This document shows, one piece after another, positions 1-64,000 of a stretch of 64,000 nucleotides of DNA (positions are counted from its first letter, which is position 1; each line of letters opens with the position of its first letter). A program made the position numbers and the translations under genes. Source of the stretch: an uncultured virus (IMG/VR IMGVR_UViG_3300010885_015975) (taxonomy: Duplodnaviria; Heunggongvirae; Uroviricota; Caudoviricetes); the IMG/VR virus record IMGVR_UViG_3300010885_015975; one strand, written 5' to 3'. The notes beneath the pieces are model-generated. The model saw only the letters and a list, made by a program, of their open reading frames with translations, did not search any database and had not been told where the DNA came from.

Positions 1-438
1 AGAGTTTGGAGAAGAGGTAAGACTCAAGCTCAATCTTTAACAGATAATACTTGTGGTGCAGTTGCTACAGCAATTGGATGGGTTGCAGCAAATGCTCTTG
101 CACCAGTTGTAGCAAACTTTCCAGATGATTATCAAAATTATACACTATGTGCTATACTGTTTCCATTTAAGGCAGCTCTTGCAGCTATACCAACTTATGG
201 TGCTCAAATGGTTTATGCCACTGAAAAAATAAGATTATCTGCAGATACTTTTTTAACAGGTGCATCAGGAATTATTGCTGCTAATGTTGGAGCAGGTATA
301 GATGTATTTTATTGTTCAGGAACATTTATTAATACAGATGATGGATATAATGCTTATATTGATGTTACATCATTTAAAAAATATAATAGTGTTGGAGGAT
401 GGGTAGATTTAACTACATCATTTTTAGCTGGTTTATAA
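1..438 (+). CDS. 5'-truncated protein, possible LCIB/LCIC-type beta-carbonic anhydrase-like fold
   Basis: Frame 1 is open from base 1 (RVWRRGKTQAQSLTDNTCGAVATAIGW...) to TAA at 438, so the listed 208 start is internal. The R-x-G...T-C-G-A-V motif and the C-terminal DVFYCSGTFINT strand resemble my recollection of the LCIB family. Confidence 0.45.
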   Translation, partial: RVWRRGKTQAQSLTDNTCGAVATAIGWVAANALAPVVANFPDDYQNYTLCAILFPFKAALAAIPTYGAQMVYATEKIRLSADTFLTGASGIIAANVGAGIDVFYCSGTFINTDDGYNAYIDVTSFKKYNSVGGWVDLTTSFLAGL

Positions 439-449
439 AATAAAAAGTT

Positions 450-722
450 ATGGCAAAGACAGCAGCTTGGACTAGAAAAGAAGGTAAAAATAAAACCGGA
501 GGTTTAAATGCAAAGGGAGTAGCCAGTTATAGAGCAGCTAATCCGGGATCTAAACTTAAGATGGCAGTTACTACTAAGCCATCTAAGTTGGATCCAAATG
601 GCAAAGCAGCAAAGAGAAGAAAAAGTTTTTGTGCAAGAATGTCTGGTATGCCTGGTCCTGCAAAAAAACCAAATGGAGAGCCTACAAGAAAGACTCTTGC
701 TTTAAGAAAATGGAATTGTTAA
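450..722 (+). CDS. Small Lys/Arg-rich phage protein (DUF6321-like)
   Basis: AWTRKEGKN..GGLNAKG.ASY and RRKSFCARM...LRKW.C pattern is typical of this phage family; A-rich start context. Confidence 0.7.
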   Translation: MAKTAAWTRKEGKNKTGGLNAKGVASYRAANPGSKLKMAVTTKPSKLDPNGKAAKRRKSFCARMSGMPGPAKKPNGEPTRKTLALRKWNC

Positions 723-741
723 CTTTTAAAAATAAAATATC

Positions 742-984
742 ATGGGTAATTGTATGAGTTGTGGTGGACCCACTATAAAAAAGAAAATGGCAAAAGGTGG
801 TTCAATAGCTGCTGGTATTCCTTATGCTGCTGGTGCTGGTCAAACAGATGGTAAAAATGGAATGATGAAAAAAGGTGGTACTGTTTCAAAACGTGCTAAG
901 TTAGCTGCATTAGCTGCTCCAAAAAATAAAATTACAAGAGCAGATATTATTACTGGTGCAAAAAGAAATGCAAAGAAAAAGTAA
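742..984 (+). CDS. Small basic protein with MAKGG/MKKGG motifs, probable virion core protein
   Basis: 80 aa, Lys/Ala/Gly-rich, N-terminal CxxC, co-oriented and tightly packed. Confidence 0.7.
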   Translation: MGNCMSCGGPTIKKKMAKGGSIAAGIPYAAGAGQTDGKNGMMKKGGTVSKRAKLAALAAPKNKITRADIITGAKRNAKKK

Positions 985-986
985 TC

Positions 987-1142
987 ATGGCTACTGCAAA
1001 GAAAAAAACTGATAAGAAGTGGATTCAAAAAGCAGTCAACCCTAAACATAAAGGTTATTGTACTCCTATGTCAAAACCTACATGTACTCCAAAGAGAAAA
1101 GCTTTGGCAAGAACTTTTAAAGCAATGGCAAAAAACAAATAA
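987..1142 (+). CDS. Small Lys-rich protein, 51 aa (missing from ORF track)
   Basis: ATG 987 to TAA 1142 reads MATAKKKTDKKWIQKAVNPKHKGYCTPMSKPTCTPKRKALARTFKAMAKNK and fills the gap between neighbours (2-nt and 1-nt spacers). Confidence 0.8.
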   Translation: MATAKKKTDKKWIQKAVNPKHKGYCTPMSKPTCTPKRKALARTFKAMAKNK

Positions 1143-1143
1143 A

Positions 1144-1605
1144 ATGAAAAAGACTAATAAGGAAAACCCATTAACTTTTTTTAGAAAAGCAAATGAGGCT
1201 AGACAAAAGGTTGTAAAAAACTCTTTAACTAAAGCTAGAAATGGTATTGTTGTACCTGCTGTAGCAGATGCTATTCGTGAAGCTCGATACTATTCTATTA
1301 ATAAAGATGGTATATTAAATACAAATAATAGAAGTAATGTAGATACTGTGAACCAATCAATTCTTGATAAGACTCAATCTACATCTTCTGCTCCTAATAA
1401 TCCTAGAATGGATTATTTAGATAAACAAACTATTGTACAACAAGCTAGAGATAAATATAGTAATGCAAAAAAATCAGCTATGTCACAGGAAATGTACAAA
1501 ACTCAAATGGATTCTATAACTAATAAACCAAAGTCTAATACACCTATAATGGATAGTATTATTAAACAAAAAAAAGGTGGTTCTGTAAAGTCCAAAAAGA
1601 AATAA
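1144..1605 (+). CDS. Basic hypothetical protein with KARNG and QKKGG motifs
   Basis: 153 aa ORF, tightly packed; shares the motifs seen in the cargo proteins. Confidence 0.75.
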   Translation: MKKTNKENPLTFFRKANEARQKVVKNSLTKARNGIVVPAVADAIREARYYSINKDGILNTNNRSNVDTVNQSILDKTQSTSSAPNNPRMDYLDKQTIVQQARDKYSNAKKSAMSQEMYKTQMDSITNKPKSNTPIMDSIIKQKKGGSVKSKKK

Positions 1606-1608
1606 GAG

Positions 1609-2307
1609 ATGTTAAATAGTACGATAACCATAAAGATGAAGCAAAGGCTTAACAAGCTGGACAGTCAGGACTATGACAACATAACCTGCTGGCAAGTAGT
1701 TGAGTCTTTTAATAAAGCTCAGGTAGAATGGGTAAGAAGACAGCTTCATGGTATTAATGTGGTTAAGGAAGGTGATGAACAATCCAATAGAAGAAAGGAT
1801 GATTTACAAAAACTTCTGATTAAAGAACCTATTGTTACTACAAAAAAAACAGACTATTATTTTGCAGATCTTCCTGATAACTATTTACAGTGGAAAAGAG
1901 TAGATGCTTTTGCTAAAAAAGATTGTTGTGATAGTAGAAGGATGACTGTTTATTTAGGAGAAGAAGGAAACTTAAGTCAACTATTAAGAGATAAATCTAA
2001 ACAACCAAACTTTGAGTGGGGTGAAACATTTGCTACATTGATAAACAATGATCTAAATATTTACACTAACAATGAGTTTGATGTTGAAGATGCATATCTT
2101 ACATACTACAGACAACCAAGAAAAATTCAAATTAAAGATTGTTCTGATCCCTACACCGGACTTATCTCTACAGTAGAAGTACAATCTGAATTTAAAGATG
2201 ATATCATAGAAGTAATAATAGATGAAGCAGTAAGTATAATGGCTGGAGACATTGAATCAGGAAATCAATTTTCAAGAAGTCAAGAAGCTGCAGAACGAAA
2301 TAACTAA
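1609..2307 (+). CDS. crAss-like tail ring / head-tail adaptor protein
   Basis: 232 aa; FNKAQ..W, LPDNYL, LTYYRQP and EVIIDEAV pattern and its position in the structural block match crAss-like ring proteins. Confidence 0.6.
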   Translation: MLNSTITIKMKQRLNKLDSQDYDNITCWQVVESFNKAQVEWVRRQLHGINVVKEGDEQSNRRKDDLQKLLIKEPIVTTKKTDYYFADLPDNYLQWKRVDAFAKKDCCDSRRMTVYLGEEGNLSQLLRDKSKQPNFEWGETFATLINNDLNIYTNNEFDVEDAYLTYYRQPRKIQIKDCSDPYTGLISTVEVQSEFKDDIIEVIIDEAVSIMAGDIESGNQFSRSQEAAERNN

Positions 2308-2314
2308 ATAAAAA

Positions 2315-2833
2315 ATGGAGGCAAAACCTAGATTGTTAAAAAGAACTAATGAACCTACAAAAACTGTTAGTAGACCAGAAGTTACTGTAACACAACCTAA
2401 GAGTGAACCAGCTAAACCACAACCTACTCCAAGTACTGGAGTTGGTGGTAGTTCGTTAGATACTATGACATCAGCTTGTGCAACAGAGATGATGAATGCT
2501 GCAATCAGTTTTCATAGACTTCACTTAAAAGTTAAGGGAGATGGATCCTTTGCAGCACATACAGCACTTAATCCATTTTATCAAGGTCTTCATGATCATG
2601 CAGATACTTTAGTAGAGGGATACCAAGGTGTAACAGAAAAGATTTTAACTTACTCTGACATGCCTATTAGAACTCTTGATACTGTAGCAGATGGTGTTGC
2701 ATATCTAAGAGATATGTATAACATAATTAACAAACTACAAGGCATGATGCCTTACTCTGAGATTGTTAATAATTTAGATTTAGTTAAAGAGTCTATTACA
2801 TCAACTAAGTATAAACTTCTTTTCTTAAAATAA
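2315..2833 (+). CDS. Dps/ferritin-like four-helix protein (DUF5856-like) with Pro/Thr/Lys-rich N-terminal extension
   Basis: HRLHL....SFAAHTAL..FY..L.DHADTLVEGYQG and terminal KYKLLFLK match the phage Dps-like pattern. Confidence 0.75.
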   Translation: MEAKPRLLKRTNEPTKTVSRPEVTVTQPKSEPAKPQPTPSTGVGGSSLDTMTSACATEMMNAAISFHRLHLKVKGDGSFAAHTALNPFYQGLHDHADTLVEGYQGVTEKILTYSDMPIRTLDTVADGVAYLRDMYNIINKLQGMMPYSEIVNNLDLVKESITSTKYKLLFLK

Positions 2834-2852
2834 TTTTGTTATTTAAAAAACT

Positions 2853-2865
2853 TTTTGTATATTAT
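2853..2865 (+). promoter_or_regulatory. Putative phage late promoter motif TTTTGTATATTAT
   Basis: The same motif recurs in the intergenic gaps before 8398, 12040 and 27101. Confidence 0.55.
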
Positions 2866-2897
2866 AGTATATATTTATAAATTAAAACTTAGAAAAA

Positions 2898-4580
2898 ATG
2901 GCTTATTTTAATCATGCTTTTCAAAAAGCATTCCTAGCATCCGGGGTCACACAAACAGCTTATGCTGTTACTTTCCCTGACGGGAGCACTATTGCTACAA
3001 CTACTGCTGGTGGTTATGTAACTACAAATGGTGTTCCAACTTATGGGTTAAATCAGTTAAAAGCTAATGCAGCTTTAACTCAACCTGCTTCAGAGACAGG
3101 ATACATTGGTATCTTTGATCCAAAAACTAACTTGACTATTACTCCAACAGAATGTTGTAATGTATATCTTGCTGGTTCAGCAATTTTTGCAAATGACAAA
3201 ATTGGTCCTTTAGCAGGTGGTTACATTGAGACTAACAAGTCTAAAATGATTAACCCTAAGTATGTATCTAGATACTACACAGTAGCTCCATGTGAACCAC
3301 AGAACAATGTAATTCACGTAGGTTCTACTTACTGGACTGCAGGTGGTGGTATTTTAACAGTAAACACTACTGTTACAGGAACTAACACATTATATGCTAC
3401 ATCAGCAACAGGTGTTGTTGCTGCTCCAGTTACTACTACAGGAACAGGACAAGGTTTAGTAATTTCTTATAATACTACTTCTGGTGGTAAAGTAAGTAAT
3501 AGTTCAGTTACTATTATTAATCCAGGAAAAGGATATGCTGTAGGTGATACAGTTACTATTCCTTATGCATCTGGTGCAGCTGGAAATGCAATTGTTACAA
3601 TTCTTACTGTAACTGATTCTCATGCTCAAACAGGATGTGGAATTTCTCCAGATTGTTGTAAAGAATATTTATGTGGTGAAACATACAGTCTACGTTTAGA
3701 CATTAAAGGTTCTCCTGCACTAAGATTCTTAGATCACAATGCATATAATACTGTTGATGCTTACACAGGATGTTGTGATCCAGCTAGTATTGCTCCAACT
3801 GCAGTTGACTCAACTGAAGTAATGATCTTATGGGCAAATGGAATTACTAACAATCCAATTGTATCTCCTTTTGTACAAGTTGTTGTACAAGCAGAAGATG
3901 GTACTCTTTGGTATGCACCAGGAACATCTGCAACTTTCTTAGCTGCTAATGGTGCTGATACTTGGAATAACTATGTATCTGCTGGTCATACAGATGGAGA
4001 ATGTGCTGGTTTAATCTTAAACGGAGCTTATGTTGATACTAAATTTGGTGATTGTACATTCCAATTGACTGACTTCTATGAAGTTGAGCCAGTTAGATTG
4101 TATGCATCAGAAGTTGACTTAACAGGTGATCCATGTACATTTACAACTTTATGTGTTGTTACTGAGTGTGAAGGTTTACAAGTTCAAGGTTTAGGAGAAA
4201 CAGTTTTAAGAGAATTGACTATGTCAGAATCTTACAGACAAAACTTCTTGGCTACAGACTTACGTATCCGTGAGATTACTCAAGGAAATCAAATTGTTAA
4301 TTCAATTGACAGAAATGGATTGTACTACAGATATAATATTTTACATAGTGTACCTCGTTTTAATAATCCATCTGGAACATTTGATAATGACCAATACTTA
4401 TTGCAAATTTATTCACTTGGTGCATTAACTACATTTGATACTAATGTAACAAATTGGTTAGACGGGTGTGGAGTTTGTGAAATTGATGATGCATTTGCAT
4501 GTATAACTGAATGTAATGTTCCAGTTAACTTCCCAGCAATTCCAGTATACAATCCGTACAATGTAGTTTCTTGTAACTAA
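2898..4580 (+). CDS. Abundant Cys-rich virion structural protein (auxiliary capsid-like) with an inserted Thr/Gly-rich beta domain
   Basis: 560 aa, own upstream motif and downstream terminator. Position between the ring gene and the tail-hub-like gene follows crAss-like order. The insert contains IINPGKGYAVGDTVTI. Confidence 0.55.
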   Translation: MAYFNHAFQKAFLASGVTQTAYAVTFPDGSTIATTTAGGYVTTNGVPTYGLNQLKANAALTQPASETGYIGIFDPKTNLTITPTECCNVYLAGSAIFANDKIGPLAGGYIETNKSKMINPKYVSRYYTVAPCEPQNNVIHVGSTYWTAGGGILTVNTTVTGTNTLYATSATGVVAAPVTTTGTGQGLVISYNTTSGGKVSNSSVTIINPGKGYAVGDTVTIPYASGAAGNAIVTILTVTDSHAQTGCGISPDCCKEYLCGETYSLRLDIKGSPALRFLDHNAYNTVDAYTGCCDPASIAPTAVDSTEVMILWANGITNNPIVSPFVQVVVQAEDGTLWYAPGTSATFLAANGADTWNNYVSAGHTDGECAGLILNGAYVDTKFGDCTFQLTDFYEVEPVRLYASEVDLTGDPCTFTTLCVVTECEGLQVQGLGETVLRELTMSESYRQNFLATDLRIREITQGNQIVNSIDRNGLYYRYNILHSVPRFNNPSGTFDNDQYLLQIYSLGALTTFDTNVTNWLDGCGVCEIDDAFACITECNVPVNFPAIPVYNPYNVVSCN

Positions 4581-4605
4581 TCAAGTAACTCAAATTTAAA
4601 AACAT

Positions 4606-4644
4606 AAAGGGGAGAAGAGTTCTAAACTCCTTTCCCCTTTTTTT
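4606..4644 (+). terminator. Rho-independent terminator
   Basis: AAAGGGGAGAAGAGTT-CTA-AACTCCTTTCCCC followed by T7. Confidence 0.85.
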
Positions 4645-4654
4645 ATTATACACT

Positions 4655-5197
4655 ATGGCAAATCACGTCTTAAGTTTAGAAGTACCTACAGTTTTAAATA
4701 CATGTATATTAACTGTTATGGATACTAGTGTTTACACAGATCTAATTCCAGTTGTATGTGAAACATTGGCTATTACAGTGCCAGGTTTCAATTACTCTGT
4801 TGAATTACCTGTTAGTTCAGGTTTTATTCAGAACTTGACTGCTTGTGACTTAGGCTTACAAACAGCAGACTGTGGTACAAGTTATGTAGATATTCCAGAT
4901 GGAATTTACATAATTAAATATAGTGTATCTCCAAATGATCAAGTGTACGTAGAGTACAATCATTTAAGAATATCAAAAGCATTAAACCTATACAACAAAG
5001 TTTTATGTCAAGTAGATGTAAATGCATGTGATCCTCCTTTTGTAATCAAAGAAAAGTTAGAAGCATTGAGATTAATTTTCATGTATCTTCAAGCTGCAAT
5101 ATCAAAAGTAGAAACATGTCACGAGCCTCAGAAAGGAATGAGCTTGTACAACTATGCAATGAAACTCTTGAAAAAAATGAGTTGTGTAAATTGTTAA
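4655..5197 (+). CDS. crAss-like tail hub-type structural protein
   Basis: LAITVPGF and DIPDGIYIIKYSV motifs plus a helical C-terminus resemble a conserved crAss-like structural gene. Confidence 0.6.
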   Translation: MANHVLSLEVPTVLNTCILTVMDTSVYTDLIPVVCETLAITVPGFNYSVELPVSSGFIQNLTACDLGLQTADCGTSYVDIPDGIYIIKYSVSPNDQVYVEYNHLRISKALNLYNKVLCQVDVNACDPPFVIKEKLEALRLIFMYLQAAISKVETCHEPQKGMSLYNYAMKLLKKMSCVNC

Positions 5198-5218
5198 ATA
5201 ATTTAAAAACCAACAAAA

Positions 5219-5404
5219 ATGAGTGCATGTCCAAATTGCAAAGCAACGTTGTCTTGTGGATGCCAAAAGAAAAAAGCTACTAACGGAGTATTTGTATGTA
5301 AGAATTGTATACAAAGTTATGAGAATTCTATTAAGGTATTAACAGATACAATTAAAAGTGCAGAACCAAAAACATCGGGTCTAAATAGATATAATAAAAA
5401 GTAA
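5219..5404 (+). CDS. Small Cys-rich (Zn-finger-like) protein
   Basis: CPNC....SCGC...CKNC in 61 aa. Confidence 0.7.
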   Translation: MSACPNCKATLSCGCQKKKATNGVFVCKNCIQSYENSIKVLTDTIKSAEPKTSGLNRYNKK

Positions 5405-5406
5405 TT

Positions 5407-8364
5407 ATGAGTGTAACAACATTATATCCTTATTATAAATTTACAAAATGTTGTGATGACTCTGTAATTTATTTTACAGGAAGTCTTACTATTACATCTG
5501 GTAATATTTATACTTTTTCAGGTACTACTCCTTTTGTAGGAAGTGGTGGTTCATTAGAACCGGACTTCTGTTATGTTATAGAATCACTTATAAGTCAAAC
5601 ACCTGTTTTATATCCTGCTGCACCACCAAGTGTTCAATTGCAATATGTAACCACATGTGATGATCCAAAGTGTGCACCATGTACAGTCATAACTTGTGAG
5701 TGTCCGGAAGGATATGTAGAAATAGATGGGGAGTGTGTTGAAACAGTTATTATAGAAGCTACTTATACTGGTACTACAGTACAACTTAATGCTGCAGCTA
5801 ATCAGATATCATTTAATAAATTTGGTTTAAGACTTTATCCAGATATTACAGCTAGTGTTAAACCACTTCTTGGTAGTGGAAATCCATATTTAGTAAAAGC
5901 TAATAATGGTGCCGGAGCTACTATTACTCCTCTTATATCAGGAGTACAGTCCACATTATGGGGATGTGAAACACCTACAGCTTGTTCAACATTTACTGGT
6001 CCCACAAGTAGTTATGGGGGACGATTAAATATTACAGGTTTATGGAATACTGCTTATAATGTAACTACAGGAGATGGTCCTGAATTAAGTTTTGAGTATT
6101 GTATAGAAATTGCAGAAACAAAACAATATCTTGTTGGAATAGCTGGAGATAATAAAGTTAAACTTTATGTTGATGGTGTATTAAATGTATTTTTAAATGT
6201 AGGGGGAGCTAGTGGTACGGCACCTTTTAATTGGTGGCATGTATTTCCTATTACATTAACTGCAGGTACACATGTTATAAGACTTGGTGGTATAAATGTA
6301 GGTAACACACCTGGTGCTTTTGCTGGTGAAATATATGATATTGATCTTGCAACTTTCCAATCTACTCTTACATTTCCTGCATTAGGTGCAGGAAACTGTG
6401 GTAATACAATTGCAAATTTAGAACCATATATTATATTTTCAACTGAAGATATGATTGGACTAAATGTTCCTAATCCAAGTACTCCTGGTGTTTGGGAATG
6501 TCCTGAAGGATATACTTTAAATGAATGTTTAGGTGTTCCTGTATGTACAATTGAAACTAGATTTCTTTTAGAATGTGCATGTTATTTATTAATTCCATGT
6601 GATGGTATAACTCCTCCATTTATAAGCATTACAGCTAATTTAGAAAATTATGTTAATGAATTTGTATCTGTTACTTATGGTGAATTTACTGGTTGTGTTT
6701 ATGTTGTTCTACAAGAAGATGAAACAACTTGTGAAAATGGTGTTGAGGTAATTATTGACGGTGACATTACATGTGATTGTGATACAATTTGTTACTTTAT
6801 TGAAGGAGCTCAAGGAATTACTTATGTTCAATATATTGATAATGAAGATCAGTTATTACAGATTACACCAGCTGCTACACAACCATGGTTAACACTATGT
6901 TCTAAAATATATCCTATTGTTGGAAATACATCAACTGATTACACGATAAGTCCACAAGGAGATTGTATTGACAATGATTGTCCTCCAAAATGTTATAAGC
7001 TTATAGATTGTGAGGATCCATTAAATATTCTTTTTAGCACTTCATTTGTTTTACTACCACATGCTATAAATCAAGATGTAATAAAAATTGCTGGTTATAC
7101 AGAATGTTGGTTAGTAGAAATTACTGAAGAAGATTGTGATTGTGCAATTGATGTACGTGTAGTATTTAATACTAGTACTTGTGAAGAATGTAAGGAAATA
7201 ATTGCTTATAAACTAACAAGTTGTAATGAATCATTTAATACTCAATATACTTATGATGATTTATCACAGTATGTAGATCAAACTTTGTTAACAGATTGTG
7301 GTTGTTTTATAGTAGAACTAATTAACTATGCACCACCATCTATACAAACAATAGTTATTATTACATCTTTTATTGATTGTGTTTCATGTGAAAGACCTTA
7401 CTATAGATTAACTGAATGTAATACAGATGAAACAATAGATACTTTTACTGACATAAGTCAATATATAGGTCAGGTTGTAAATCTTGCTAACTGTGATGGT
7501 TGTTATGAGGTTGAGTTAGTTATAATTCCTATTAATCCAAGTATTGTTACAGTAACTAATTCTTATAACAATTGTGTTACTTGTGCTACAACAGCACCAT
7601 GTATTTGTTCTAATGTAAGAAATGATAATACAATTGCTTATACATATGACTACATTAATTGTTATGGGGATACTGTAGCAGTCACTGTACAACCAGGAGA
7701 GACAAGTCCTAAGATTTGTTTAATTAAATGGTTAGAACCAGAAGGATGTGACTGTTTAATTAGAACAGTAACTATTGGATCTAGTGTAACTAGTACTGTA
7801 TTAAATGCATCAGGTACTTTAATTAATTTTAAAAATTCTTGGGATGCATTTCCAGGGGGATCATTATATATTTATTATAATGGTACTCAATGGATTATGA
7901 ACAATTCTGCGGAAGAACCACAGTACTATTTACCTCCATCAAAATCTGATTGTCCTTCAGGAATTTGGAAACCTTTTTCAAGCATTCCTCAAGAAACTCC
8001 TACCGTAATATCAACAGTATCATGTCAAAGTTTTTACCAATACTTTGGAGACTGTAACAATGGAGTATGTCCTGCTCCAATATATCCTAAAAGAGGAATC
8101 AAACCTGGTTATAATACACCGGCTTGTAGTGCAGAGAAATATGAAGAGATTTCATGTAGATCATCACAAATTTTGTACAGACAAGTTCTTGAATTAAGAT
8201 ATGGAATATCAAACTGTTGTCCTGAAGAAGATGAGTATTGGTTGGTTAAAAAGGAATTAATAGATTTAGCAGCATTGTATAATCCGGATTACATATGTGC
8301 CCCTGCAAATAGTTGTGGTTGTGGTCAACCTAATGATTGTGGATGCAATACTTGCAATTCTTAA
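5407..8364 (+). CDS. Cys-rich tail fibre/hub protein with repeats and a PA14/jelly-roll-like insert
   Basis: 985 aa with repeated Y-x-L-x-x-C units; insert YLVGIAGDNKVKLYVDG...PITLTAGTHVIRLGGIN is PA14/galactose-binding-like. Confidence 0.6.
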   Translation: MSVTTLYPYYKFTKCCDDSVIYFTGSLTITSGNIYTFSGTTPFVGSGGSLEPDFCYVIESLISQTPVLYPAAPPSVQLQYVTTCDDPKCAPCTVITCECPEGYVEIDGECVETVIIEATYTGTTVQLNAAANQISFNKFGLRLYPDITASVKPLLGSGNPYLVKANNGAGATITPLISGVQSTLWGCETPTACSTFTGPTSSYGGRLNITGLWNTAYNVTTGDGPELSFEYCIEIAETKQYLVGIAGDNKVKLYVDGVLNVFLNVGGASGTAPFNWWHVFPITLTAGTHVIRLGGINVGNTPGAFAGEIYDIDLATFQSTLTFPALGAGNCGNTIANLEPYIIFSTEDMIGLNVPNPSTPGVWECPEGYTLNECLGVPVCTIETRFLLECACYLLIPCDGITPPFISITANLENYVNEFVSVTYGEFTGCVYVVLQEDETTCENGVEVIIDGDITCDCDTICYFIEGAQGITYVQYIDNEDQLLQITPAATQPWLTLCSKIYPIVGNTSTDYTISPQGDCIDNDCPPKCYKLIDCEDPLNILFSTSFVLLPHAINQDVIKIAGYTECWLVEITEEDCDCAIDVRVVFNTSTCEECKEIIAYKLTSCNESFNTQYTYDDLSQYVDQTLLTDCGCFIVELINYAPPSIQTIVIITSFIDCVSCERPYYRLTECNTDETIDTFTDISQYIGQVVNLANCDGCYEVELVIIPINPSIVTVTNSYNNCVTCATTAPCICSNVRNDNTIAYTYDYINCYGDTVAVTVQPGETSPKICLIKWLEPEGCDCLIRTVTIGSSVTSTVLNASGTLINFKNSWDAFPGGSLYIYYNGTQWIMNNSAEEPQYYLPPSKSDCPSGIWKPFSSIPQETPTVISTVSCQSFYQYFGDCNNGVCPAPIYPKRGIKPGYNTPACSAEKYEEISCRSSQILYRQVLELRYGISNCCPEEDEYWLVKKELIDLAALYNPDYICAPANSCGCGQPNDCGCNTCNS

Positions 8365-8369
8365 TAATT

Positions 8370-8382
8370 ATTTGTATATTAT
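8370..8382 (+). promoter_or_regulatory. Putative late promoter motif ATTTGTATATTAT
   Basis: Copy of the recurrent intergenic motif. Confidence 0.55.
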
Positions 8383-8397
8383 ATTAATAGAAAAAGT

Positions 8398-10110
8398 ATG
8401 AAGCCGTTAAATTTAGATAACTCACCATGTAGTCCAACGTCAAGTAATTGTGTTATTTGGCAAGGACCAGACTTGGCTTGTATTAAATTATGTAAGGGAG
8501 ATACAGTATCTGATGTTGTTGCTAAATTGGCTGCAGAATTATGTACTATCTTAGATCAACTTAATGTAAATAATTATGATCTAACATGTTTTAATTCAAG
8601 TGCATGTCCACCAGTAGATTTTCAAGCATTGATTCAATTCTTGATTAATCATATTTGTGCATTAGAAGGAGTTAGTCCTAATACAAATCCAAGTACATCA
8701 ACATGTCCTGATTGTGTAGTATCTATAGCACCATGTTTTATTATTGGTACACAAACTACTATGCAATTAGTAGACTATGTTCAAATGATTGGAGAAAGAG
8801 TTTGTGACTTAATTACAACTATAGATGGTTTACAGACTCAGATTAATAATATAGATGCTAGGGTAACTGTATTAGAGAATGCACCAAAAGAAACATTTAC
8901 ATTACCAAGTATTACTGTAGCCTGTACATTGTCACCGACTGTTCTTGGTGGATCAGCATACCCAATTGATACAATATTAAATGCATTGGTGAATGATCCT
9001 ACAAATGGATATTGTTCATTAATTGATGCAACAGGGATTGGTGCCGATTTATTTTCTGCAGTATCCTCGCAATGTATAACTTCTACAACACCTACTTTAA
9101 GTAATCCTCCAGTACCTTTTGGAACTGAATATTTAGGTACTTGGGTAGATACTCCTACAACAGTAGCAGATGCTATAACTAATCTTTGGATAGTAGTATG
9201 TGATATGTATGAAGCTTTAGATAACCTTAATACAATTACTGTAGAAGATACAAACACTGTTAGTTTAACATTGTCTCCTTCAAATGTTCTTACTGCTTTA
9301 GTACAGGATACTGGATGGCATCCTTTAAATGGATTTGAGTGGTATGGTCCAAATATTATTTCTCAACGTCCTAGAGCTAGAAGAATTGGAAATGTAATTT
9401 ATTTTAAAGGAATAGTTATGGTTCCTTTAGCAAATCCAATATCAGATGCACCAATTGTATGGGACTATCAAGCTCCAAGTATAAATACATATGCACCATT
9501 AACAACTATAAAACCTGCAGAAACTGGGGCAGGTTCTGTAGTTCTTAATTCAGGTGGTTCACTTGTTTTTAATCAAGGTAATTCTGTTATTCCAGCAGCT
9601 GTATTACCATTAGCTATAAATCTTGATGATAATTATTCATTTAATTGGGAAATGGCTTGGAGAAATATTCAAATGGTATCAGCTACTGCATCAATAACAA
9701 CTAGTATGTTAACTACTCTTTTTAGACCAATAATTACAATAGATAAAAAATTAGCTTTTCAATTAGTAGAAGATATTGAACAGTCAGCATCTAGTATTAC
9801 AGGTAATATTTATGGAACATCATTAGCAAATAATCTTATTTCAAATGTACAAACAGGTGAGTATGTTCCTTTTTATAGAGATGCAACTAGTGTAATGAAT
9901 AGTTCACCAGCATCTGGCTTACAATCTCTACAGTTACAATATGGAGTAGAGCTCGTATCAGGTGATACATATACTTTTCCATTTACTTGTCAAGCATCTG
10001 ATAAAGAACAAGTTGGTGGTTTTGGCTGGATTAAATTAGATCCATATTCAACATATATAAGTCCTTGTGCTGATCCTATACCAACACCAACACCATGTGT
10101 ACCATCCTAA
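8398..10110 (+). CDS. Tail fibre/spike protein
   Basis: N-terminal SSNCVIWQGPDLAC..GDTVSDVV anchor, short coiled coil (LQTQINNIDARVTVLE), and DTGWHPL...RRIGNVIYFKG receptor-binding-type head motif. Confidence 0.65.
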   Translation: MKPLNLDNSPCSPTSSNCVIWQGPDLACIKLCKGDTVSDVVAKLAAELCTILDQLNVNNYDLTCFNSSACPPVDFQALIQFLINHICALEGVSPNTNPSTSTCPDCVVSIAPCFIIGTQTTMQLVDYVQMIGERVCDLITTIDGLQTQINNIDARVTVLENAPKETFTLPSITVACTLSPTVLGGSAYPIDTILNALVNDPTNGYCSLIDATGIGADLFSAVSSQCITSTTPTLSNPPVPFGTEYLGTWVDTPTTVADAITNLWIVVCDMYEALDNLNTITVEDTNTVSLTLSPSNVLTALVQDTGWHPLNGFEWYGPNIISQRPRARRIGNVIYFKGIVMVPLANPISDAPIVWDYQAPSINTYAPLTTIKPAETGAGSVVLNSGGSLVFNQGNSVIPAAVLPLAINLDDNYSFNWEMAWRNIQMVSATASITTSMLTTLFRPIITIDKKLAFQLVEDIEQSASSITGNIYGTSLANNLISNVQTGEYVPFYRDATSVMNSSPASGLQSLQLQYGVELVSGDTYTFPFTCQASDKEQVGGFGWIKLDPYSTYISPCADPIPTPTPCVPS

Positions 10111-10121
10111 TATAAAATATA

Positions 10122-11915
10122 ATGAGCATTAATAACAAGTGTGCAAAGTGTGGATGTGAGGATAGTTATTTAACTACCCCTCCTCCATGTCCTACTGCAA
10201 TAGGATGTCCTTTTGAAGAGTGTGCTGAGATTCAGTATGCACAATGTATTATGTATACCGGAGGTGATATTTTATGTAATGAGGATTTAGTAGTTCCTAC
10301 AGATACAAACATGGAAGCTGCAATTACTAATATTGTAGATTACTTTTGTTTGCCGCCTATACCAGAAATTACTTGTAATGATGATATAGTAGTTGCAGAA
10401 GACTCTAGTATAAATGAAGCTTTAGAAGATATTGTTTCTTATTTTTGTTTACCTCCTATACCAGAAATTTTATGTGGAGAAGATATTGTTGTTACTGAAG
10501 ATTCAAGTATTAATGAAGCACTTGAAGATATAGTTTCTTACTTTTGTTCAACACCAATTCCACTTCTATTATGTGGAGCAGATACTGTTGTGCAACAAGA
10601 TTCTAGTATTAATCAAGCTTTAGAAGATATAGTAAATTATTTTTGTGATCATATTACAAATACAACAGCAAATAACGGACTTACAATGAGTCCCACTTCA
10701 AATAATGTACAATTAGGTGGACCTTTAATTCAAAATACAACTATTACTAATTCTACATTTGCTTTAAATATAAATAGTACTACAGTACCTGCATTAGCAT
10801 TACAAAGAACTTCTGCTTCTGGTTTTACATTAGATGTAAATCCTGCAGCAACTACTGCTCAAGCTATTTCTGCAAAATCTACTACAACTGGTTTTTTATC
10901 ACCTGTAGTAGATGTTGTGTGTCAGTCAGGAGGATTAATAGGATCTCAAGCTATAGGAGCTAAAGGACGTAATAATTTAGAAAATTCAGTATCTCCAATA
11001 AGTGCTGTTCCTGCTGTATATATTGAAACTTCAACAAGTTCTGCAGCTGGACCAACAAATTCAATTGCTTTAAGATTAGGAAGTACAGATAATGGTTCTT
11101 CTAGATCAGGAGTATCAATAGAGTTTGGAAATACTATTTCAGCTGGAAATAGTAATGCATATATTACAAATAGAATAATATCTAGAAAAACTAATAATAC
11201 AAGTGAAAGTTCAATGTCTTCTACATTTATAATTCAAGGTAAACCAACTGGAATTGTAGATCCTGAAGATCAACTAACTTTACAAAGTACTGGACAATTG
11301 CTTTTAAATAATTATGGTACAGGAACTTTTACAGGTATCCCTGCATATAATTTATCTACAACTGCTTTAGGAAATGTTATTGAAACTACTGCAGGTTTAT
11401 TTGGTACAGCTTTTAGAGGTTATATTAGCCCTGATAGTTTTCCTAGTTTAACTTTTAATAAATTTAATTCAAATATTTCTTTAGGTACTACTGTAGTATT
11501 TGATACTACTAATGGTGTTATACAATATGAAATAGAAAATGGAGTAAATGTTACTTCACAATATAATCAAATTACTGGAGTTTGGACATGTCCTCAAACA
11601 GGCAAATATGATTTAAGTTATAATGTATATTTAAGTTCACCTGCAAATACATATGGATGGGGTGAAGTAGGAGGAACTTTTACTATTGGTATAACAGATC
11701 CAACAGGTGCAGCAATTATTTATTGTGCAGATACTTTTACTGCTGTACAAAGTTTTTATTATGATAAAATTTATATGACAGGTGGTATGCAAGGTGTACC
11801 TATATCTGTAGGAACTCAAATAGTATTAAAAATACAAAATTTAACAGGTGTGGCTTATACTGAACAACGTACTCTTGGTGATAATATAGATTGGGCTATT
11901 AGAAGAGTAGGTTAA
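10122..11915 (+). CDS. Tail fibre protein with 33-aa repeats and C-terminal C1q/TNF-like domain
   Basis: AQCIMYTGGDILC anchor related to the 8398 protein; C-terminal YNQITGVWTCPQTGKYDLSYNV is C1q-like. Confidence 0.65.
   Translation: MSINNKCAKCGCEDSYLTTPPPCPTAIGCPFEECAEIQYAQCIMYTGGDILCNEDLVVPTDTNMEAAITNIVDYFCLPPIPEITCNDDIVVAEDSSINEALEDIVSYFCLPPIPEILCGEDIVVTEDSSINEALEDIVSYFCSTPIPLLLCGADTVVQQDSSINQALEDIVNYFCDHITNTTANNGLTMSPTSNNVQLGGPLIQNTTITNSTFALNINSTTVPALALQRTSASGFTLDVNPAATTAQAISAKSTTTGFLSPVVDVVCQSGGLIGSQAIGAKGRNNLENSVSPISAVPAVYIETSTSSAAGPTNSIALRLGSTDNGSSRSGVSIEFGNTISAGNSNAYITNRIISRKTNNTSESSMSSTFIIQGKPTGIVDPEDQLTLQSTGQLLLNNYGTGTFTGIPAYNLSTTALGNVIETTAGLFGTAFRGYISPDSFPSLTFNKFNSNISLGTTVVFDTTNGVIQYEIENGVNVTSQYNQITGVWTCPQTGKYDLSYNVYLSSPANTYGWGEVGGTFTIGITDPTGAAIIYCADTFTAVQSFYYDKIYMTGGMQGVPISVGTQIVLKIQNLTGVAYTEQRTLGDNIDWAIRRVG
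10269..10646 (+). repeat. Four degenerate 99-bp (33-aa) in-frame tandem repeats
   Basis: Units start at 10269, 10368, 10467 and 10566; consensus ILC.EDIVV.EDSSINEALEDIVSYFCLPPIPE. Confidence 0.9.
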
Positions 11916-11969
11916 AAAAATTTTATAAGAAGTTACGGTTTGTTGGTTACCTGTAACAACAAAGACATT

Positions 11970-11999
11970 GCCTCTGCACTTGCAGGGGCTTTGTTTTTT
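11970..11999 (+). terminator. Rho-independent terminator
   Basis: GCCTCTGCA-CT-TGCAGGGGC stem followed by TTTGTTTTTT. Confidence 0.8.
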
Positions 12000-12002
12000 A
12001 GT

Positions 12003-12038
12003 TACATTTGCTAATGTCAATTATTTTTAGTATATTAT
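12003..12038 (+). promoter_or_regulatory. Bacteroidota -7 element (TACATTTG, 12003-12010) plus late motif TTTAGTATATTAT (12026-12038)
   Basis: Matches the TAnnTTTG consensus and the recurrent intergenic motif, just after a terminator. Confidence 0.5.
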
Positions 12039-12039
12039 T

Positions 12040-12621
12040 ATGAGGGAATTTAACAAACCTAACTTAAATGCTTCTAGGTATAGACCTGAAGTATGCACTA
12101 TTTTGAACAAAGAGTTCTTTGATAACTTTAAAAAAACATATCCTAAATATAAGGATCTGGATAGTAAAATACTTAGAAAAATCATTAAAAGATTTAACCA
12201 AGTATTATATCAAACAGTGATTGATACAAGGGATGGTGTCCAATTACCTGAACAGATAGGTTGGTTATTTATTGGTACTTGTCAAAGAAGTAAAAAAGAT
12301 AATATTGATTTTGCTAAATCAAATAAATATGGAATACAAGTAAGCAATAAAAACTGGGACACAGATGGTAAACTAGCCAAAATCTTTTTTACAAACTATG
12401 CACCTAAACACAAAATGAAGAATAGAGAATTTTGGAGTTTTACTGCATGCAGAGAATTTAAAAGAGCTGTAGCTAAGTCATATCCTGATAATTGGAATAT
12501 GTATTTACAAGTATTACCAAAAGCAAAAATAGATAAAGTTTATAATAGTGTAATTTATAGAGATCATTTAAATAAAGTAAATAAAAAAGCTTTAGAAAAT
12601 TATAATGAATTTGAGATATGA
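12040..12621 (+). CDS. HU/IHF-like DNA-binding protein (crAss-like IHF family)
   Basis: Basic; RKIIKRFNQVL...DGVQLPEQIGWLFIG...F.ACREFKRAV matches the HU fold pattern; conserved position before the tail ring genes. Confidence 0.65.
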   Translation: MREFNKPNLNASRYRPEVCTILNKEFFDNFKKTYPKYKDLDSKILRKIIKRFNQVLYQTVIDTRDGVQLPEQIGWLFIGTCQRSKKDNIDFAKSNKYGIQVSNKNWDTDGKLAKIFFTNYAPKHKMKNREFWSFTACREFKRAVAKSYPDNWNMYLQVLPKAKIDKVYNSVIYRDHLNKVNKKALENYNEFEI

Positions 12622-13280
12622 CAACAATTGGAGAAGCTATATCAAGAGTTAGAAATACATTAAAAGCCGTAAAGGAAGATGCATTTCTAACTGATAGAAC
12701 CATTTATTATTCCATGATAAAATATGGACAAACTCTTTTGAAGAGGGAAGATAATCAATTTAGATTGATGAAGATAAGTTCTATCTTTAATGTGCTTCCT
12801 TATATTGAGTTAATTGACGTAGATAAAGTAGAAGCTAGTTGTATTGGTGTATACTCTGAATGTTATTTTAAAAGATCTAAAGATAAACTTCCTACAATTT
12901 TTGATGGTGCAATGGGTCCTATTATACGTACAGTATCTTCTATAGATGGATCTATAGAAATGTTCCGTACAGATCCGGGTACATGGGTATCAATTACAAA
13001 ATCAACAACATTTAAATATAATAGAAAACAATACTTCTGGTTTCTTAATGGATATATCTATTGTCCTAATGTAGATTGGGATGCTATTAGAATGGAAGCT
13101 ATTTTTGAAGGAGCTGTTGACACATGTGAAAGTGATGCTTGTTTAATTAGACAAGACAATCCATTACCTTTTCCTGAATACTTATTTTCTGAGATAGAGC
13201 AATTTGTTGTAAAAGAATTAACTATGGCTATACAAGTTCCAACAGATGGACCGGACGATAGTCAAAATGCATTAAGATAA
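12618..13280 (+). CDS. Tail ring/tubular protein
   Basis: 220 aa, ATGA overlap; YFWFLNGYIY, AIFE, P.D..DD C-terminus; crAss-like gene order. Confidence 0.65.
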   Translation: MTTIGEAISRVRNTLKAVKEDAFLTDRTIYYSMIKYGQTLLKREDNQFRLMKISSIFNVLPYIELIDVDKVEASCIGVYSECYFKRSKDKLPTIFDGAMGPIIRTVSSIDGSIEMFRTDPGTWVSITKSTTFKYNRKQYFWFLNGYIYCPNVDWDAIRMEAIFEGAVDTCESDACLIRQDNPLPFPEYLFSEIEQFVVKELTMAIQVPTDGPDDSQNALR

Positions 13281-14317
13281 TGGACTTTAACTACACTTTA
13301 AAATATAGAACATTTGACCAGTTGCTGGAAGATGTTACTATTGACTTAAATACATTTGCTCTTGAGAATATGATTGAGCCACAACAGCTTATCAAATTAG
13401 CTAAGAAGATTAATTATGATTTAGGTCTTAGAATTAATCAGACTAAGGAAGTTATTCTAGATGTGTGTCATCATAAGGTAAAACTACCTGATGATTTTTA
13501 CACTTTTAACTTTGCCATGATATGTGGGAACTTTAAGGAGATTGTTGGCTATGATGGTATGGCCGGTGGTACTAACATGCAAGAAGTACGTTATCAAGAA
13601 GTACCAGGAAATGTAGATGTATGTGCTATTGAAACTGTAAACTGTAGAACATGTAATTCAAACCCATGTAATCATACAGCTGCCTGTGACCTAAACCACC
13701 CTATAGTAGATCCAATTCCTACAGAATATGATCCATTAAATCCTTATGGTAATACATGTATTGCTCCAAGAGTATTCATGAACTGTAAAGGAGAGAAATG
13801 GGAACTTATTCAAGTTATTAATTCAACTACTACAAGACAGTATACGGCTTTAACTCCTTTAAGAATGAAAACAAGTCAGGAGATTGAGTGTGATTGTCCT
13901 AACTTATATTTTAATACACCTAATGAAGGTTGGATTAAATATGGATTTTTAAATACAACTTTTGAATCTGGTAAAGTATATTTAAATTATCAAGGAGATC
14001 TTACTGATGACAATGGTAACTTAATGGTTCCTGATCATGATTTATTGAATGAATATTATGAGTATGCATTGAAGTCTAGAATACTTGAAAATCTATTTTT
14101 AAATGGAGAAGATGTATCTCAAAGATTACAGCTTGTAGAATCAAGATTAAAACCTGCAAGAAATAATGCACTTAGTCTTGTTAATACTCCAAACTTTAGA
14201 GAGATGAAAGAAATGTGGTGGACTAATAGAAAAGCAATGTATGGTAAATATTACTATATGTTTATGAGTCATTCACCAAATGGTCCATATAGAAATGTCA
14301 ATAATAGAGTTCTTTAG
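13280..14317 (+). CDS. Tail tubular/ring protein (P22 gp4-like, crAss type) with Cys-rich insertion
   Basis: KVKLPDDFY, T.FESGKVYLNY.G...DDNGNLMVPD, EYYEYALK motifs; directly upstream of the muzzle-like gene. Confidence 0.7.
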   Translation: MDFNYTLKYRTFDQLLEDVTIDLNTFALENMIEPQQLIKLAKKINYDLGLRINQTKEVILDVCHHKVKLPDDFYTFNFAMICGNFKEIVGYDGMAGGTNMQEVRYQEVPGNVDVCAIETVNCRTCNSNPCNHTAACDLNHPIVDPIPTEYDPLNPYGNTCIAPRVFMNCKGEKWELIQVINSTTTRQYTALTPLRMKTSQEIECDCPNLYFNTPNEGWIKYGFLNTTFESGKVYLNYQGDLTDDNGNLMVPDHDLLNEYYEYALKSRILENLFLNGEDVSQRLQLVESRLKPARNNALSLVNTPNFREMKEMWWTNRKAMYGKYYYMFMSHSPNGPYRNVNNRVL

Positions 14318-14319
14318 TT

Positions 14320-17300
14320 ATGGCAAAAAATCAAGGTTTACAGGATACTGGTAAGATCACTACTAACTCTTTTGTAAAAGGGTTAAATAAAGATTCTGAC
14401 CCTTCATTTGTTACTGAAGGTATGTGGACCCATGCTATTAATATGGTTAATAATAGTATTGAAGGTGACATAGGTACATTATCTAATGAAATATCAAATA
14501 TACTTTGTGGCACTACAGGTAGAACTATGCCTGCTACAGTTACAGATAAATATATAATTGGTGCAATATATCTTTATTCAGATAAGTGGATAGTTTTTAC
14601 AGCTGGACACGGAAGTACTGGAAAAAGATTAATGTCTGAAATAGGATTGTTTGAAGAAGATGTATGTAAGTATAGAGAAATTGTACAAGATTCTTGTTTA
14701 AATTTTGATAAAAGATATCTTATATCTGGATCTTCTAGACAAAAAGAAGACTGTTCATGGCAAGTATATTGGGCAGATGGTTTTAATCCAGATAGATTTT
14801 TAAATGTTGGTGATCCACAAACTTGGCCTACACCAGATTATGCTTGGTTAGGTGGTGGTGCATCATCTATGAACTACTACTCAAACGGTGTCAATATAAG
14901 TTTTTTATGGCCAGGTGTAGCTTGGACTGAAAAAGTAGCTGTAGTTAATAATTGTGATTATGTAACTTTAATTAATACTTTAGATTGTCCTCATATTAGA
15001 TTAGCTAGACTGATGAAGACACCTTGTCTTAATTTATCAATAGGTCAACAAGGAGGAACTATAGCTAATGGTACATACTTTGCTTTAATTGCATATACAA
15101 TAAAAGGTCAAAAAGTAACTGATTACTTTTCTCAAAGTAATTTTCAATTTGTATATTCAGTAAATGATTTAGAGGGTTCATTAACTCTTGATGTAAGTGC
15201 GGATTACAAGAATTTTGATGAGTTTGAATTAGTAATTGTAGAAGCTACTAATCAACAAACTGTTGCAAGTAGAATAGGATTATATTCGACTACTACTACT
15301 AGAATTGCAATTGATCAAATTAATCCTAGTTTAGAAAAAATTCCACTTGAGATGTTACCAATACAAACACCTGTATTTGAAACATCAGATCAAATTACAG
15401 ATGTTAACAATTACTTGTTAAAAGTAGGTCCAAGATCTAAATTTGATTTCAACTATCAACCACTTGCTAATATGATTAGTGCAAGATGGGCTAGTGTTGA
15501 ATACCCAGCTGATTATTATATGAAAGGTGGTAATAAAACAAACTATTTAAGAGACGAGGTTTATACTTTTTATATTAGATGGGTATACACTACAGGAGAT
15601 AAATCTGCTTCATATCATATTCCAGGTAGAGCACCAAGAAATTTTAATGTACCTGGTGTAGGTTCTATATTTGAAACAGCTGATCTTGATGTAGCAAATT
15701 CTTTAGCAACAGATGACAAAGTATTTGAGGTATATAATACTGCAACTCAATTACCATATCCTGCAACAGTACAAAATGCAACTTTAAATGCATCTGGTCA
15801 ATGGGTAATGGATGATGGTGGTGTACTACTTGCTATAGGGGAGATGGGTTATTGGGAATCTTCAGAAATATATCCTGATAATAGACCTGATATATGGAAC
15901 GCTAGTGAATACTGTTGGACAGGTTCAGCAGCACAAGTTCCTCCTAATAGTACAGTAGGTCCATTTGATTTATGTGGTCAACATATTAGACAACATAAGT
16001 TTCCTGAAAATTTTATAAATAACAGTACAACAACTGATGCATTACACTTTAGACCAAATTCAAATATTACAACATCTGGTCAAAATTATAATATAAGATT
16101 AATGGGTGTTGTATTTGAAAATATAACTCTACCTAAAGATCAAGATGGAATTGATATTCCTGGTATTGCTGGTTATGAGATATTAAGAGGTTCTAGAGAA
16201 GGAAACAAAACTATCATTGCAAAAGGAATGGTAAATAACTTCCGTACTTTTAAACCAAGAGGAGCATTGGCACAAAACTTTACAGGATTATATGCTAACT
16301 ATCCGTATAATACTATTATACCAATAGGTAGTACAAACAGTGCTTCAAATAATAATTATCTTTATAATGATCCATACATTAAGAATGAACCTGTAAATGG
16401 TACTGTGGTTAATCAAAATATACCTACAGACATATTTACATTCCATTCTCCGGATACAATGTTTAGAACACCGTTTCTCTCTACTACAGAATTTAAAGTA
16501 TATGGAACATTAAATGGTTATGCTAACATGGCATTCCAAGAACCTAATGGACATCCAAAATGGAAACTACTATCTAATGCTGTTGTAGCTGCTATGATGG
16601 TAGGAGGGGTTATAGAGACTGTTATTGCTATGACTGGTAAGAGAACTTATAATATGCCACAACTTGCACCCTATACTGAACAATATAGAGGAACAGGTGG
16701 AGTTGGTGCAATTAATCTTGGAGCAAGTGCAACAGGGTCAGGAACATTTATTTCAGGAACAAGTACACCTGGATCTGGTGGTAGAATAGATGACTCTGTT
16801 GCACAAAATACTGCTTTAGGTACTATAATAAGACCTGCTGTAAATACTTATAATGCTTTTGTAAATAATTACTACCAATCAGGTCAAGCATTAGCAGATG
16901 TATTTATAGGTTTAGCTGCTGGTTATGAAAATACTTTTGCTGCTAATGCACAAAGTGCTCTTTTGGGAGCAGTTGATCTTGCAGGTAATGACGCTGGTAT
17001 AGTATCATTAGCTGTTGCTGGTTCAATTGAATTACCTAGGTATGCATATCTAGATCCTATTTCAAGAGGTTTAGGTGCATTAAATGCATTGGCATTTTAT
17101 TTTGCAGAAGGTGCTGAATTAGTATTAAAAACATTTTATGCTTTTATTCAATATCAACAATTTGCATTACAACAAGTAAGTCATGGTTTTTATGGTAACA
17201 TGACAAGTTTATCTACTACAGCATTAAGTAGATTTAGAATAGAAGATAGTTTTTACATTAGAGATAATGTACAAGAAGTTCCTAAGTATCAAACTAATAC

Positions 17301-19863
17301 AGGTGCATTTATTAGTTATAATATAAATAACTTAAAGAGATCTGATGCTGTTGTAGTAAGAACTAAATCAGGTCCTTACTATAATGGGGCTTATCCAAAC
17401 GGTGTAACTATTGGTCCAAACTTAATTACAACAGGTGTAACAGATAAGTCATTAGTTACATTAGGAACAATAGTTCAAAATAGTAGTGACCCTGCTTTTA
17501 TAAGCACAAACCTACCTAATTTTGAAGAGGATTCAAAAACAAAACCTTTTAGTTTAACTATTGCTAGTCATTATGGTGGATTAAAAGGAAGAGTAAGAAA
17601 TCAATATGGACAAATAGGTAGTGAAAGTCAAATTACAATTACACCATGTGAACAGAAGTTACAAAATTATACTATAGCTGAACCAACATGGACATGTCCT
17701 ATTGATAATGTTTTTTACACTTTTAAAGTTATAGCAAGAACACCTATACTATTTGGTGGTGATACATATATAAATAGATACACTGAGAAAAACAATATGA
17801 TGTTTTTTTATGATTGGTTATATGGTCAACCAGATGGATTTGAATACAACTACTATTTGCACAGTATGATTCCTTTAACAAGATTTAAAGTGAATAGTAT
17901 AAGATATGATGTTAGTTATTTATCAGAAATATTTGATTTTAATGGTGCAGTTATACCAGGTACTGGTGCATATCCGGGTTCTTTTTATGTTCTTGATTAT
18001 TATGTAGATGCTATTAGAAAATATAACTATGCAACTGGTACTTCACAACCAGGTGGAGTATTCAGTGATAGATATATAGGTCTATGGACTGTGAATCAAG
18101 CATATTTTTATTTAGCTAATTCAGGTATTAGAGATTTCTTTGTAGAGTCTGAAGTACTTATTGACTTTAGAAAACAAAGTCCAATAGAAGGAGGTAAACA
18201 CTATGATCCGTATAGATATACAGATTACAGAGCAATGTTTAATATGAATCCTAATGTTATGGGAATGCTTAGTGAGTACATTTATGATTACTCATTAAGT
18301 GTATCCAAACTTTATAATCAGTATTTTTCTGCAGGAAGTGTACAAAGTAGATACTATGATCCAAATGTAGCTAAGTTATGTTATACTTATTATCCAGATA
18401 GAATTATTTATTCGTTGCCTCAACAAATAGAGGCAATTAAAGATAGTTGGTTTATATATTTAATAAATAATTATAAAGAATTTACAGGTCAGATCTCAGG
18501 TGTTAAATCAGTAAACAAAAGTGGTATCTTCATTACATTCAAAAATGAAAGCCCATTAATGTATCAAGGTACTGATACATTAGAAACTGATTTAGGTACT
18601 AAGCTTACTATTGGTGATGGTCTTTTGTTTAGTCAACCACAGCAGTCTGTAACTAATGCAGATAATGCATATGAATTTGGTTCTTCTCAAAATAGATTAT
18701 CAGTAATTAATACTCCTGTAGGGTTATTTTATATGTCTCAGAATCAAGGAAGAATTTTTACTTATGGTCAAGGTCTACAGGAAATTTCTCAATCTGGTTT
18801 GAAATGGTGGTTTGTATTGTACATGCCATATAAATTAACAGATGATTTTCCTGACTACCCATGGCAAGATAATCCAGTAGCCGGTATTGGTTGTCAATCT
18901 ACTTATGATAGTTCAAGCACTATCTTATACTTTAGTAAAAAAGATTATCAGTTAAAACCTATATTTAAAGGCAGAGTAGAGTATAGAGGTCTTAATCCAG
19001 ATGGTACAGGTGATGATTTTATAGTAGATGGTCAACAAAATTTAAGATTTAATTTAGGTGATCCTTATTTATTTGATGATGCTTCATGGACATTAAGCTA
19101 TGACCCTAAGAATCAATTCTTTATATCATTTCATGAATGGCATCCAGATTTATTAATTCCTACAAAAGATATTTTTATCAGTAGTAAAAAGAATACTTTA
19201 TGGAAACATAATTACATCTGTGATGGTTACTGCAATTATTATGGTACACAGTATGGATTTGAAATTGAATTTCCTGTTATAACTGGTCAATCTGTAATGA
19301 CAACTAGGTCTATTGAATATATACTAGAAGCATACAGAAGACGTGGTGATAGTTGTGTTGATCAACATCATGTACTAGATTATAACTTTGATAGAGCTGT
19401 AGTATATAATACAGAGCAAGTTTCCGGATATCTTAATCTTAACATCTATCCTAAAAATAATGTTAATCAATCTTTGCAGTATCCAAAATTAAATGCAAAC
19501 TTATCCTCTTATGATATTCTTTTCTCTAAAGAGGAGAACAAGTACAGGTTTAATCAGTTCTGGGATGTAACAAAACAAAGAGCAGAGTTTCCAATAGGAT
19601 CTAATTATCCACCAACAGGACCTGTTGTTCCAGGAACAACTGTTCTTCAAGGATCATATTCTTCACAGAATACATGGATAACTGGGCCAGATGGATTTAC
19701 TAGAGTATTAAATCCAAATAACTTGGATTATATTAAACCACAAATGCAAAGAAAGAAGTTTAGACATTATTTGAATTTTATCAATTTAAAAAAACATCAA
19801 GCTGATGATGTCAATGTAATATTTAAAATGTCTAATAGTAAAAATCAATTTTCTCCTAGGTAA
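14320..19863 (+). CDS. Tail stabilization / muzzle protein (P22 gp10-like, crAss type)
   Basis: 1847 aa; F.KGLNKD..P N-terminus, VYWADGFNPDR, YLRDEVY.F, FGGDTYINRY, WTLSYDP....FISFH.W.P motifs. Confidence 0.8.
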   Translation: MAKNQGLQDTGKITTNSFVKGLNKDSDPSFVTEGMWTHAINMVNNSIEGDIGTLSNEISNILCGTTGRTMPATVTDKYIIGAIYLYSDKWIVFTAGHGSTGKRLMSEIGLFEEDVCKYREIVQDSCLNFDKRYLISGSSRQKEDCSWQVYWADGFNPDRFLNVGDPQTWPTPDYAWLGGGASSMNYYSNGVNISFLWPGVAWTEKVAVVNNCDYVTLINTLDCPHIRLARLMKTPCLNLSIGQQGGTIANGTYFALIAYTIKGQKVTDYFSQSNFQFVYSVNDLEGSLTLDVSADYKNFDEFELVIVEATNQQTVASRIGLYSTTTTRIAIDQINPSLEKIPLEMLPIQTPVFETSDQITDVNNYLLKVGPRSKFDFNYQPLANMISARWASVEYPADYYMKGGNKTNYLRDEVYTFYIRWVYTTGDKSASYHIPGRAPRNFNVPGVGSIFETADLDVANSLATDDKVFEVYNTATQLPYPATVQNATLNASGQWVMDDGGVLLAIGEMGYWESSEIYPDNRPDIWNASEYCWTGSAAQVPPNSTVGPFDLCGQHIRQHKFPENFINNSTTTDALHFRPNSNITTSGQNYNIRLMGVVFENITLPKDQDGIDIPGIAGYEILRGSREGNKTIIAKGMVNNFRTFKPRGALAQNFTGLYANYPYNTIIPIGSTNSASNNNYLYNDPYIKNEPVNGTVVNQNIPTDIFTFHSPDTMFRTPFLSTTEFKVYGTLNGYANMAFQEPNGHPKWKLLSNAVVAAMMVGGVIETVIAMTGKRTYNMPQLAPYTEQYRGTGGVGAINLGASATGSGTFISGTSTPGSGGRIDDSVAQNTALGTIIRPAVNTYNAFVNNYYQSGQALADVFIGLAAGYENTFAANAQSALLGAVDLAGNDAGIVSLAVAGSIELPRYAYLDPISRGLGALNALAFYFAEGAELVLKTFYAFIQYQQFALQQVSHGFYGNMTSLSTTALSRFRIEDSFYIRDNVQEVPKYQTNTGAFISYNINNLKRSDAVVVRTKSGPYYNGAYPNGVTIGPNLITTGVTDKSLVTLGTIVQNSSDPAFISTNLPNFEEDSKTKPFSLTIASHYGGLKGRVRNQYGQIGSESQITITPCEQKLQNYTIAEPTWTCPIDNVFYTFKVIARTPILFGGDTYINRYTEKNNMMFFYDWLYGQPDGFEYNYYLHSMIPLTRFKVNSIRYDVSYLSEIFDFNGAVIPGTGAYPGSFYVLDYYVDAIRKYNYATGTSQPGGVFSDRYIGLWTVNQAYFYLANSGIRDFFVESEVLIDFRKQSPIEGGKHYDPYRYTDYRAMFNMNPNVMGMLSEYIYDYSLSVSKLYNQYFSAGSVQSRYYDPNVAKLCYTYYPDRIIYSLPQQIEAIKDSWFIYLINNYKEFTGQISGVKSVNKSGIFITFKNESPLMYQGTDTLETDLGTKLTIGDGLLFSQPQQSVTNADNAYEFGSSQNRLSVINTPVGLFYMSQNQGRIFTYGQGLQEISQSGLKWWFVLYMPYKLTDDFPDYPWQDNPVAGIGCQSTYDSSSTILYFSKKDYQLKPIFKGRVEYRGLNPDGTGDDFIVDGQQNLRFNLGDPYLFDDASWTLSYDPKNQFFISFHEWHPDLLIPTKDIFISSKKNTLWKHNYICDGYCNYYGTQYGFEIEFPVITGQSVMTTRSIEYILEAYRRRGDSCVDQHHVLDYNFDRAVVYNTEQVSGYLNLNIYPKNNVNQSLQYPKLNANLSSYDILFSKEENKYRFNQFWDVTKQRAEFPIGSNYPPTGPVVPGTTVLQGSYSSQNTWITGPDGFTRVLNPNNLDYIKPQMQRKKFRHYLNFINLKKHQADDVNVIFKMSNSKNQFSPR

Positions 19864-22800
19864 TGTATAATAAAAAAGTTCTTATAGATTCACTCAAAAA
19901 TCTTGGCAGTGCTAAAGCACCTGCTAAAAAACAAGATGTGTTGGTAGACCCTAGTGGAAATCCTTTGATGAGTAAAGGTGGTTTAAATGAGAAACCTTAC
20001 AAAAAAGTTAGTATACAAAAATCTAATATACAAGGTAAAGGTTTGTTTGCTGATGAACCAATCAGAGCTGGTGAGATAATTGGTCTTTCACATATTAAAT
20101 CATCTTTCCAAAAAGATGGTGAGACTTATTTAAAAAGTAAAGAGACTCCTGTAATAGGGAAATATTACAATCATTCTGATGATGCATACAATGCTGGTTC
20201 TATAATTCAAGGTAACAAAAGATATTTAAGAGCTCTTAAGAACATTCAACCGGGAGAAGAAATAGCAGGTAACTATTACGAAGATAACGACCCTACTTTA
20301 GAAACTCCAGATGATTTTAAAAAAGGTGGTTCTTTACCAAAGATGCCTAGAAAGAAAAACTCTAGAGGATACTCTAGAAGTTTAGAGGCTACAAATAAGT
20401 TCTTTACTGAAAATTCATTCTTTGCTAAACCTACGTCTAGAAAGAATAAAGTGTATGATCCTAATGCTAAGTACTATGAAGAGGGTGGTGCTTTACTTAC
20501 TAAAGAAGTAACATGTAAAAAGTGTAGTTGGGAATGGGATGCTGCAGATGGTGGTAAGGATATTACTACATGTCATAAATGTGGTGGTCAAGGATTAGTA
20601 CATGCACAAGATGGTGGAGAATCAGAATGTCCAGAAGGATACGTTATTTATAATGGTCAATGTGTAGAATGGCAAGAACCAGAAGTAATTGAAACTGATG
20701 AGAATACAGGATATAATGCAGCAACAGGTGAAATAAGTCAAGATACAAGACCTGGATCAATAGAAAATAATGGTTGGTGGACAGAACATGAAAAGTATCA
20801 CCATTTGCAAAACTTAGGAGGTGGTGCAAGTACTGCTGGTTTTTTAGGTCAAAGACCTAATAATACTGTAGCATCAGATCAAGCAATAGGTAATTACTAT
20901 GACAGAAGAAATACTGAATTAGAAGCCCAAACAGATGCAATGATCAAAGCTAATCCTAATTTACAATTTATACCAAGAAATAAATTACAAGAATTTACAG
21001 AAGGTTTTCCAGGTGCAAATGCTTTAATGTATCAAGATCCAACTACAGAAGAAGGAGAAGCAAGAGTTCGTGAAGAACAATTTGAAAAAGATGGTAAATC
21101 TATGTTTCCTAAAAAACAAGATGGTGGAGATTACATCGAAGCAGATCTTACACCAGAAGAAATTCAAGAATATGCTAAAGGTGGTTTTATTATAGAAGAT
21201 ATATCTGTTCCAGAACTGACTAAAGCTAGAGAAGGTTTACCAGTTCTTTTAAAAAGTTTAATATCTGTTGGTAAAACAGCAAGAAGACCTGCTTCTAGAA
21301 CTCTTATAACACCGCTTACTCAGCGTGGTGTTACTACTTATCTGCCACCTAATGAAAATAGTGTAGTAGATTTAAGAAATATACCAATTGATTTGGATGT
21401 AAAACAATTAAAATTTCCTTTGACAATAGCTGGTGATAGTGGTTACTTTTCAGTTTATCCTAATAATAAAGTAGAAGATAATATTTTTCATTTTGCAACT
21501 AAAATGACTAATCCTATGGAAGCAGGTAGAGCAATGAAATTAATTAATGATTCTTTTCCTCAAGCTTTTCCTTCTATATTAGAACCACATAGTTTAAGTT
21601 TAGATTCTTATAATCTATTGTTAAACATGGCAAAAAGAAAAGACTGGGATATGAATTTTGAAAATCATATTCCTTTAAATTTTGTATCTGAAAAGAGTAA
21701 GTTATTTGATGGTATAGAAGGTGTGCCAACAGGTTTTCGTACAGGAAGAGTCTTTAATCCAAAGATGTCTGCAGAAATGATTGACAGAATAAATGCAGAT
21801 TTGCTGGGTAGAGGTTTAATGGAAAAAGCATATTTTGAAAATGTTACTGGAGGAGATTGGGGAGAAATAAGAATACCAAATTATAAACTTACTAGAAAAT
21901 ATAATCTAGGTGGTATTGCAAAAGTTGCTTCTAAATTAACTCCTGGTAATGCATTAAGAGCTTTTTTATACAAAGGAGTTAATCCTGCTAATTATCGCAT
22001 AATAGAAAAATTTACAGGAATGCCGTCTGAGTTATATAAGAATACTTTTAGTAATGATAATAGAGCTTTTAGAACAGGTATGTCTTTAAAATATGGGGCA
22101 CCTGAATATCTATCTAAATTACTTAATAACTTAGATGTATCAAAATCACAGTGGGATAAATTTTCTGAAGCTGATAAAATAATGGCTATCAAAGATTATG
22201 ATCCAGAAATTATGATGCAACTTGAGGATATAGGTAAAAGAAGATTAGATGCATGGGCAGTTGGATTAAAGCTACCACAAGAATATAATACTCTTGAACA
22301 AATAGGTGATAACACTTACAAGATGTTAGGTCTTCAACATACTCCTCAATTTTTTGCTGAGAGAAAAAATGATATAATAGCTAATAGTTTTAAAGGTCAA
22401 GCATGGGATGGTAAAAGAGACATGTTAGTTGGATTAACAAAAGACTTTTATGATTTAAATCCACACCCTTTGCAAAAAATTAACTCTGGAGATAATCGTT
22501 GGGCTGATTTAAGAAGAAGTCAGATTGATGAATTCTTGGGTCAACCTGTTTATCATCATCCATGGATTCAAACATATAAAGTTGCAAAAAGTCCTGATCC
22601 AGAATTTACAGATGCTATATATGATAATGATTCATATGGTGTAAGAGGTGGTTATAGATGGGATGTCCGTGATACTCCAGAAGGTATGCAATGGAAAGCT
22701 TATGATAAATGGGATTTAAATCCTTTTGAAAAAAGAGGTTCTGCATTTATAAAACCTAGTTCACTTGCAAAAAAATATTTAAGTTCTACTTATTTTAAAC

Positions 22801-23003
22801 CATTACAAAATGTAGAAGCATTAAGTTTAGTAGGTGGTAAACCATTTAATATTGAAAATAATTTTTTAGTTGATCCTAAAACTTTTAAAACAGTTAAACA
22901 ATGGGAAGACGGAGGTTCTATTGATTATACACTTGGAGATGAGATAGATGAAGCTACTATGAAGAAGTTAGAAAAATTAGGTTATACGTTTGAAAAAATA
23001 TAG
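19863..23003 (+). CDS. Modular cargo protein: SET domain, Zn ribbon, zincin (HEKYH) and unknown modules
   Basis: GKGLFA / YYNHS / GEEI..NY (SET); CKKC...CHKC; HEKYH...EEGEAR; modules separated by xxxGG motifs. Confidence 0.75.
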   Translation: MYNKKVLIDSLKNLGSAKAPAKKQDVLVDPSGNPLMSKGGLNEKPYKKVSIQKSNIQGKGLFADEPIRAGEIIGLSHIKSSFQKDGETYLKSKETPVIGKYYNHSDDAYNAGSIIQGNKRYLRALKNIQPGEEIAGNYYEDNDPTLETPDDFKKGGSLPKMPRKKNSRGYSRSLEATNKFFTENSFFAKPTSRKNKVYDPNAKYYEEGGALLTKEVTCKKCSWEWDAADGGKDITTCHKCGGQGLVHAQDGGESECPEGYVIYNGQCVEWQEPEVIETDENTGYNAATGEISQDTRPGSIENNGWWTEHEKYHHLQNLGGGASTAGFLGQRPNNTVASDQAIGNYYDRRNTELEAQTDAMIKANPNLQFIPRNKLQEFTEGFPGANALMYQDPTTEEGEARVREEQFEKDGKSMFPKKQDGGDYIEADLTPEEIQEYAKGGFIIEDISVPELTKAREGLPVLLKSLISVGKTARRPASRTLITPLTQRGVTTYLPPNENSVVDLRNIPIDLDVKQLKFPLTIAGDSGYFSVYPNNKVEDNIFHFATKMTNPMEAGRAMKLINDSFPQAFPSILEPHSLSLDSYNLLLNMAKRKDWDMNFENHIPLNFVSEKSKLFDGIEGVPTGFRTGRVFNPKMSAEMIDRINADLLGRGLMEKAYFENVTGGDWGEIRIPNYKLTRKYNLGGIAKVASKLTPGNALRAFLYKGVNPANYRIIEKFTGMPSELYKNTFSNDNRAFRTGMSLKYGAPEYLSKLLNNLDVSKSQWDKFSEADKIMAIKDYDPEIMMQLEDIGKRRLDAWAVGLKLPQEYNTLEQIGDNTYKMLGLQHTPQFFAERKNDIIANSFKGQAWDGKRDMLVGLTKDFYDLNPHPLQKINSGDNRWADLRRSQIDEFLGQPVYHHPWIQTYKVAKSPDPEFTDAIYDNDSYGVRGGYRWDVRDTPEGMQWKAYDKWDLNPFEKRGSAFIKPSSLAKKYLSSTYFKPLQNVEALSLVGGKPFNIENNFLVDPKTFKTVKQWEDGGSIDYTLGDEIDEATMKKLEKLGYTFEKI

Positions 23004-23005
23004 TA

Positions 23006-26000
23006 ATGGCAAAGTACAGAATAACAAGTATTCCACAAGCTAAAAAAGGTAAGATTGTTGAATCAGACAATACTCCTATGGTAGAAGTACAAGGTGTACA
23101 ACAACCATCATATTGGAATGAATCATTGCCAGGTTATATGAAGGGTCAAGGATGTCCTCCAGGTAAATATGATTTTAATGGAGAATGTTTAACTGAATCA
23201 GAATATATTGCTGCTTCTAATGCAGAACAAGAAGCCTGGAAAGTTAAACTGGATGCTAGAAAAATAGCTTTAGTTAAAGACATAAATGATATACGTAGTA
23301 AAACAAATGATGAACGTGCTCAATGGCAAGCTGATCATACTAATAGATATCTTGAAACATTTGCTAAATCTAAGAAACAAGATAAAATAGAGCCTTATAA
23401 AAAATTTCCTGAATCTGAAGTTACACCAGAACTAGAAGCTGAATTAAAAAATAATTTTCTTGTTCATAAGAAAGATGGATTTGTAGAAGTGTATCCTTTA
23501 AACTTAGTTCAAGATAGGATTATTAAAAATGGTTTTCAAGCAGATCAATTTAAAAACTACTGGGGATTAGATCCTGAACAAGTAAAAGAACAACTTGGGG
23601 ATTTAATGGCAGCAGCTAAAGCTAACTATGAAGCAGAGGTAACTCAGAACATACTTACAAAAGCTATTCAGCAAGGTAAACCTGTAGATCAAGTTATTAA
23701 AGGACTCTCTCCTAAATTAGGGGAACAATCTAATTTAAAAGCCACATTTGAAAAACCTACAAATAAAATAATAGATGATGCTTTTTCTGAACTTTATAAT
23801 AATATAGATTCTATACCTGGTTCAGATGCATCTAAAGTTGAGCAGGATCGTAAAATTTTCTTAGAATCAAGTGATCCAATGGATGCTTGGGAAAGAAAAT
23901 ATCACAGTGGTCCAAATAATTTAGGAGACTTTCTTACTTATCAATCTAAAAAAATTGATAGAGGTAATAAAGCTTATTCAGATTGGATGGATAAGTATGG
24001 AAAATCAGGTCAGTATGATGGACTTACTTTTGCAAAAGATGATGCTATGGCTAATGTTAGAAATACTAACATGTTAAGGAATCAAAATCTTAATCAAAAG
24101 AATGCATCAGCTGCTGCAAACACTGCTAAAGCTGAAGACTTTAACAATGCTTTTGGAGAATATGCTTCTAATTTAGGAATGGATACAACAAAACAAGTTC
24201 TTAAACAAGCATTAGATGCAGCTGGTTCTAATTCTAAAGCTAAACTAGAAATATTAAAATCATTTCAAGAGAATCCTAATGATGCAATGCAAAAATTATT
24301 AGGACAAAAAACTGGTAATAAAAAGCAAACATATAATGACGTATTAAATGAGAGGGTAAATACTTTATTTACACTTAATCAGAATCGTGATACAATGAAG
24401 CAAGGAACTGGTATTAATGAAAATACTACAGGTTCTAAAATAAAAGATGTACTAACTAATCCTTTTGATGCAGCATATTTTGCAATGAATCCTCGTGAAG
24501 AAATGTGGGGAAATAGTAATTTATCTTATGATACAAGAAAAGATATTCAAAATGAAACTGGTGTTGATATGGGGCTTATGCCAAATGATAATCCTCTTTC
24601 TATAGTTAGAGATTATACTATGCTTCAGGCTGCAAATCCTTTTAAGATTGGAAGTAATTTAAGAAAGGGTTATGATAAAGGAGAATTTTTAAGTGCTGCA
24701 GGAGATGAATTAATTGACATAGGTACAAAAAGAGGTATCATGAAAGGCACAAATGCATTACTTTCAGGACAAGGATTCAAACAAGGATTACAAGCATTTA
24801 ATAGTCCTTTTTTTAATGCTGGATTTATGGCAAAGTTACCAGAAAATATATCTGGTGCATATGATAATTTCCAACAAGGTAACTATGGAAGTGCTGCTTT
24901 AGATGCACTTGAAGGTTACTGGGGAGCAGCTCCTCTTATAAGGGGTATAAAACCTGCCGTAGGTACATTACAAACATTAAACTCATTACGTACTCCTGGT
25001 ACTGTAGCAGTTAATAGTTTACCTTCTAGATTTACAGGTATGTACAATGCAGCTACTCCAGGTTCAGGTCTTGTTCTTGGTAATCCAAATATTACTGGAG
25101 CAAAGCCTATATATGAATCTATAACTAATCCTTTAAACAAAGCAAGTAAAAGATTAGGTTTAGGAGAATTTTCTGTATTAGAGCAAAATCCAAAAGGTTA
25201 TCTTGGAACAGGTAATTACCCATTACTTGGTTATTCAGATGGTGGTTTAGTTAAAGGTAGAACCGGTTTAATTGTTAAAGGATTACAAGCTTTAGGTAAA
25301 AACCCTTTAAATGCTATTCCTTTTTTTAATAATACATATAAAATTAATCCTTGGGCAGAAAAATTAAATAATTTAAATAAATCCTATAGAGTAGCAGGAA
25401 TGGATGCTTATAAAGATTTTATTAATACAGGAATATTAAGAAGTAATAATACAGCACCTGCACAATTAGTTAAAGGTACAAATTTTATGTTACCTCCAAG
25501 ACCTACATCATTTCCATCATTTCAAAAAGGATATGCTGATATGTCATATGCAAAACCAGAAGGATCTGTTGTTTTTGAAACAGCATTGCCTACATTTAAA
25601 AGAGGTGAAATAAATCCAGTAACAGGATTTCCTATTAAAGGAAGACATTATGCACATAGAGTTATAGATCCTGAAACTGGTAATGCATTACGTGAAATTC
25701 CTGCATCTGACATAAGAGTATTTGGAGATAAACCACATTGGTTAAAAGGATATCAAGAAGTTCCTAAACAATATATTAGTGGTGGAACAACTAATAATTA
25801 TGTAGAATTAGATTTAACTTCAGAAGAAAGAAAAGATGGTGGTCTTGTAAAAGCTAACTTAGGAAGAATAGTTAAAACAGGAAGTGATCTCAGTAAGTTA
25901 TTAAAATCAACTCCTGAATTTAGAAGTACACTATCTGGTTTAGATGACTTAGGAAATCTTCCTAGTCATATACCAAATATGAGAAACGTTTCAAAACCTT

Positions 26001-27043
26001 TGATGAATAGCGTTCAACAATCTATACATAAGTTACCACTTATGGATTCTCATACTATTGATTTAACACATTCACCTACTGACTTAGGGGGTACTTCTTT
26101 AATAAAATTTGGTGATGAACCTCATCCTGGTGATGAATGGTACAATATTGATCCTGCAGATTATCAAGGTTTGGATTGGAAAAAAGAAGGTTTAAAAAAT
26201 GCTAATGATTCTCTTAATAAATACATGTCAGGTCTTCCTCAATATGGAAAAGATTTATTTAATGGAGTAGGTGATTTTGATTTTAAAGATTTCTCAGATG
26301 GTTGGGCAGCACGTCAAGCTATGATGAACATGGGTACAGATCCTCAATGGGTACCAGGTAAAAATGACTTCTATACAGAAAATGAATTAACGGATCTTGT
26401 AAATCAACAAAGTGATTGGCAAGCAGCAAGAAATGCATTTGATGATATAGAACCTGAAAATCCAGCTATGGCTATGTTTAATGCATTTAGTGGTGATAAC
26501 AGTAGAGAAGAATTATTTTCTACCTTATTTCCTAATGCATCTATGCCAAATTTTAGAAGTAAGTTTACAACACCAAGTCAAGAAGCTTTGTTACAACAAC
26601 ATTTACCTTGGCAAGATTCAGTAAGAAATCAAGGAATGTTAAACCCTAATAGTTTAAAAAATGTAAATGGAATAGGAGATACATTACCACGTACTTATCA
26701 GGATTTGTTAAAAGCACAAAAAGATAATTATTTAACTACAGCTCCTGCTAAAGATGTTGTTATGGAAATGAGAGGTGGTCTTGGTTTAAAAATGGAAGAT
26801 ATACAAAATGCTACACCAGAACAACTTGAAAAATGGAGAAAACAAATTGTTAAGAAAATGAATACACAGGCCCGTGATAGATGGGATAAAGAGACAGCAA
26901 ACCCATTTACAGGAGGTAATGCCTTTAAACAAATTAGTGATGTACCTGGTTGGAAAAATAAAAAAGGTGGGGTTGTAACTAGTCTATCTAGAAAAGAAAT
27001 TGATCAGTATATTAAAGATGGTTATATCATTGAAGATGAGTAA
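23006..27043 (+). CDS. Modular cargo protein with a putative ADP-ribosyltransferase-like module
   Basis: 1345 aa; helical N-terminal half; module YRVAG..AYKDF..TG..R / PSF / VFE / HWLKGY bounded by GG motifs. Confidence 0.6.
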   Translation: MAKYRITSIPQAKKGKIVESDNTPMVEVQGVQQPSYWNESLPGYMKGQGCPPGKYDFNGECLTESEYIAASNAEQEAWKVKLDARKIALVKDINDIRSKTNDERAQWQADHTNRYLETFAKSKKQDKIEPYKKFPESEVTPELEAELKNNFLVHKKDGFVEVYPLNLVQDRIIKNGFQADQFKNYWGLDPEQVKEQLGDLMAAAKANYEAEVTQNILTKAIQQGKPVDQVIKGLSPKLGEQSNLKATFEKPTNKIIDDAFSELYNNIDSIPGSDASKVEQDRKIFLESSDPMDAWERKYHSGPNNLGDFLTYQSKKIDRGNKAYSDWMDKYGKSGQYDGLTFAKDDAMANVRNTNMLRNQNLNQKNASAAANTAKAEDFNNAFGEYASNLGMDTTKQVLKQALDAAGSNSKAKLEILKSFQENPNDAMQKLLGQKTGNKKQTYNDVLNERVNTLFTLNQNRDTMKQGTGINENTTGSKIKDVLTNPFDAAYFAMNPREEMWGNSNLSYDTRKDIQNETGVDMGLMPNDNPLSIVRDYTMLQAANPFKIGSNLRKGYDKGEFLSAAGDELIDIGTKRGIMKGTNALLSGQGFKQGLQAFNSPFFNAGFMAKLPENISGAYDNFQQGNYGSAALDALEGYWGAAPLIRGIKPAVGTLQTLNSLRTPGTVAVNSLPSRFTGMYNAATPGSGLVLGNPNITGAKPIYESITNPLNKASKRLGLGEFSVLEQNPKGYLGTGNYPLLGYSDGGLVKGRTGLIVKGLQALGKNPLNAIPFFNNTYKINPWAEKLNNLNKSYRVAGMDAYKDFINTGILRSNNTAPAQLVKGTNFMLPPRPTSFPSFQKGYADMSYAKPEGSVVFETALPTFKRGEINPVTGFPIKGRHYAHRVIDPETGNALREIPASDIRVFGDKPHWLKGYQEVPKQYISGGTTNNYVELDLTSEERKDGGLVKANLGRIVKTGSDLSKLLKSTPEFRSTLSGLDDLGNLPSHIPNMRNVSKPLMNSVQQSIHKLPLMDSHTIDLTHSPTDLGGTSLIKFGDEPHPGDEWYNIDPADYQGLDWKKEGLKNANDSLNKYMSGLPQYGKDLFNGVGDFDFKDFSDGWAARQAMMNMGTDPQWVPGKNDFYTENELTDLVNQQSDWQAARNAFDDIEPENPAMAMFNAFSGDNSREELFSTLFPNASMPNFRSKFTTPSQEALLQQHLPWQDSVRNQGMLNPNSLKNVNGIGDTLPRTYQDLLKAQKDNYLTTAPAKDVVMEMRGGLGLKMEDIQNATPEQLEKWRKQIVKKMNTQARDRWDKETANPFTGGNAFKQISDVPGWKNKKGGVVTSLSRKEIDQYIKDGYIIEDE

Positions 27044-27086
27044 ACTTTTAAAGTGTATTCATTAAATTAAAATTTAGTATATTTAT
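27041..27086 (+). promoter_or_regulatory. 17-bp imperfect palindrome plus late motif
   Basis: TAAACTTTTAAAGTGTA, with TTTAGTATATTTA starting 32 nt after the palindrome start; same layout at 34771. Confidence 0.55.
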
Positions 27087-27100
27087 ATATATAACACGTT

Positions 27101-30100
27101 ATGAAGAAGCAAGTAAGAATTAGAAAAGCACTTCCAGGAGAAACTCCAGGGTACTATAACAAAACTGCTAAGTTTTTAGAGAAAGCAGCTATGGGTATGG
27201 AAGTTGGAGCTCCAAGTATGGATTCGGCTAAACTAAATCAAATATATGATCAGGTTTATATATCATTAAAAAATGATGCAACACCTGATATTTTATATAA
27301 TCAACTTATTAATGAGTATGCATTAGATGAGAATACATCAGTGATGCTTATTAAATCTGCTATGTCTAAACTTGCTGAGGAAGGTTATGTAGATCCTGAA
27401 GTAGTTAAAGATAAAACTGAACCAGAACAAGGAGTTGATCCACAACAACAAATAGATGAGGATAATGAAAGAGCAGCTTCAGATGCAGAGCAAGAAGAAC
27501 TAGCAATTTCTGATGGTGGTCTATATGATGAGGAAGATGCACAGATGAATCAGAATTCTGCTTTAGAAATGACACAGGATGAAGAGGAAAGTGCTTTTAA
27601 ATATGGTGGTTACTTTGATGATGGTGGTGAGTATCCTGAATTTGATGATATGAATCCTAATAAACAGATAAGTGAAGAACAAGCTGTAATAAATCAGTAT
27701 GGTACACCGGGAAGAACATCTGAAGAAAAACCTTTCTCTATGGAAGACTTAATTGCTATGACACCAGGTGCACAAGAGATACAAGAATTTCCAGATTTAG
27801 CATCTTATTTAGGTGACTACAGAAGTGCATCTGATTCTTATCAACCTCAAGATTATTTACCACGAGCACGAACTGGTTTGCAAGTTCCTAAATCAGCACT
27901 TCAAAAATTAGCTGAGTATATCCCAACTATAGGATATGCTAATAAAGCTAATCCTTTATCTAATATATCTACTCTACGTAAAGCTTTACCTGTATTTACT
28001 GGTATTGGTGATGCAATGACTAGGTTACCTTATGTAGGAGGAAAGTTTGCTCCAAAATTAGCTACTCCATTTACACAGAATAGAACTGAACTTTGGAATG
28101 TTATTAATGGAGCTGCTCCAAAAACAGGAGTGTTTAGTCAGAACGGAACATATGCTGGTGGAACTGATGGTAGTTTACAAGCAGATAGATTAGTATTAGA
28201 CCAAGAAGATGTTAAACGTATAATTGGAAAATTAGAATACGGTACTAATGAACCTTTTACATTAGAACATTACGGTAATATGTCTAACCAAGAAGGTTTA
28301 ATTAGTGGTGTATATCCACCGCAAACAAAAGTTATTGGTGGTGTGGATGATGCAGGTAATAAATTTTTTGAATTTAAACATACTTTTGGTCCTAATCAAA
28401 GTTTACCTTTTGGTACAACTCCTCCAAAAGCTAAAGAGGTTACATTTAAAAATAGATTTTATTACAATCAAGATCCTCAGACAGGTGATTTAAGTGTATT
28501 TGATCCGTTAGGTAATCCATTAACAATGGGTACTCAAACAAAATCAAGAGTAAATAGACCAATAGGAACGTCAATAGCACGTGCTTGGGGAGATATGGTA
28601 TTGAGAGATAATGAACGTACTCCATTTCCAAATGTTTTTGATGGTGCAAAAGGTTTTAAACTTGAAGAACTAACAGGTTTACCTCCAAATACATGGGATA
28701 CTTTAAGTAATAGAGGAAAACTTGGTAGAACTTTAGAAACATATGGTACTACAGGATTAAACCAATTATTTAGAACTGGTGCAAAAGGAGTTGAATCTGT
28801 TGATTATCCTGTATATGGTTATTCAAACATGGCTCTTGGACCAAATATGCAAGATCCTGCTGCTATACCTTATTCACAAACAGCATCTGATATTAAGAAT
28901 GCTATTAACTATAAGTATAGATTAGGTTTAAAGACTACACTTATTGGTGGTGGTTTAGGTTATCTAGGGTATCAAACATATGATGCATTAGCAAATCCAT
29001 GTCAATGTGAGGATCCTAATTTACCAAACTTCCAACCTAAAAATGCTCTTGGTAAATGTACATGTGGAACTGATGTAGGGCCAAGTAGAGTTTTAGATCC
29101 TACACCTATTCAAGAAGATACACTAATGTATCCAAATTCATTACAGATACCTGATAGTATGAAGTTTTTAAAAGGAAAAACTCCAAGTGATTATAATTAC
29201 TATAGGTATCAAGATCCAAATGTTGTAAATCCAAATACACAAAATCAAGTGTTGCCTGATGATTTTGCAAAAGGTGGTGTTTCTAAAAATAGATTTATTG
29301 ATAGAATGGTTTCAATGTATGCTGAAGGTGGAGATGCAGCTTTTGGTCAAGGTAAAAGAAAAGACACTTTGACAAATGATGTTGCTAACATGAAATCTTC
29401 TTTTATAAGTACATTAAAAAATAATTCTAATAAAGCAATATCAAAAGATATTTATGAGAATGCACAGAATAATCCAAAGATATTAAACATGTTAATGAAA
29501 GATGGATTCAAAGAAAATCTTGCAGAAGAGGAACCTATGAATACAGATTTTACAGCAGCTTTTGGAGGGTTTGTAGATATGGATGCTGAAGAACCACTAA
29601 CTAAATTTATTTACGGTGGAGATGAAGAAGAATATTATGAACCATACGGTCTAGAACAAGCAAGAGATGGTATTACTATTACCAACAGAGCTGGAGAGTC
29701 AAGAGGTATGCAAGATAAAATGAATTATCAAGAATGGGCAGATAGTGAAATATTAAATAGAAAAAGTGAAAGAGAAGATTGGGAAGCTGCTAATCCAGAT
29801 GGAGACTATGACGCTGATGTTAATTTAGATAGTAGAACATATGATGATTATCAGAATTTTTATGATGACGCATTAAATGATTATACTAATGAAGGTGCAG
29901 AGGAAAAAGTAACTAATGGTAATTGTCCAGCAGGATATACATGGAATGGATCTGCTTGTGTATTAAACTCAAGTGCAAGCTTGCAACCAAAGAAAACTCA
30001 GTGTGGTCCTGGTACTGTTTGGAATGAACAATATAAAATGTGCATTCCTATAGCAAAAATGAATTATAATTATACTCAAGTTAGAAATCCAGGTGGTTAT

Positions 30101-31381
30101 GGACGTAACTTAATACCATGGAATCCTATATTTCAGTCAGCTGGCTCTTGGGTTAAACAAAAAAAATCTCCATATTATTTAAATGATGGTAGATCTTATA
30201 ACGGTCTTATTCCAGATAAACCTGTTGCTAGTTATACTACTAAAAAAGGTTTATTAGGTGGTAGAAAAAAATGGATTGATATCTATCAGGTTGATGGTAA
30301 TGGTAATGCTACTGGAGTTCCTATGGGTGATTTAACACAACTTGAAGGTATGTTAGATAACCGTGGTAGAAAAAATATGAAAATGCCTTCAGTAAAAAGT
30401 AATACTCCAAAAGAAAGTCCTAACAAAGAAAGTAGAAGAGATCGTTTAGAAGATCAAGCAAAAGAAAGATTTCAATTTAGTGATCAAGAATGGGATGAAC
30501 AAACTAAACGTGGTCAAAGAAATCTAAGACAAGCTGAGAGATATGAACAAGGACGTGGTGCTAGATATAACATTGATCAAGCTTACTATGGTGCTAAAAA
30601 TGCAGTTGACAATGTAAAGGATTCATATGGTAAAGTTAAAAGTTTAGTTGATAAAATTAAAAATCCTTCTTTTAAAAGAATGGGTGGTGCTTTTGAAGTT
30701 GGTACAGGTTTTGGTATAGGAGCTGGTCAGAATCAATCTGGTTATAATCCTTATTCACAACAATCACAATTTGAAAATAATATGTTTGGTACAGGAGCAC
30801 CAAATAACATGCCTCAACAACAAAACCCATTTAATTTTATAACTCCTACTGGAACAGGTTCTTATGCTGAAACTGCAAATACAGGTAACACAGTAGGTAA
30901 TCAAGGACAAGAAATTATTCCACAAGCACCTACACCTGCACCTGAACCTAATCAAAACCAGTATGTTGGTGTAGAAAGACAACGTAAAACTGCTAGAAAT
31001 TTTGATGGTGAAGCAGGGGTTAATGCTTTTAATGCTTTAGCTAATGGTGCATTAGGAATGTTTGAAAGAGCAAAGAATGCACCTATAGAGAATAACATGT
31101 TATTAGACACGTTTGATCCTATGAATAATGTAGTGGCTTCTAATCTAACAGACACGGGAGATCATGTGGATTTTGGTTCCAAGACAGGTATGTATAGATA
31201 TGATCAAATGGGATCAGACAGAAACAGTAGAGCAACATTTGGTAATTTTGCAAATAGCAATGCTGCTCAATATGGTGGTTACATGCAAGATGGTGGTTAC
31301 ATGGATGATGAAGAAGTATATATGACTCCAGAAGAATTAGAACAATTCTTAGCAGCAGGAGGACAAGTTGAATATTTATAA
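27101..31381 (+). CDS. Modular, partly low-complexity cargo protein with many GG motifs
   Basis: 1426 aa; acidic linkers, FKYGG/FAKGG/YAEGG/FIYGG/AQYGG/MQDGG motifs, one hydrophobic segment TTLIGGGLGYLGY. Confidence 0.7.
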   Translation: MKKQVRIRKALPGETPGYYNKTAKFLEKAAMGMEVGAPSMDSAKLNQIYDQVYISLKNDATPDILYNQLINEYALDENTSVMLIKSAMSKLAEEGYVDPEVVKDKTEPEQGVDPQQQIDEDNERAASDAEQEELAISDGGLYDEEDAQMNQNSALEMTQDEEESAFKYGGYFDDGGEYPEFDDMNPNKQISEEQAVINQYGTPGRTSEEKPFSMEDLIAMTPGAQEIQEFPDLASYLGDYRSASDSYQPQDYLPRARTGLQVPKSALQKLAEYIPTIGYANKANPLSNISTLRKALPVFTGIGDAMTRLPYVGGKFAPKLATPFTQNRTELWNVINGAAPKTGVFSQNGTYAGGTDGSLQADRLVLDQEDVKRIIGKLEYGTNEPFTLEHYGNMSNQEGLISGVYPPQTKVIGGVDDAGNKFFEFKHTFGPNQSLPFGTTPPKAKEVTFKNRFYYNQDPQTGDLSVFDPLGNPLTMGTQTKSRVNRPIGTSIARAWGDMVLRDNERTPFPNVFDGAKGFKLEELTGLPPNTWDTLSNRGKLGRTLETYGTTGLNQLFRTGAKGVESVDYPVYGYSNMALGPNMQDPAAIPYSQTASDIKNAINYKYRLGLKTTLIGGGLGYLGYQTYDALANPCQCEDPNLPNFQPKNALGKCTCGTDVGPSRVLDPTPIQEDTLMYPNSLQIPDSMKFLKGKTPSDYNYYRYQDPNVVNPNTQNQVLPDDFAKGGVSKNRFIDRMVSMYAEGGDAAFGQGKRKDTLTNDVANMKSSFISTLKNNSNKAISKDIYENAQNNPKILNMLMKDGFKENLAEEEPMNTDFTAAFGGFVDMDAEEPLTKFIYGGDEEEYYEPYGLEQARDGITITNRAGESRGMQDKMNYQEWADSEILNRKSEREDWEAANPDGDYDADVNLDSRTYDDYQNFYDDALNDYTNEGAEEKVTNGNCPAGYTWNGSACVLNSSASLQPKKTQCGPGTVWNEQYKMCIPIAKMNYNYTQVRNPGGYGRNLIPWNPIFQSAGSWVKQKKSPYYLNDGRSYNGLIPDKPVASYTTKKGLLGGRKKWIDIYQVDGNGNATGVPMGDLTQLEGMLDNRGRKNMKMPSVKSNTPKESPNKESRRDRLEDQAKERFQFSDQEWDEQTKRGQRNLRQAERYEQGRGARYNIDQAYYGAKNAVDNVKDSYGKVKSLVDKIKNPSFKRMGGAFEVGTGFGIGAGQNQSGYNPYSQQSQFENNMFGTGAPNNMPQQQNPFNFITPTGTGSYAETANTGNTVGNQGQEIIPQAPTPAPEPNQNQYVGVERQRKTARNFDGEAGVNAFNALANGALGMFERAKNAPIENNMLLDTFDPMNNVVASNLTDTGDHVDFGSKTGMYRYDQMGSDRNSRATFGNFANSNAAQYGGYMQDGGYMDDEEVYMTPEELEQFLAAGGQVEYL

Positions 31382-31389
31382 ATAACCCG

Positions 31390-34300
31390 ATGATAAAAGT
31401 TAGAATTAAGAAATTACCTCAAGCAAAAACAGGATATCAAGTCCAAGGTGCTTTAGTAAATGATGTTCCAGCAATGGGTGGAGCAGACTATAATGCTTAT
31501 ATAGGAAAGCCTAAACTTATAGCTAGTAAGTATATTACTGCTGTACCAAGAGATGAAGCTAACTTAGAAGCAGAAGGTGGTGAAACTGTATACGGGGACA
31601 TCAACGGTGATGGATTAGCAGAACATCAATTCATAAAAGGACCAAGACATAGTGCTGGTGGTGTACCATTAAGTTTACCAGAAGATACTTTTATTTTCAG
31701 TGATACGAGAGGTATGATGATAAAAGATCCTAATGTACTTGCTATGTTTGGTAAAACAGGTAAGGGTAAATCTTTTACTCCTGCAGAACTTGCTAAACAA
31801 TATGATATTCAGAAATACAGAAAAATCTTAGAAGATCCTGATACTGATGCTATAGAAAGAAAGTCTGCTGAATTAATGATGAAAAAATATGTTATTAAGT
31901 TAGGATGTTTAGCTTTAGCACAAGAATCAATGAAAGGTTTCCCTCAAGGAATTCCTGCTGTTGCTAAACCTTGTATGGATGCTAGAGGTCTTACAGAAGA
32001 ACAGATCTTACCATCTAAAGAGATTAGTGTATTGAATGACCAGTTGAAGAAACAAATGAAACAACAGGAAAATTCAGATCAGACTATGGAATCAGAGAAT
32101 GAGCAAAATCAAATGATGCAAGCTCAAGAAATGAATCAAGGTCAACCAGTTGCACAAGCTCAAGAACAACCAATGTCTCAACAAGAAATGATGATGATGT
32201 ATGGTGGTGGTATGAGAAGATTAAGAAGGGCTGCAGAAGGTATGCAACAACCATCTCCTGAAGAAATGGCAATGATGGAACAACAAGCACAAGCTCAACA
32301 AGGTCAACAAGGTCCTCAAGGTGGTGGTCAAGATGAGATGATGCAGATTATACAAGAAGTTCAAGGTGCTTTACAAAGAGGTGCTGAACCTGCTCAAGTT
32401 GTTATGAGTCTATTACAAAATGGTCTTCCACCTGAAGCTATAGTACAAGTATTTACACAAATGGGTGTAGCTCAAGAAGAGGCAGTAGGTCTTATTCAAG
32501 AAGTTATGTCCCAAGCTCAAGGTGGACAAGAACAAGCAATGAGTCAACAACCTCCTATGGAAGAAGAACAAATGGCACCACCAATGGCTGCTTATGGAAT
32601 GTCTATGGGTGGTTATGATATGCCTTTCTATGATATGCCAGAAGCAGAGTATGGTATGTCAATGGGTACAGGTATATCTCAAAACTATCAAGGAAGACCT
32701 AAAAGAATTCCTGCATCTGGTCCTATAACACGTATGGTTAAAGCTAGAGATGGTATTGAAGTTAAACGTGCTGATTATAAAACTGATGCTGAATTTCAAC
32801 AAGCATTAAGAAGAGCTTATGTTCAATCAGGAAGAGGTAAAGAAAAAATTTATGTTATACAACCTGATGGTAAAAAAGTAGAACAAAAAGTTTCTGCAAC
32901 AGGTTATGATAAATACTCAGGTTCTGATTTAGATAAGTGGAATGGTAATCAAGTTGCTGCTGCTACATATGAAGCACTAACACAAACATTTAATGATCCA
33001 AAAGCTAAAGCTACATTTGCAAAACAAGTAAGAAATACTTTAACAGACCAACAAGCATACAAAGGTAAAAGTGGTGCTTTTTCTAAAACTTATCAACAAA
33101 GATTTGGTAAAGATCCAAGTCAATTAAGTGATGATGAAATTGTAAATAAGTATCTTAGGATGCAAGAACGTAACTTGAAAACTACAACTTATAAAGATAA
33201 GTTAGGTATTCCTCTTTATGGTTCTTGGATGTATAAGGATAATAATGGTGACTTAAGAGGCTTTGAAAGTTCTGGTGATGCAAAAGGAGATAGAAGAGGT
33301 TTTAAAGATGTTGTGAAAGAAGCTAATCCCAATTTAACAGATAGTGAAGTTCAAGACATGTATAATAAAATTAAAACTGCAGGTTTTACATCTCTTCAAT
33401 CAGTTTCTCAAGACATGGGTTTACCTATGAATAGAAAAACTGGAAGTGGTTCTGCAGATTCACCTTATGATGAGGAAGCATACATACAACAAGCAGGTTT
33501 TATTGCAGCAGATAGATTAATGAAAGATCTTGATGCAAATCCTGGTAACTATGATGAAGACACACAAATGTCATTGTTAGGTATTACAAGCTTTGCTGGA
33601 TTTACTCCTTATGGAAAACAAACAGGATATAATGATGAAACAGGTCAAGCTGTTACTAACATATCTCCTATTGATGCCTATTATACAAACACTACACAAG
33701 ATCAAAAACAAGCTATTCATGGATTAAAATTTGAAGATATACCTGGAGAAGAACCTTGTCAATGTCTTGATCCAAATAAACCTAATTATAAACCAAATGA
33801 TGCTCAAGGAAATTGTACATGTAATCCAGTTCCAAAAAAATGTCCATGTCAAAAAGCTGATGGTACTGTAATAGAGATGACTGTTGATGTAAATGGTAAT
33901 TGTCCTCCTTGTACAGAAGATCAAGATATTCCTGTACCAGGTGAACCTCCTGGAATGTGGTTACAAGATACTATCAAAACTACAGGAGCATTTGGAGATC
34001 TAATGGGTCTTAAGAAAAGAATGCCAGCTGCTTTTAATGTATCATTGGGTGTACCAAGACCTACATTTGTAGATCCTACAAGAGAACTTGGTGCTAATGG
34101 TGAACAAGCAGCTATTCAGACAAATGCTTTAGCACAGTTTGCTGGACCTCAAGGTTTAAGATCATCAGGTGTTCAGGGTTCTGCTGCTAAAAATGCTGCT
34201 GACATATTAGCTAAGTATAATAATTCTAATGTTAATATTGCTAATCAATTTGAATTAAAAGCAAATGATATTATAAATCAAAATAGTATGTTAAGACAAG

Positions 34301-34773
34301 CAACTAATCAAAGATTGTATGATCAAAATACTATTGCTAATCAACAGTTTGATAATGCTAAATTAGCAATGAGAAACAATGTTAGAAACTATTATACTCA
34401 AGGTATTACTAATAAGTGGAAAACAGATGCATTAAATCAAATGTATCCTAACTATGCAGTTAATGCACCTTCTGGTGGACGTATGGATTTTAAACCTACT
34501 CCTAAAACAGTTGATGGTAGAGGTGCTAGTAGTGCTATGACAATGCAAGAAGCAATGGATTGGTGTAAACAAAACAATCCTAATGCAACAGATCATTCAG
34601 CATGTATGTCAAGAGTTATGAATTCACAAAGTAAGCCAGGTAGAAGTGGTGTACCAGATCCAAATATAATAAACAGTGTATATGGATCACAACAACAGAC
34701 AAAAAAAGGTGGTTCAGTACGTGACAACAGTGGTTATATTGATATTAGTTCATGGCTACCATTTTTACTATAA
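31390..34773 (+). CDS. crAss-like cargo protein 1-type ejection protein
   Basis: ANLEAEGGETV...GPRHSAGGVP....DTFIFSD domain resembles the conserved crAss-like cargo motif; Q/M-rich linker; N/Q/A-rich coiled C-terminal part. Confidence 0.65.
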   Translation: MIKVRIKKLPQAKTGYQVQGALVNDVPAMGGADYNAYIGKPKLIASKYITAVPRDEANLEAEGGETVYGDINGDGLAEHQFIKGPRHSAGGVPLSLPEDTFIFSDTRGMMIKDPNVLAMFGKTGKGKSFTPAELAKQYDIQKYRKILEDPDTDAIERKSAELMMKKYVIKLGCLALAQESMKGFPQGIPAVAKPCMDARGLTEEQILPSKEISVLNDQLKKQMKQQENSDQTMESENEQNQMMQAQEMNQGQPVAQAQEQPMSQQEMMMMYGGGMRRLRRAAEGMQQPSPEEMAMMEQQAQAQQGQQGPQGGGQDEMMQIIQEVQGALQRGAEPAQVVMSLLQNGLPPEAIVQVFTQMGVAQEEAVGLIQEVMSQAQGGQEQAMSQQPPMEEEQMAPPMAAYGMSMGGYDMPFYDMPEAEYGMSMGTGISQNYQGRPKRIPASGPITRMVKARDGIEVKRADYKTDAEFQQALRRAYVQSGRGKEKIYVIQPDGKKVEQKVSATGYDKYSGSDLDKWNGNQVAAATYEALTQTFNDPKAKATFAKQVRNTLTDQQAYKGKSGAFSKTYQQRFGKDPSQLSDDEIVNKYLRMQERNLKTTTYKDKLGIPLYGSWMYKDNNGDLRGFESSGDAKGDRRGFKDVVKEANPNLTDSEVQDMYNKIKTAGFTSLQSVSQDMGLPMNRKTGSGSADSPYDEEAYIQQAGFIAADRLMKDLDANPGNYDEDTQMSLLGITSFAGFTPYGKQTGYNDETGQAVTNISPIDAYYTNTTQDQKQAIHGLKFEDIPGEEPCQCLDPNKPNYKPNDAQGNCTCNPVPKKCPCQKADGTVIEMTVDVNGNCPPCTEDQDIPVPGEPPGMWLQDTIKTTGAFGDLMGLKKRMPAAFNVSLGVPRPTFVDPTRELGANGEQAAIQTNALAQFAGPQGLRSSGVQGSAAKNAADILAKYNNSNVNIANQFELKANDIINQNSMLRQATNQRLYDQNTIANQQFDNAKLAMRNNVRNYYTQGITNKWKTDALNQMYPNYAVNAPSGGRMDFKPTPKTVDGRGASSAMTMQEAMDWCKQNNPNATDHSACMSRVMNSQSKPGRSGVPDPNIINSVYGSQQQTKKGGSVRDNSGYIDISSWLPFLL

Positions 34774-34815
34774 ACTTTAAAGGTTTAGTAAACTTAAAAA
34801 ATTTTAATAGATTTA
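34771..34815 (+). promoter_or_regulatory. 17-bp imperfect palindrome plus degenerate late motif
   Basis: TAAACTTTAAAGGTTTA with TTTAATAGATTTA at 34803; same spacing as at 27041. Confidence 0.45.
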
Positions 34816-34829
34816 CACAAACATAAATT

Positions 34830-37800
34830 ATGGCAACGTATTTACAAGGAGTCACAGATTATATACCAGATTATCAGCCGTTTCAGCCTGACTTAAATTT
34901 CTATGGAAATGTGATGCAGACTAAACAAACTCAGTATGATACAAACTGGCAATCACTAAATAATCTATATGGTCAACTTTATGGTGCTGACTTAACACAT
35001 GATTTAAATATCAAGAAAAAAGATGAACTTTTAAAACAAATTGATTTTAATTTAAAAAGAGTATCTGGACTTGACCTTTCTCTAGAGCAGAATGTTACTC
35101 AAGCTATGCAAGTATTCAAACCTTTCTATGAAGATAAGTATCTTATGAAAGATATGGCATACACAAAGAATTGGAAGAATACATATAATTCAGCAAATGC
35201 TTTAAAGAATTCTCAAGATGAGAAACAAAGAAAACAATGGTGGGGTACAGGTATTCAAGGTTTAGAGTTGAGAAGACAAATGTTTAAAGATTCTGATTTA
35301 GAGGGAACTTTAAATATGAGTAATGCTCAGTACACACCTTTTGTAAATGCTGTGCAAGAATATATGGACTTAGCTAAAAAGATGAATGTAGGATCTGTTC
35401 AAACATTACCAGATCAATCTGGCTTATATTTAGTAAGAAAAAAAAATGGAGAGTTGATATTACCTACACTTCAGAATATGTTCTTAGCAGAATATGCAAA
35501 TAGACCAGACATACAAGACATGTATAGAGAAAGTGCATTTGTAGAAAGAATGAACTATGCAAATCAAAATGCAGAAAAGTATGGTGGTAATAAATTAGAA
35601 GCTGAGAAACAATACATTAAAGAAAAATATGATTGGTTAAAAAATTATGCTTCTGATAAAAATGTTAAAGCTCAAGATGATTTAAGTACTACTAAAAGTT
35701 TGCAAGGTAATCTTGAAAAAGATGTGAATAATGGTAATGTAAATCCACAACAAAATAACTATGGTAAATCATTAGAAGATTTGTTTGCTGTTAATACTAC
35801 TGTAGCTGATAATGCACAAAAGTTAAATAATCAGATTAATGATAAACAATCTACAGCTGCAGCACAAGGTTATGATGAAGATATCTTAGGTGATATAGAA
35901 TTAGCTAGATTAAAAGTTGATGCTGGTTTTGCTTCAGTTAGAGCAGAACAAGATATTATGAAAGCATCTGGTAATTATGCAACACTTAATCAAGAAATTG
36001 AATACAAAGCTAACCCTGTAGGTTTAGAATTTTTAAGAGATAAACATGCTAGATCTAGACAAAAACAAGCTCACAGTGATAGAGAGTCTGAAATAGACAG
36101 AGCAAATCAAGCAAAAATGTATCAAAAAGCTGTAGACTATAATGTTAAAAAAGGATACTGGGGCTTTACTAAAGATGGTCAATTAAATACAAACCCTCAA
36201 AGTCAAGGTTTTAATATTAATCTTGTTACACCTGATGGAACAACAGCTGAAGAAATGTCTCTTGATGCAGCAAATAAATACATGAGAGATCAAATGATTA
36301 GTCAAAATGCTACTGAACCAGTAAATAACTTAATGAAGTTTATTAATAACGGTGTAACTAGTGATTCATTTAGTGCTGCTCAGTTAGCTCAATTTGTTTT
36401 AAAATTAAATCCAAGTGAGCCAACTGCAAAAAGAATTTTAAAAGAGGGAAGTAAAAATTACAAACCAGACATTGTTAAAGTATGGAATCAAATTTGGAGT
36501 GGTTATAAAGCTGATCCTAATAAGTTTACATCTGAAAAGGTTAACTCAGGTCAAATATACAATGTAAATAATTTGATGCAAAGTTGGACTGCTCAACATT
36601 CTGGAAGTGGATTAGCACAAGAGTATTTTAAAGATCAGTCTATGATTAAGTTAGATCAACTTGCTAGAGTTGATGATGCTATGAATGTTGTTAGAAATAA
36701 CAATTATGATAAAATCAAAACTAAATTTACACAGGATTTAAATTACATTATAAATAATGTAAAAACCAAAGATCCAGAAGCATACAAAAATATTAATGAT
36801 GCTAAAATTCAACAAGCTGTAAACTTAATGATGTCTAAATATGCTTTAGATAGTCATGGTAATACAGATGAATTTAAAGCAATGGCTCCTGAAGTAGATG
36901 CACAAATATCACATATTCTAGGTTTTAGTATTGGAAAATCTACAAATCAAAAAGCTGAATCAAAATGGTATAACTATGTTGTTCCATTAACAACACTTCC
37001 AAGAATTCTTGGTGATGGTAGAGAAAATGTAAAAGATAAAGCTTCTTGGGTAGCCGATGTATTTGATAATTCATTTGAAGAACTTGCAAAAGATATGAAT
37101 CCTGAATCAGGTTTACAAACATATCCTATTAGTGGAACTCAAAGATCTGGTAATAAAGTAGCTTTAGCTGCAGAAACTGGTACTACATTGGTTGCTCCAG
37201 GTATTGCTTGGGATCCAGGAAATCAAGCAGCTTCTCAAATGTTTAGTACTATTTTAAGTACAAACTGGAATCAGGATAAAAATAAATTTAGAATTTCTAC
37301 TAACGGAAATAACTTGCCTGGTTCAGATGATGACTGGGAAAATACAGGTGTTACACAAAATGAAGCAACTGCTATTGTAAGAGAACTTCAAGGAAGATTA
37401 AATTCAGATCCTGAATTAAAACCTTTTATGGTTCATGCTACAAATATGTCAATGGAAAGTACTAAGCTTGGGTCTATGAAACTTACAGCTCCGAGAGATG
37501 TAATTGAAAAAGTAATTGAAAGTATGTCAGATGGTGGTAAACCAGAAGACCTTAAAGCTAAAATTGATAAAATTTACCAAAATGGTATTACATTTATTGC
37601 ACCTAAAAATATTTGGGACAGCAATCCATTATTTTCAAAACAGTTCCCAACTCCTACAGAAGTCCTCCTAAGACAGGGACCAATTAAATATAGTGATCCT
37701 GCTGGTAATGGTAAATATACTATTGAGAAAACACCAGGTGTTGGAGATTACTCAGGTGTTGGAGAATTCTATGAGATGATGCCAGATGGTTCTAAAAATA

Positions 37801-38012
37801 CACATTATAAATACTTTGCAGTAGATGTTAAAAGTGGTAGAGAAATTGAAGGAAAAGAACAAAATATGAATTCAATTTTAAATCAAGCAGCTGCTATGAA
37901 CTTTGAAATGTTTAGAAGAATCCATCAAACTGGAGACCAAAAAGCTATTTCAAATGCACAACAAAATTTCAGTGCTATAACTAATAACCCTTTTTGGCAA
38001 TATAACAAATAA
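34830..38012 (+). CDS. Cargo/ejection protein, alpha-helical
   Basis: 1060 aa; N-terminal YQPFQPDLNFY..VMQTKQ.QYD pattern and position just before the three giant genes. Confidence 0.65.
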   Translation: MATYLQGVTDYIPDYQPFQPDLNFYGNVMQTKQTQYDTNWQSLNNLYGQLYGADLTHDLNIKKKDELLKQIDFNLKRVSGLDLSLEQNVTQAMQVFKPFYEDKYLMKDMAYTKNWKNTYNSANALKNSQDEKQRKQWWGTGIQGLELRRQMFKDSDLEGTLNMSNAQYTPFVNAVQEYMDLAKKMNVGSVQTLPDQSGLYLVRKKNGELILPTLQNMFLAEYANRPDIQDMYRESAFVERMNYANQNAEKYGGNKLEAEKQYIKEKYDWLKNYASDKNVKAQDDLSTTKSLQGNLEKDVNNGNVNPQQNNYGKSLEDLFAVNTTVADNAQKLNNQINDKQSTAAAQGYDEDILGDIELARLKVDAGFASVRAEQDIMKASGNYATLNQEIEYKANPVGLEFLRDKHARSRQKQAHSDRESEIDRANQAKMYQKAVDYNVKKGYWGFTKDGQLNTNPQSQGFNINLVTPDGTTAEEMSLDAANKYMRDQMISQNATEPVNNLMKFINNGVTSDSFSAAQLAQFVLKLNPSEPTAKRILKEGSKNYKPDIVKVWNQIWSGYKADPNKFTSEKVNSGQIYNVNNLMQSWTAQHSGSGLAQEYFKDQSMIKLDQLARVDDAMNVVRNNNYDKIKTKFTQDLNYIINNVKTKDPEAYKNINDAKIQQAVNLMMSKYALDSHGNTDEFKAMAPEVDAQISHILGFSIGKSTNQKAESKWYNYVVPLTTLPRILGDGRENVKDKASWVADVFDNSFEELAKDMNPESGLQTYPISGTQRSGNKVALAAETGTTLVAPGIAWDPGNQAASQMFSTILSTNWNQDKNKFRISTNGNNLPGSDDDWENTGVTQNEATAIVRELQGRLNSDPELKPFMVHATNMSMESTKLGSMKLTAPRDVIEKVIESMSDGGKPEDLKAKIDKIYQNGITFIAPKNIWDSNPLFSKQFPTPTEVLLRQGPIKYSDPAGNGKYTIEKTPGVGDYSGVGEFYEMMPDGSKNTHYKYFAVDVKSGREIEGKEQNMNSILNQAAAMNFEMFRRIHQTGDQKAISNAQQNFSAITNNPFWQYNK

Positions 38013-38017
38013 TTAAA

Positions 38018-41000
38018 ATGGCTGAAGAAACATTAAGTACTGTAGAGAATTTAAACAATCAACCATCTGCTTTTAATGAGTTGATGGCTAAAAGTGATTT
38101 CTTAAATCCTGCAACTGTAGATCAACCCCTTGCTCCAAAGATTAATTGGAAAGACAATTTTGTAAATCCTACTAATTATATTAAGGATAATACAGCAGGT
38201 GTATCTTCAGACTATTATCCTTCATCTGTAAAAGCAGCTAGAGTAAATGGTGTTAGTCAAGGTGGTTTTGGTGCTATGCTTGATAAAGGTATGGCTGACA
38301 TAAACAGTAAATCAGATGTAGGAAACTATGCTGAACCTTATGCTTTTGATGCATCTCCTAAAGGAACATTTAGAGCAAGGTATAAAGCTTACGGTCAGGA
38401 TACATACAATAAGATTGGATTTCATCCACTTATTGATAATGAAGCTTTATTTAATCAGAATACAACATTTGGAGATGATCTAACAAGATGGGCAACACAT
38501 TCTGCATGGCCTATGTTGACTAAAGGATTTTTGGATCCTATTGATTCTTATAAAAGTATAATAAATGGTAATGGTTTATTTGATGCCAGTGCTGAAAGTG
38601 CAAGAGATTATGAATACTTTAATGCTATTGGAGCATCATCAAAAGGTGGTGCTGGTGGTTTTACAGTAAACTTATTTAACTCAGCAGCTTATTCAATGGG
38701 TATCTTAATGGAAGGTGCTGTAGAAGGAGCTTTGATAGGTGGTTTATTTAGTGGTGGAAATGCTGCTACTGGAGCTATTGAGGGAGGAACTACTTTCCTA
38801 AACAAACTAGGAAGTCTTCCTAAATCATTAATAGAAGCTGCTAAAGGTACAAAAGAATTATTGTCAAGTGTAAAGAACTTTTCTAACCTGAGTAAAGCAA
38901 AAGAATTATTTGGTTCTTCAGCTAAGAACTTTGGTAACTTTATAAATCCTTTAGGTAATACATTACAAGCATACAAACAGTTAAAGAATACTGACAACAT
39001 TACAAACTTAGCAAGAAGTGCAACAACTGCAGGTGCATTGTGGCATGACATGATGAACTTGAACATGGCTCTTTCTGAAGGTAAACTTGAAGGAGGTTTT
39101 ACAAGAGCTCAGACATATGATAGACTGTACAATAAATTTGTACAAGACCATAATGGTAAAGGGCCTAGTTTAGAAGAACAAGAGAGTATGATGAGACAAT
39201 CATCTGAAGGTGCCTTTTTAAATACAGCTACTAATACAGCTCTTATATTTCTTTCTAACAAACATGTGTTTCCTTCAATTACTAATGCTAGTTTCTTAAA
39301 GGGAGCACCAAAGTTTAGTTTTGGTAAAGTGGTTACTAATGTAGGGAAAGATTTCCAAATTCTTTTTCAACCGGGTAAGACTGCACTAGAAGGTACTTTT
39401 GTTAAGCAGAGAATAAACTTAGTTAATGCTATTAAGTCTTTGGCTAAACCTGGTACATATGGTAAAGTTGGTTTAAATTATTTTAAAGCAAACGTTGTAG
39501 AAGGTGGTCAAGAGTTAGCTCAAGATGTATTACAGGAAGCTACACAAAACTATTATGTAGATACATATAATAATCCTGATGCAAGAACTTATAGATATAG
39601 TACTGCTTTACTAGGTGACTCAGTAAAAAAACAATTCAGTTCTCAAGGACTTGAAACATTTTTGTCTGGATTCTTAATGGGTTCTATTTTACAAGCTCCT
39701 GGCCATATAAAAAAATATGCAACTGTTGGGTACAATGATTATCTTAAAAAAGATTCTTCATATAAAGAGTACTTAGATGGTAGAGAAGAACTAGCTGATA
39801 CTGTAGTAGATCAATTAAATACTATGTATAAAAATCCACAGTATTTCTTTGACGATAGAATCAATAATTATGTTAATCAATCTCTGTTAGGTAAAGTAAT
39901 AGATGATCCAGAAAATCAAACTACAAAAGAAATTAGAGATACTGAGTTTGCTGCTTTTCAATCTGCAGTATTAGGTTCATTACAAAACGGAACCTTTAAT
40001 TCTTTCTTAAACCATTATGAAAATTACAAACAAGCTTCAGCAACTGACTTAGAGGAAGCATGGGGTCTAGCTCCTGGTCAAGGTACTAAGGCATTAGAAA
40101 GATTTGATCAGTCATTAGACAATGCAAAAAAGATTGCTACCAGATGGGATACTGCTAAATCTAAAATGAAATTCATGGCCAACTTAGATGACTATGAAAA
40201 AGATACTGAAGAATATAGAATGGCTCAGATTTATAATAAAGCATACAATCAAGCTTTATATAATTATGTTTTCTTACATGAGTCATTTGATAACAATGTA
40301 AAAAGAGAGAAGAAGTTATACGAAACTTTATCTTCCTTATCATCAATTAGAGAGTCTAACTTCTCTGACTTTACATCATTAACTGATCCTAATAAATTAC
40401 AGAGAGAGGTTGAAATGTTAAAGACTGAGGTAGAGAACTTAGAATCTTTTAATACTTCAGAATCAATTAGTGAAGCATCAAGAAAAAGAGAACTTCTTGA
40501 ATTGTATTCTAATTTCCAAGAAAGACAGGAAAGTCTTGTGGATTTATTTGTCAATAAAACATTACTTGATAATATTAAAAATGAAATACTAAGAGAAAAT
40601 CCAGGTATGTCAGATCAAGATGCTTCTTTAGCAAGTATTGATCAAATTGTACAACAGTATGACAATGGAGAAAGTAATGAGTTCTTAGATTACAAAGAAT
40701 CATTTTCTAATTTATTAACTGGTTTAGCTGGTGGTTTTGATAAAAGAATGCAATTAGAACAAGAATTGCAAGAGTTAGGTGGTATTGATGAATTATTTGA
40801 TAGCTTGCTTGATACACATGTATTAAGAAATGAGTCAGCAAGACTTGCTGAACATGTAAATTTACTATCTAATCCAAGAGAGTTCTATGAGCACATTATG
40901 AGAAACTTCAAATTTATGAAGGATCTTTATAATAATAGAGAAGAAATTGTTAAAGATATTGTAAACCAAGAGATATCAGCTATTGAGAAAAATACTTTAT

Positions 41001-44000
41001 TAAACACATTAGCTGATCAAGGAATATTTGTTGATTTAGAGGAGTTTTCTAAATGGTCAAAAGATCCAAGATATTTACCTGAGTTCTTCATTGATGTTAC
41101 AAATAACAGAATGATTAATAAAGGTTCTATTGTTTATGAAGATTACATTGAATTATTTATAAAAGCTGCTGAACTTTCTGAGAAAAAACCAGCTGGTGAT
41201 CCACTTACACAAAAGCAAGTACTTGATAAAAGAATTCAAACACTTGAGGATGAAAGAGGTGATTTATTAAATGCTGAAAGATCTAAATATGATAATAGGT
41301 TCAAAGAAAAATACGGTCTGACTGAAGAAGAATACTTACAACAAGAATCAGAACGTCTTGCTGGTGAAGAACTTACAGATGAAGAAAGAAAAGCACTTGA
41401 GCAGGAAAAAGAATTAGTTACAAAAGCTATTGATAAATTAGCTTCTGATAATTATGTAGATGTTCAAGCTGCTTCTGAAGTTCTTGCTACAGAAGTTTTA
41501 GAAAAACAAGGTCTTAATGCTCAAGAATTTTTTAGTGAGCAGGAAGAGATACAAAAGAATGATAAACAAAAAAATAAAAACATTTTTGATTTATCTCAAA
41601 AGTATGACACTTCTGATATAGATGATCAACAAGAAGCATTTAATACAAGAATTGATGCTGCTCTTAAATCTGTTATCTATGGTGAATATGCTGCTACAAG
41701 ACTTGCTCAAATTGATGCTGAGTTAACTAAAAAACCTGCAGCTCCAACAATTGATGTACCAAAAACAAGAGAATTTTTAGCTTATCAAGAAGCAATAGAT
41801 GCTATTAATGATAAGTATGACAATCTTATTGCTGAAGTAAAAAATGATTTCAGAAAGAAAGGTGTAGATGAAAATACTCCTGATACCTACTCAACTAAAA
41901 CTGAGTTTGAGGATTTTGATTTAGAATTTCAAGATGAGATAACAAAAGCATTTGATGATTATTTAGTTAATGTTTTAGTGGAAACATTAGACATTAAAGT
42001 GAATAATCCAATTGAATATGATAGACTTAGAAGTAACTGGTTAGAAACACAAGGTTCTTTAATTGAATCATTTAATGAGCAGTCTAAACAAAATGCTTTA
42101 GATAAAGCTCAAAGATTGGCTCAACCTCCTGTTCTTAAATTTATTCCTACAAAAATTAATGGTCAAACAACTACATATACTATATCTAGTATAGTAAAAA
42201 GATTTCAAAAGTTTTTAGAAGATGGCCAGTATCCTAATACTAAAAAGAAAGGTGAGTTTATACAGCTGACTCCAGAAGACATTTCAAACATAAAAGATGA
42301 TATAGAAGGTTTAACTGGATATCTTAATGCAAGAGTAACTGCATCTGAGCCCAGAAATATTGCAGAACAAACTACTAATATCATACAGGAATATATTATT
42401 AACAAACAAGACGAACTTGTTGATGTAACTGATGAAGATGGTAATGTCATAGGTAGAACTTTTAGAGATAGAGGTCCTAATGATCCTATGCCAGCACGAT
42501 CTACTCAAGTTGCTGAAGAAGTTGAGACTAACATGTTAGGTAAAGATCCGTTTATATACAATCCATTAAAACCTGGAGTTGATGCTGACGGTAATGCTAC
42601 TGCTGCTCCACTTGAGAATTTATTTAATCAATTCTTTAATGATCCAGAAATTTTACTTGAAGATAGAGTAAGATTATTTATGGAAGCTTTTAAAAGAAAA
42701 GTTTATCAATCACAAGGTGGGTGGAAAGTATTTAGATCAGAAAAGAAATTAAAAACTATTGAAGATGCATTAGGTAATAGACCTACATATGAAAATTTAA
42801 AAAATATAGTTTCAAGAACAGCATTTAGAGAGTTTGCAGATGCAGGAGATGTGGTGGATAACCTAATCAGAGTATTCCTCACCCCTAATGCAGGAACTAA
42901 ATCTAATTTCTCAGAGTTTGATTATGATTCTGAAGTAGAGATAAAAGGTAGACCTGTTAAGATATCAGATGTAATGGCCAGAAAAGTTTTTGACAAACTA
43001 TTTGCACCGGTTACACCAAGTAATCCAGGAGGTATTGTTACTAAGTTTAGACTAGGAATAGTTGATGGTACATATACTATCTTATCAGAGAACGTAAAAC
43101 TATTTGATAAAAATCTACGAGACGGTAATGGTGTAACAGGAGAGCTTGACTTACTTTTAGTAAGAGAAGATGGTTCAGTTGCTATTGTGGATATTAAAAC
43201 TGCAGGTAAAGATAAATGGAAAGAATTTGGAAAAGGTACACTTAAAGATAAGTCTACATATTTCCGTGCTCAACAGTCTATATATGGGTACATGTTCCAC
43301 AATAATACAGCTATTACACCTGACTTGAAGTTAATGCCATTTGAAATTGATGTAACTATTGATGGTTATATTAATGATATTGAACTTGCTTCTATTGTAG
43401 AGGATGGAAAAGATACAATTGATTTAGAATACTTACCAGAAATTGAAAACTACGGTATTACTAAAACAACGCCTGAAATTAAAGCACCTATTAAAAGAGA
43501 GACTGCTAAAGAAGCTACTACAAATCCAGGTATTGAAGAATCTGATCCAACTAAAAATAAAATTATTGATAATGTAAATAAACCAATTATTTTAAATGGT
43601 AGAGTTGGTAAATTAGTAACAATGCCTGATGGATCTTTTGGTATTGAAGTAACTGTAAATAATGATATTTCAACACTACAACTTACATTAGATACTTTAC
43701 AAGCTAACTTAACAGTAGAAAAAAAATACGGTACTGAAGAAACACTTCAAGCATTAGAGAAAGATATCAAAAAGATATCTGATGCAATTAATTCAGCAGA
43801 AGGACTTACTGAAGTATATCCATTACAAAAAGATAGTTTAAAGGTATATGATGGAGAAATAACTTTGAATGAAGCTGGTGTAAGTTTAGTAATACAAACT
43901 GAAAATGTTGGCCAAGTTTCAACTGTAAATGGTCGAGTTATTAATGCAGCATTCTCTAATAATGATGATACTATTGCAACCATTAATGGTGTAAGGTATG

Positions 44001-45409
44001 ATGTATTAAGAGACAAAACTGGAACTATAACAGTATTAAGTTACATGTCTAATGACGAAACAATAAGTAAAATTGATAAACAGATTGGTGGGCTTTCTCA
44101 AAAAATTGGAAACCTACGTAACTTTGTCTCTACAGAAGATATAGACTCTGATAAAAGAGATGCTTTAATTACTAGGATTGCTAAACTACAAGATCAAATT
44201 AAACAACTAAATAATAAAAGAGTATCTCTTGCTGAATCAAACAAAAAGATGTTTGTATATGGAGAGAATGCTGATGATTACATTTTTGCTTTAAATAGAT
44301 TACCAAATAGTTTCCAGAGACTGACTAGAGATACTACAAAAGCAAATGAAACACAAGACTTAAAAGCAATAGATAACTTATCTTTATCACGTACTATTGG
44401 TACAGCAATAACAGAAATATTAAGTGCTGAATATCCAGATGTATTAGATACTTTGATAGAGAGTGGAGTTCAAGGCTTAAAGAAATCAGATCTAAACACT
44501 ATTACAAACTGGGCTAAAGACACTATTCAAAAATTAGAGTCATTAGGTTACACTGTAATTAATCGTGGAGATATAGTAGATGATATTACTAATCAAATTA
44601 ATGCATTGAATGATTTACTTAATGACATGCAATTAATTAATTTAACTAAGAATGGAAGAATTAGCAAAAAACAAGAAGCAGCCGACCAAGTCTTTGGGCC
44701 AGGATCAGCAGAAGTACAGAAAGGGTCTAGTGTACCTGAGAATGAAAGGTCTAGCAGAAAACCAGCAGAAGGAGTTTCTAGACCAGCTACAACAACGGAA
44801 CTTAAAGACCTTGTCAAACAAGCAAGAGAAGAAAGTTTAGGTGAAACTTTTGAAGAACCTGTAGAAGCTCAAGAAGAATTGGATTCTGTTGAAGATATAA
44901 ATAATGCTACACTAGATACTATTGAAAAAGTCTATGAGCAAGCATTTTTAGATGCAGTTAAAAACAATGAAGATACTACTCCAATAAGGGAAGCTTATCT
45001 TAATAGATTACAAGAATTAAAAACAATTGTTTCTATTCAAAATATTGCTGTTGATGAGTATCTTATAAGTAAAAATCCTATCTTTACTGACTTCTCTGGT
45101 GAGGAAGTTATAGTGGTAAAAAAGAATAAAGATTCCGTTAAATTGAAAAATATTAAGACTGAAGAATCAAGAGATTTTACTGAAGCAGAACTTATAGAAA
45201 ATTTTGAAAAAATAACTATGGAAGCAACACAACCTGAAGCAAATGTAGAAATAACTCCTGTAGATATTGAAGATTCTAATGAATCAAAAGATACTATCAA
45301 AGATATTCAAAATGATGCACCAGCACTTGCTGAAGCAAAAGAAAAATCAAAAGCATCTGATAAAAAATCAAGATTAAATAAATTAGCTGATAATTCAAAA
45401 ACTTGTTAA
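38018..45409 (+). CDS. Giant virion ejection protein with Gly-rich membrane segment and PD-(D/E)XK nuclease-like domain
   Basis: 2463 aa; GILMEGAVEGALIGGLFSGG; GELDLLLVREDGSVAIVDIKT...Y.AQQSIYGYM. Confidence 0.75.
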   Translation: MAEETLSTVENLNNQPSAFNELMAKSDFLNPATVDQPLAPKINWKDNFVNPTNYIKDNTAGVSSDYYPSSVKAARVNGVSQGGFGAMLDKGMADINSKSDVGNYAEPYAFDASPKGTFRARYKAYGQDTYNKIGFHPLIDNEALFNQNTTFGDDLTRWATHSAWPMLTKGFLDPIDSYKSIINGNGLFDASAESARDYEYFNAIGASSKGGAGGFTVNLFNSAAYSMGILMEGAVEGALIGGLFSGGNAATGAIEGGTTFLNKLGSLPKSLIEAAKGTKELLSSVKNFSNLSKAKELFGSSAKNFGNFINPLGNTLQAYKQLKNTDNITNLARSATTAGALWHDMMNLNMALSEGKLEGGFTRAQTYDRLYNKFVQDHNGKGPSLEEQESMMRQSSEGAFLNTATNTALIFLSNKHVFPSITNASFLKGAPKFSFGKVVTNVGKDFQILFQPGKTALEGTFVKQRINLVNAIKSLAKPGTYGKVGLNYFKANVVEGGQELAQDVLQEATQNYYVDTYNNPDARTYRYSTALLGDSVKKQFSSQGLETFLSGFLMGSILQAPGHIKKYATVGYNDYLKKDSSYKEYLDGREELADTVVDQLNTMYKNPQYFFDDRINNYVNQSLLGKVIDDPENQTTKEIRDTEFAAFQSAVLGSLQNGTFNSFLNHYENYKQASATDLEEAWGLAPGQGTKALERFDQSLDNAKKIATRWDTAKSKMKFMANLDDYEKDTEEYRMAQIYNKAYNQALYNYVFLHESFDNNVKREKKLYETLSSLSSIRESNFSDFTSLTDPNKLQREVEMLKTEVENLESFNTSESISEASRKRELLELYSNFQERQESLVDLFVNKTLLDNIKNEILRENPGMSDQDASLASIDQIVQQYDNGESNEFLDYKESFSNLLTGLAGGFDKRMQLEQELQELGGIDELFDSLLDTHVLRNESARLAEHVNLLSNPREFYEHIMRNFKFMKDLYNNREEIVKDIVNQEISAIEKNTLLNTLADQGIFVDLEEFSKWSKDPRYLPEFFIDVTNNRMINKGSIVYEDYIELFIKAAELSEKKPAGDPLTQKQVLDKRIQTLEDERGDLLNAERSKYDNRFKEKYGLTEEEYLQQESERLAGEELTDEERKALEQEKELVTKAIDKLASDNYVDVQAASEVLATEVLEKQGLNAQEFFSEQEEIQKNDKQKNKNIFDLSQKYDTSDIDDQQEAFNTRIDAALKSVIYGEYAATRLAQIDAELTKKPAAPTIDVPKTREFLAYQEAIDAINDKYDNLIAEVKNDFRKKGVDENTPDTYSTKTEFEDFDLEFQDEITKAFDDYLVNVLVETLDIKVNNPIEYDRLRSNWLETQGSLIESFNEQSKQNALDKAQRLAQPPVLKFIPTKINGQTTTYTISSIVKRFQKFLEDGQYPNTKKKGEFIQLTPEDISNIKDDIEGLTGYLNARVTASEPRNIAEQTTNIIQEYIINKQDELVDVTDEDGNVIGRTFRDRGPNDPMPARSTQVAEEVETNMLGKDPFIYNPLKPGVDADGNATAAPLENLFNQFFNDPEILLEDRVRLFMEAFKRKVYQSQGGWKVFRSEKKLKTIEDALGNRPTYENLKNIVSRTAFREFADAGDVVDNLIRVFLTPNAGTKSNFSEFDYDSEVEIKGRPVKISDVMARKVFDKLFAPVTPSNPGGIVTKFRLGIVDGTYTILSENVKLFDKNLRDGNGVTGELDLLLVREDGSVAIVDIKTAGKDKWKEFGKGTLKDKSTYFRAQQSIYGYMFHNNTAITPDLKLMPFEIDVTIDGYINDIELASIVEDGKDTIDLEYLPEIENYGITKTTPEIKAPIKRETAKEATTNPGIEESDPTKNKIIDNVNKPIILNGRVGKLVTMPDGSFGIEVTVNNDISTLQLTLDTLQANLTVEKKYGTEETLQALEKDIKKISDAINSAEGLTEVYPLQKDSLKVYDGEITLNEAGVSLVIQTENVGQVSTVNGRVINAAFSNNDDTIATINGVRYDVLRDKTGTITVLSYMSNDETISKIDKQIGGLSQKIGNLRNFVSTEDIDSDKRDALITRIAKLQDQIKQLNNKRVSLAESNKKMFVYGENADDYIFALNRLPNSFQRLTRDTTKANETQDLKAIDNLSLSRTIGTAITEILSAEYPDVLDTLIESGVQGLKKSDLNTITNWAKDTIQKLESLGYTVINRGDIVDDITNQINALNDLLNDMQLINLTKNGRISKKQEAADQVFGPGSAEVQKGSSVPENERSSRKPAEGVSRPATTTELKDLVKQAREESLGETFEEPVEAQEELDSVEDINNATLDTIEKVYEQAFLDAVKNNEDTTPIREAYLNRLQELKTIVSIQNIAVDEYLISKNPIFTDFSGEEVIVVKKNKDSVKLKNIKTEESRDFTEAELIENFEKITMEATQPEANVEITPVDIEDSNESKDTIKDIQNDAPALAEAKEKSKASDKKSRLNKLADNSKTC

Positions 45410-45410
45410 A

Positions 45411-48400
45411 ATGGCATGTAGTTTAAATAGAGAACAGGTATTAGATTTATATGAAGTACTTTATGGTGAAGTATCTGATAGATTAGGTGATTCTGAATTA
45501 CCTGCAATTGACTTGAATAAAATTGTTCAAGATACATACAATGTTGTAAAAGAAGCTACAGGAGATCAAGTTAAAGCTATGTTATATGCACAAGCTATTC
45601 CTGATGTATTTCATTTAGTTACTCAAGACAATGAAGCTAATGATTATCTAGTAGATAATGGTTTTGATTTTACTGCTCTTGCAAAAATGAGAAAAAAATA
45701 TGCTGATCTTACTGAGGTAGGGAAAGATATTGCAACTAAAAAAAAAGGTAAACAACAGATTGATTCTGAAATTAAAAATACAAACAAAACTAAAAAAGAC
45801 TTTGTTCCTGAAGTAGACGAGAAAGAGTTCTGGTCATTCAATGAAGATAATGGTGCTAAGGTATCAACTCCTTGGGCTACATCTATTCAAATTGCATTTG
45901 CTGGAAATCCTGAAACTTTATCTGAGGAAGAAAGGAACAACATAGATCCTGAAAAGAAATTATTTTCTGATGTAGTTAAAGCTATAGTAGAAATAGCTAA
46001 ACAAAGAACGGGCACAGAAGAGATTGAATATAATGGAGTAATACTTGCTTTGACTACTCAGTTAACAAGAAACATTTCTCCTGAACTATTGACTGCTGAT
46101 GATAGGGCATTCCTAGAGAAGAATCCTAATGATACTGGTATAGCTGCTGTTATTACAGATTCAAAAGGAAGTCTTGTATATTTTAAACCGGATGGTACAA
46201 TTACAGACAATCCTGCAGAGGGTAAGATTGTTTATCAGTACCTTAGAAAAATAAATCTTGTTGACGGTAAATTATTATTGTCTAATAGAAGTAATCGTCA
46301 TTATAATCTTGTACAACCAGAAGTTATTGCTAGAAGACAAGCAGACATAATTGAACAAGAAAGTAATGGTAAAGTAAAAGTAACAGAAGCTGAATTTCAA
46401 AAATTAGTTAAGTCTATTAAAGATCGTCAAGATAGAGAAATGAATGAGCTCTATCAGTTAAGAAAATTAATTGAAGAGTCTAATGGAGATTTACAAATCA
46501 TTCTTCCAATATTAGGAGGAACATTTGGTATACCGAGAACTGCAGTTAAGACTATGACTTTAGAAGAAGCAGGTCTTACTGAAGAGGATATTAAAAACTA
46601 TACTGGTATTACAACTGGTAAAGATAGTGGTAAACAATATGTTATCATTCAAAAAACTAAAGCTGGAGGATTAAATGTTGATCAAGAAGTATTTTTACAA
46701 AGATCAGATATTGATCAATCTTTGGCTGAACAACTTGCAACAGTATTAACTACTACAGCAAAGTTAAAAGGAAGAGAGTTAACACCTGATGAAAGAAAAG
46801 CATACTTTGAAATCTTCATAAACAATGCTTTAATGAAGGATCCTAAAACAGGATACAAAACAAATCTTCCATATAACAGAGATAGAATTAGAGCAAAAGT
46901 TCTTATTGTAAATAATGAAAAAACATTTTTTGTAGAACTTAATGGTAAAGAAATACCTCAAGATGTTCTTTTTACAGAAACTGGTAAAAAACTTATTGTA
47001 GAACACTTATTAAGTGCTAGACCAAAAGACAAAGTTAAAGATGAATTCTGGCCAGCTAATGTGCAATACAATAATAAGTATAAAGGTAAAACTTTTACAG
47101 AGTACACTATTGAAGGTGATAAGATAACTGAATCTTCTAAGGATTATTTTGATGCTATTAAACCATATGTCAAAGTTACTTATACAACAGAGACTAATGC
47201 TTATGAGAATGGTATGAATGCTTATCTTACTTATGCAATACCTGAAGGTACTGTTGAGTTTGATGGAATTATTCCTGTTGGTAGACCAAAACCTACTCAG
47301 TCTCAACCTACTACTAAAGCTAAAGTTGATAAAGAAGCACCAAAAGCTTTTCCAAAAAAACAACCTAGAACAAAACAAGTAACTGCAACAAAAACTTCTC
47401 CTAAAACAGAAACTGAAGCTAAAGCAATAAACATTCAAAATAATCCAGCAACTAGAGTAAGCTTACTAGATGATATCATTAATGGTTCATCTAACAGTGC
47501 TTTATATAAAAAGAAAGGATTAGATAGATCTAAACTTAGAGATAAGTTTTTAGATAAAGTATTTACATCTAAAGCTGATAGACAAAAAGCTGAAACATGG
47601 TGGAAGAACTCTCCTTTAAGTAAGTTCATTAGTCTTGAAAGAATGACTGAAGTAGTAAACTCAGATGCATTTGCTACATGGTCTGGTTATGGTATTACTC
47701 TATACGAAGCTGATGGTGGTACTATGGTTGATGTTTATCATGAAGCATGGCATGGTTTCTCTCAATTATTTTTAACATTAGATCAAAAGATTGAGTTGTA
47801 TGAAAAGGTTTCAAAACTTCCTAAATATAAAGGAAAAACTTTTTCTAAGCAGGAAGATTATGAGGAAATAGAAGAAGACATAGCAGAAGAGTTTAGATCA
47901 TATGCTAAGTCAAAGGGTAAAAAAGAAGTAAAAGGTTTTTTTGCTAAAATCTTTGACACAATATATAAATTTTTACAAAAAATATTTGGAAAAACTACTA
48001 AAAAAGAAGTTGCTACAAACTTACAAGATATTGAATCAGTAAAAGAATTGTTTGATAATTTATACAGAGCCTCAGAAAATCCAGAGATTCTATCAAATTT
48101 AAAACCTTCTATGGATAATGTTATGTTTGGGAAACTAAACAGAAGCAAGATTATCAATGATAATTTTACATTAGAAGAGTCTAAGAAAATTTCTGATGCA
48201 ATGGATAGCATGATGTCTGTTATATTCCAAGCTCATAATAGAGACTTTAATACAACAGCTGCAGCATTAAAACTTCTTAAAGATCCTGAGAATAAGACAG
48301 ATCTTTATAAAGATATATATGATAGATTTGAAAGATTAAGAATTGCTTATGTTTCTGATTTAGAGGCAGATGATGAGTTACTTACTGATCCTAAGTTTTT

Positions 48401-51400
48401 TGAAGAGTTGGTATTGTTAGATAAAATTACAGCTAATTTTGGTAATCTAACAGACAGTTTGGAAGGTAAAGAAAAAAACAATGTTATAGCATATCATCTT
48501 GAGAAGTCTAGATTCCGTGTATTAAGAGATGAATATATTGAGATTGAAGATCCAAGTAATCTTGAAAGGAGTAATCTTTTTAAGTTAAATGATGGTGGTA
48601 ACAGTATTTCATCTAAAGAACTAGCTAGTGAAGACACTATGATGTTATTAGCTAGTATCTTTAAAGTATCCAAAGAAAATGGTGAGGTTGTAATCAGTAG
48701 AGATGGTCTTTTTGGCCTCCCTGTATTACAAGATATTAACATTACTTGGAATAAACTTGCTAAAATTTTAGAAGGTTCATTTGATGAAATGGATATGTAT
48801 TCAAGAATCTTTGAAAATTCTGAAAATTATCCAGAGCTTGAACAATTACAAAAGTTATTACCAAATCCTTTTTTCAATGATAAAACTGCTCTAGGTCAGT
48901 ATACTCCAATGGAATTTTCTTCTGAGACTAATTTCTGGCAAGACTTTAAGAAACCAAGAATCCCTTATATACAGCTTAACTTAAACAAAGAAGAAGCTAG
49001 AGCTGAGGAAGGTGTAAGTAAATCTTTTGAAGCCCGTGTTGCAAAAGCTAACTTTGATGTATACCAGGTAATTCAGGATTGGAAGACTAATTTTATGAAT
49101 GCTGATAGTACAATTAACCCATATGTATCAAAAGATAAATATGGTAATAACATATTGAACACAGCTAAAATTGTAAAAGACTTTGGTACTGATGGTAGAT
49201 TTAACTATCGTAAAGCTAATGAGTTCTTACAAGCTATTGGTATTGTATTGGATCAGTCTAGTTCTGCAATCAAAGAAATGATTAACAACAGAACTACACC
49301 ATTCAGTACAACATTTGGTGTTGATAGAATGTATGAGGTGATTAAAAAAGTAAACAAAAGTTCATCAGCAGATGCATTCTTGTTTAAGAAAGATCCACTT
49401 ACATACTTAATTAATGGTCTTCCTGAATCACTTAGAGACAATCAATCTCAAAGTGACGAAGTAAGAGGTAGAATCAGAGCTTTAGCAGGAATTCAAAATG
49501 CATTTTCTGATAGTTATTCAAACTTTAGTGTACAAACTCCTGAAGGAAACAGAGTGTGGGAGCACATGGTTGATAACACTATTACAAGAATAGTTACAGC
49601 TATTAATTATGCTGACAACTGGCAACAACTTACAACAGCTGAGGCTGATCCAAATGGAAGATTTAAACACATGAGATGGTTAAATGAATCTAACAATACA
49701 TTTAGTCCATTTTCAAAACTGTTAACTTCTATATTTGATTTAGACCCTATGTCTCCAACATATGGACAAAAGATTTCTGATTCAAAAATTACATTACAGA
49801 ATGTAGCTGGTACTCAGATGGTAAGTCGTAGAAATGAAGGAGGTACTTCTACAGCATCAATGGATGCTACTAGTAAATACTTACAAGAGTTTCATACGAT
49901 GTTATTAAGTGGTGTTGAAGAATTCATGAGACATGCTTCTAAAAACACTGCAATGGGTATGTCTATTGATGGTGATATCAAAACTTATAATGGTAAAAAA
50001 GCTTCTAAACTTTATGTAGACATGGAGTCTTTCTTACCTTATGCTGATGGTACAATCAAGTCATATGATATCATTGAAGGTTACCTAACTGGTGAAGCTA
50101 ATAGAATTTTTAGATTCCAACAGGATCTTGACAAATTTGAAAATTATGCTGGATACAATAGAAAAGTAAAAAGAAAAGATGGTAAGAAAACTTCAGTTAT
50201 GGCTGGACAAGCATTTACTGCATTTGATGACATCCTTTCACAAACTACACAAAAAGAATTGTATTCTATAATTGATGCAGCTTCAGATAATAAATTATCT
50301 GATTTTAATTTAATGACTGAGTTGGATAACAACCCAACCTTAAGAGATTTAATTAGAAAAGATGTTGAAAAATACTTTGATATTGATACAGATGCTAATT
50401 ATGCTAGACTTCAAAAAGCTAAATATGTAGATAAAGGATTAATAGAAAGAATCCGTGTTACAAATGATGAACTTACTGAAAAAGATATAGAAACTGCATT
50501 AGTAAAAGCTTATACCTATAACTCTTTCATTCACAAGATGGAGACTGTTATCATTGCATATGGAGATTTAGTACAATACAATCATGCTAAAGAAGAGTTC
50601 CATAAACGTAATGCAGGTCTTGCATCCGGTGGTAAAGGGTTTAGAGCAGATAAAAGAGCACAGATTTATGTTAGTTCTTTGAAGAACTATTATGCTGATA
50701 GAAGAGGTTATGCCGTAAGAAATTATGATGGTACTTTACAAACAGCAATCATAAGAGAAATGCAATTCAATTCTGTCATGTACAATGAGTACAGAGATTC
50801 AATTGAAGAAACCATTTATGCAAGAACTAAGAATAGAAAGTTAGCAAAAGAAAATGCTGACAAAGCAGCAGCTGAGTATTTTTCTACTGATAAACCACAG
50901 ATGAAAATTGCTGATGGTCAAGGTATTGTATCATTTGAGACTTATAGAAGATTAAAAAATCTAGAAGGTAACTGGGGTGATCCACAAGAGTTGTTATATA
51001 GAAAAGTTTCTATGGGTGAAAATATTACTGCAGAAGATGTAGTAGAATTTTTCCCTCCATATAAGTTACAGTATTTTGGAAATATAGAATCAACAGGTCT
51101 TCCTGTAAACTCTTTCCATAAGTTCTCACTTGCTCCTATTATTCCTGGAGTAGCAAAAGAGGGTACTCCGATGTATGACTTACATGAAAAAATGATGAAA
51201 GATCAGATAGACTATGTTCTATTTGAATCTGGTTCTAAAGTAGGTCATATTGGAAAAGGTGATGTTGTATTAAATCCTGATGGTACATTTGATAAAAACT
51301 CAAAATTTACAGTAAATACTATTTATGCTGAGTTTTTGAAAAATCAAACCGAGGTAAATGCAACTTTTAAAGGTAAGTCAATCTTCTCAACACAGTTAAG

Positions 51401-54400
51401 AAAATTAATTCTTGAAGGGCTTTACCAACAAGGTAAAATCAAGTCTACAAAATATCAAGATATTACAGAAGAAAGAGTAAAGAAATACATTAACCACGTA
51501 GAAGAATATACTAATCTATTAAAGATAGAGCTTCTTGAAGAGATGGGTTATGAAGAAACTACACCTGGAGAATACAAAGCTAAAGACAAATCAAGTATTG
51601 CAAAACTAGTAAACATGATCAGAACTAATCTTGAAAGAGAAGAAGTTTTGAGTGATGATCTTATTGAGTTTATAGATGTATTTGACAACAATGGGGATTT
51701 AATTCATGATCTTTCTTTCCATCCTGAAGCTGCTAAGATAGAGAAGTTATTACTTTCTATGATTAACAAAAGAGTAATCAAGCAGAAAGTTACAGGAGAA
51801 CCCCTGGTACAAGTATCTGTTGGTTTGTATGCAAATCAATTTACAGAGCCTGATTTAAGAAAAGCAAGTAAAGATGAGATCAAAAAATGGGCCTCTACAA
51901 CGTACTTATTACCTACATATCATAAAAAAGCAAATGGTTATACTGCTGCTGCAAAAGTTATGATAGCAATGCAGGGATCATATTATAATTTATTTAACTT
52001 AGAATATGCTAATGACGAGACTGTAGGAGTTTATCTAGAAGATGGTACACTTGACATGGACAAATCATTGGCAAGACTAAATGAAAAAATTAAAGATGAC
52101 TCTTGGTTAGATGCTAATGAAGGAGCTGTTAGAAAAGCAATTACTCTTGTAGGTGTACGTATTCCTGTACAAGGTCTTAACTCTATGGAGTTTGCTGAGG
52201 TGTTTGAATTCTTACCTCCACAAGCTGGTAATATTATTATTCCACCAGCAGAAATTGTTGCTAAGTCAGGGGGTGACTTTGATATTGATAAACTTACAAT
52301 TTTCATGAACACACTTGATGAGGATGGTAATGTAATTAAACGTAATTATAAAGACAATCAAGCAATAAAAAATCTTAGAGGTACTGACAATTTTGCTAAA
52401 GCTGTTAAAGAACAAAAAGCTGCATTAGAAAATGAACTCATAGAAGATATCAGAAACATTCTTGAGCTTCCTGATAACTATTCATCTCTAATTATGCCGA
52501 ATGGTACATTTATTCTCAAGGGTATTGCTGAAAAATTATCAGATAAAGTTTCAGAGTACAATCCTAAGACTAATAAAATGACAGAAAATACTGGAGAAAT
52601 TAGTCCTACAAGAGTATTAGAAGCAATGTATAACATATACAAACATGAATCTAATATTGTAGGTAAGAAAACTCTAGGTCTTGGTGCTATTGAAAACACT
52701 TTCAATGTTATTATGAATTCACTTGGTGCTTATATGCCAGATGAATACACTTTAAAGAAAGAGTTGAGAAAAAGTAACATGAGATTAAGAAACAATAAAA
52801 TGACAGTAGACGGCAAAGAAGTCATCTCTATGTCAGATTTATATGATGTTGATGGTATTAATAAGATAGGAGATGTTATTTCTCAAATGATGAATGGATG
52901 GGTGGATGTTGAAAAAGATGCTTGGATTTTCTTTATTCAAGGAAATTATGAGGTGGCTCCAACATTGCTTTACTTAGTTAAAGCTGGTGTACCTGTTCAA
53001 GAAGCAATCTATTTTGTATCTAATCCATTGGTAAGAGAGTATGTAGATGAACAACGTCTTGCTAAGTCTACCTTTGCTGATGTACTTAATAAGAAACCAG
53101 ATAGTCCAGGTTTAGTAAAATACAAAGCTGCATCTGAAGTTATTAGAAATCATTTTGATAAAGCTGAGTTAGCTAAAAACTCTAGTAATGATGCTAGATA
53201 CTTGAAAGGACAAGAGTTATTGGATGATCACTTTAAAAACAGAAAAGAAAAAACATTTACTGAAAGGGAAATGGAAGATCTTATTAACAGCAATGATAAA
53301 GATAGTGCAATTGCAAAAGCTATGTTCTTACATTATCTTGAGTTGGAGCAACAAATTTCTGGATACACAGCACTTAAAATGAGTTCTAATCCAGATACAG
53401 CTACTAAGTCTACTCTTTCTGATGTAGAGCAAAGTGAGGCTAATATTGAAGAGTTAGAGTTTGATTCAAGAATTCCAAGAGAAATTTTGAATAGTATGAT
53501 GAATGACTCTATCATTAGTTCTTTCTTTAACGGACCTATGGCCTTAGCTGTAAGTAGACCATTATTTAAATTAAGATACCACAAGCAGATTAGTGACTAT
53601 TTAATTGCAAGAAAGAATCAGATTAAAAATGAACTTGAAACAACTTTCCCTGGTAAGAACATTGAAATGTTTAGCAATGTCTTCAGAAATGATATTGTAA
53701 GTTTCATTTTACAGAATGCCCTTAGAAAATACAAAGCTGAAGAAGGATTTATGTCTTTAAACATGGAGACTAAAATCCCTACTGCACTTGTAAAAGAACT
53801 TAAGAGAGGTGCATTTGTTAAAAGTGGTACTTTATATGTAGATGTTAAACAGTTGCAAAAAGAATTTAAAGCAAAAGCTTGGATTGAAGGATCAGATTCA
53901 GAAAATAGTTATGAAGATAGAGGCTTATACCCACTACATCCATCAACATTTATGAATAATGAAGAAACAAACTTTAGTGAATATCAAAAATTTGTTTCAG
54001 AACGAGAATACTTAAGATCAATATACCCTCTTACAACGGACTACTCTACATCAGTAGAATTCCAAGAGGAACTAAAAACTACAAAAGAACTCTTACCTGA
54101 TTTATCTAATGAAAAAGCTGTAAGATATACATATGAAAAACTATTGGCCATAAAAGCTTTAGATAACTCATATAACTTCTTCAACTTATTCCAAGATAGT
54201 GACAATGCTTTTGCTGTAAGAATGTCTAAGTTGTTACAAAATAATCCTGAGCTTGCAAAAGACTACCCAGTATTGAGTAAATTAAAACTTGATTCAGATA
54301 AAACTGAGACTGCATTCAATATCTTATTAGCTGATAAGGATTTTGACAATGATAAGTCAAATCTTTATAGTAATGATCTTAAAAGATTGGCTGATCCAAC

Positions 54401-55379
54401 TGTACAAAAAGTTAGTGATCCACAAGAAAATGCTAGAATTAGTGACATGTTTAAGTACTTAAGCACATTTGCTTTCTTACAAACAGGTCTTAACAAAACT
54501 AAATTAAGCTTTACAAACATTGTTGACTACACAGACTTCTTAACTATTGTAGAAGATGAGGTTGGTAAATTCACAGATGCATTAGATAAAAAAGGATTTA
54601 CTGTATTAGACAATTTCTATGACCAGTTTATTAGACAAAACTCAGTTACTAATCTAAATAAAAATAGATTCAAAGACTATTTATCAGGTATGGATTATGC
54701 TAATCCTGAAAGAATTAGTCCTACAGTTACACCTACACCGCAAAGAGGTGAGCAAACTGCTGAAGAAGACTCTACTAATATGGATACTACAGCTGAAGTA
54801 AAAAGACTTGGTTTGAGATCTACAGATAAAGAAGGAGTATTTATGTATAATGATAGCAATGCTAAAAACATATACTATTACACTAACATAGGTAAGAATA
54901 ACCCGGATGTAGTGTTCATACACAACACAAGTGTGTATGAAATTAAACCTGAGCAAATTGCAAAAGGTACTAATCTAGGTGGTGCATCTAACTTTATGTC
55001 AGAAATACCTAGCATGTCTATTAATTTTCCAACTAATTTATTTGCAAGTGTTGTTAATGGTAAACAAGTTGAGCTTAGTCCTGACCAATACCAAACACTA
55101 AAAAATATTTGGGAAAAAAGAATTAATATAATCAAACAAATTCAAGATAAAGATGGTAAAATTGCATTTCCAGAGTATGGATTTGGTGATCCTAACATCA
55201 TGCCTCAAGAATTATTTGTATATTTAAGTAAGAGGTTATTTGAAGAGTTTCAATATGTTAATCCAGGTTCTACTAAGTATGACCAAATGAGAGACTTAGT
55301 GAGTGCAAGTCAAGGAATTTCAGATGCTGAAATATTAATACAATTGGAATTAGAAGAAGATCCGTTTAAATGTTCATAA
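45411..55379 (+). CDS. Virion-packaged two-barrel DNA-dependent RNA polymerase (crAss-like, phi14:2 gp66 type) with N-terminal zincin domain
   Basis: 3322 aa; catalytic GGDFDIDK (DFDID 52275-52289) preceded by RIPVQG; ADGQG, PYK.QY and HKFS motifs; HEAWH at 47739-47753. Confidence 0.9.
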   Translation: MACSLNREQVLDLYEVLYGEVSDRLGDSELPAIDLNKIVQDTYNVVKEATGDQVKAMLYAQAIPDVFHLVTQDNEANDYLVDNGFDFTALAKMRKKYADLTEVGKDIATKKKGKQQIDSEIKNTNKTKKDFVPEVDEKEFWSFNEDNGAKVSTPWATSIQIAFAGNPETLSEEERNNIDPEKKLFSDVVKAIVEIAKQRTGTEEIEYNGVILALTTQLTRNISPELLTADDRAFLEKNPNDTGIAAVITDSKGSLVYFKPDGTITDNPAEGKIVYQYLRKINLVDGKLLLSNRSNRHYNLVQPEVIARRQADIIEQESNGKVKVTEAEFQKLVKSIKDRQDREMNELYQLRKLIEESNGDLQIILPILGGTFGIPRTAVKTMTLEEAGLTEEDIKNYTGITTGKDSGKQYVIIQKTKAGGLNVDQEVFLQRSDIDQSLAEQLATVLTTTAKLKGRELTPDERKAYFEIFINNALMKDPKTGYKTNLPYNRDRIRAKVLIVNNEKTFFVELNGKEIPQDVLFTETGKKLIVEHLLSARPKDKVKDEFWPANVQYNNKYKGKTFTEYTIEGDKITESSKDYFDAIKPYVKVTYTTETNAYENGMNAYLTYAIPEGTVEFDGIIPVGRPKPTQSQPTTKAKVDKEAPKAFPKKQPRTKQVTATKTSPKTETEAKAINIQNNPATRVSLLDDIINGSSNSALYKKKGLDRSKLRDKFLDKVFTSKADRQKAETWWKNSPLSKFISLERMTEVVNSDAFATWSGYGITLYEADGGTMVDVYHEAWHGFSQLFLTLDQKIELYEKVSKLPKYKGKTFSKQEDYEEIEEDIAEEFRSYAKSKGKKEVKGFFAKIFDTIYKFLQKIFGKTTKKEVATNLQDIESVKELFDNLYRASENPEILSNLKPSMDNVMFGKLNRSKIINDNFTLEESKKISDAMDSMMSVIFQAHNRDFNTTAAALKLLKDPENKTDLYKDIYDRFERLRIAYVSDLEADDELLTDPKFFEELVLLDKITANFGNLTDSLEGKEKNNVIAYHLEKSRFRVLRDEYIEIEDPSNLERSNLFKLNDGGNSISSKELASEDTMMLLASIFKVSKENGEVVISRDGLFGLPVLQDINITWNKLAKILEGSFDEMDMYSRIFENSENYPELEQLQKLLPNPFFNDKTALGQYTPMEFSSETNFWQDFKKPRIPYIQLNLNKEEARAEEGVSKSFEARVAKANFDVYQVIQDWKTNFMNADSTINPYVSKDKYGNNILNTAKIVKDFGTDGRFNYRKANEFLQAIGIVLDQSSSAIKEMINNRTTPFSTTFGVDRMYEVIKKVNKSSSADAFLFKKDPLTYLINGLPESLRDNQSQSDEVRGRIRALAGIQNAFSDSYSNFSVQTPEGNRVWEHMVDNTITRIVTAINYADNWQQLTTAEADPNGRFKHMRWLNESNNTFSPFSKLLTSIFDLDPMSPTYGQKISDSKITLQNVAGTQMVSRRNEGGTSTASMDATSKYLQEFHTMLLSGVEEFMRHASKNTAMGMSIDGDIKTYNGKKASKLYVDMESFLPYADGTIKSYDIIEGYLTGEANRIFRFQQDLDKFENYAGYNRKVKRKDGKKTSVMAGQAFTAFDDILSQTTQKELYSIIDAASDNKLSDFNLMTELDNNPTLRDLIRKDVEKYFDIDTDANYARLQKAKYVDKGLIERIRVTNDELTEKDIETALVKAYTYNSFIHKMETVIIAYGDLVQYNHAKEEFHKRNAGLASGGKGFRADKRAQIYVSSLKNYYADRRGYAVRNYDGTLQTAIIREMQFNSVMYNEYRDSIEETIYARTKNRKLAKENADKAAAEYFSTDKPQMKIADGQGIVSFETYRRLKNLEGNWGDPQELLYRKVSMGENITAEDVVEFFPPYKLQYFGNIESTGLPVNSFHKFSLAPIIPGVAKEGTPMYDLHEKMMKDQIDYVLFESGSKVGHIGKGDVVLNPDGTFDKNSKFTVNTIYAEFLKNQTEVNATFKGKSIFSTQLRKLILEGLYQQGKIKSTKYQDITEERVKKYINHVEEYTNLLKIELLEEMGYEETTPGEYKAKDKSSIAKLVNMIRTNLEREEVLSDDLIEFIDVFDNNGDLIHDLSFHPEAAKIEKLLLSMINKRVIKQKVTGEPLVQVSVGLYANQFTEPDLRKASKDEIKKWASTTYLLPTYHKKANGYTAAAKVMIAMQGSYYNLFNLEYANDETVGVYLEDGTLDMDKSLARLNEKIKDDSWLDANEGAVRKAITLVGVRIPVQGLNSMEFAEVFEFLPPQAGNIIIPPAEIVAKSGGDFDIDKLTIFMNTLDEDGNVIKRNYKDNQAIKNLRGTDNFAKAVKEQKAALENELIEDIRNILELPDNYSSLIMPNGTFILKGIAEKLSDKVSEYNPKTNKMTENTGEISPTRVLEAMYNIYKHESNIVGKKTLGLGAIENTFNVIMNSLGAYMPDEYTLKKELRKSNMRLRNNKMTVDGKEVISMSDLYDVDGINKIGDVISQMMNGWVDVEKDAWIFFIQGNYEVAPTLLYLVKAGVPVQEAIYFVSNPLVREYVDEQRLAKSTFADVLNKKPDSPGLVKYKAASEVIRNHFDKAELAKNSSNDARYLKGQELLDDHFKNRKEKTFTEREMEDLINSNDKDSAIAKAMFLHYLELEQQISGYTALKMSSNPDTATKSTLSDVEQSEANIEELEFDSRIPREILNSMMNDSIISSFFNGPMALAVSRPLFKLRYHKQISDYLIARKNQIKNELETTFPGKNIEMFSNVFRNDIVSFILQNALRKYKAEEGFMSLNMETKIPTALVKELKRGAFVKSGTLYVDVKQLQKEFKAKAWIEGSDSENSYEDRGLYPLHPSTFMNNEETNFSEYQKFVSEREYLRSIYPLTTDYSTSVEFQEELKTTKELLPDLSNEKAVRYTYEKLLAIKALDNSYNFFNLFQDSDNAFAVRMSKLLQNNPELAKDYPVLSKLKLDSDKTETAFNILLADKDFDNDKSNLYSNDLKRLADPTVQKVSDPQENARISDMFKYLSTFAFLQTGLNKTKLSFTNIVDYTDFLTIVEDEVGKFTDALDKKGFTVLDNFYDQFIRQNSVTNLNKNRFKDYLSGMDYANPERISPTVTPTPQRGEQTAEEDSTNMDTTAEVKRLGLRSTDKEGVFMYNDSNAKNIYYYTNIGKNNPDVVFIHNTSVYEIKPEQIAKGTNLGGASNFMSEIPSMSINFPTNLFASVVNGKQVELSPDQYQTLKNIWEKRINIIKQIQDKDGKIAFPEYGFGDPNIMPQELFVYLSKRLFEEFQYVNPGSTKYDQMRDLVSASQGISDAEILIQLELEEDPFKCS

Positions 55380-55380
55380 T

Positions 55381-58300
55381 ATGGTATGCCAGGTACAATT
55401 AAATTCAATTAAGTTTTTACAAGATAAAGGAGCTACAAATGATGTTAGAAGAATCATCAATGAAGATCTTTTTGATAAGTTAAATGATCAGATAACAGCA
55501 TTAGCTGAAACAAAGTATGGTTTAAAAACTGATGGTACTAAGTTATTTAGTATGAACATGTCTGAGCATGTGGATCCACAAAGATCTACCTACTACAGAG
55601 ATGCTAAGGTTAGAATACTTAGAGCTGAACCTAACGTAAAACTTTTTGAGAGATTACAGGACTTGTATAATGCAAGACCAGATGATGCAATGATGATTAA
55701 AGATATGCCAAATGCTTTAGATAATCCTAAAGTAGATCAATCTTTACAAAAGATCAATGGTGTATTATTTATGGATGTTAAACTTGATGAATTACAAAGT
55801 CAAAGATCACAAGAAATTGCTGAAGTACTTGCACAAAGACTATCTAAAGGTATTGGTGCACAATTTGAAAACATTACACAAGAAGAGGCTGCTAACATTT
55901 TAAAAAACAGAGCCGTTAAATACAATGGAGAAGCAGCATTCTATTATGCTGGCACTGTATATATAGTAGGTGACAATGTAAATGTAAGAACGGTGCTTCA
56001 CGAATTCTCTCACCCGATATTACAGGGACTGAGAAAAACAAACAACATCCTATTTCAGAAACTATATGATCAAGCATTAGCTACAGAAGAAGGTCAAGGT
56101 ATTAAGTACTATGTACTAAATAACTATCCTGAACTAGAAGAGAACTCTGATTTATTTAAGGAAGAAGTTCTTGCATATGCTATGCAGTTAAGAGCATTGA
56201 ATAGAATCAATAATGAACTAGAGACAGAAGGTTACCAAAGTTTCATGAACAAGTTATTGGCTGCTATTAAACAGTTGTTGAGAGGCTTGTTTGGAGCAAA
56301 GGTAAACGTGGCAAAACTAGATGTGGATACTACATTAGAGGAGTTATCAGATATGCTCTTAGATAAAGACTTTGAGTTTAAAACTGATAATATTACTGAA
56401 GAGGATCTGGTTATGTTCTCACGGAATGTTGTTGACCGAGCAAAAGAACTAAATAAGTTTTCTAATGCAGAGTCACAACTCAAAGTAGTCAGGGAAATAT
56501 ATGAAACCAATAGAAGAATTCTTACAGAAGCTGAGAACTTTAAAGGAGACAAAGCTTCAAAAAAATTCTTAAAGGAGTCATTATTTGAAAAGGGAACAAA
56601 TAGATACTTACGTGAAGTTGTTAGTACACTAAAAGACAATCTTAATGTAGACACTGAAAGTTTTACAGAAGATGAAATGATTCAAAATGCATTAGATGCT
56701 GCTAAAGGGGCCCTAGATGTAGACCTTCAAAGAGCAGTAGCATTGGTAAATACATTAGATAATATCAACAGCATGACCCAAAACATGTTACTTGATGTTT
56801 CAAGAATCAGCAATACCAATATAAACAATAGAAGTACTATTGCTTTGTTGATGTTATACAAACAAAATTCAAAAGCATGGTTGAAAATGATTCAAGCAAT
56901 TGATGATTCTCTTTCACCAAATGGTCAGTTGATTGAAAGTAATAATCCTTTCTATCAAACCTTGAATGAGATAGTATTAAACATTACAAGAATCAATACC
57001 AATATTGCAAATATCCTTAAGAACAATAACATACAGTTCTATGTAGAAATTACTGGATACATGTCTAAGTATATTCAAGATAGACTTAAAGGTAACCTTG
57101 GTATTGCATTAAAACAAACTTTCTCTGCAGATCAGTTAGAGAAAGAAGTTGATGACTTATATAACAAAGTTGTTCAACAAACTCTTACTGATGCTGATGT
57201 GGATGCATTAGTACAGAAAGGTATTCCTGCGGATGTTTTAAAAGGATTTCTCAAGGAATACAAGGATTTAGTTGTTGATGAAGATAAGATTAGAGCAGCT
57301 CTTACAGGAGGAGCTCAAGATGTTAGTTGGTTTAATAGATGGTTAGAAAGCTATAGTTCAAGTAATGATGTTATAGTAGGACCATTAGCAATGTTTATTC
57401 AGAATGAAAGAACCCAGGTACAAAATGTTGTTTGGGAACAATCCATGAAATTCAGAAAGAAACTAGAAGAGCTTTTACCTAAAGTAGGATTTAGTAAACT
57501 AAACTCTATTCAGTTAAGAGACAAGCTTGCATTCAAAGATAAGATACTTTATTTTGATAAAGAAACCGGTAAACCTATTGAAAAAGAAGTTTACGCTTAT
57601 CTAGATAAATACAAAGACTATAGATACCACTATGATTTATTAGAGTGGAACATAGAAGAAGCAAAGAAAACTGAAGATCAAACAAAACTTGCTGATGCAC
57701 TTATGGAGTTTGAGCAGTTTAAAAGAGATTTCATGTGGCAAGAGTATGTGCCAGAGTTCTATGAGAAAGATGATATCTTTAAAAAGTCTGAGGTAGGTAA
57801 ATTAGCATACTTTGTTAGAAAGCAAAAGCTGCAAGCTTACAACAACTTACTAAACAGTATGGAGAATGAGTATGAGAGATTTGAAAAATACTCTACTATT
57901 CAAGCTGCATTTAGAGAATTCCAACAATTATATTCTCTTACTTATGAAGATGGTACTTCTAAAGTAGATGATCCAGAGAATGGAATCTATGACTTAAGTA
58001 TTGCTGAAGTTTTACAAGAACATAGAGCTGCTACAAAAGGTTTCTATGAGTGGAGACCTATTGAAGGATTACTACAAAGTGCATACAATGAGTTTGCAGA
58101 TTTATTAGAAACTAAAGAAATCTATCCTGGTTCAGCAGACTTTAAAGCTGAGTTAGAGAAATGGAGAAGACAAAATCTTAGGATGGAGTATGATCCTAGT
58201 TACTGGGAAAGTAGAAATGCATTAGTAACAGAACTTAGAGAACTACAAACTAGAATGAATGAAGCTACTAAATCTAAATTTGATGTAGCTGAAGCATTCC

Positions 58301-61300
58301 AAACTATTAATGATCTTATTTATAGTTACAGGGATGAGCAAGGGGAACCTGATAGCAATGCTATGGGTCAAACAAGACTTGAAAGAATCAGAGATTTAGA
58401 ACAATATATTGTAGATTTTAAATTTAGATTTGATTCTTCCACGGGCCTCTCTAAAGAAGACTCCGAAGAGTTAAGAGAACTATCAGAAAAAGCTAGAAAA
58501 GGATTACTACAAGCTGGGTCTGCAGAATCTAAAAGATACATGTATCTATTAGACTTACTAAATGCACAAGGAATTAGTCCTGAAGATTCAGCTAGAATTC
58601 AAGATATCTTCTCTGAGTTATCTGACTTATCTGTAAACATGCCTACTACATATTACGTAGAGACATTAAATTACAATTTGTCTAAACAAAATATTAAAGA
58701 GTTAGAGATTGATGAGATTGATGACTTTATCAATACTGAAGAGTTTGAAGAAATGTTAGAAGCTGATGAGGCATTCAAAAGTTGGTTTAACACAAATCAT
58801 TATGTGATTCAAAAGTATGATAAACCAACTAGAGCATACATTGCTAGATACAAAAGAACAAAAGCTAATACTGTTTCTATACCTAAAGATGAAAGTAACA
58901 TCAAGTTTACTAAAATTTTAGATAGAAATGGAGAAGAAGTTGTTCTTATGGGTGTACCTAATGCAAGACATTCTAGATATCAGGTTAAAGATGCATACAG
59001 AACTATCCCATTTGGTGAAGCAAAATCAGATTATGTAGGTAAGTATATTGATAATAAAAATCAATGGTTACCAAGACTTTATGATCCAACTTCAAAATAC
59101 AGTGCTCGTGACAAAAGATTCATGAATGAAAAGTATTTTCAAATGCAAGCTGCTAATAGTAATGAGTTTAAGTTACTTGAAGCAATTAAAGAATATCATT
59201 TAGAAAATCAAAAAGGACAAAGTAGTTATAGTAAGTTATATCTTGACATGCCTAGATATGCTCTTAAAAAAGGAGACATATACCAAGCAATGCAAAAAGG
59301 TGCTTATGGTCAGAGGTTTTCTGAATTAGGGGCAAATGTAAAGGAGTGGTATAATCAAGCATTAGGTAAATCTGTAATGGATGCTGAGAATGACTTAAAC
59401 TATAATCCTGAAAACAACTTAGTAAATACTGATCTTGATGGAAATCAAATATCATACGTACCAGTATCTGGTATCTATAATTTAGACATTGCTGTACAAG
59501 ATGCTGATGTTTTCCAAGGATTATTTAGATATGCATTGTCTGTACAAACACAAGGAAAACTTCTAGAAAGTTTACCTCTTGTACAAAGTATCTTAGACAC
59601 TTTAGAGGATCCTGATAATGCTCCTAAAGAATTAGAGAAGTTTGATAAGAATATCTATAGTTTAAAAGGGACCCTTACAAATGCAAAGAAAAAGTTTGCA
59701 ACTAATAATAGACTTGGTCAAGTAAAATCTTTAATTGAAAGAGAATACTACGGTAAGATGGTTGAGGGTATTGAGGAAACTCACCCTGGATTTGGTAAAT
59801 GGATAAATCAACTTCAAAGTTTATCTGCTATGGGTTCATTAGCTGTCAATATTCCTTCTGATTTAAAAAACAAATACGGTGCTTATGTACAGTTGATCAT
59901 TGAAGGTGCAGGTGCTGAGTTTATTAATCTTAAAGATATTGCATTAGCACGACCTTGGGCAGAAAGAGCTATGTTAGAATGGTCAACAAAAGGCATCTAT
60001 CAAACAGGACCTGGAGCTATATCTACACAGTTAATTCAGATCTTTGATCCTACCTTTAAATCTAAAGACCAATTCGGTAGAGAGATAGAGAGATCATTAG
60101 TAAAAGATCTAGTTAATATGGAGTGGATGTACATGCACAGAAAATTTGGTGAGATGCAAGTTGCAGTTTCATTATTTGGTGCTTTTATGTATGGACAAAA
60201 AATAGATCAAATTCTTGGTGACGGTACTAAAAAATCAATGAGATACATTGAAGCTTGGGAAAAAGATGATGATGGTATTATTAGGTTAAAAAAAGGAGTA
60301 CACCCAGGATGGAATAATCTTTCTGTTTATCATGAGTATGTTAAAGGTGAAACTTTAGCAGAAATTGCTAAAAAGTATTACATAAGTGTTGATGAGCTTA
60401 AAGCTAAGAACAGGATTAAATCTGAAGTACAGCTTGAAGATGGTCAAGAACTTATTATTGCTAAGTCAGAGTTATTTATGGGACTTAAGAATAGAATTCA
60501 AGGTACTTCAAGAAAACTATTTGGTACATATGATGAAATGGGACAACCTGAAGGTAATAAGTTATTACTCTACAGAATGTTTTTCTTTATGAGAAAATGG
60601 TTTACACCTATGTTAATGAATAGAGTTGGTTTTGATACTAAAACTATTTCATGGACCGGTGGTGGTGAGAGATATGACTGGGCTACAACATCTTACGGTA
60701 AAGGTTTTTACATAACAGCATTTCAAACAATGCTTAAAACTATGAAATCTGGTTTTAAAAACTATAGTTATTTAACAGAACAAGAAAAAAGTGCTGTAAG
60801 AAAAATGGCCGGAGAAGGATTCTTTGCAATTGGTCTTGCTCTATTATCATTAATGTTGTTTGGATTTGATCCAGAGGATGATGATAAATGGAAAAAATTA
60901 AGAGCTAAGTCTGGTGCAATTAATGAAGATAGTTTTAATACTTATGGGTTCTTAGCAAACCACATGTTACTATTAGCAATGGGTGTTCAAGCAGAGTCTA
61001 GTGCATTTGTTCCATTACCTAATATAAAAGGAATAAACTTTGGGTCAGATGACTATGTAAAAATGATCACACAAACAACAACATCATGGTATAACACTGT
61101 TGTACTTTATATTGATATATTTGGAGACGTGTTAGACTTTGTAACATTTTCAGAAATGGATAGATATAAAAGAGATACTGGACCTTATTCTTGGAAACAA
61201 GAAGGGGAACTAAAGATTTGGAGTAAATTAGGTAAGATATTTGGTTTATCCGGAGGTACTGGGGATCCAGTTACACAATTTGAAAATATGGTTAAAAACA

Positions 61301-61320
61301 GTTCTAAAAGAGGAAGTTAA
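55381..61320 (+). CDS. Giant virion ejection protein with zincin motif, LysM domain and C-terminal hydrophobic helices
   Basis: 1979 aa; HEFSH (55999-56013) with EEVLA; LysM VKGETLAEIAKKYYISVDELKAKN...LEDGQELII; GFFAIGLALLSLMLFGF. Confidence 0.75.
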   Translation: MVCQVQLNSIKFLQDKGATNDVRRIINEDLFDKLNDQITALAETKYGLKTDGTKLFSMNMSEHVDPQRSTYYRDAKVRILRAEPNVKLFERLQDLYNARPDDAMMIKDMPNALDNPKVDQSLQKINGVLFMDVKLDELQSQRSQEIAEVLAQRLSKGIGAQFENITQEEAANILKNRAVKYNGEAAFYYAGTVYIVGDNVNVRTVLHEFSHPILQGLRKTNNILFQKLYDQALATEEGQGIKYYVLNNYPELEENSDLFKEEVLAYAMQLRALNRINNELETEGYQSFMNKLLAAIKQLLRGLFGAKVNVAKLDVDTTLEELSDMLLDKDFEFKTDNITEEDLVMFSRNVVDRAKELNKFSNAESQLKVVREIYETNRRILTEAENFKGDKASKKFLKESLFEKGTNRYLREVVSTLKDNLNVDTESFTEDEMIQNALDAAKGALDVDLQRAVALVNTLDNINSMTQNMLLDVSRISNTNINNRSTIALLMLYKQNSKAWLKMIQAIDDSLSPNGQLIESNNPFYQTLNEIVLNITRINTNIANILKNNNIQFYVEITGYMSKYIQDRLKGNLGIALKQTFSADQLEKEVDDLYNKVVQQTLTDADVDALVQKGIPADVLKGFLKEYKDLVVDEDKIRAALTGGAQDVSWFNRWLESYSSSNDVIVGPLAMFIQNERTQVQNVVWEQSMKFRKKLEELLPKVGFSKLNSIQLRDKLAFKDKILYFDKETGKPIEKEVYAYLDKYKDYRYHYDLLEWNIEEAKKTEDQTKLADALMEFEQFKRDFMWQEYVPEFYEKDDIFKKSEVGKLAYFVRKQKLQAYNNLLNSMENEYERFEKYSTIQAAFREFQQLYSLTYEDGTSKVDDPENGIYDLSIAEVLQEHRAATKGFYEWRPIEGLLQSAYNEFADLLETKEIYPGSADFKAELEKWRRQNLRMEYDPSYWESRNALVTELRELQTRMNEATKSKFDVAEAFQTINDLIYSYRDEQGEPDSNAMGQTRLERIRDLEQYIVDFKFRFDSSTGLSKEDSEELRELSEKARKGLLQAGSAESKRYMYLLDLLNAQGISPEDSARIQDIFSELSDLSVNMPTTYYVETLNYNLSKQNIKELEIDEIDDFINTEEFEEMLEADEAFKSWFNTNHYVIQKYDKPTRAYIARYKRTKANTVSIPKDESNIKFTKILDRNGEEVVLMGVPNARHSRYQVKDAYRTIPFGEAKSDYVGKYIDNKNQWLPRLYDPTSKYSARDKRFMNEKYFQMQAANSNEFKLLEAIKEYHLENQKGQSSYSKLYLDMPRYALKKGDIYQAMQKGAYGQRFSELGANVKEWYNQALGKSVMDAENDLNYNPENNLVNTDLDGNQISYVPVSGIYNLDIAVQDADVFQGLFRYALSVQTQGKLLESLPLVQSILDTLEDPDNAPKELEKFDKNIYSLKGTLTNAKKKFATNNRLGQVKSLIEREYYGKMVEGIEETHPGFGKWINQLQSLSAMGSLAVNIPSDLKNKYGAYVQLIIEGAGAEFINLKDIALARPWAERAMLEWSTKGIYQTGPGAISTQLIQIFDPTFKSKDQFGREIERSLVKDLVNMEWMYMHRKFGEMQVAVSLFGAFMYGQKIDQILGDGTKKSMRYIEAWEKDDDGIIRLKKGVHPGWNNLSVYHEYVKGETLAEIAKKYYISVDELKAKNRIKSEVQLEDGQELIIAKSELFMGLKNRIQGTSRKLFGTYDEMGQPEGNKLLLYRMFFFMRKWFTPMLMNRVGFDTKTISWTGGGERYDWATTSYGKGFYITAFQTMLKTMKSGFKNYSYLTEQEKSAVRKMAGEGFFAIGLALLSLMLFGFDPEDDDKWKKLRAKSGAINEDSFNTYGFLANHMLLLAMGVQAESSAFVPLPNIKGINFGSDDYVKMITQTTTSWYNTVVLYIDIFGDVLDFVTFSEMDRYKRDTGPYSWKQEGELKIWSKLGKIFGLSGGTGDPVTQFENMVKNSSKRGS

Positions 61321-61322
61321 AA

Positions 61323-61466
61323 ATGGCAAAAAAAATAACAACAGGATTAATAAAAAAGCATGATAAAGTAAAGGTATCACGTCCTGGGATACATTCAAAA
61401 ACTAAATCATCTAAACTTAAGAGTTCAAAGAATTATAAAAAAAGATATAATTCTCAAGGAAAGTAA
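61323..61466 (+). CDS. Small Lys-rich protein, 47 aa (missing from ORF track)
   Basis: MAKKITTGLIKKHDKVKVSRPGIHSKTKSSKLKSSKNYKKRYNSQGK; starts 2 nt after the previous stop and ends at the terminator. Confidence 0.75.
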   Translation: MAKKITTGLIKKHDKVKVSRPGIHSKTKSSKLKSSKNYKKRYNSQGK

Positions 61467-61471
61467 CAAGG

Positions 61472-61505
61472 AAAAAAAAAGGGAACCGTTAAGTCCCCTT
61501 TATTT
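61472..61505 (-). terminator. Intrinsic terminator between convergent blocks (probably bidirectional)
   Basis: Minus strand GGGGAC-TTAACG-GTTCCC followed by T9; plus strand has a weaker stem with TTTATTT. Confidence 0.8.
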
Positions 61506-61686
61506 AATCTTTTTCTTCACAACAATCACAATCTTCTGTGGTTTCTGTGTCTTGTATACCATATTCTTGATCATACCAATCCCTAGCCTCAGCTTTTGTA
61601 GGCATAGCATAACATCCACAGTACATAGCTTCTGCACCAGAAAGATAAGCTTCAATAAGAAGCTTTTTAATCATTACTTTGTTCAT
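61504..61686 (-). CDS. Small hypothetical protein
   Basis: 60 aa ending at the terminator; acidic Cys-containing tail. Confidence 0.65.
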   Translation of the reverse strand: MNKVMIKKLLIEAYLSGAEAMYCGCYAMPTKAEARDWYDQEYGIQDTETTEDCDCCEEKD

Positions 61687-61765
61687 CTTCTTTTATTGCT
61701 ACTAGTTTATATTTAGATAAATCAACACCTTGTCTTGTTAATGATGCTTCTATATCATCTTCCAT
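61667..61765 (-). CDS. Possible 32-aa peptide (missing from ORF track)
   Basis: MEDDIEASLTRQGVDLSKYKLVAIKEDEQSND; ATG overlaps the upstream stop (TAATG) and fills the gap. Confidence 0.45.
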   Translation of the reverse strand: MEDDIEASLTRQGVDLSKYKLVAIKEDEQSND

Positions 61766-62376
61766 TATGCTTCGTTAAAAAAGAATATTTGAAATAGTCT
61801 TCCAGTTTCTCTATTGTGACCAAAGTAATCATTACCTGAATGAATCAGGCCTCCATCAAAAAGGACAAGTCTATTAAATACATTTCCTACTGTATCCTGT
61901 CTTTCAAATGGAGTTGGATCTAGAAATGTATCTTTACTGAATGCATTACCATTCTCACCAACAGACCAGTCTATCTGCTCATTATGATAAACTTTAGACT
62001 GTTTATTTCTATAAAAACTTGTACCTGATTGAGGTGGAGCATCTGGAGTCAAGAATAATACACCTGCCCACTTCTGTGCATCACAATGAAAAACTTGTGG
62101 TACTCCTCCTATACAAGATTGAAATCTACCATTAATACCTACATTATACCAACCAAATCCATCTTCAGTTATATCAGCAATTTTAACTTGCATGATCTCT
62201 TCAAACTTTTCTTTTAATCCTTCAAATAAAAACTGATCACGGGTTCTTTCACCTACAGCTCCTTCTCCTGGAAAGTATGTCTGAGCTAATGCATGCTCTC
62301 TTACTGCCATAGGATCTTCATAGAAGTCATCTACTACAAAAAATCTTTTGTTAAGATTTGAGTTAATTTGAAACAT
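61765..62376 (-). CDS. 2OG-Fe(II) oxygenase superfamily protein (DUF6445-like)
   Basis: VVDDFYEDP..VR start, HCD (HxD), WAGVLFLTP, GTSFY, NRLVLFD...HS, GRLFQIFF. Confidence 0.8.
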   Translation of the reverse strand: MFQINSNLNKRFFVVDDFYEDPMAVREHALAQTYFPGEGAVGERTRDQFLFEGLKEKFEEIMQVKIADITEDGFGWYNVGINGRFQSCIGGVPQVFHCDAQKWAGVLFLTPDAPPQSGTSFYRNKQSKVYHNEQIDWSVGENGNAFSKDTFLDPTPFERQDTVGNVFNRLVLFDGGLIHSGNDYFGHNRETGRLFQIFFFNEA

Positions 62377-62378
62377 AC

Positions 62379-62765
62379 TTATTCTTGTTTAATAAATTTA
62401 TTAAGTTCTGGTTTAAAGAATCCAGGGCCCTTTAAGATTTTTCCATCTTCTCTAAGCACTGGTTTTCCATCATCACCTAACTTACTCATATTACTTGCTT
62501 GAATTTCATCAAATACATCTTCTATGATATGCTGCATACCGTGTCTAAGAATTGTACCACATAAGATATACAACTGATCCCCTAAAGCATCAGCAATTTC
62601 TACTAATGAATTTTCATCACATGCATCTAAGTATTCATCATTCTCTTCTTGCATAAGAGAGTGTCTAAGTTCATATTCATCTTCAGTTAATGGTCTTGGA
62701 TATTTACCATTGTTTTGTCCAAATGCATTATGGAACTTTTCTACGGCTTCTAGTTGTTTTTTCAT
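62379..62765 (-). CDS. MazG-like all-alpha NTP pyrophosphohydrolase (PRA-PH/DR2231 type)
   Basis: FH.AF, LMQEENDEY, EIADALGDQLY, SNMSK, REDGKILKGP motifs. Confidence 0.9.
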   Translation of the reverse strand: MKKQLEAVEKFHNAFGQNNGKYPRPLTEDEYELRHSLMQEENDEYLDACDENSLVEIADALGDQLYILCGTILRHGMQHIIEDVFDEIQASNMSKLGDDGKPVLREDGKILKGPGFFKPELNKFIKQE

Positions 62766-62769
62766 ATTA

Positions 62770-62777
62770 CAAAGGTA
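62770..62777 (-). promoter_or_regulatory. Bacteroidota primary-sigma -7 element TACCTTTG
   Basis: Exact TAnnTTTG match ending 4 nt before the ATG at 62765; no clear -33 TTTG. Confidence 0.45.
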
Positions 62778-62807
62778 AAAAAAAAGGGATAGTTTTCACC
62801 ACCCCTT
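62777..62807 (-). terminator. Rho-independent terminator
   Basis: Minus strand GGGGTGG-TGAAAA-CTATCCC followed by T9. Confidence 0.75.
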
Positions 62808-62827
62808 AATTGATAATTTATTCATCA

Positions 62828-64000
62828 CTAAAAGAAGTCCGGAAGTGAATCTGGATCTTCATTAGTTTCTTCATTGAAGTCTAGCTCAAAATTATCTGCT
62901 AATGCAAATTCATCTTTAGTGTCTTCAATAATTTCTTTTTCTGTTACTGAAGTTTCTACAGCTGCATTATGAAATTCTATAGACTCAAATGTATTACCAT
63001 CTTTATCGGTATATTGCAATATAGATTCTTCAGGTTGCTCTAAAGCTAGTTCTTCTACTTCTAATTCATCTATAACTTCTTCTTCATCATTTAACTCTTC
63101 ATTTTCTAGCGCAGCAATAGAGACTTCTATGTCATTATCTACACCATATAACTGATGAGCTAATTCATTTTCAGTTAATACTCTTTCTTCTTCATCATTT
63201 GCAGCATATCTGATATCTTCATCTATTATATCAGCCTCCATATCGGCAATCTGATCTAACAAGTTTGTTTGATTAGGATCTGAATAGACCACCGGTACAA
63301 CTACCTCTTCTACTACAGGAACAACAACAACTGCTGGAGCCTGTGCAAAGTTATTAATACTAGAAATAAAGTAGTGTAATATTCTTTGATCCTCCATCCA
63401 TGTTTTAGGATGTGATGTCTGAAGAGCAATAGTAACATAGTTATAAAAGGCCCATAAACTATCTGTATTAGTAAATACATGATAAGGTTTCTTCATTTGA
63501 TCTCTTACCATACTAGCTTGCTCAGTTGTTAGAATTTCATACTCTGCAAATAGTACACCCAATAGCTGTGATTGTTTTCTCTTATTTAGGGAGATTGTTT
63601 CCATAGAAGCTTTGTCACTACATAATTGATTGTAGTACATGTGTGCATTAGAAATGTAAGAATCTATTGTCTCTTGTGTTTCTGTATCTGCAGTTCCTGT
63701 ATGTTTTCTAACCCAACTACCTATATCTCCTGAAATCATAACTGAACCAGTCTTATTTACATAAGCACCGATTACACATTTAAACTTTACTTGTTTATTA
63801 TAACTATTTGTCCAAGCAAACATCATAGCTAATTCAGGATCATTATTGTAGTTTAGTTTATAAACTCCTTGAGCAATCTGCCCATCAGCAGTACATCTGT
63901 ACTCCTCTTCTAAAACTATAAACCCTGCAGCAGACAGGGCTTGGTGTGCATAATTAATAATAAACTCATGACTAATTACAGTGTAACTAGCTCCATGTTG
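62828..64000 (-). CDS. DUF932-like protein with long acidic C-terminal tail (5'-truncated)
   Basis: Frame stays open to the window edge (QHGASYTVISHEFII...DPELAMMFAWTNSYNK); Y.VISH, NSYN, RKHTG and SLWAFYN.VT motifs fit DUF932. Confidence 0.65.
   Translation of the reverse strand, partial: QHGASYTVISHEFIINYAHQALSAAGFIVLEEEYRCTADGQIAQGVYKLNYNNDPELAMMFAWTNSYNKQVKFKCVIGAYVNKTGSVMISGDIGSWVRKHTGTADTETQETIDSYISNAHMYYNQLCSDKASMETISLNKRKQSQLLGVLFAEYEILTTEQASMVRDQMKKPYHVFTNTDSLWAFYNYVTIALQTSHPKTWMEDQRILHYFISSINNFAQAPAVVVVPVVEEVVVPVVYSDPNQTNLLDQIADMEADIIDEDIRYAANDEEERVLTENELAHQLYGVDNDIEVSIAALENEELNDEEEVIDELEVEELALEQPEESILQYTDKDGNTFESIEFHNAAVETSVTEKEIIEDTKDEFALADNFELDFNEETNEDPDSLPDFF

Follow-up and report, generated by a model that had tools for sequence, protein, structure and literature searches.

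The window, a stretch of 64,000 nucleotides, was derived from a crAss-like phage. Four large open reading frames, ORFs A–D, were located between the muzzle gene and the C2/RNA polymerase (RNAP) genes, which is the slot of the cargo protein gp45 in crAss001, and the muzzle gene fixed the crassvirus cargo slot at this locus. The initial annotation had described cargo polyproteins punctuated by a recurring motif, and the four ORFs and all 29 pentapeptides listed in it were found at their coordinates. The genes of the locus were as follows.

450..1605, + strand: cluster of small Lys-rich ORFs, with DUF6321 at 450-722 and others at 742-984, 987-1142, and 1144-1605
14320..19863, + strand: muzzle protein (Pfam crAss_MUZ, E 4e-22)
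19863..23003, + strand: cargo ORF A, 1046 aa, a chain of modules between motif sites with an acidic tail module at its end
23006..27043, + strand: cargo ORF B, 1345 aa, with a basic head and AKKG, a conserved body, swappable modules, and an acidic tail after NKKGG (26957)
27101..31381, + strand: cargo ORF C, 1426 aa, which has an acidic tail and contains 11 of the listed sites
31390..34773, + strand: cargo ORF D, 1127 aa, with a basic head and AKTG followed by a domain that weakly resembles the portal-bound part of gp45
34830..38012, + strand: conserved ORF in the C2 slot, placed by synteny only and used as the motif-free control

ORFs A–D are probably packaged inside the phage particle, judging from their relatives gp45 of crAss001 and gp080/gp081 of phi14:2, which are virion proteins. 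One zincin module of phi14:2 gp081 matched a module of ORF A in genome G005 (34%, E 4e-9). The ORF D domain at ~31510-31990 was aligned with the portal-bound domain of gp45 by hhalign (probability 50%, pairwise E 1.6e-4, 69 columns), and the C-terminal regions of the two proteins were not aligned in this comparison. No homologue of the portal-bound gp45 domain was found by BLASTP or HMM search, and neither annotated phages nor the PDB gave a match in direct searches with ORF D. HMMs of ORF C, ORF D, and the C2-slot ORF matched none of the named C1 and C2 proteins, and the C2-slot ORF did not match gp46 by HMM. Like polyvalent proteins, ORFs A–D are large, combine several domains, and contain zincins and shuffled domains of the conflict type.

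The motif was located between identified domains and marked the gain and loss of modules among relatives, as had been proposed. Homology breakpoints lay within 10 aa of a motif in 119 of 399 cases, where 10% was expected at random. The modules and their bracketing sites were as follows.

19980..20315, + strand: SET module (family M9), between MSKGG (19968) and FKKGG (20316)
20490..20612, + strand: small Cys4 Zn-ribbon-like module with CxxC pairs, between YEEGG and AQDGG
20619..21113, + strand: zincin-like module (family M20) with HEKYH at ~20787, between AQDGG and KQDGG
21129..21197, + strand: internal copy of the acidic tail module, containing YAKGG (21171)
22917..23000, + strand: acidic tail module at the C-terminus of ORF A, preceded by WEDGG (22902)
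25247..25771, + strand: ART-fold-like module, between YSDGG (25232) and YISGG (25772)
25844..26956, + strand: module M18, located last in ORF B of the window and first in ORF A of G006
27878-29263, + strand: module M8 in ORF C, present or absent among relatives (8 of 19 ORF C sequences)

The SET module matched Pfam PF00856 (E 9e-9), and its position varied among relatives. The Zn-ribbon matched PF08792 weakly, at E 8e-4, below the curated cut-off; the zincin module had no Pfam match, with HEKYH and an HExxH in related modules in its favour. The ART-like module was modelled with a pLDDT of 77.5, and ART-fold chains filled most of its structure-match rows (best Z 5.9, rmsd 3.4, 88 aligned), with no Foldseek match at E<=0.001. 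Its lead in the ESM Atlas was Tox-ART-HYD1 at 0.86, and ART-PolyVal (PF18760) was listed in 5 of 120 homologues. Of 120 long homologues, 40 had the motif after this module (21 expected) and 18 had it before.

The description of the cargo as a swappable set of effectors held for the modules, with some module borders lacking the motif. The acidic tail module was found in 13 internal copies in 65 cargo ORFs, including the copy in ORF A. In that copy YAKGG (21171) formed the helix end of the repeated module, and it is probably a structural helix cap and no junction, because C-terminal copies of the module carry x-G at this place (KLGY, KDGY).

The recurring motif was real, although plain GG as such showed no clear enrichment (51 in the window versus 39.1 +/- 6.1 in 100 shuffles, maximum 57), so that GG counting was set aside as a measure of the motif. 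The enriched signal was located upstream of the glycines, [FYM/A]-[AKQ]-x-G(-G). In ORFs A–D, [FYM]xxGG occurred 16 times versus 4.6 after shuffling (maximum 10) and [KQR]AxxG 17 times versus 5.4 (maximum 11), and the two patterns, annotated as separate xxxGG and AxxG motifs, read better as one, hydrophobic/Ala-[AKQ]-x-Gly. The four giant downstream ORFs, suggested as a control, were not enriched (1 versus 3.1 and 5 versus 5.5, respectively). In the following counts homologous copies are not independent. The stricter [FYM][AKQ]xGG was counted 126 times versus 10.7 shuffled in the cargo ORFs of 15 relatives and 77 versus 3.4 in 95 small basic ORFs of relatives, compared with 2 versus 4.9 in C2/RNAP proteins and 4 versus 7.3 in structural proteins. 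A tandem form with copies 6 aa apart, GG-x-LPKAQ-x-G, was found 24 times versus 0.1 in the relatives.

The motif was thus confined to the cargo-slot and small basic ORFs, and none of 11 scaffold, 14 capsid, and 10 portal sequences contained it. It was present in 48 of 105 small basic ORFs. In the window it also occurred in the small basic ORFs 742-984 and 1144-1605, which lie outside the ORFs of the initial annotation. The motif was present across Crassvirales: it was found in gp45 of crAss001, in crAssphage, and in phi14:2, was retained across Steigviridae and Intestiviridae, and in seven Crassvirales C1 proteins [FYM]xxGG occurred 27 times versus 5.9 shuffled. In the virion-annotated phi14:2 gp081, each of two zincin modules followed an xxxGG. 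The literature covered, which mostly lacked subscription papers, yielded no description of this motif.

Judging from alignments, most listed sites were conserved in relatives. Site 31420 was kept in 17/17 and site 31283 in 16/17 aligned relatives, and sites 22902 and 26957 in 7/7 each; sites 25772 and 25829 were kept in 0/3 each, but there the relatives aligned poorly or with a shift. The conservation was at the protein level, because all four Gly codons were in use at the motif and no DNA repeat family was found there. Third-position identity at the motif was 0.53 both within and between genomes. A recombination site acting at the DNA level was rejected in view of this free synonymous change and the absent repeat family.

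The small basic modules were compared between crAss-like and T4-like phages. DUF6321 began at the initiator Met in seven crAss-like ORFs and one pelagiphage ORF. Where it was fused, MxxGG stood before it in crAss-like phages (3/3 copies), whereas in T4-like cyanophages a Glu stood 2-4 residues before it (7/7 copies). For the three module types common to both groups, T4-like fused copies showed GG in 0/14 and xE in 11/14, the xE pattern being broad, picked after inspection of the data, and matched by 18% of background 15-mers. The crAss-like fused copies showed GG within 14 aa in 4/6 and xE in 0/6, and the remaining two had FRKGG just past 14 aa. Among all fused crAss-like modules, xE was found upstream in 0/20, and [FYM]xxGG occurred 0 times in 5709 aa of the T4-like set.

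According to PMC9026906, T4 gp21 cleaves L/I-X-E, related giant-phage sites are S/A-X-E, and giant-phage propeptides hold redundant sites. The window resembled this system in its short degenerate sites, redundant copies, and internal head substrates, as well as in the shared small basic modules with x-x-Glu joints in T4-like cyanophages. It differed in that the joints end in Gly, not Glu, at P1, and in that scaffold and capsid lack the site. Cyanophage proteins would be cleaved at x-x-Glu by analogy with T4; no study of their processing was found by title in the literature. The same small basic modules had Gly-motif joints in crAss-like phages, x-x-Glu joints in T4-like phages, and a standalone form elsewhere, which favours cleavage.

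The closest described systems include C1 of the Bacteroides phage crAss001 (gp45; Bayfield et al. 2023, PMC10172136), which occupies the same slot after the muzzle gene and in which the motif brackets small modules. It is one 842-aa gene, whereas the window has four, which encode 1046-1426 aa each and include enzyme-like modules. In that paper, C2 and RNAP proteins are packaged, one of two numbered gp45 segments sits on either side of the portal, and each of them stops short of the following motif (245 before 263, 552 before 562). The portal-bound segment there comprises residues 425-552. It starts with A-F-G-G (425-428), with a second GG at 434-435, so one junction copy was modelled uncut in mature particles, as read from the stated residue range. 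The stems "cleav-", "proteas-", and "proteoly-" occurred nowhere in the main text of PMC10172136. Cuts at gp45 G209/210, 263/264, 332/333, 373/374, 427/428, 562/563, and 828/829 would give predicted pieces of ~21.5, 6, 7.5, 4.4, 6.1, 15.1, 28.9, and 1.6 kDa. Published crAss001 MALDI peak lists for 13 virion gel bands were re-matched. gp45 (91 kDa; 12 segments modelled) was not above decoy in any of the bands, none of which contained GG-terminated gp45 peptides, while the 12-copy portal gave 10 peaks versus 1.3 decoy. The motif-free control gp46 was also not clearly detected (best 4 versus 1.5 decoy), which limits what the absence of gp45 says about cleavage.

On balance, the motif is somewhat more probably than otherwise the recognition site of a phage protease, with a hydrophobic residue or Ala at P4, A/K/Q at P3, and Gly at P1, where the cut would fall after the first Gly. 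ORFs A–D would represent the crassvirus cargo protein C1, expanded and split into several genes. They may be packaged in the prohead as long precursors that the first domain of ORF D tethers to the portal, and pairing of acidic tails with basic heads possibly links them end to end; the predicted complex of the ORF C tail and ORF D head scored 0.19 against a 0.32 mark, with the verdict 'no answer'. During late maturation or ejection they would be cut into pieces small enough to pass the narrow tail, among them SET, zincin-like, and ART-like units, and motif-flanked modules may be gained, lost, and moved at the joints because they are released intact.

Counted for cleavage were the module joints, the confinement of the motif, the breakpoints, the protein-level conservation, the C1 enrichment, the gp45 segment ends, the missing gp45 bands, and the zincin of the RNAP. 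Counted against it were the uncut gp45 residues 425-428, the missing gp46 control, the lack of a GG-ended gp45 peptide and of a Gly-Gly-type protease in the relative G002, a scaffold (a T4 substrate) without the motif, and the minority of ART-like homologues flanked by it. In addition, the last motif lay within 10 aa of the C-terminus in 11 of the 48 motif-bearing small ORFs, where a cut would release little.

The suggested search for a maturation protease found no Gly-Gly-type family among the 64 non-cargo ORFs of G002 (96% complete). No prohead protease Pfam family was found in these ORFs, though a divergent protease may have escaped the search, and no adenain/Ulp1-type (clan CE cysteine) protease had a Pfam match in the window or G002. 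The most likely enzyme, as a candidate from sequence, is a zincin domain on the co-packaged RNAP proteins. Two zincins were found.

47739..47753, + strand: zincin HEAWH, candidate protease, in the virion RNAP ORF 45411-55379
55999..56013, + strand: second zincin HEFSH, in ORF 55381-61320 (3/3 sequences)

The HExxH of the RNAP ORF was kept in 14/14 sufficiently long sequences, the window's included (two fragments were too short), and crAss001 gp47 carries HEAFH. Zincins have been proposed to process such proteins (10.1101/2020.03.07.982082 and PMC5512222). Two other candidates were rejected. The post-capsid protein in the crAss001 gp33 slot had no conserved catalytic residue, Cys and His included, in 87 sequences. 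Its model (pLDDT 88.9) had no Foldseek match at E<=0.001 and no protease fold, and yielded only RecA-C-terminal-like rows (Z 6.7, rmsd 1.8, 61 aligned) and SAP/CARD-like rows in a comparison that barely covered the N-terminal half. The ThiF and metalloprotease pair annotated in crAss001 was not seen in G002 and is thus not a shared enzyme.

The capsid-binding role also raised by the initial annotation is rather unlikely, although it accounts for several observations. The motif would then be an uncut multivalent tag that binds a capsid, portal, or scaffold surface and directs proteins to the head, much as a repeated capsid-targeting sequence would, and modules would be exchanged at the tags because these sit in flexible linkers. 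The ordered AFGG of the portal-bound gp45 segment as published, the closely spaced tandem copies, the copies near the C-termini of small basic ORFs, and the absence of a matching protease family in G002 agree with such a tag. However, the C2 and RNAP proteins of crAss001 are packaged without the motif, many small basic ORFs lack it, and the equivalent position in T4-like phages is a protease-type site.

An inert linker or fusion scar is an improbable reading of the motif, which would then be a brief stretch of shared sequence that the protein tolerates and at which modules recombine more readily. The exchange of modules at the motif, the ~39 nt of similar DNA at GG-x-LPKAQ-x-G joints, and the resemblance of internal tail modules to gene-fusion scars point this way, but synonymous codons vary freely, a DNA repeat family is absent, sites 31420 and 31283 are fixed in ORFs with unshuffled order, and the motif persists across two families.

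For the protease-site reading, the adenovirus protease and ASFV pS273R process core polyproteins at Gly-Gly, acting on internal, partly basic virion precursors. The adenovirus consensus has its hydrophobic residue one position nearer GG than the crAss-like motif. This parallel, drawn by the initial annotation, held as an analogy only: no such cysteine protease was found in the window or G002, scaffold, capsid, and portal lack the motif, and the virus lineages are unrelated. The polyvalent proteins of phages and conjugative elements (Iyer et al. 2017, PMC5512222) are large and virion-delivered, with shuffled domains including zincin and ART; no junction consensus was found in the accessible part of that paper, whereas the window has a defined motif at many joints.

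More tentatively, Crassvirales including crAssphage may share a Gly-directed processing code. In it, the RNAP zincin would cut portal-anchored, end-to-end chained cargo into effector and DNA-binding modules, the job of the Glu-specific prohead protease for the same modules in T4-like phages, and modules that cross phage orders would adopt the local code. If the joints are cut, the crassvirus ejection picture of one partly unfolded gp45 chain through the portal would give way to several separate fragments, and an undescribed protease-and-site system would be added to the known features of the most abundant phage group in the gut. The motif also offers a simple rule to split thousands of unannotated phage proteins of 1000-2000 aa into modules for annotation.

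The window comes from a crAss-like phage and constitutes its structural block. By Pfam, it encodes the muzzle (14320–19863, E 4e-22) along with two crAss ring proteins. ORF 45411 contained a DFDID polymerase-type motif, a type described in the accessible text of 10.1101/2020.03.07.982082. Four cargo ORFs were located between the muzzle gene and a conserved 1060-aa ORF:

19863..23003, (+) strand, cargo ORF A
23006..27043, (+) strand, cargo ORF B
27101..31381, (+) strand, cargo ORF C
31390..34773, (+) strand, cargo ORF D

The slot after the muzzle is occupied in crAss001 by cargo protein C1 (gp45), whereas the window carries these four ORFs there. Relatives were taken from IMG/VR as 22 contigs, which were reduced by five near-duplicates to 17 plus the window.

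All of the motif sites listed in the initial annotation were found at their places. Enrichment did not hold for GG alone in the window (51 vs 39.1 ± 6.1), but was clear in ORFs A–D for [FYM]xxGG (16 vs 4.6 in shuffled sequences) and [KQR]AxxG (17 vs 5.4), and was absent from the four giant downstream ORFs of the window. Across 15 relatives, with the two closest left out, 53 cargo ORFs yielded 126 instances of [FYM][AKQ]xGG against 10.7 after shuffling, and 95 small basic ORFs yielded 77 against 3.4; these counts include non-independent homologous sites and three genomes not truly held out, since the patterns were written after inspection of the window and relatives' loci L001–L007. The motif was not enriched in 45 C2/RNAP ORFs (2 vs 4.9) or 201 other structural ORFs (4 vs 7.3) of these relatives. 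Two sets collected later agreed with the enrichment. In seven named Crassvirales C1 proteins, [FYM]xxGG occurred 27 times (5.9 shuffled), compared with 9 times (5.0) in a control set of 13 proteins. Searching with the ART-like module gave 120 long proteins with 239 [FYM][AKQ]xGG (21 shuffled), distributed over 99 of them. The motif, conserved at the protein level and not at the DNA level, is real and widespread in Crassvirales; targeted literature searches returned no description of it.

Homology breakpoints among cargo ORFs numbered 399, and 119 of them were no more than 10 aa from a motif; the random expectation was 10%. The conserved body of ORF B and its GG-LVK-x-x-x-G junction were common to the window and loci L001, L002, and L007, and were followed by the ART-like module and module family M18 in the window, M19 in L001, M15 in L002, and M19 with M18 in L007. 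M18 also stood at the start of ORF A in another relative (G006). The SET module was flanked by two motif sites and shifted position among relatives. The motif was associated with module boundaries as a tendency and not as a strict rule: of 120 long homologues of the ART-like module, 40 had a motif after it (21 expected) and 18 had one before it. Just upstream of the variable modules of ORF B (about 24600–25000) lies a stretch that is hydrophobic and rich in Gly and Ala, which we take to resemble the pre-toxin regions of polymorphic toxins.

A conserved acidic module formed the C-terminal end of ORFs A, B, and C, and a basic strand the N-terminal start of ORFs B, C, and D. This arrangement of the two ends suggests that the acidic tail may bind the basic head. 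Internal copies of the acidic module numbered 13 in 65 cargo ORFs, and the listed YAKGG (21171), though present, was part of this module. ORF B of the 96%-complete relative G002 ended early, with the acidic tail in a separate downstream 58-aa ORF (L012 10508–13099; G002 85245), representing a broken gene, a split gene, or an assembly error.

The small-basic-ORF comparison was the most informative on whether the motif is cut. The DUF6321 protein (450–722) had relatives in 528 phage records; it began at Met in eight stand-alone ORFs, and in T4-like cyanophages it sat either at the end or in the interior of long proteins made of the same small modules. Upstream of fused copies, MxxGG was found in 3/3 crAss-like and Glu in 7/7 T4-like cases. 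For three module types common to both groups, GG preceded 4/6 crAss-like and 0/14 T4-like fused copies, and x-x-Glu 0/6 and 11/14, respectively; a pooled table over eight module types gave 15/20, the 20 being fused crAss-like copies, vs 0/17. The Gly motif therefore stands in place of the initiator Met or the prohead-protease-type site of other phages. T4 gp21 cleaves after L/I-X-E (PMC9026906, accessible text), and by analogy the cyanophage module proteins would be cleaved at x-x-Glu. The small Lys-rich ORFs formed a variable cluster downstream of the capsid gene block (window 450–1605; relative locus L011 2323–4916). The same modules occurred as parts of fused proteins in T4-like cyanophages and as separate ORFs in both pelagiphages and T7-like cyanophages, which suggests a common pool of internal DNA-binding proteins among these groups and crAss-like phages.

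A cleavage site is the somewhat favoured assignment of the motif. It behaves like the sites at which internal head proteins, and also polyvalent proteins, are processed by proteases, although it differs from T4-type (gp21) processing in failing the Glu-site test. Gly-Gly processing in adenovirus and ASFV offers an analogy for the Gly motif. An inert linker joining modules is improbable, and an uncut tag is possible at rather low probability; the virion model of crAss001 bears on the latter. Residues 214–245 of gp45 were modelled in the tail and 425–552 on the portal, with cleavage unmentioned in the accessible text (Bayfield et al., PMC10172136). The motif glycines of gp45 are 209, 263, 332, 373, 427, 562, and 828, and both segments stop ahead of the next site. 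The portal segment as given there opens on AFGG, one of the motif sites, and this speaks against cleavage at that position in mature particles. Cutting after ejection would make the intact AFGG compatible with the comparative evidence, but would not explain the missing gp45 gel band.

That band was sought in the accessible MALDI peak lists of 13 crAss001 gel bands (Shkoporov et al., PMC6235969), re-matched against 31 crAss001 proteins with inferred band sizes. Portal, fibres, RNAP proteins, capsid, and others were recovered in size order. In these lists gp45 was at or below decoy in all 13 bands (0–5 vs 0–3.4 peaks), motif-free gp46 was likewise not clearly detected, and no GG-terminated peptides were found; the absence of gp45 is weak support at best for cleavage. 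In phage phi14:2, gp081, annotated as structural by MS/MS, opened with a portal-domain-like region and contained two zincin modules; xxxGG lay upstream of each, and one of the modules was a 34% match to a module of relative G005.

A search for the maturation protease considered in the initial annotation gave no Gly-Gly-type or prohead family by Pfam, either in the window or among 64 non-cargo ORFs of G002; the sole peptidase families there were a vWA-linked putative metallopeptidase and an amidase. The zincin HExxH of the RNAP protein was kept in 14/14 sequences reaching the site and was present in crAss001 gp47, and crAssphage gp45 is annotated as a zincin fusion. Such zincins have been proposed as processing enzymes, in the head or after injection, in the accessible text of Drobysheva et al. 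(10.1101/2020.03.07.982082) and Iyer et al. (PMC5512222). The conserved post-capsid protein (L011 1289–2308) was rejected as a candidate, not being protease-like. Its predicted fold was confident, with a C-terminal half that would resemble SAP and RecA C-terminal domains and an N-terminal half without a clear match. In crAss001 (L091 28395–30793) a ThiF-like protein adjoins a metalloprotease-domain protein, a pair with no counterpart seen in G002.

Elsewhere in the window, minus-strand ORFs (61765–63826) started at a GC-skew sign flip, marking the late operon end. The first giant ORF (38018–45409) weakly matched a Cas4-like nuclease (PHROG E 0.003), and the third (55381–61320) contained a LysM domain (Pfam E 7e-6). 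A Dps-like protein (DUF5856) lay in the head-tail block (2315–2833), replaced in G002 by a ferritin-family protein (L011 5621–6238). In two relatives (G010 near 37084; G011 near 21688), the C2-slot gene was separated from ORF D by an inserted GIY-YIG homing endonuclease-like ORF of 211–213 aa, which shared with that gene the start MATYLQ.

Follow-up and report, generated by a model that had tools for sequence, protein, structure and literature searches.

Paired terminal cysteines in a crAss-like phage suggest three giant cargo proteins tied end to end into one long thread

Introduction

Crassviruses are among the commonest human gut viruses, and the subject here is the packing and injection of their megadalton protein cargo, to which their own RNA polymerase belongs. 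As far as the accessible text of the structural study goes, the structure of crAss001 does not resolve this cargo (PMC10172136). The locus analyzed here lies in a 64,000-nucleotide stretch of an uncultured virus (IMG/VR record IMGVR_UViG_3300010885_015975), referred to below as the window, and encodes three giant proteins, termed A, B and C, whose only Cys residues sit where their genes adjoin. What would keep Cys at the junction-facing ends of three such proteins and nowhere else in them? The pattern, followed through related genomes, suggests that the three giant proteins are joined head to tail as a single thread.

Cysteine census of the window

The window is from a divergent crAss-like phage. 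Its structural module encodes the tail ring proteins R1 and R2 together with a muzzle protein, the combination by which Crassvirales are recognized, with Pfam matches to CrAss_Ring_2 (E 5.7e-21), CrAss_Ring_1 (E 3.2e-9) and crAss_MUZ (E 3.8e-22). The coordinates of these genes, of the trio and of its two junctions are collected in Table 1.

Table 1. Positions in the window of the cargo genes, their junctions and other features discussed in the text
Feature	Coordinates	Strand	Remarks
CrAss_Ring_2 gene	12618..13280		structural module
CrAss_Ring_1 gene	13280..14317		structural module
crAss_MUZ gene	14320..19863		structural module
1060-aa protein	34830..38012	+	no Cys; candidate ejected cargo protein upstream of the trio
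Protein A, 2463 aa	38018..45409	+	sole Cys is residue 2463, the final one (TGT 45404-45406, stop 45407-45409)
Junction 1	45404..45419	+	TGT (A Cys2463), TAA, 1 base, ATG GCA TGT (B Met-Ala-Cys3)
Protein B, 3322 aa	45411..55379	+	Cys only at 3 (TGT 45417-45419) and 3321 (TGT 55371-55373)
Zincin-like motif YHEAWH	47736..47753	+	B residues 776-781; marks the non-homologous A/B break
DFDID catalytic motif of RNA polymerase	52275..52289	+	B residues 2289-2293
B C-terminal domain	54777..55376	+	conserved (alignment A2), with flexible acidic tail ..LEEDPFKCS containing Cys3321
Junction 2	55371..55389	+	TGT (B Cys3321), TCA, TAA, 1 base, ATG GTA TGC (C Met-Val-Cys3)
Protein C, 1979 aa	55381..61320	+	sole Cys is residue 3 (TGC 55387-55389)
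LysM domain of C	60343..60459		C residues 1655-1693

A sequence-only reading of the window had listed the Cys positions of the trio and described the upstream 1060-aa protein as Cys-free; translation of the open reading frames confirmed every coordinate and the absence of Cys from the upstream protein. A, B and C together comprise 7,764 aa with 4 Cys, all at junction-facing ends, and the programmatic count that the same reading had proposed returned no internal Cys in the 8,824 aa of the trio and the 1060-aa protein combined. The background rate, taken from the 16 other plus-strand ORFs of at least 150 aa, is 1.8% (197 Cys in 10,998 aa), at which ~140 Cys would be expected in the trio. The Cys frequency of the window's cargo proteins is thus far under the proteome average, as in Cys-suppressed ejection proteins. 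The DNA of genes A-C is not short of TGY, since it contains 568 out-of-frame TGT/TGC triplets against 4 in frame. The probability that 4 random Cys in 7,764 positions would all fall within 3 residues of the four junction-facing ends is ~6e-12.

Identity and predicted structure of the cargo proteins

Sequence comparison supports B as the virion RNA polymerase, the label that the 3322-aa protein had been given at first reading. The stretch GGDFDIDKL at residue 2289 aligned in blastp with GFDFDIDKLY of the 'putative RNA polymerase' of Kolpuevirus and DAC15, and the profile of alignment A1 matched PDB 6vr4_A at GSDFDIDK over the catalytic region (E 3.1e-18); B alone gave no match in the PDB at E<=1 (phmmer). 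For phi14:2, the accessible text of the source describes an RNA polymerase that is carried in the virion and acts on early promoters (10.1101/2020.03.07.982082).

The zincin-like motif of B serves as a marker for the position of the A/B break. In an hhalign comparison of alignments A4 and A5, residues ~718-905 of B corresponded to ~2093-2301 of crAss001 gp47 (probability 99.6%, E 7e-24). The motif, YHEA[FW]H, follows the A/B break by 776 residues in the window and precedes it by ~148-364 residues in Steigviridae, while its spacing to DFDxD is steady at ~1,450-1,560 aa. Judged by this marker, the A/B break is not homologous between lineages, yet it always comes with a Cys pair.

PHROGs and Pfam scans yielded no family for A or B; residues 1594-1782 of A aligned with 1699-1871 of crAss001 gp47 (blastp, E 5.5e-6). 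C has a LysM domain (Pfam, E 6.6e-6), a match to phrog_1274, an LHEFSH motif at residues 206-211 and a conserved N-terminal domain (alignment A3). The 1060-aa protein had no Pfam or PHROG match; its positional counterparts in named crassviruses are likewise Cys-free, e.g., crAss001 gp46 and the two proteins preceding A+B in Suoliviridae. A blastn search of window positions 44000-47000 against the phage collection gave no match.

AlphaFold2 modeled the last 200 residues of B with a mean pLDDT of 81.4, with residues 179-195 and 198-200 below 50, and the first 100 residues of C with a pLDDT of 79-97 per ten-residue block and a helix at 4-15. The C-terminal Cys is accordingly predicted to lie on a low-confidence tail and the N-terminal Cys just ahead of the first helix, an arrangement that we count as accessibility. 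Co-folding of the adjoining termini, proposed in the initial reading, was carried out for the B-C junction: the last 106 aa of B and the first 115 aa of C gave an ipSAE of 0.36, compared with 0.00 for the best of 3 controls, with at least 44% of contacts agreeing between runs and a partner pLDDT of at least 71. Among solved complexes, 116 of 157 reach the ipSAE mark, as against 2 of 215 mismatched pairs; 18 of the 157, and both mismatches, reach it with a score of 0.60 or less. By the grading of the tool, the co-fold gives weak support. A Foldseek search of the B C-terminal domain against the PDB returned no match at E<=0.001, and the dual-specificity phosphatases in its top rows (TM 0.25-0.33, rmsd 7-12 Å) were taken as meaningless.

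Conservation across Crassvirales

The pattern holds far beyond the window and is therefore not due to chance. The IMG/VR sample consisted of the window and 113 loci with a B ORF; loci L025, L093 and L094 were excluded because no DFDxDK ORF was found. Cys was present on both sides at 128 of 128 distinct gene junctions (A-B, 59 or 60; B-C, 68 or 69), located 0-9 residues from the C-terminus of the upstream protein and at position 3-6 of the downstream one. The outer ends of the trio were Cys-free in these relatives, with Cys at 0 of 19 distinct A N-termini and 0 of 51 distinct C C-termini, and exactly four Cys were counted in 15 of the 17 complete trios. Both terminal Cys were present in 110 of 120 B homologues from the protein collection, the other 10 being fragments of 2,082-2,796 aa; internal Cys of B homologues numbered 25 in 404,939 aa. 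The end motifs are conserved within clades, and the terminal Cys persist while core identity drops to 22-25%.

The rule also fits 26 named Crassvirales genomes, drawn from groups other than epsilon and zeta, so that the paired terminal Cys noticed in one window proved to be conserved in orthologous trios. Separate A, B and C proteins are encoded in 9 of the 26. In phi14:2, the Cys of gp67 is its last residue, gp66 has Cys only at 3 and 2179, and gp65 only at 3; in crAss001, gp47 has Cys 2339 of 2341, gp50 has Cys 5 and Cys 2404 of 2412 plus one internal, and gp49 has Cys 5 only. In 7 of the 9 genomes with separate genes, A and B are encoded on opposite strands, and A keeps its C-terminal Cys. 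In Intestiviridae, 65-170 nt separate A from B+C. crAss002 obeys the rule only if the B+C start is shifted to Met33, giving 'MSC', and gut lineages are less strict, with up to 17 Cys in one fused protein. A lone C-terminal Cys was also observed on another cargo protein (861 aa in LMMB, 557 aa in crAss002), followed by a gene without an N-terminal Cys; terminal Cys can thus have other partners.

Gene fusions and fissions

Fused forms, drawn from named phage records, show what happens to the Cys when a junction disappears. Eleven A+B fusions have neither the N-terminal Cys nor a Cys pair in the fusion zone and keep the B-C pair; C was seen for 10 of them, and the cr10_1 locus yielded no C gene. 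The six B+C fusions keep the A-B pair, and their last 75 residues contain no Cys. Stray Cys, which may be relics or may have no connection with the pairs, occur in some A+B fusions: four of the 11 have one lone Cys 179-308 residues past the zincin motif, cr108_1 has one at +10, and cr56_1 has two at a spacing of 28 residues.

Additional breaks behave in the reverse manner. In locus L077, B is encoded in two parts whose new ends, ..KPNCNI and MAC.., lie at a place where unsplit relatives are Cys-free. In L070, a GIY-YIG endonuclease gene stands between two parts of C, whose new ends are ..DCG and MAC..; the unsplit C of L069 has Cys 3 only. The two are independent extra splits, each with a new Cys pair. 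No Cys accompanies the apparent split of B in L016/L049, which is a frameshift artefact. Across the sequences compared, these cases show that Cys pairs correlate strictly with chain breaks.

Because the fusions leave just the two Cys of one junction, the comparison also shows which ends would pair: the C-terminus of A with the N-terminus of B, and the C-terminus of B with the N-terminus of C. The alternative arrangement, in which the A C-terminus pairs with the C N-terminus and the two ends of B with each other, is ruled out by the same observation. The window had prompted the proposal that the proteins are linked head to tail in the order A-B-C by disulfides or shared metal sites. The order of pairing stands, on the comparative evidence of breaks, fusions, outer ends, fissions and the inverted A; covalency, equal packing and reductive release are what we infer beyond it. 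A single four-Cys metal site common to both junctions did not survive, as fusions retain only two Cys.

Proposed mechanism

We regard it as fairly probable, from the comparative pattern, that the Cys pairs are inter-chain links, most likely disulfides, which replace a peptide bond, so that A-B-C would enter and leave the virion as a single thread. The three proteins would act as one 'virtual polyprotein' of ~7,800 aa, in which each evolutionary cut in the chain would have given one Cys to each new end. The two Cys of a cut would then form an inter-chain link, most likely a disulfide made inside the virion, tying each protein by its C-terminus to the N-terminus of its successor. The proteins would be packed in equal numbers and drawn through the tail in turn as an unfolded thread, and the host's reducing cytoplasm would undo the link; lineages with fused genes presumably rely on proteolysis for release. 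Internal Cys may have been purged because a stray disulfide would knot proteins that must unfold to pass the tail, a line of reasoning put forward earlier for the ejection proteins of N4-like phages.

Against a disulfide stand the reducing cytoplasm in which the cargo is synthesized and the anaerobic life of many hosts. Thioredoxin was found in 0 of 3 related records, and an Erv1/ALR search matched 0 of 3, its control also matching nowhere. Annotated thioredoxin genes occur in other crassviruses (cr108_1, ctcc615, cr128_1). According to the accessible text of the respective sources, crassvirus virion proteins form inter-subunit disulfides in the tail (PMC10172136), and the trio are virion components that are fused in some phages (10.1101/2020.03.07.982082). 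The broader generalization, that the ~5,400-9,000 aa of crassvirus cargo form one translocation substrate in which reducible Cys-Cys 'stitches' are interchangeable with peptide bonds, seems to us evenly balanced between true and false. A ligation chemistry supported by the Cys pair and yielding a true peptide bond is highly improbable.

Alternative explanations

The rival that survives best preserves the connectivity and changes the chemistry: a metal ion (Zn, Cu or Fe) would bridge the junction Cys, or free thiols would dock the termini non-covalently. It is consistent with every comparative result and would be workable while the phage assembles in a reducing cytoplasm, a setting in which no disulfide would form; acidic residues beside many C-terminal Cys (..EEDPFKC, ..LLDDLDC) could add metal ligands. 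However, a site of just two thiolates is poor and labile, alignments A2 and A3 show neither a conserved His nor another Cys beside the pair, and the near-total purge of internal Cys is better explained by the avoidance of wrong disulfides. We consider this chemistry unlikely.

A little less likely again is that the terminal Cys link elsewhere, to a copy of the same protein (A-A, B-B), to the portal, to the inner capsid or to a small thiol. Such partners would suit the lone C-terminal Cys of LMMB and crAss002, for which the next gene offers no obvious counterpart, and the copy numbers above 1 per virion proposed for crAss001 in the accessible text of PMC10172136, but they leave unexplained the constant pairing of a C-terminal with an N-terminal Cys at breaks, the Cys-free outer ends (0/19 and 0/51), and the joint loss of both Cys at fusion and their joint appearance at fission.

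The Cys codons might instead act in translation, as take-off and landing sites for ribosome hopping of the T4 gene 60 type or as pause sites for coupled re-initiation, giving a fused protein or fixed ratios. Codons for the same amino acid do flank each stop-start junction, 5-54 nt separate the two Cys codons, and at window junction 1 TAA directly follows TGT. Against this, both Cys are kept in the 7 named genomes in which A and B lie on opposite strands, which refutes the idea for the A-B pair, and the 65-170 nt between A and B+C in Intestiviridae also count against it. Every downstream Cys has an ATG 2-5 codons ahead of it, the stop follows 0-9 codons past the upstream Cys, a further TGY triplet lies within the gap in 25 of 102 distinct junction strings, and the frame offsets of the Cys codons are scattered (28/38/36). 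Bypassing of the gene 60 type was rejected on the strands, the separate ATGs and the additional TGY triplets, and a translational role of any kind has only a very slight probability.

Chance, or simple inheritance of conserved end motifs whose Cys have no joint function, is next to negligible: part of the conservation within clades is shared ancestry, but the probability computed for the window alone, the non-homologous break positions, the independent gains at two fissions, the joint absence at 17 fusions and the retention of the Cys at 22-25% core identity all stand against it.

Two further candidates were discarded. For split inteins and protein trans-splicing, the Pfam matches of the three proteins at E<=0.01 include neither intein nor Hint families, and with 0-9 residues behind the upstream Cys and the downstream Cys at position 3-6, intein halves would have no space. 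CaaX-type lipidation is rejected, as the distance of the Cys from the end varies (0-9) and no such domain is present among the matches.

Implications

The Cys-pair rule leads to a concrete model of equal loading, ordered threading through the tail and polymerase release, which is directly testable, as the cultured phages phi14:2 and crAss001 share the same four Cys. For crAss001, reduced and non-reduced virion data already exist, according to the accessible text of PMC10172136. In annotation, the rule can tell true protein ends from frameshift or intron artefacts (L016, cr116_1) and flag mis-called starts (crAss002). If the disulfide-linked thread is real, the position of a gene break would be nearly neutral, and homing endonucleases, inversions and fissions could cut anywhere provided that both ends gain Cys. 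It would also amount to a redox trigger, with the polymerase tethered and silent in the virion and freed only in the reducing cytoplasm of the host.

Comparison with known systems

The closest counterparts are the trios of phi14:2 (gp67/gp66/gp65) and crAss001 (gp47/gp50/gp49), which are homologous to that of the window: B shares DFDID and the profile match to 6VR4, a zincin-like region of crAss001 gp47 matches B of the window, the genes occupy the same place after the ring and muzzle genes, and the four terminal Cys are the same. The window proteins differ in being larger, in their 22-25% core identity and in an A/B break on the other side of the zincin-like motif. In the accessible text of PMC10172136 and 10.1101/2020.03.07.982082, the trio and its fusion are described without terminal Cys, and the word 'cysteine' occurs 0 times. 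We found no description of terminal Cys or linked cargo in crassviruses in the openly accessible article texts covered.

N4-like phages likewise eject a giant virion RNA polymerase with its partners through a short tail, and show the same strong Cys suppression as the window trio. The accessible text of PMC11445570 describes N4 gp50 and DEV gp71-gp73 as Cys-free ejection proteins and suggests periplasm passage as the reason. Unlike in the window, the polymerase of these phages is one chain with zero Cys, and neither terminal Cys nor chain linking has been reported for them.

The ejectosome and internal core proteins of T7 (gp14/15/16) and P22 are stored in the head and unfold to exit the tail before the DNA, and one member is directed at peptidoglycan, to which the LysM domain in C of the window corresponds. 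To our knowledge, no covalent concatenation is known for them. Both sets are mentioned in the accessible text of PMC10172136.

T4 gene 60 offers a likeness in that identical codons flank a stop-containing gap, but its bypassing needs both of them on one mRNA. The crassvirus pair is kept even where A and B are on opposite strands, and every downstream gene starts with an ATG of its own.

In diphtheria and clostridial neurotoxins, one inter-chain disulfide holds the chains together during translocation through a narrow channel, and its reduction in the cytosol frees the enzyme. The principle would be the same as that of the proposed crassvirus link, as a functional analogy only: the toxins are unrelated proteins in another setting, and their chains arise from the nicking of one polypeptide and are not joined head to tail at their termini. 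If the proposed disulfide links hold true, the crassvirus trio would be a case from nature in which products of separate genes are linked by their ends into one chain for translocation.

Phage identity and the giant cargo genes

The window is from a crAss-like phage, with genes for tail ring protein 2, ring protein 1 and the muzzle protein (Pfam) lying directly upstream. No nucleotide relatives were found in the phage collection, and searches of A and B, the first two of three consecutive giant proteins (A, B and C), against PHROGs and Pfam matched no family. The assignment of B as the virion RNA polymerase, already made in the sequence-only reading, was borne out by homology: its second half matches 95 crassvirus records at 22-25% identity by tblastn, several of them labelled 'putative RNA polymerase'; alignment places GGDFDIDKL (residue 2289) opposite GFDFDIDKLY, the catalytic motif in Kolpuevirus and DAC15; and a profile of the B core (A1) matches the solved phi14:2 polymerase 6VR4 (E 3.1e-18). 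Besides this catalytic motif, B has the zincin-like YHEAWH (residue 776); C has the motif LHEFSH (206) and a LysM domain (1655-1693). Trios of this type are described as virion cargo, in some phages as one fused polyprotein, in a preprint (10.1101/2020.03.07.982082) and in PMC10172136.

A 1046-aa protein encoded right behind the muzzle gene (window 19863-23003) has a Pfam match to the SET domain of lysine methyltransferases over residues 58-138 (E 1.9e-6). Full-length B homologues of the window's clade span 3,243-4,046 aa (proteins P0079-P0183), and their precomputed Pfam insertions vary (PF13532; PF06414 with PF13671; PF08719; PF12694; PF25176), looking like swappable enzyme modules delivered along with the polymerase.

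Cargo genes of the window and the gene preceding them, with cysteine positions
Feature	Position	Strand	Length	Cysteines
Upstream protein	34830-38012	+	1060 aa	none
A	38018-45409	+	2463 aa	last residue only
B	45411-55379	+	3322 aa	residues 3 and 3321
C	55381-61320	+	1979 aa	residue 3 only

Cysteine placement in the window

The ORFs were translated and every cysteine located, which confirmed all cysteine coordinates of the sequence-only reading: A, B and C together hold four, all at ends facing a junction (the chain break A|B or B|C), and the 1060-aa protein has none. The A|B junction reads TGT TAA A ATG GCA TGT, and the B|C junction TGT TCA TAA T ATG GTA TGC. The background in the other 16 plus-strand ORFs is 197 cysteines in 10,998 aa (1.8%), and four randomly placed cysteines would hit the four junction-facing ends with a chance of ~6e-12. 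Since TGT/TGC triplets occur 568 times out of frame in genes A to C versus 4 times in frame, the scarcity reflects selection acting on the protein and not on the DNA.

Other structural proteins of the window (5407-8364, 27101-31381, 31390-34773) differ sharply from the cargo block in being cysteine-rich or in having regularly spaced CxC...CxC clusters, for example 64 cysteines in 985 aa, or cysteines at 634/636/653/655 and at 790/792/809/811/818/820. The N-terminus of A (window 38018-38041 and relatives), MAEE(T/N).., is kept throughout the clade and may be the leading end or packaging signal of a thread.

Conservation among relatives and named crassviruses

IMG/VR scans covered 36 loci and then 80 more (the best 80 of 506 relatives), with identities to the window from 98% down to 30%. 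The analysed set comprised the window and 113 loci with a DFDxDK ORF; L025, L093 and L094, having no such ORF, were excluded. Cysteines lie on both sides of the break at 128 of 128 distinct junctions; the upstream protein has its cysteine 0-9 residues before its C-terminal end, and the downstream protein at position 3-6. These junctions are 59 A-B and 69 B-C (the script gave 60 and 68, with row L071 mislabelled). At the outer ends, a cysteine occurs in none of the 19 distinct N-termini of A and none of the 51 distinct C-termini of C, the script's single positive being the frameshift-split B of L049 mistaken for A. Exactly four cysteines are found in 15 of the 17 distinct trios that are complete, five in another and six in the last. 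Both terminal cysteines are present in 110 of 120 B homologues (the best 120 of 1,115 in the protein collection), the other 10 being short fragments of 2,082-2,796 aa, and internal cysteines in the 120 total 25 in 404,939 aa.

A further 26 named crassvirus records were analyzed, with the epsilon and zeta crassvirus groups outside the sample. A, B and C are separate in nine of them (Kolpuevirus 'frurule', DAC15, crAss001, cr116_1, cr85_1, cr126_1, phi14:2, Dulem virus 41 and cr128_1), and all nine have the four terminal cysteines. In the seawater phage phi14:2 these are the only cysteines in 5,398 aa, and crAss001 has one internal cysteine in addition. Conservation of the paired terminal cysteines in orthologous trios, on which the sequence-only reading depended, is found both at the junctions of relatives and in the split-gene named phages. 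Seven of these nine phages encode A on the opposite strand, where it converges with C, and A retains its C-terminal cysteine there too.

A and B are fused in 11 of the 26 (ten Suoliviridae and Pipoluvirus cr108_1). The N-terminal region of these fusions has no cysteine, one lies 1-10 residues from the C-terminus, and C carries one at position 3-6 in all ten phages where C was found; no C gene was found in the cr10_1 locus. B and C are fused in six (five Intestiviridae and one Crevaviridae), where a cysteine lies at the C-terminal end of A, the fusion begins M-x-C or M-x-x-C, and at least its final 75 residues are cysteine-free. crAss002 fits this pattern only with the start shifted to Met33; the annotated start of its gp33 (L137 15118-15216) is probably 32 codons too early, and the Met33 start yields MSCTPS.., like the MSC.. 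of other Intestiviridae.

Fusion zones were located by blastp of fused against split forms, and none of them contains a close cysteine pair. In five of the 11 A+B fusions, the 480 residues past the zincin motif are cysteine-free; of the others, four have one lone cysteine at +179 to +308, cr56_1 has two 28 residues apart, and cr108_1 has one at +10. Several Suoliviridae cargo genes (L122, L124, L125, L130, L131, L143) contain tens of in-frame stops under table 11, in line with late-gene stop-codon recoding in these phages.

New splits, apparent splits and break sites

In the IMG/VR relative L077, B is divided into 3,977-aa and 655-aa pieces, and at the new ends the first closes with ..KPNCNI and the second opens with MAC..; the last 120 residues of the 655-aa piece align to, and end like, the unsplit B of L076. 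In L070, C is divided into a 396-aa piece, whose only cysteines are residues 3 and 395, and a longer one beginning MAC..; in the unsplit C of L069, which has a single cysteine at 3, they correspond by alignment to residues 1-123 and 529-1931. A GIY-YIG endonuclease gene (L070 15208-15801; Pfam E 2.6e-7) sits between the halves, which points to its insertion as the cause of the fission.

The cysteine pair is absent at apparent splits that are not true protein ends. In L016 and L049 (same contig; L016 16480-16720), the split of B is an overlapping-frame frameshift without cysteines, probably reflecting misassembly or a pseudogene. In cr116_1 (L123 17035-17874) and cr108_1 (L120 17269-17558), an intervening sequence, with a 215-aa LAGLIDADG-type ORF in cr116_1, interrupts the polymerase gene in or beside the catalytic DFDxD region, and the exons were entered as separate proteins in the deposited annotations. 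Both new ends of cr108_1 lack cysteine; the first piece annotated in cr116_1 does end in one, probably part of read-through sequence, and an N-terminal cysteine is missing from the second.

The A|B break is not homologous between lineages and differs in position. In the window lineage the zincin motif (YHEA[FW]H) lies inside B, 630-1,270 residues past the break, and was located there in 101 of 114 sources; in Steigviridae it lies inside A, 148-364 residues ahead of the break. Profile comparison matches window B ~718-905 to crAss001 gp47 ~2093-2301 (probability 99.6%, E 7e-24), the spacing from zincin motif to DFDxD is alike everywhere (~1,450-1,560 aa), and each lineage lacks cysteine at the other's break point. 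Because the motif falls on opposite sides of the break at similar spacing from DFDxD, the cargo reads, on these alignments, as one colinear super-chain cut at differing places, each cut with its own cysteine pair.

Pairing and the proposed link

The pairing in gene order put forward by the sequence-only reading, the C-terminus of A with the N-terminus of B and likewise from B to C, is the sole one that fits all architectures, because fusion of one junction leaves exactly the other junction's two cysteines. A point against the reading, or a loose end, is a lone C-terminal cysteine without a next-gene partner: in LMMB (L136 4146-6731) and crAss002 (L137 4423-6096), the first cargo protein behind the muzzle gene has a single cysteine, 1 or 7 residues before its C-terminal end, and the product of the next gene has no N-terminal one. 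So is the lone cysteine near the fusion zone in some fusions. A four-cysteine cluster, or closure of B on itself through its own terminal cysteines, is excluded by the fusions, and explanations needing both cysteine codons on one mRNA are excluded because the opposite-strand A still ends in cysteine.

The simplest mechanism would be a direct link between the two cysteines of each break, keeping the connectivity that fused lineages get from a peptide bond. In AlphaFold2 models, the C-terminal cysteine sits on a flexible tail behind a well-folded domain, and the N-terminal cysteine just ahead of the first helix of one. Co-folding of the B-C ends gave weak support by the tool's own verdict, with a score of 0.36 versus 0.00 for the best of three controls, contact agreement between runs of at least 44% and partner pLDDT of at least 71; among 157 solved complexes 116 attained the co-fold mark, as did 2 of 215 mismatched pairs, and at scores of 0.60 or below just 18 of the 157 did so, along with both mismatches.

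We favor a disulfide as the chemistry of such a link, because the tail of crassvirus virions already contains inter-subunit disulfides (PMC10172136), because a purge of internal cysteines would be expected if wrong disulfides block unfolding and passage, and because the purge is strictest in seawater phi14:2 and looser in gut phages. Synthesis of the cargo proteins in the reducing cytoplasm speaks against it; thioredoxin was found in 0 of 3 related records. A disulfide link could provide equal loading of A, B and C and sequential threading of the chains, and its reduction would then allow release.

The trio and its fusions are already known. A full-text literature search, with supplements and subscription papers outside its scope, returned no mention of junction-facing cysteine pairs or of linked cargo; the reading is sharply testable in two cultured phages. 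Cysteine suppression in ejected phage proteins is itself known from PMC11445570, where wrong disulfides blocking unfolding or passage are likewise argued to explain the cysteine purge of N4-like phages.
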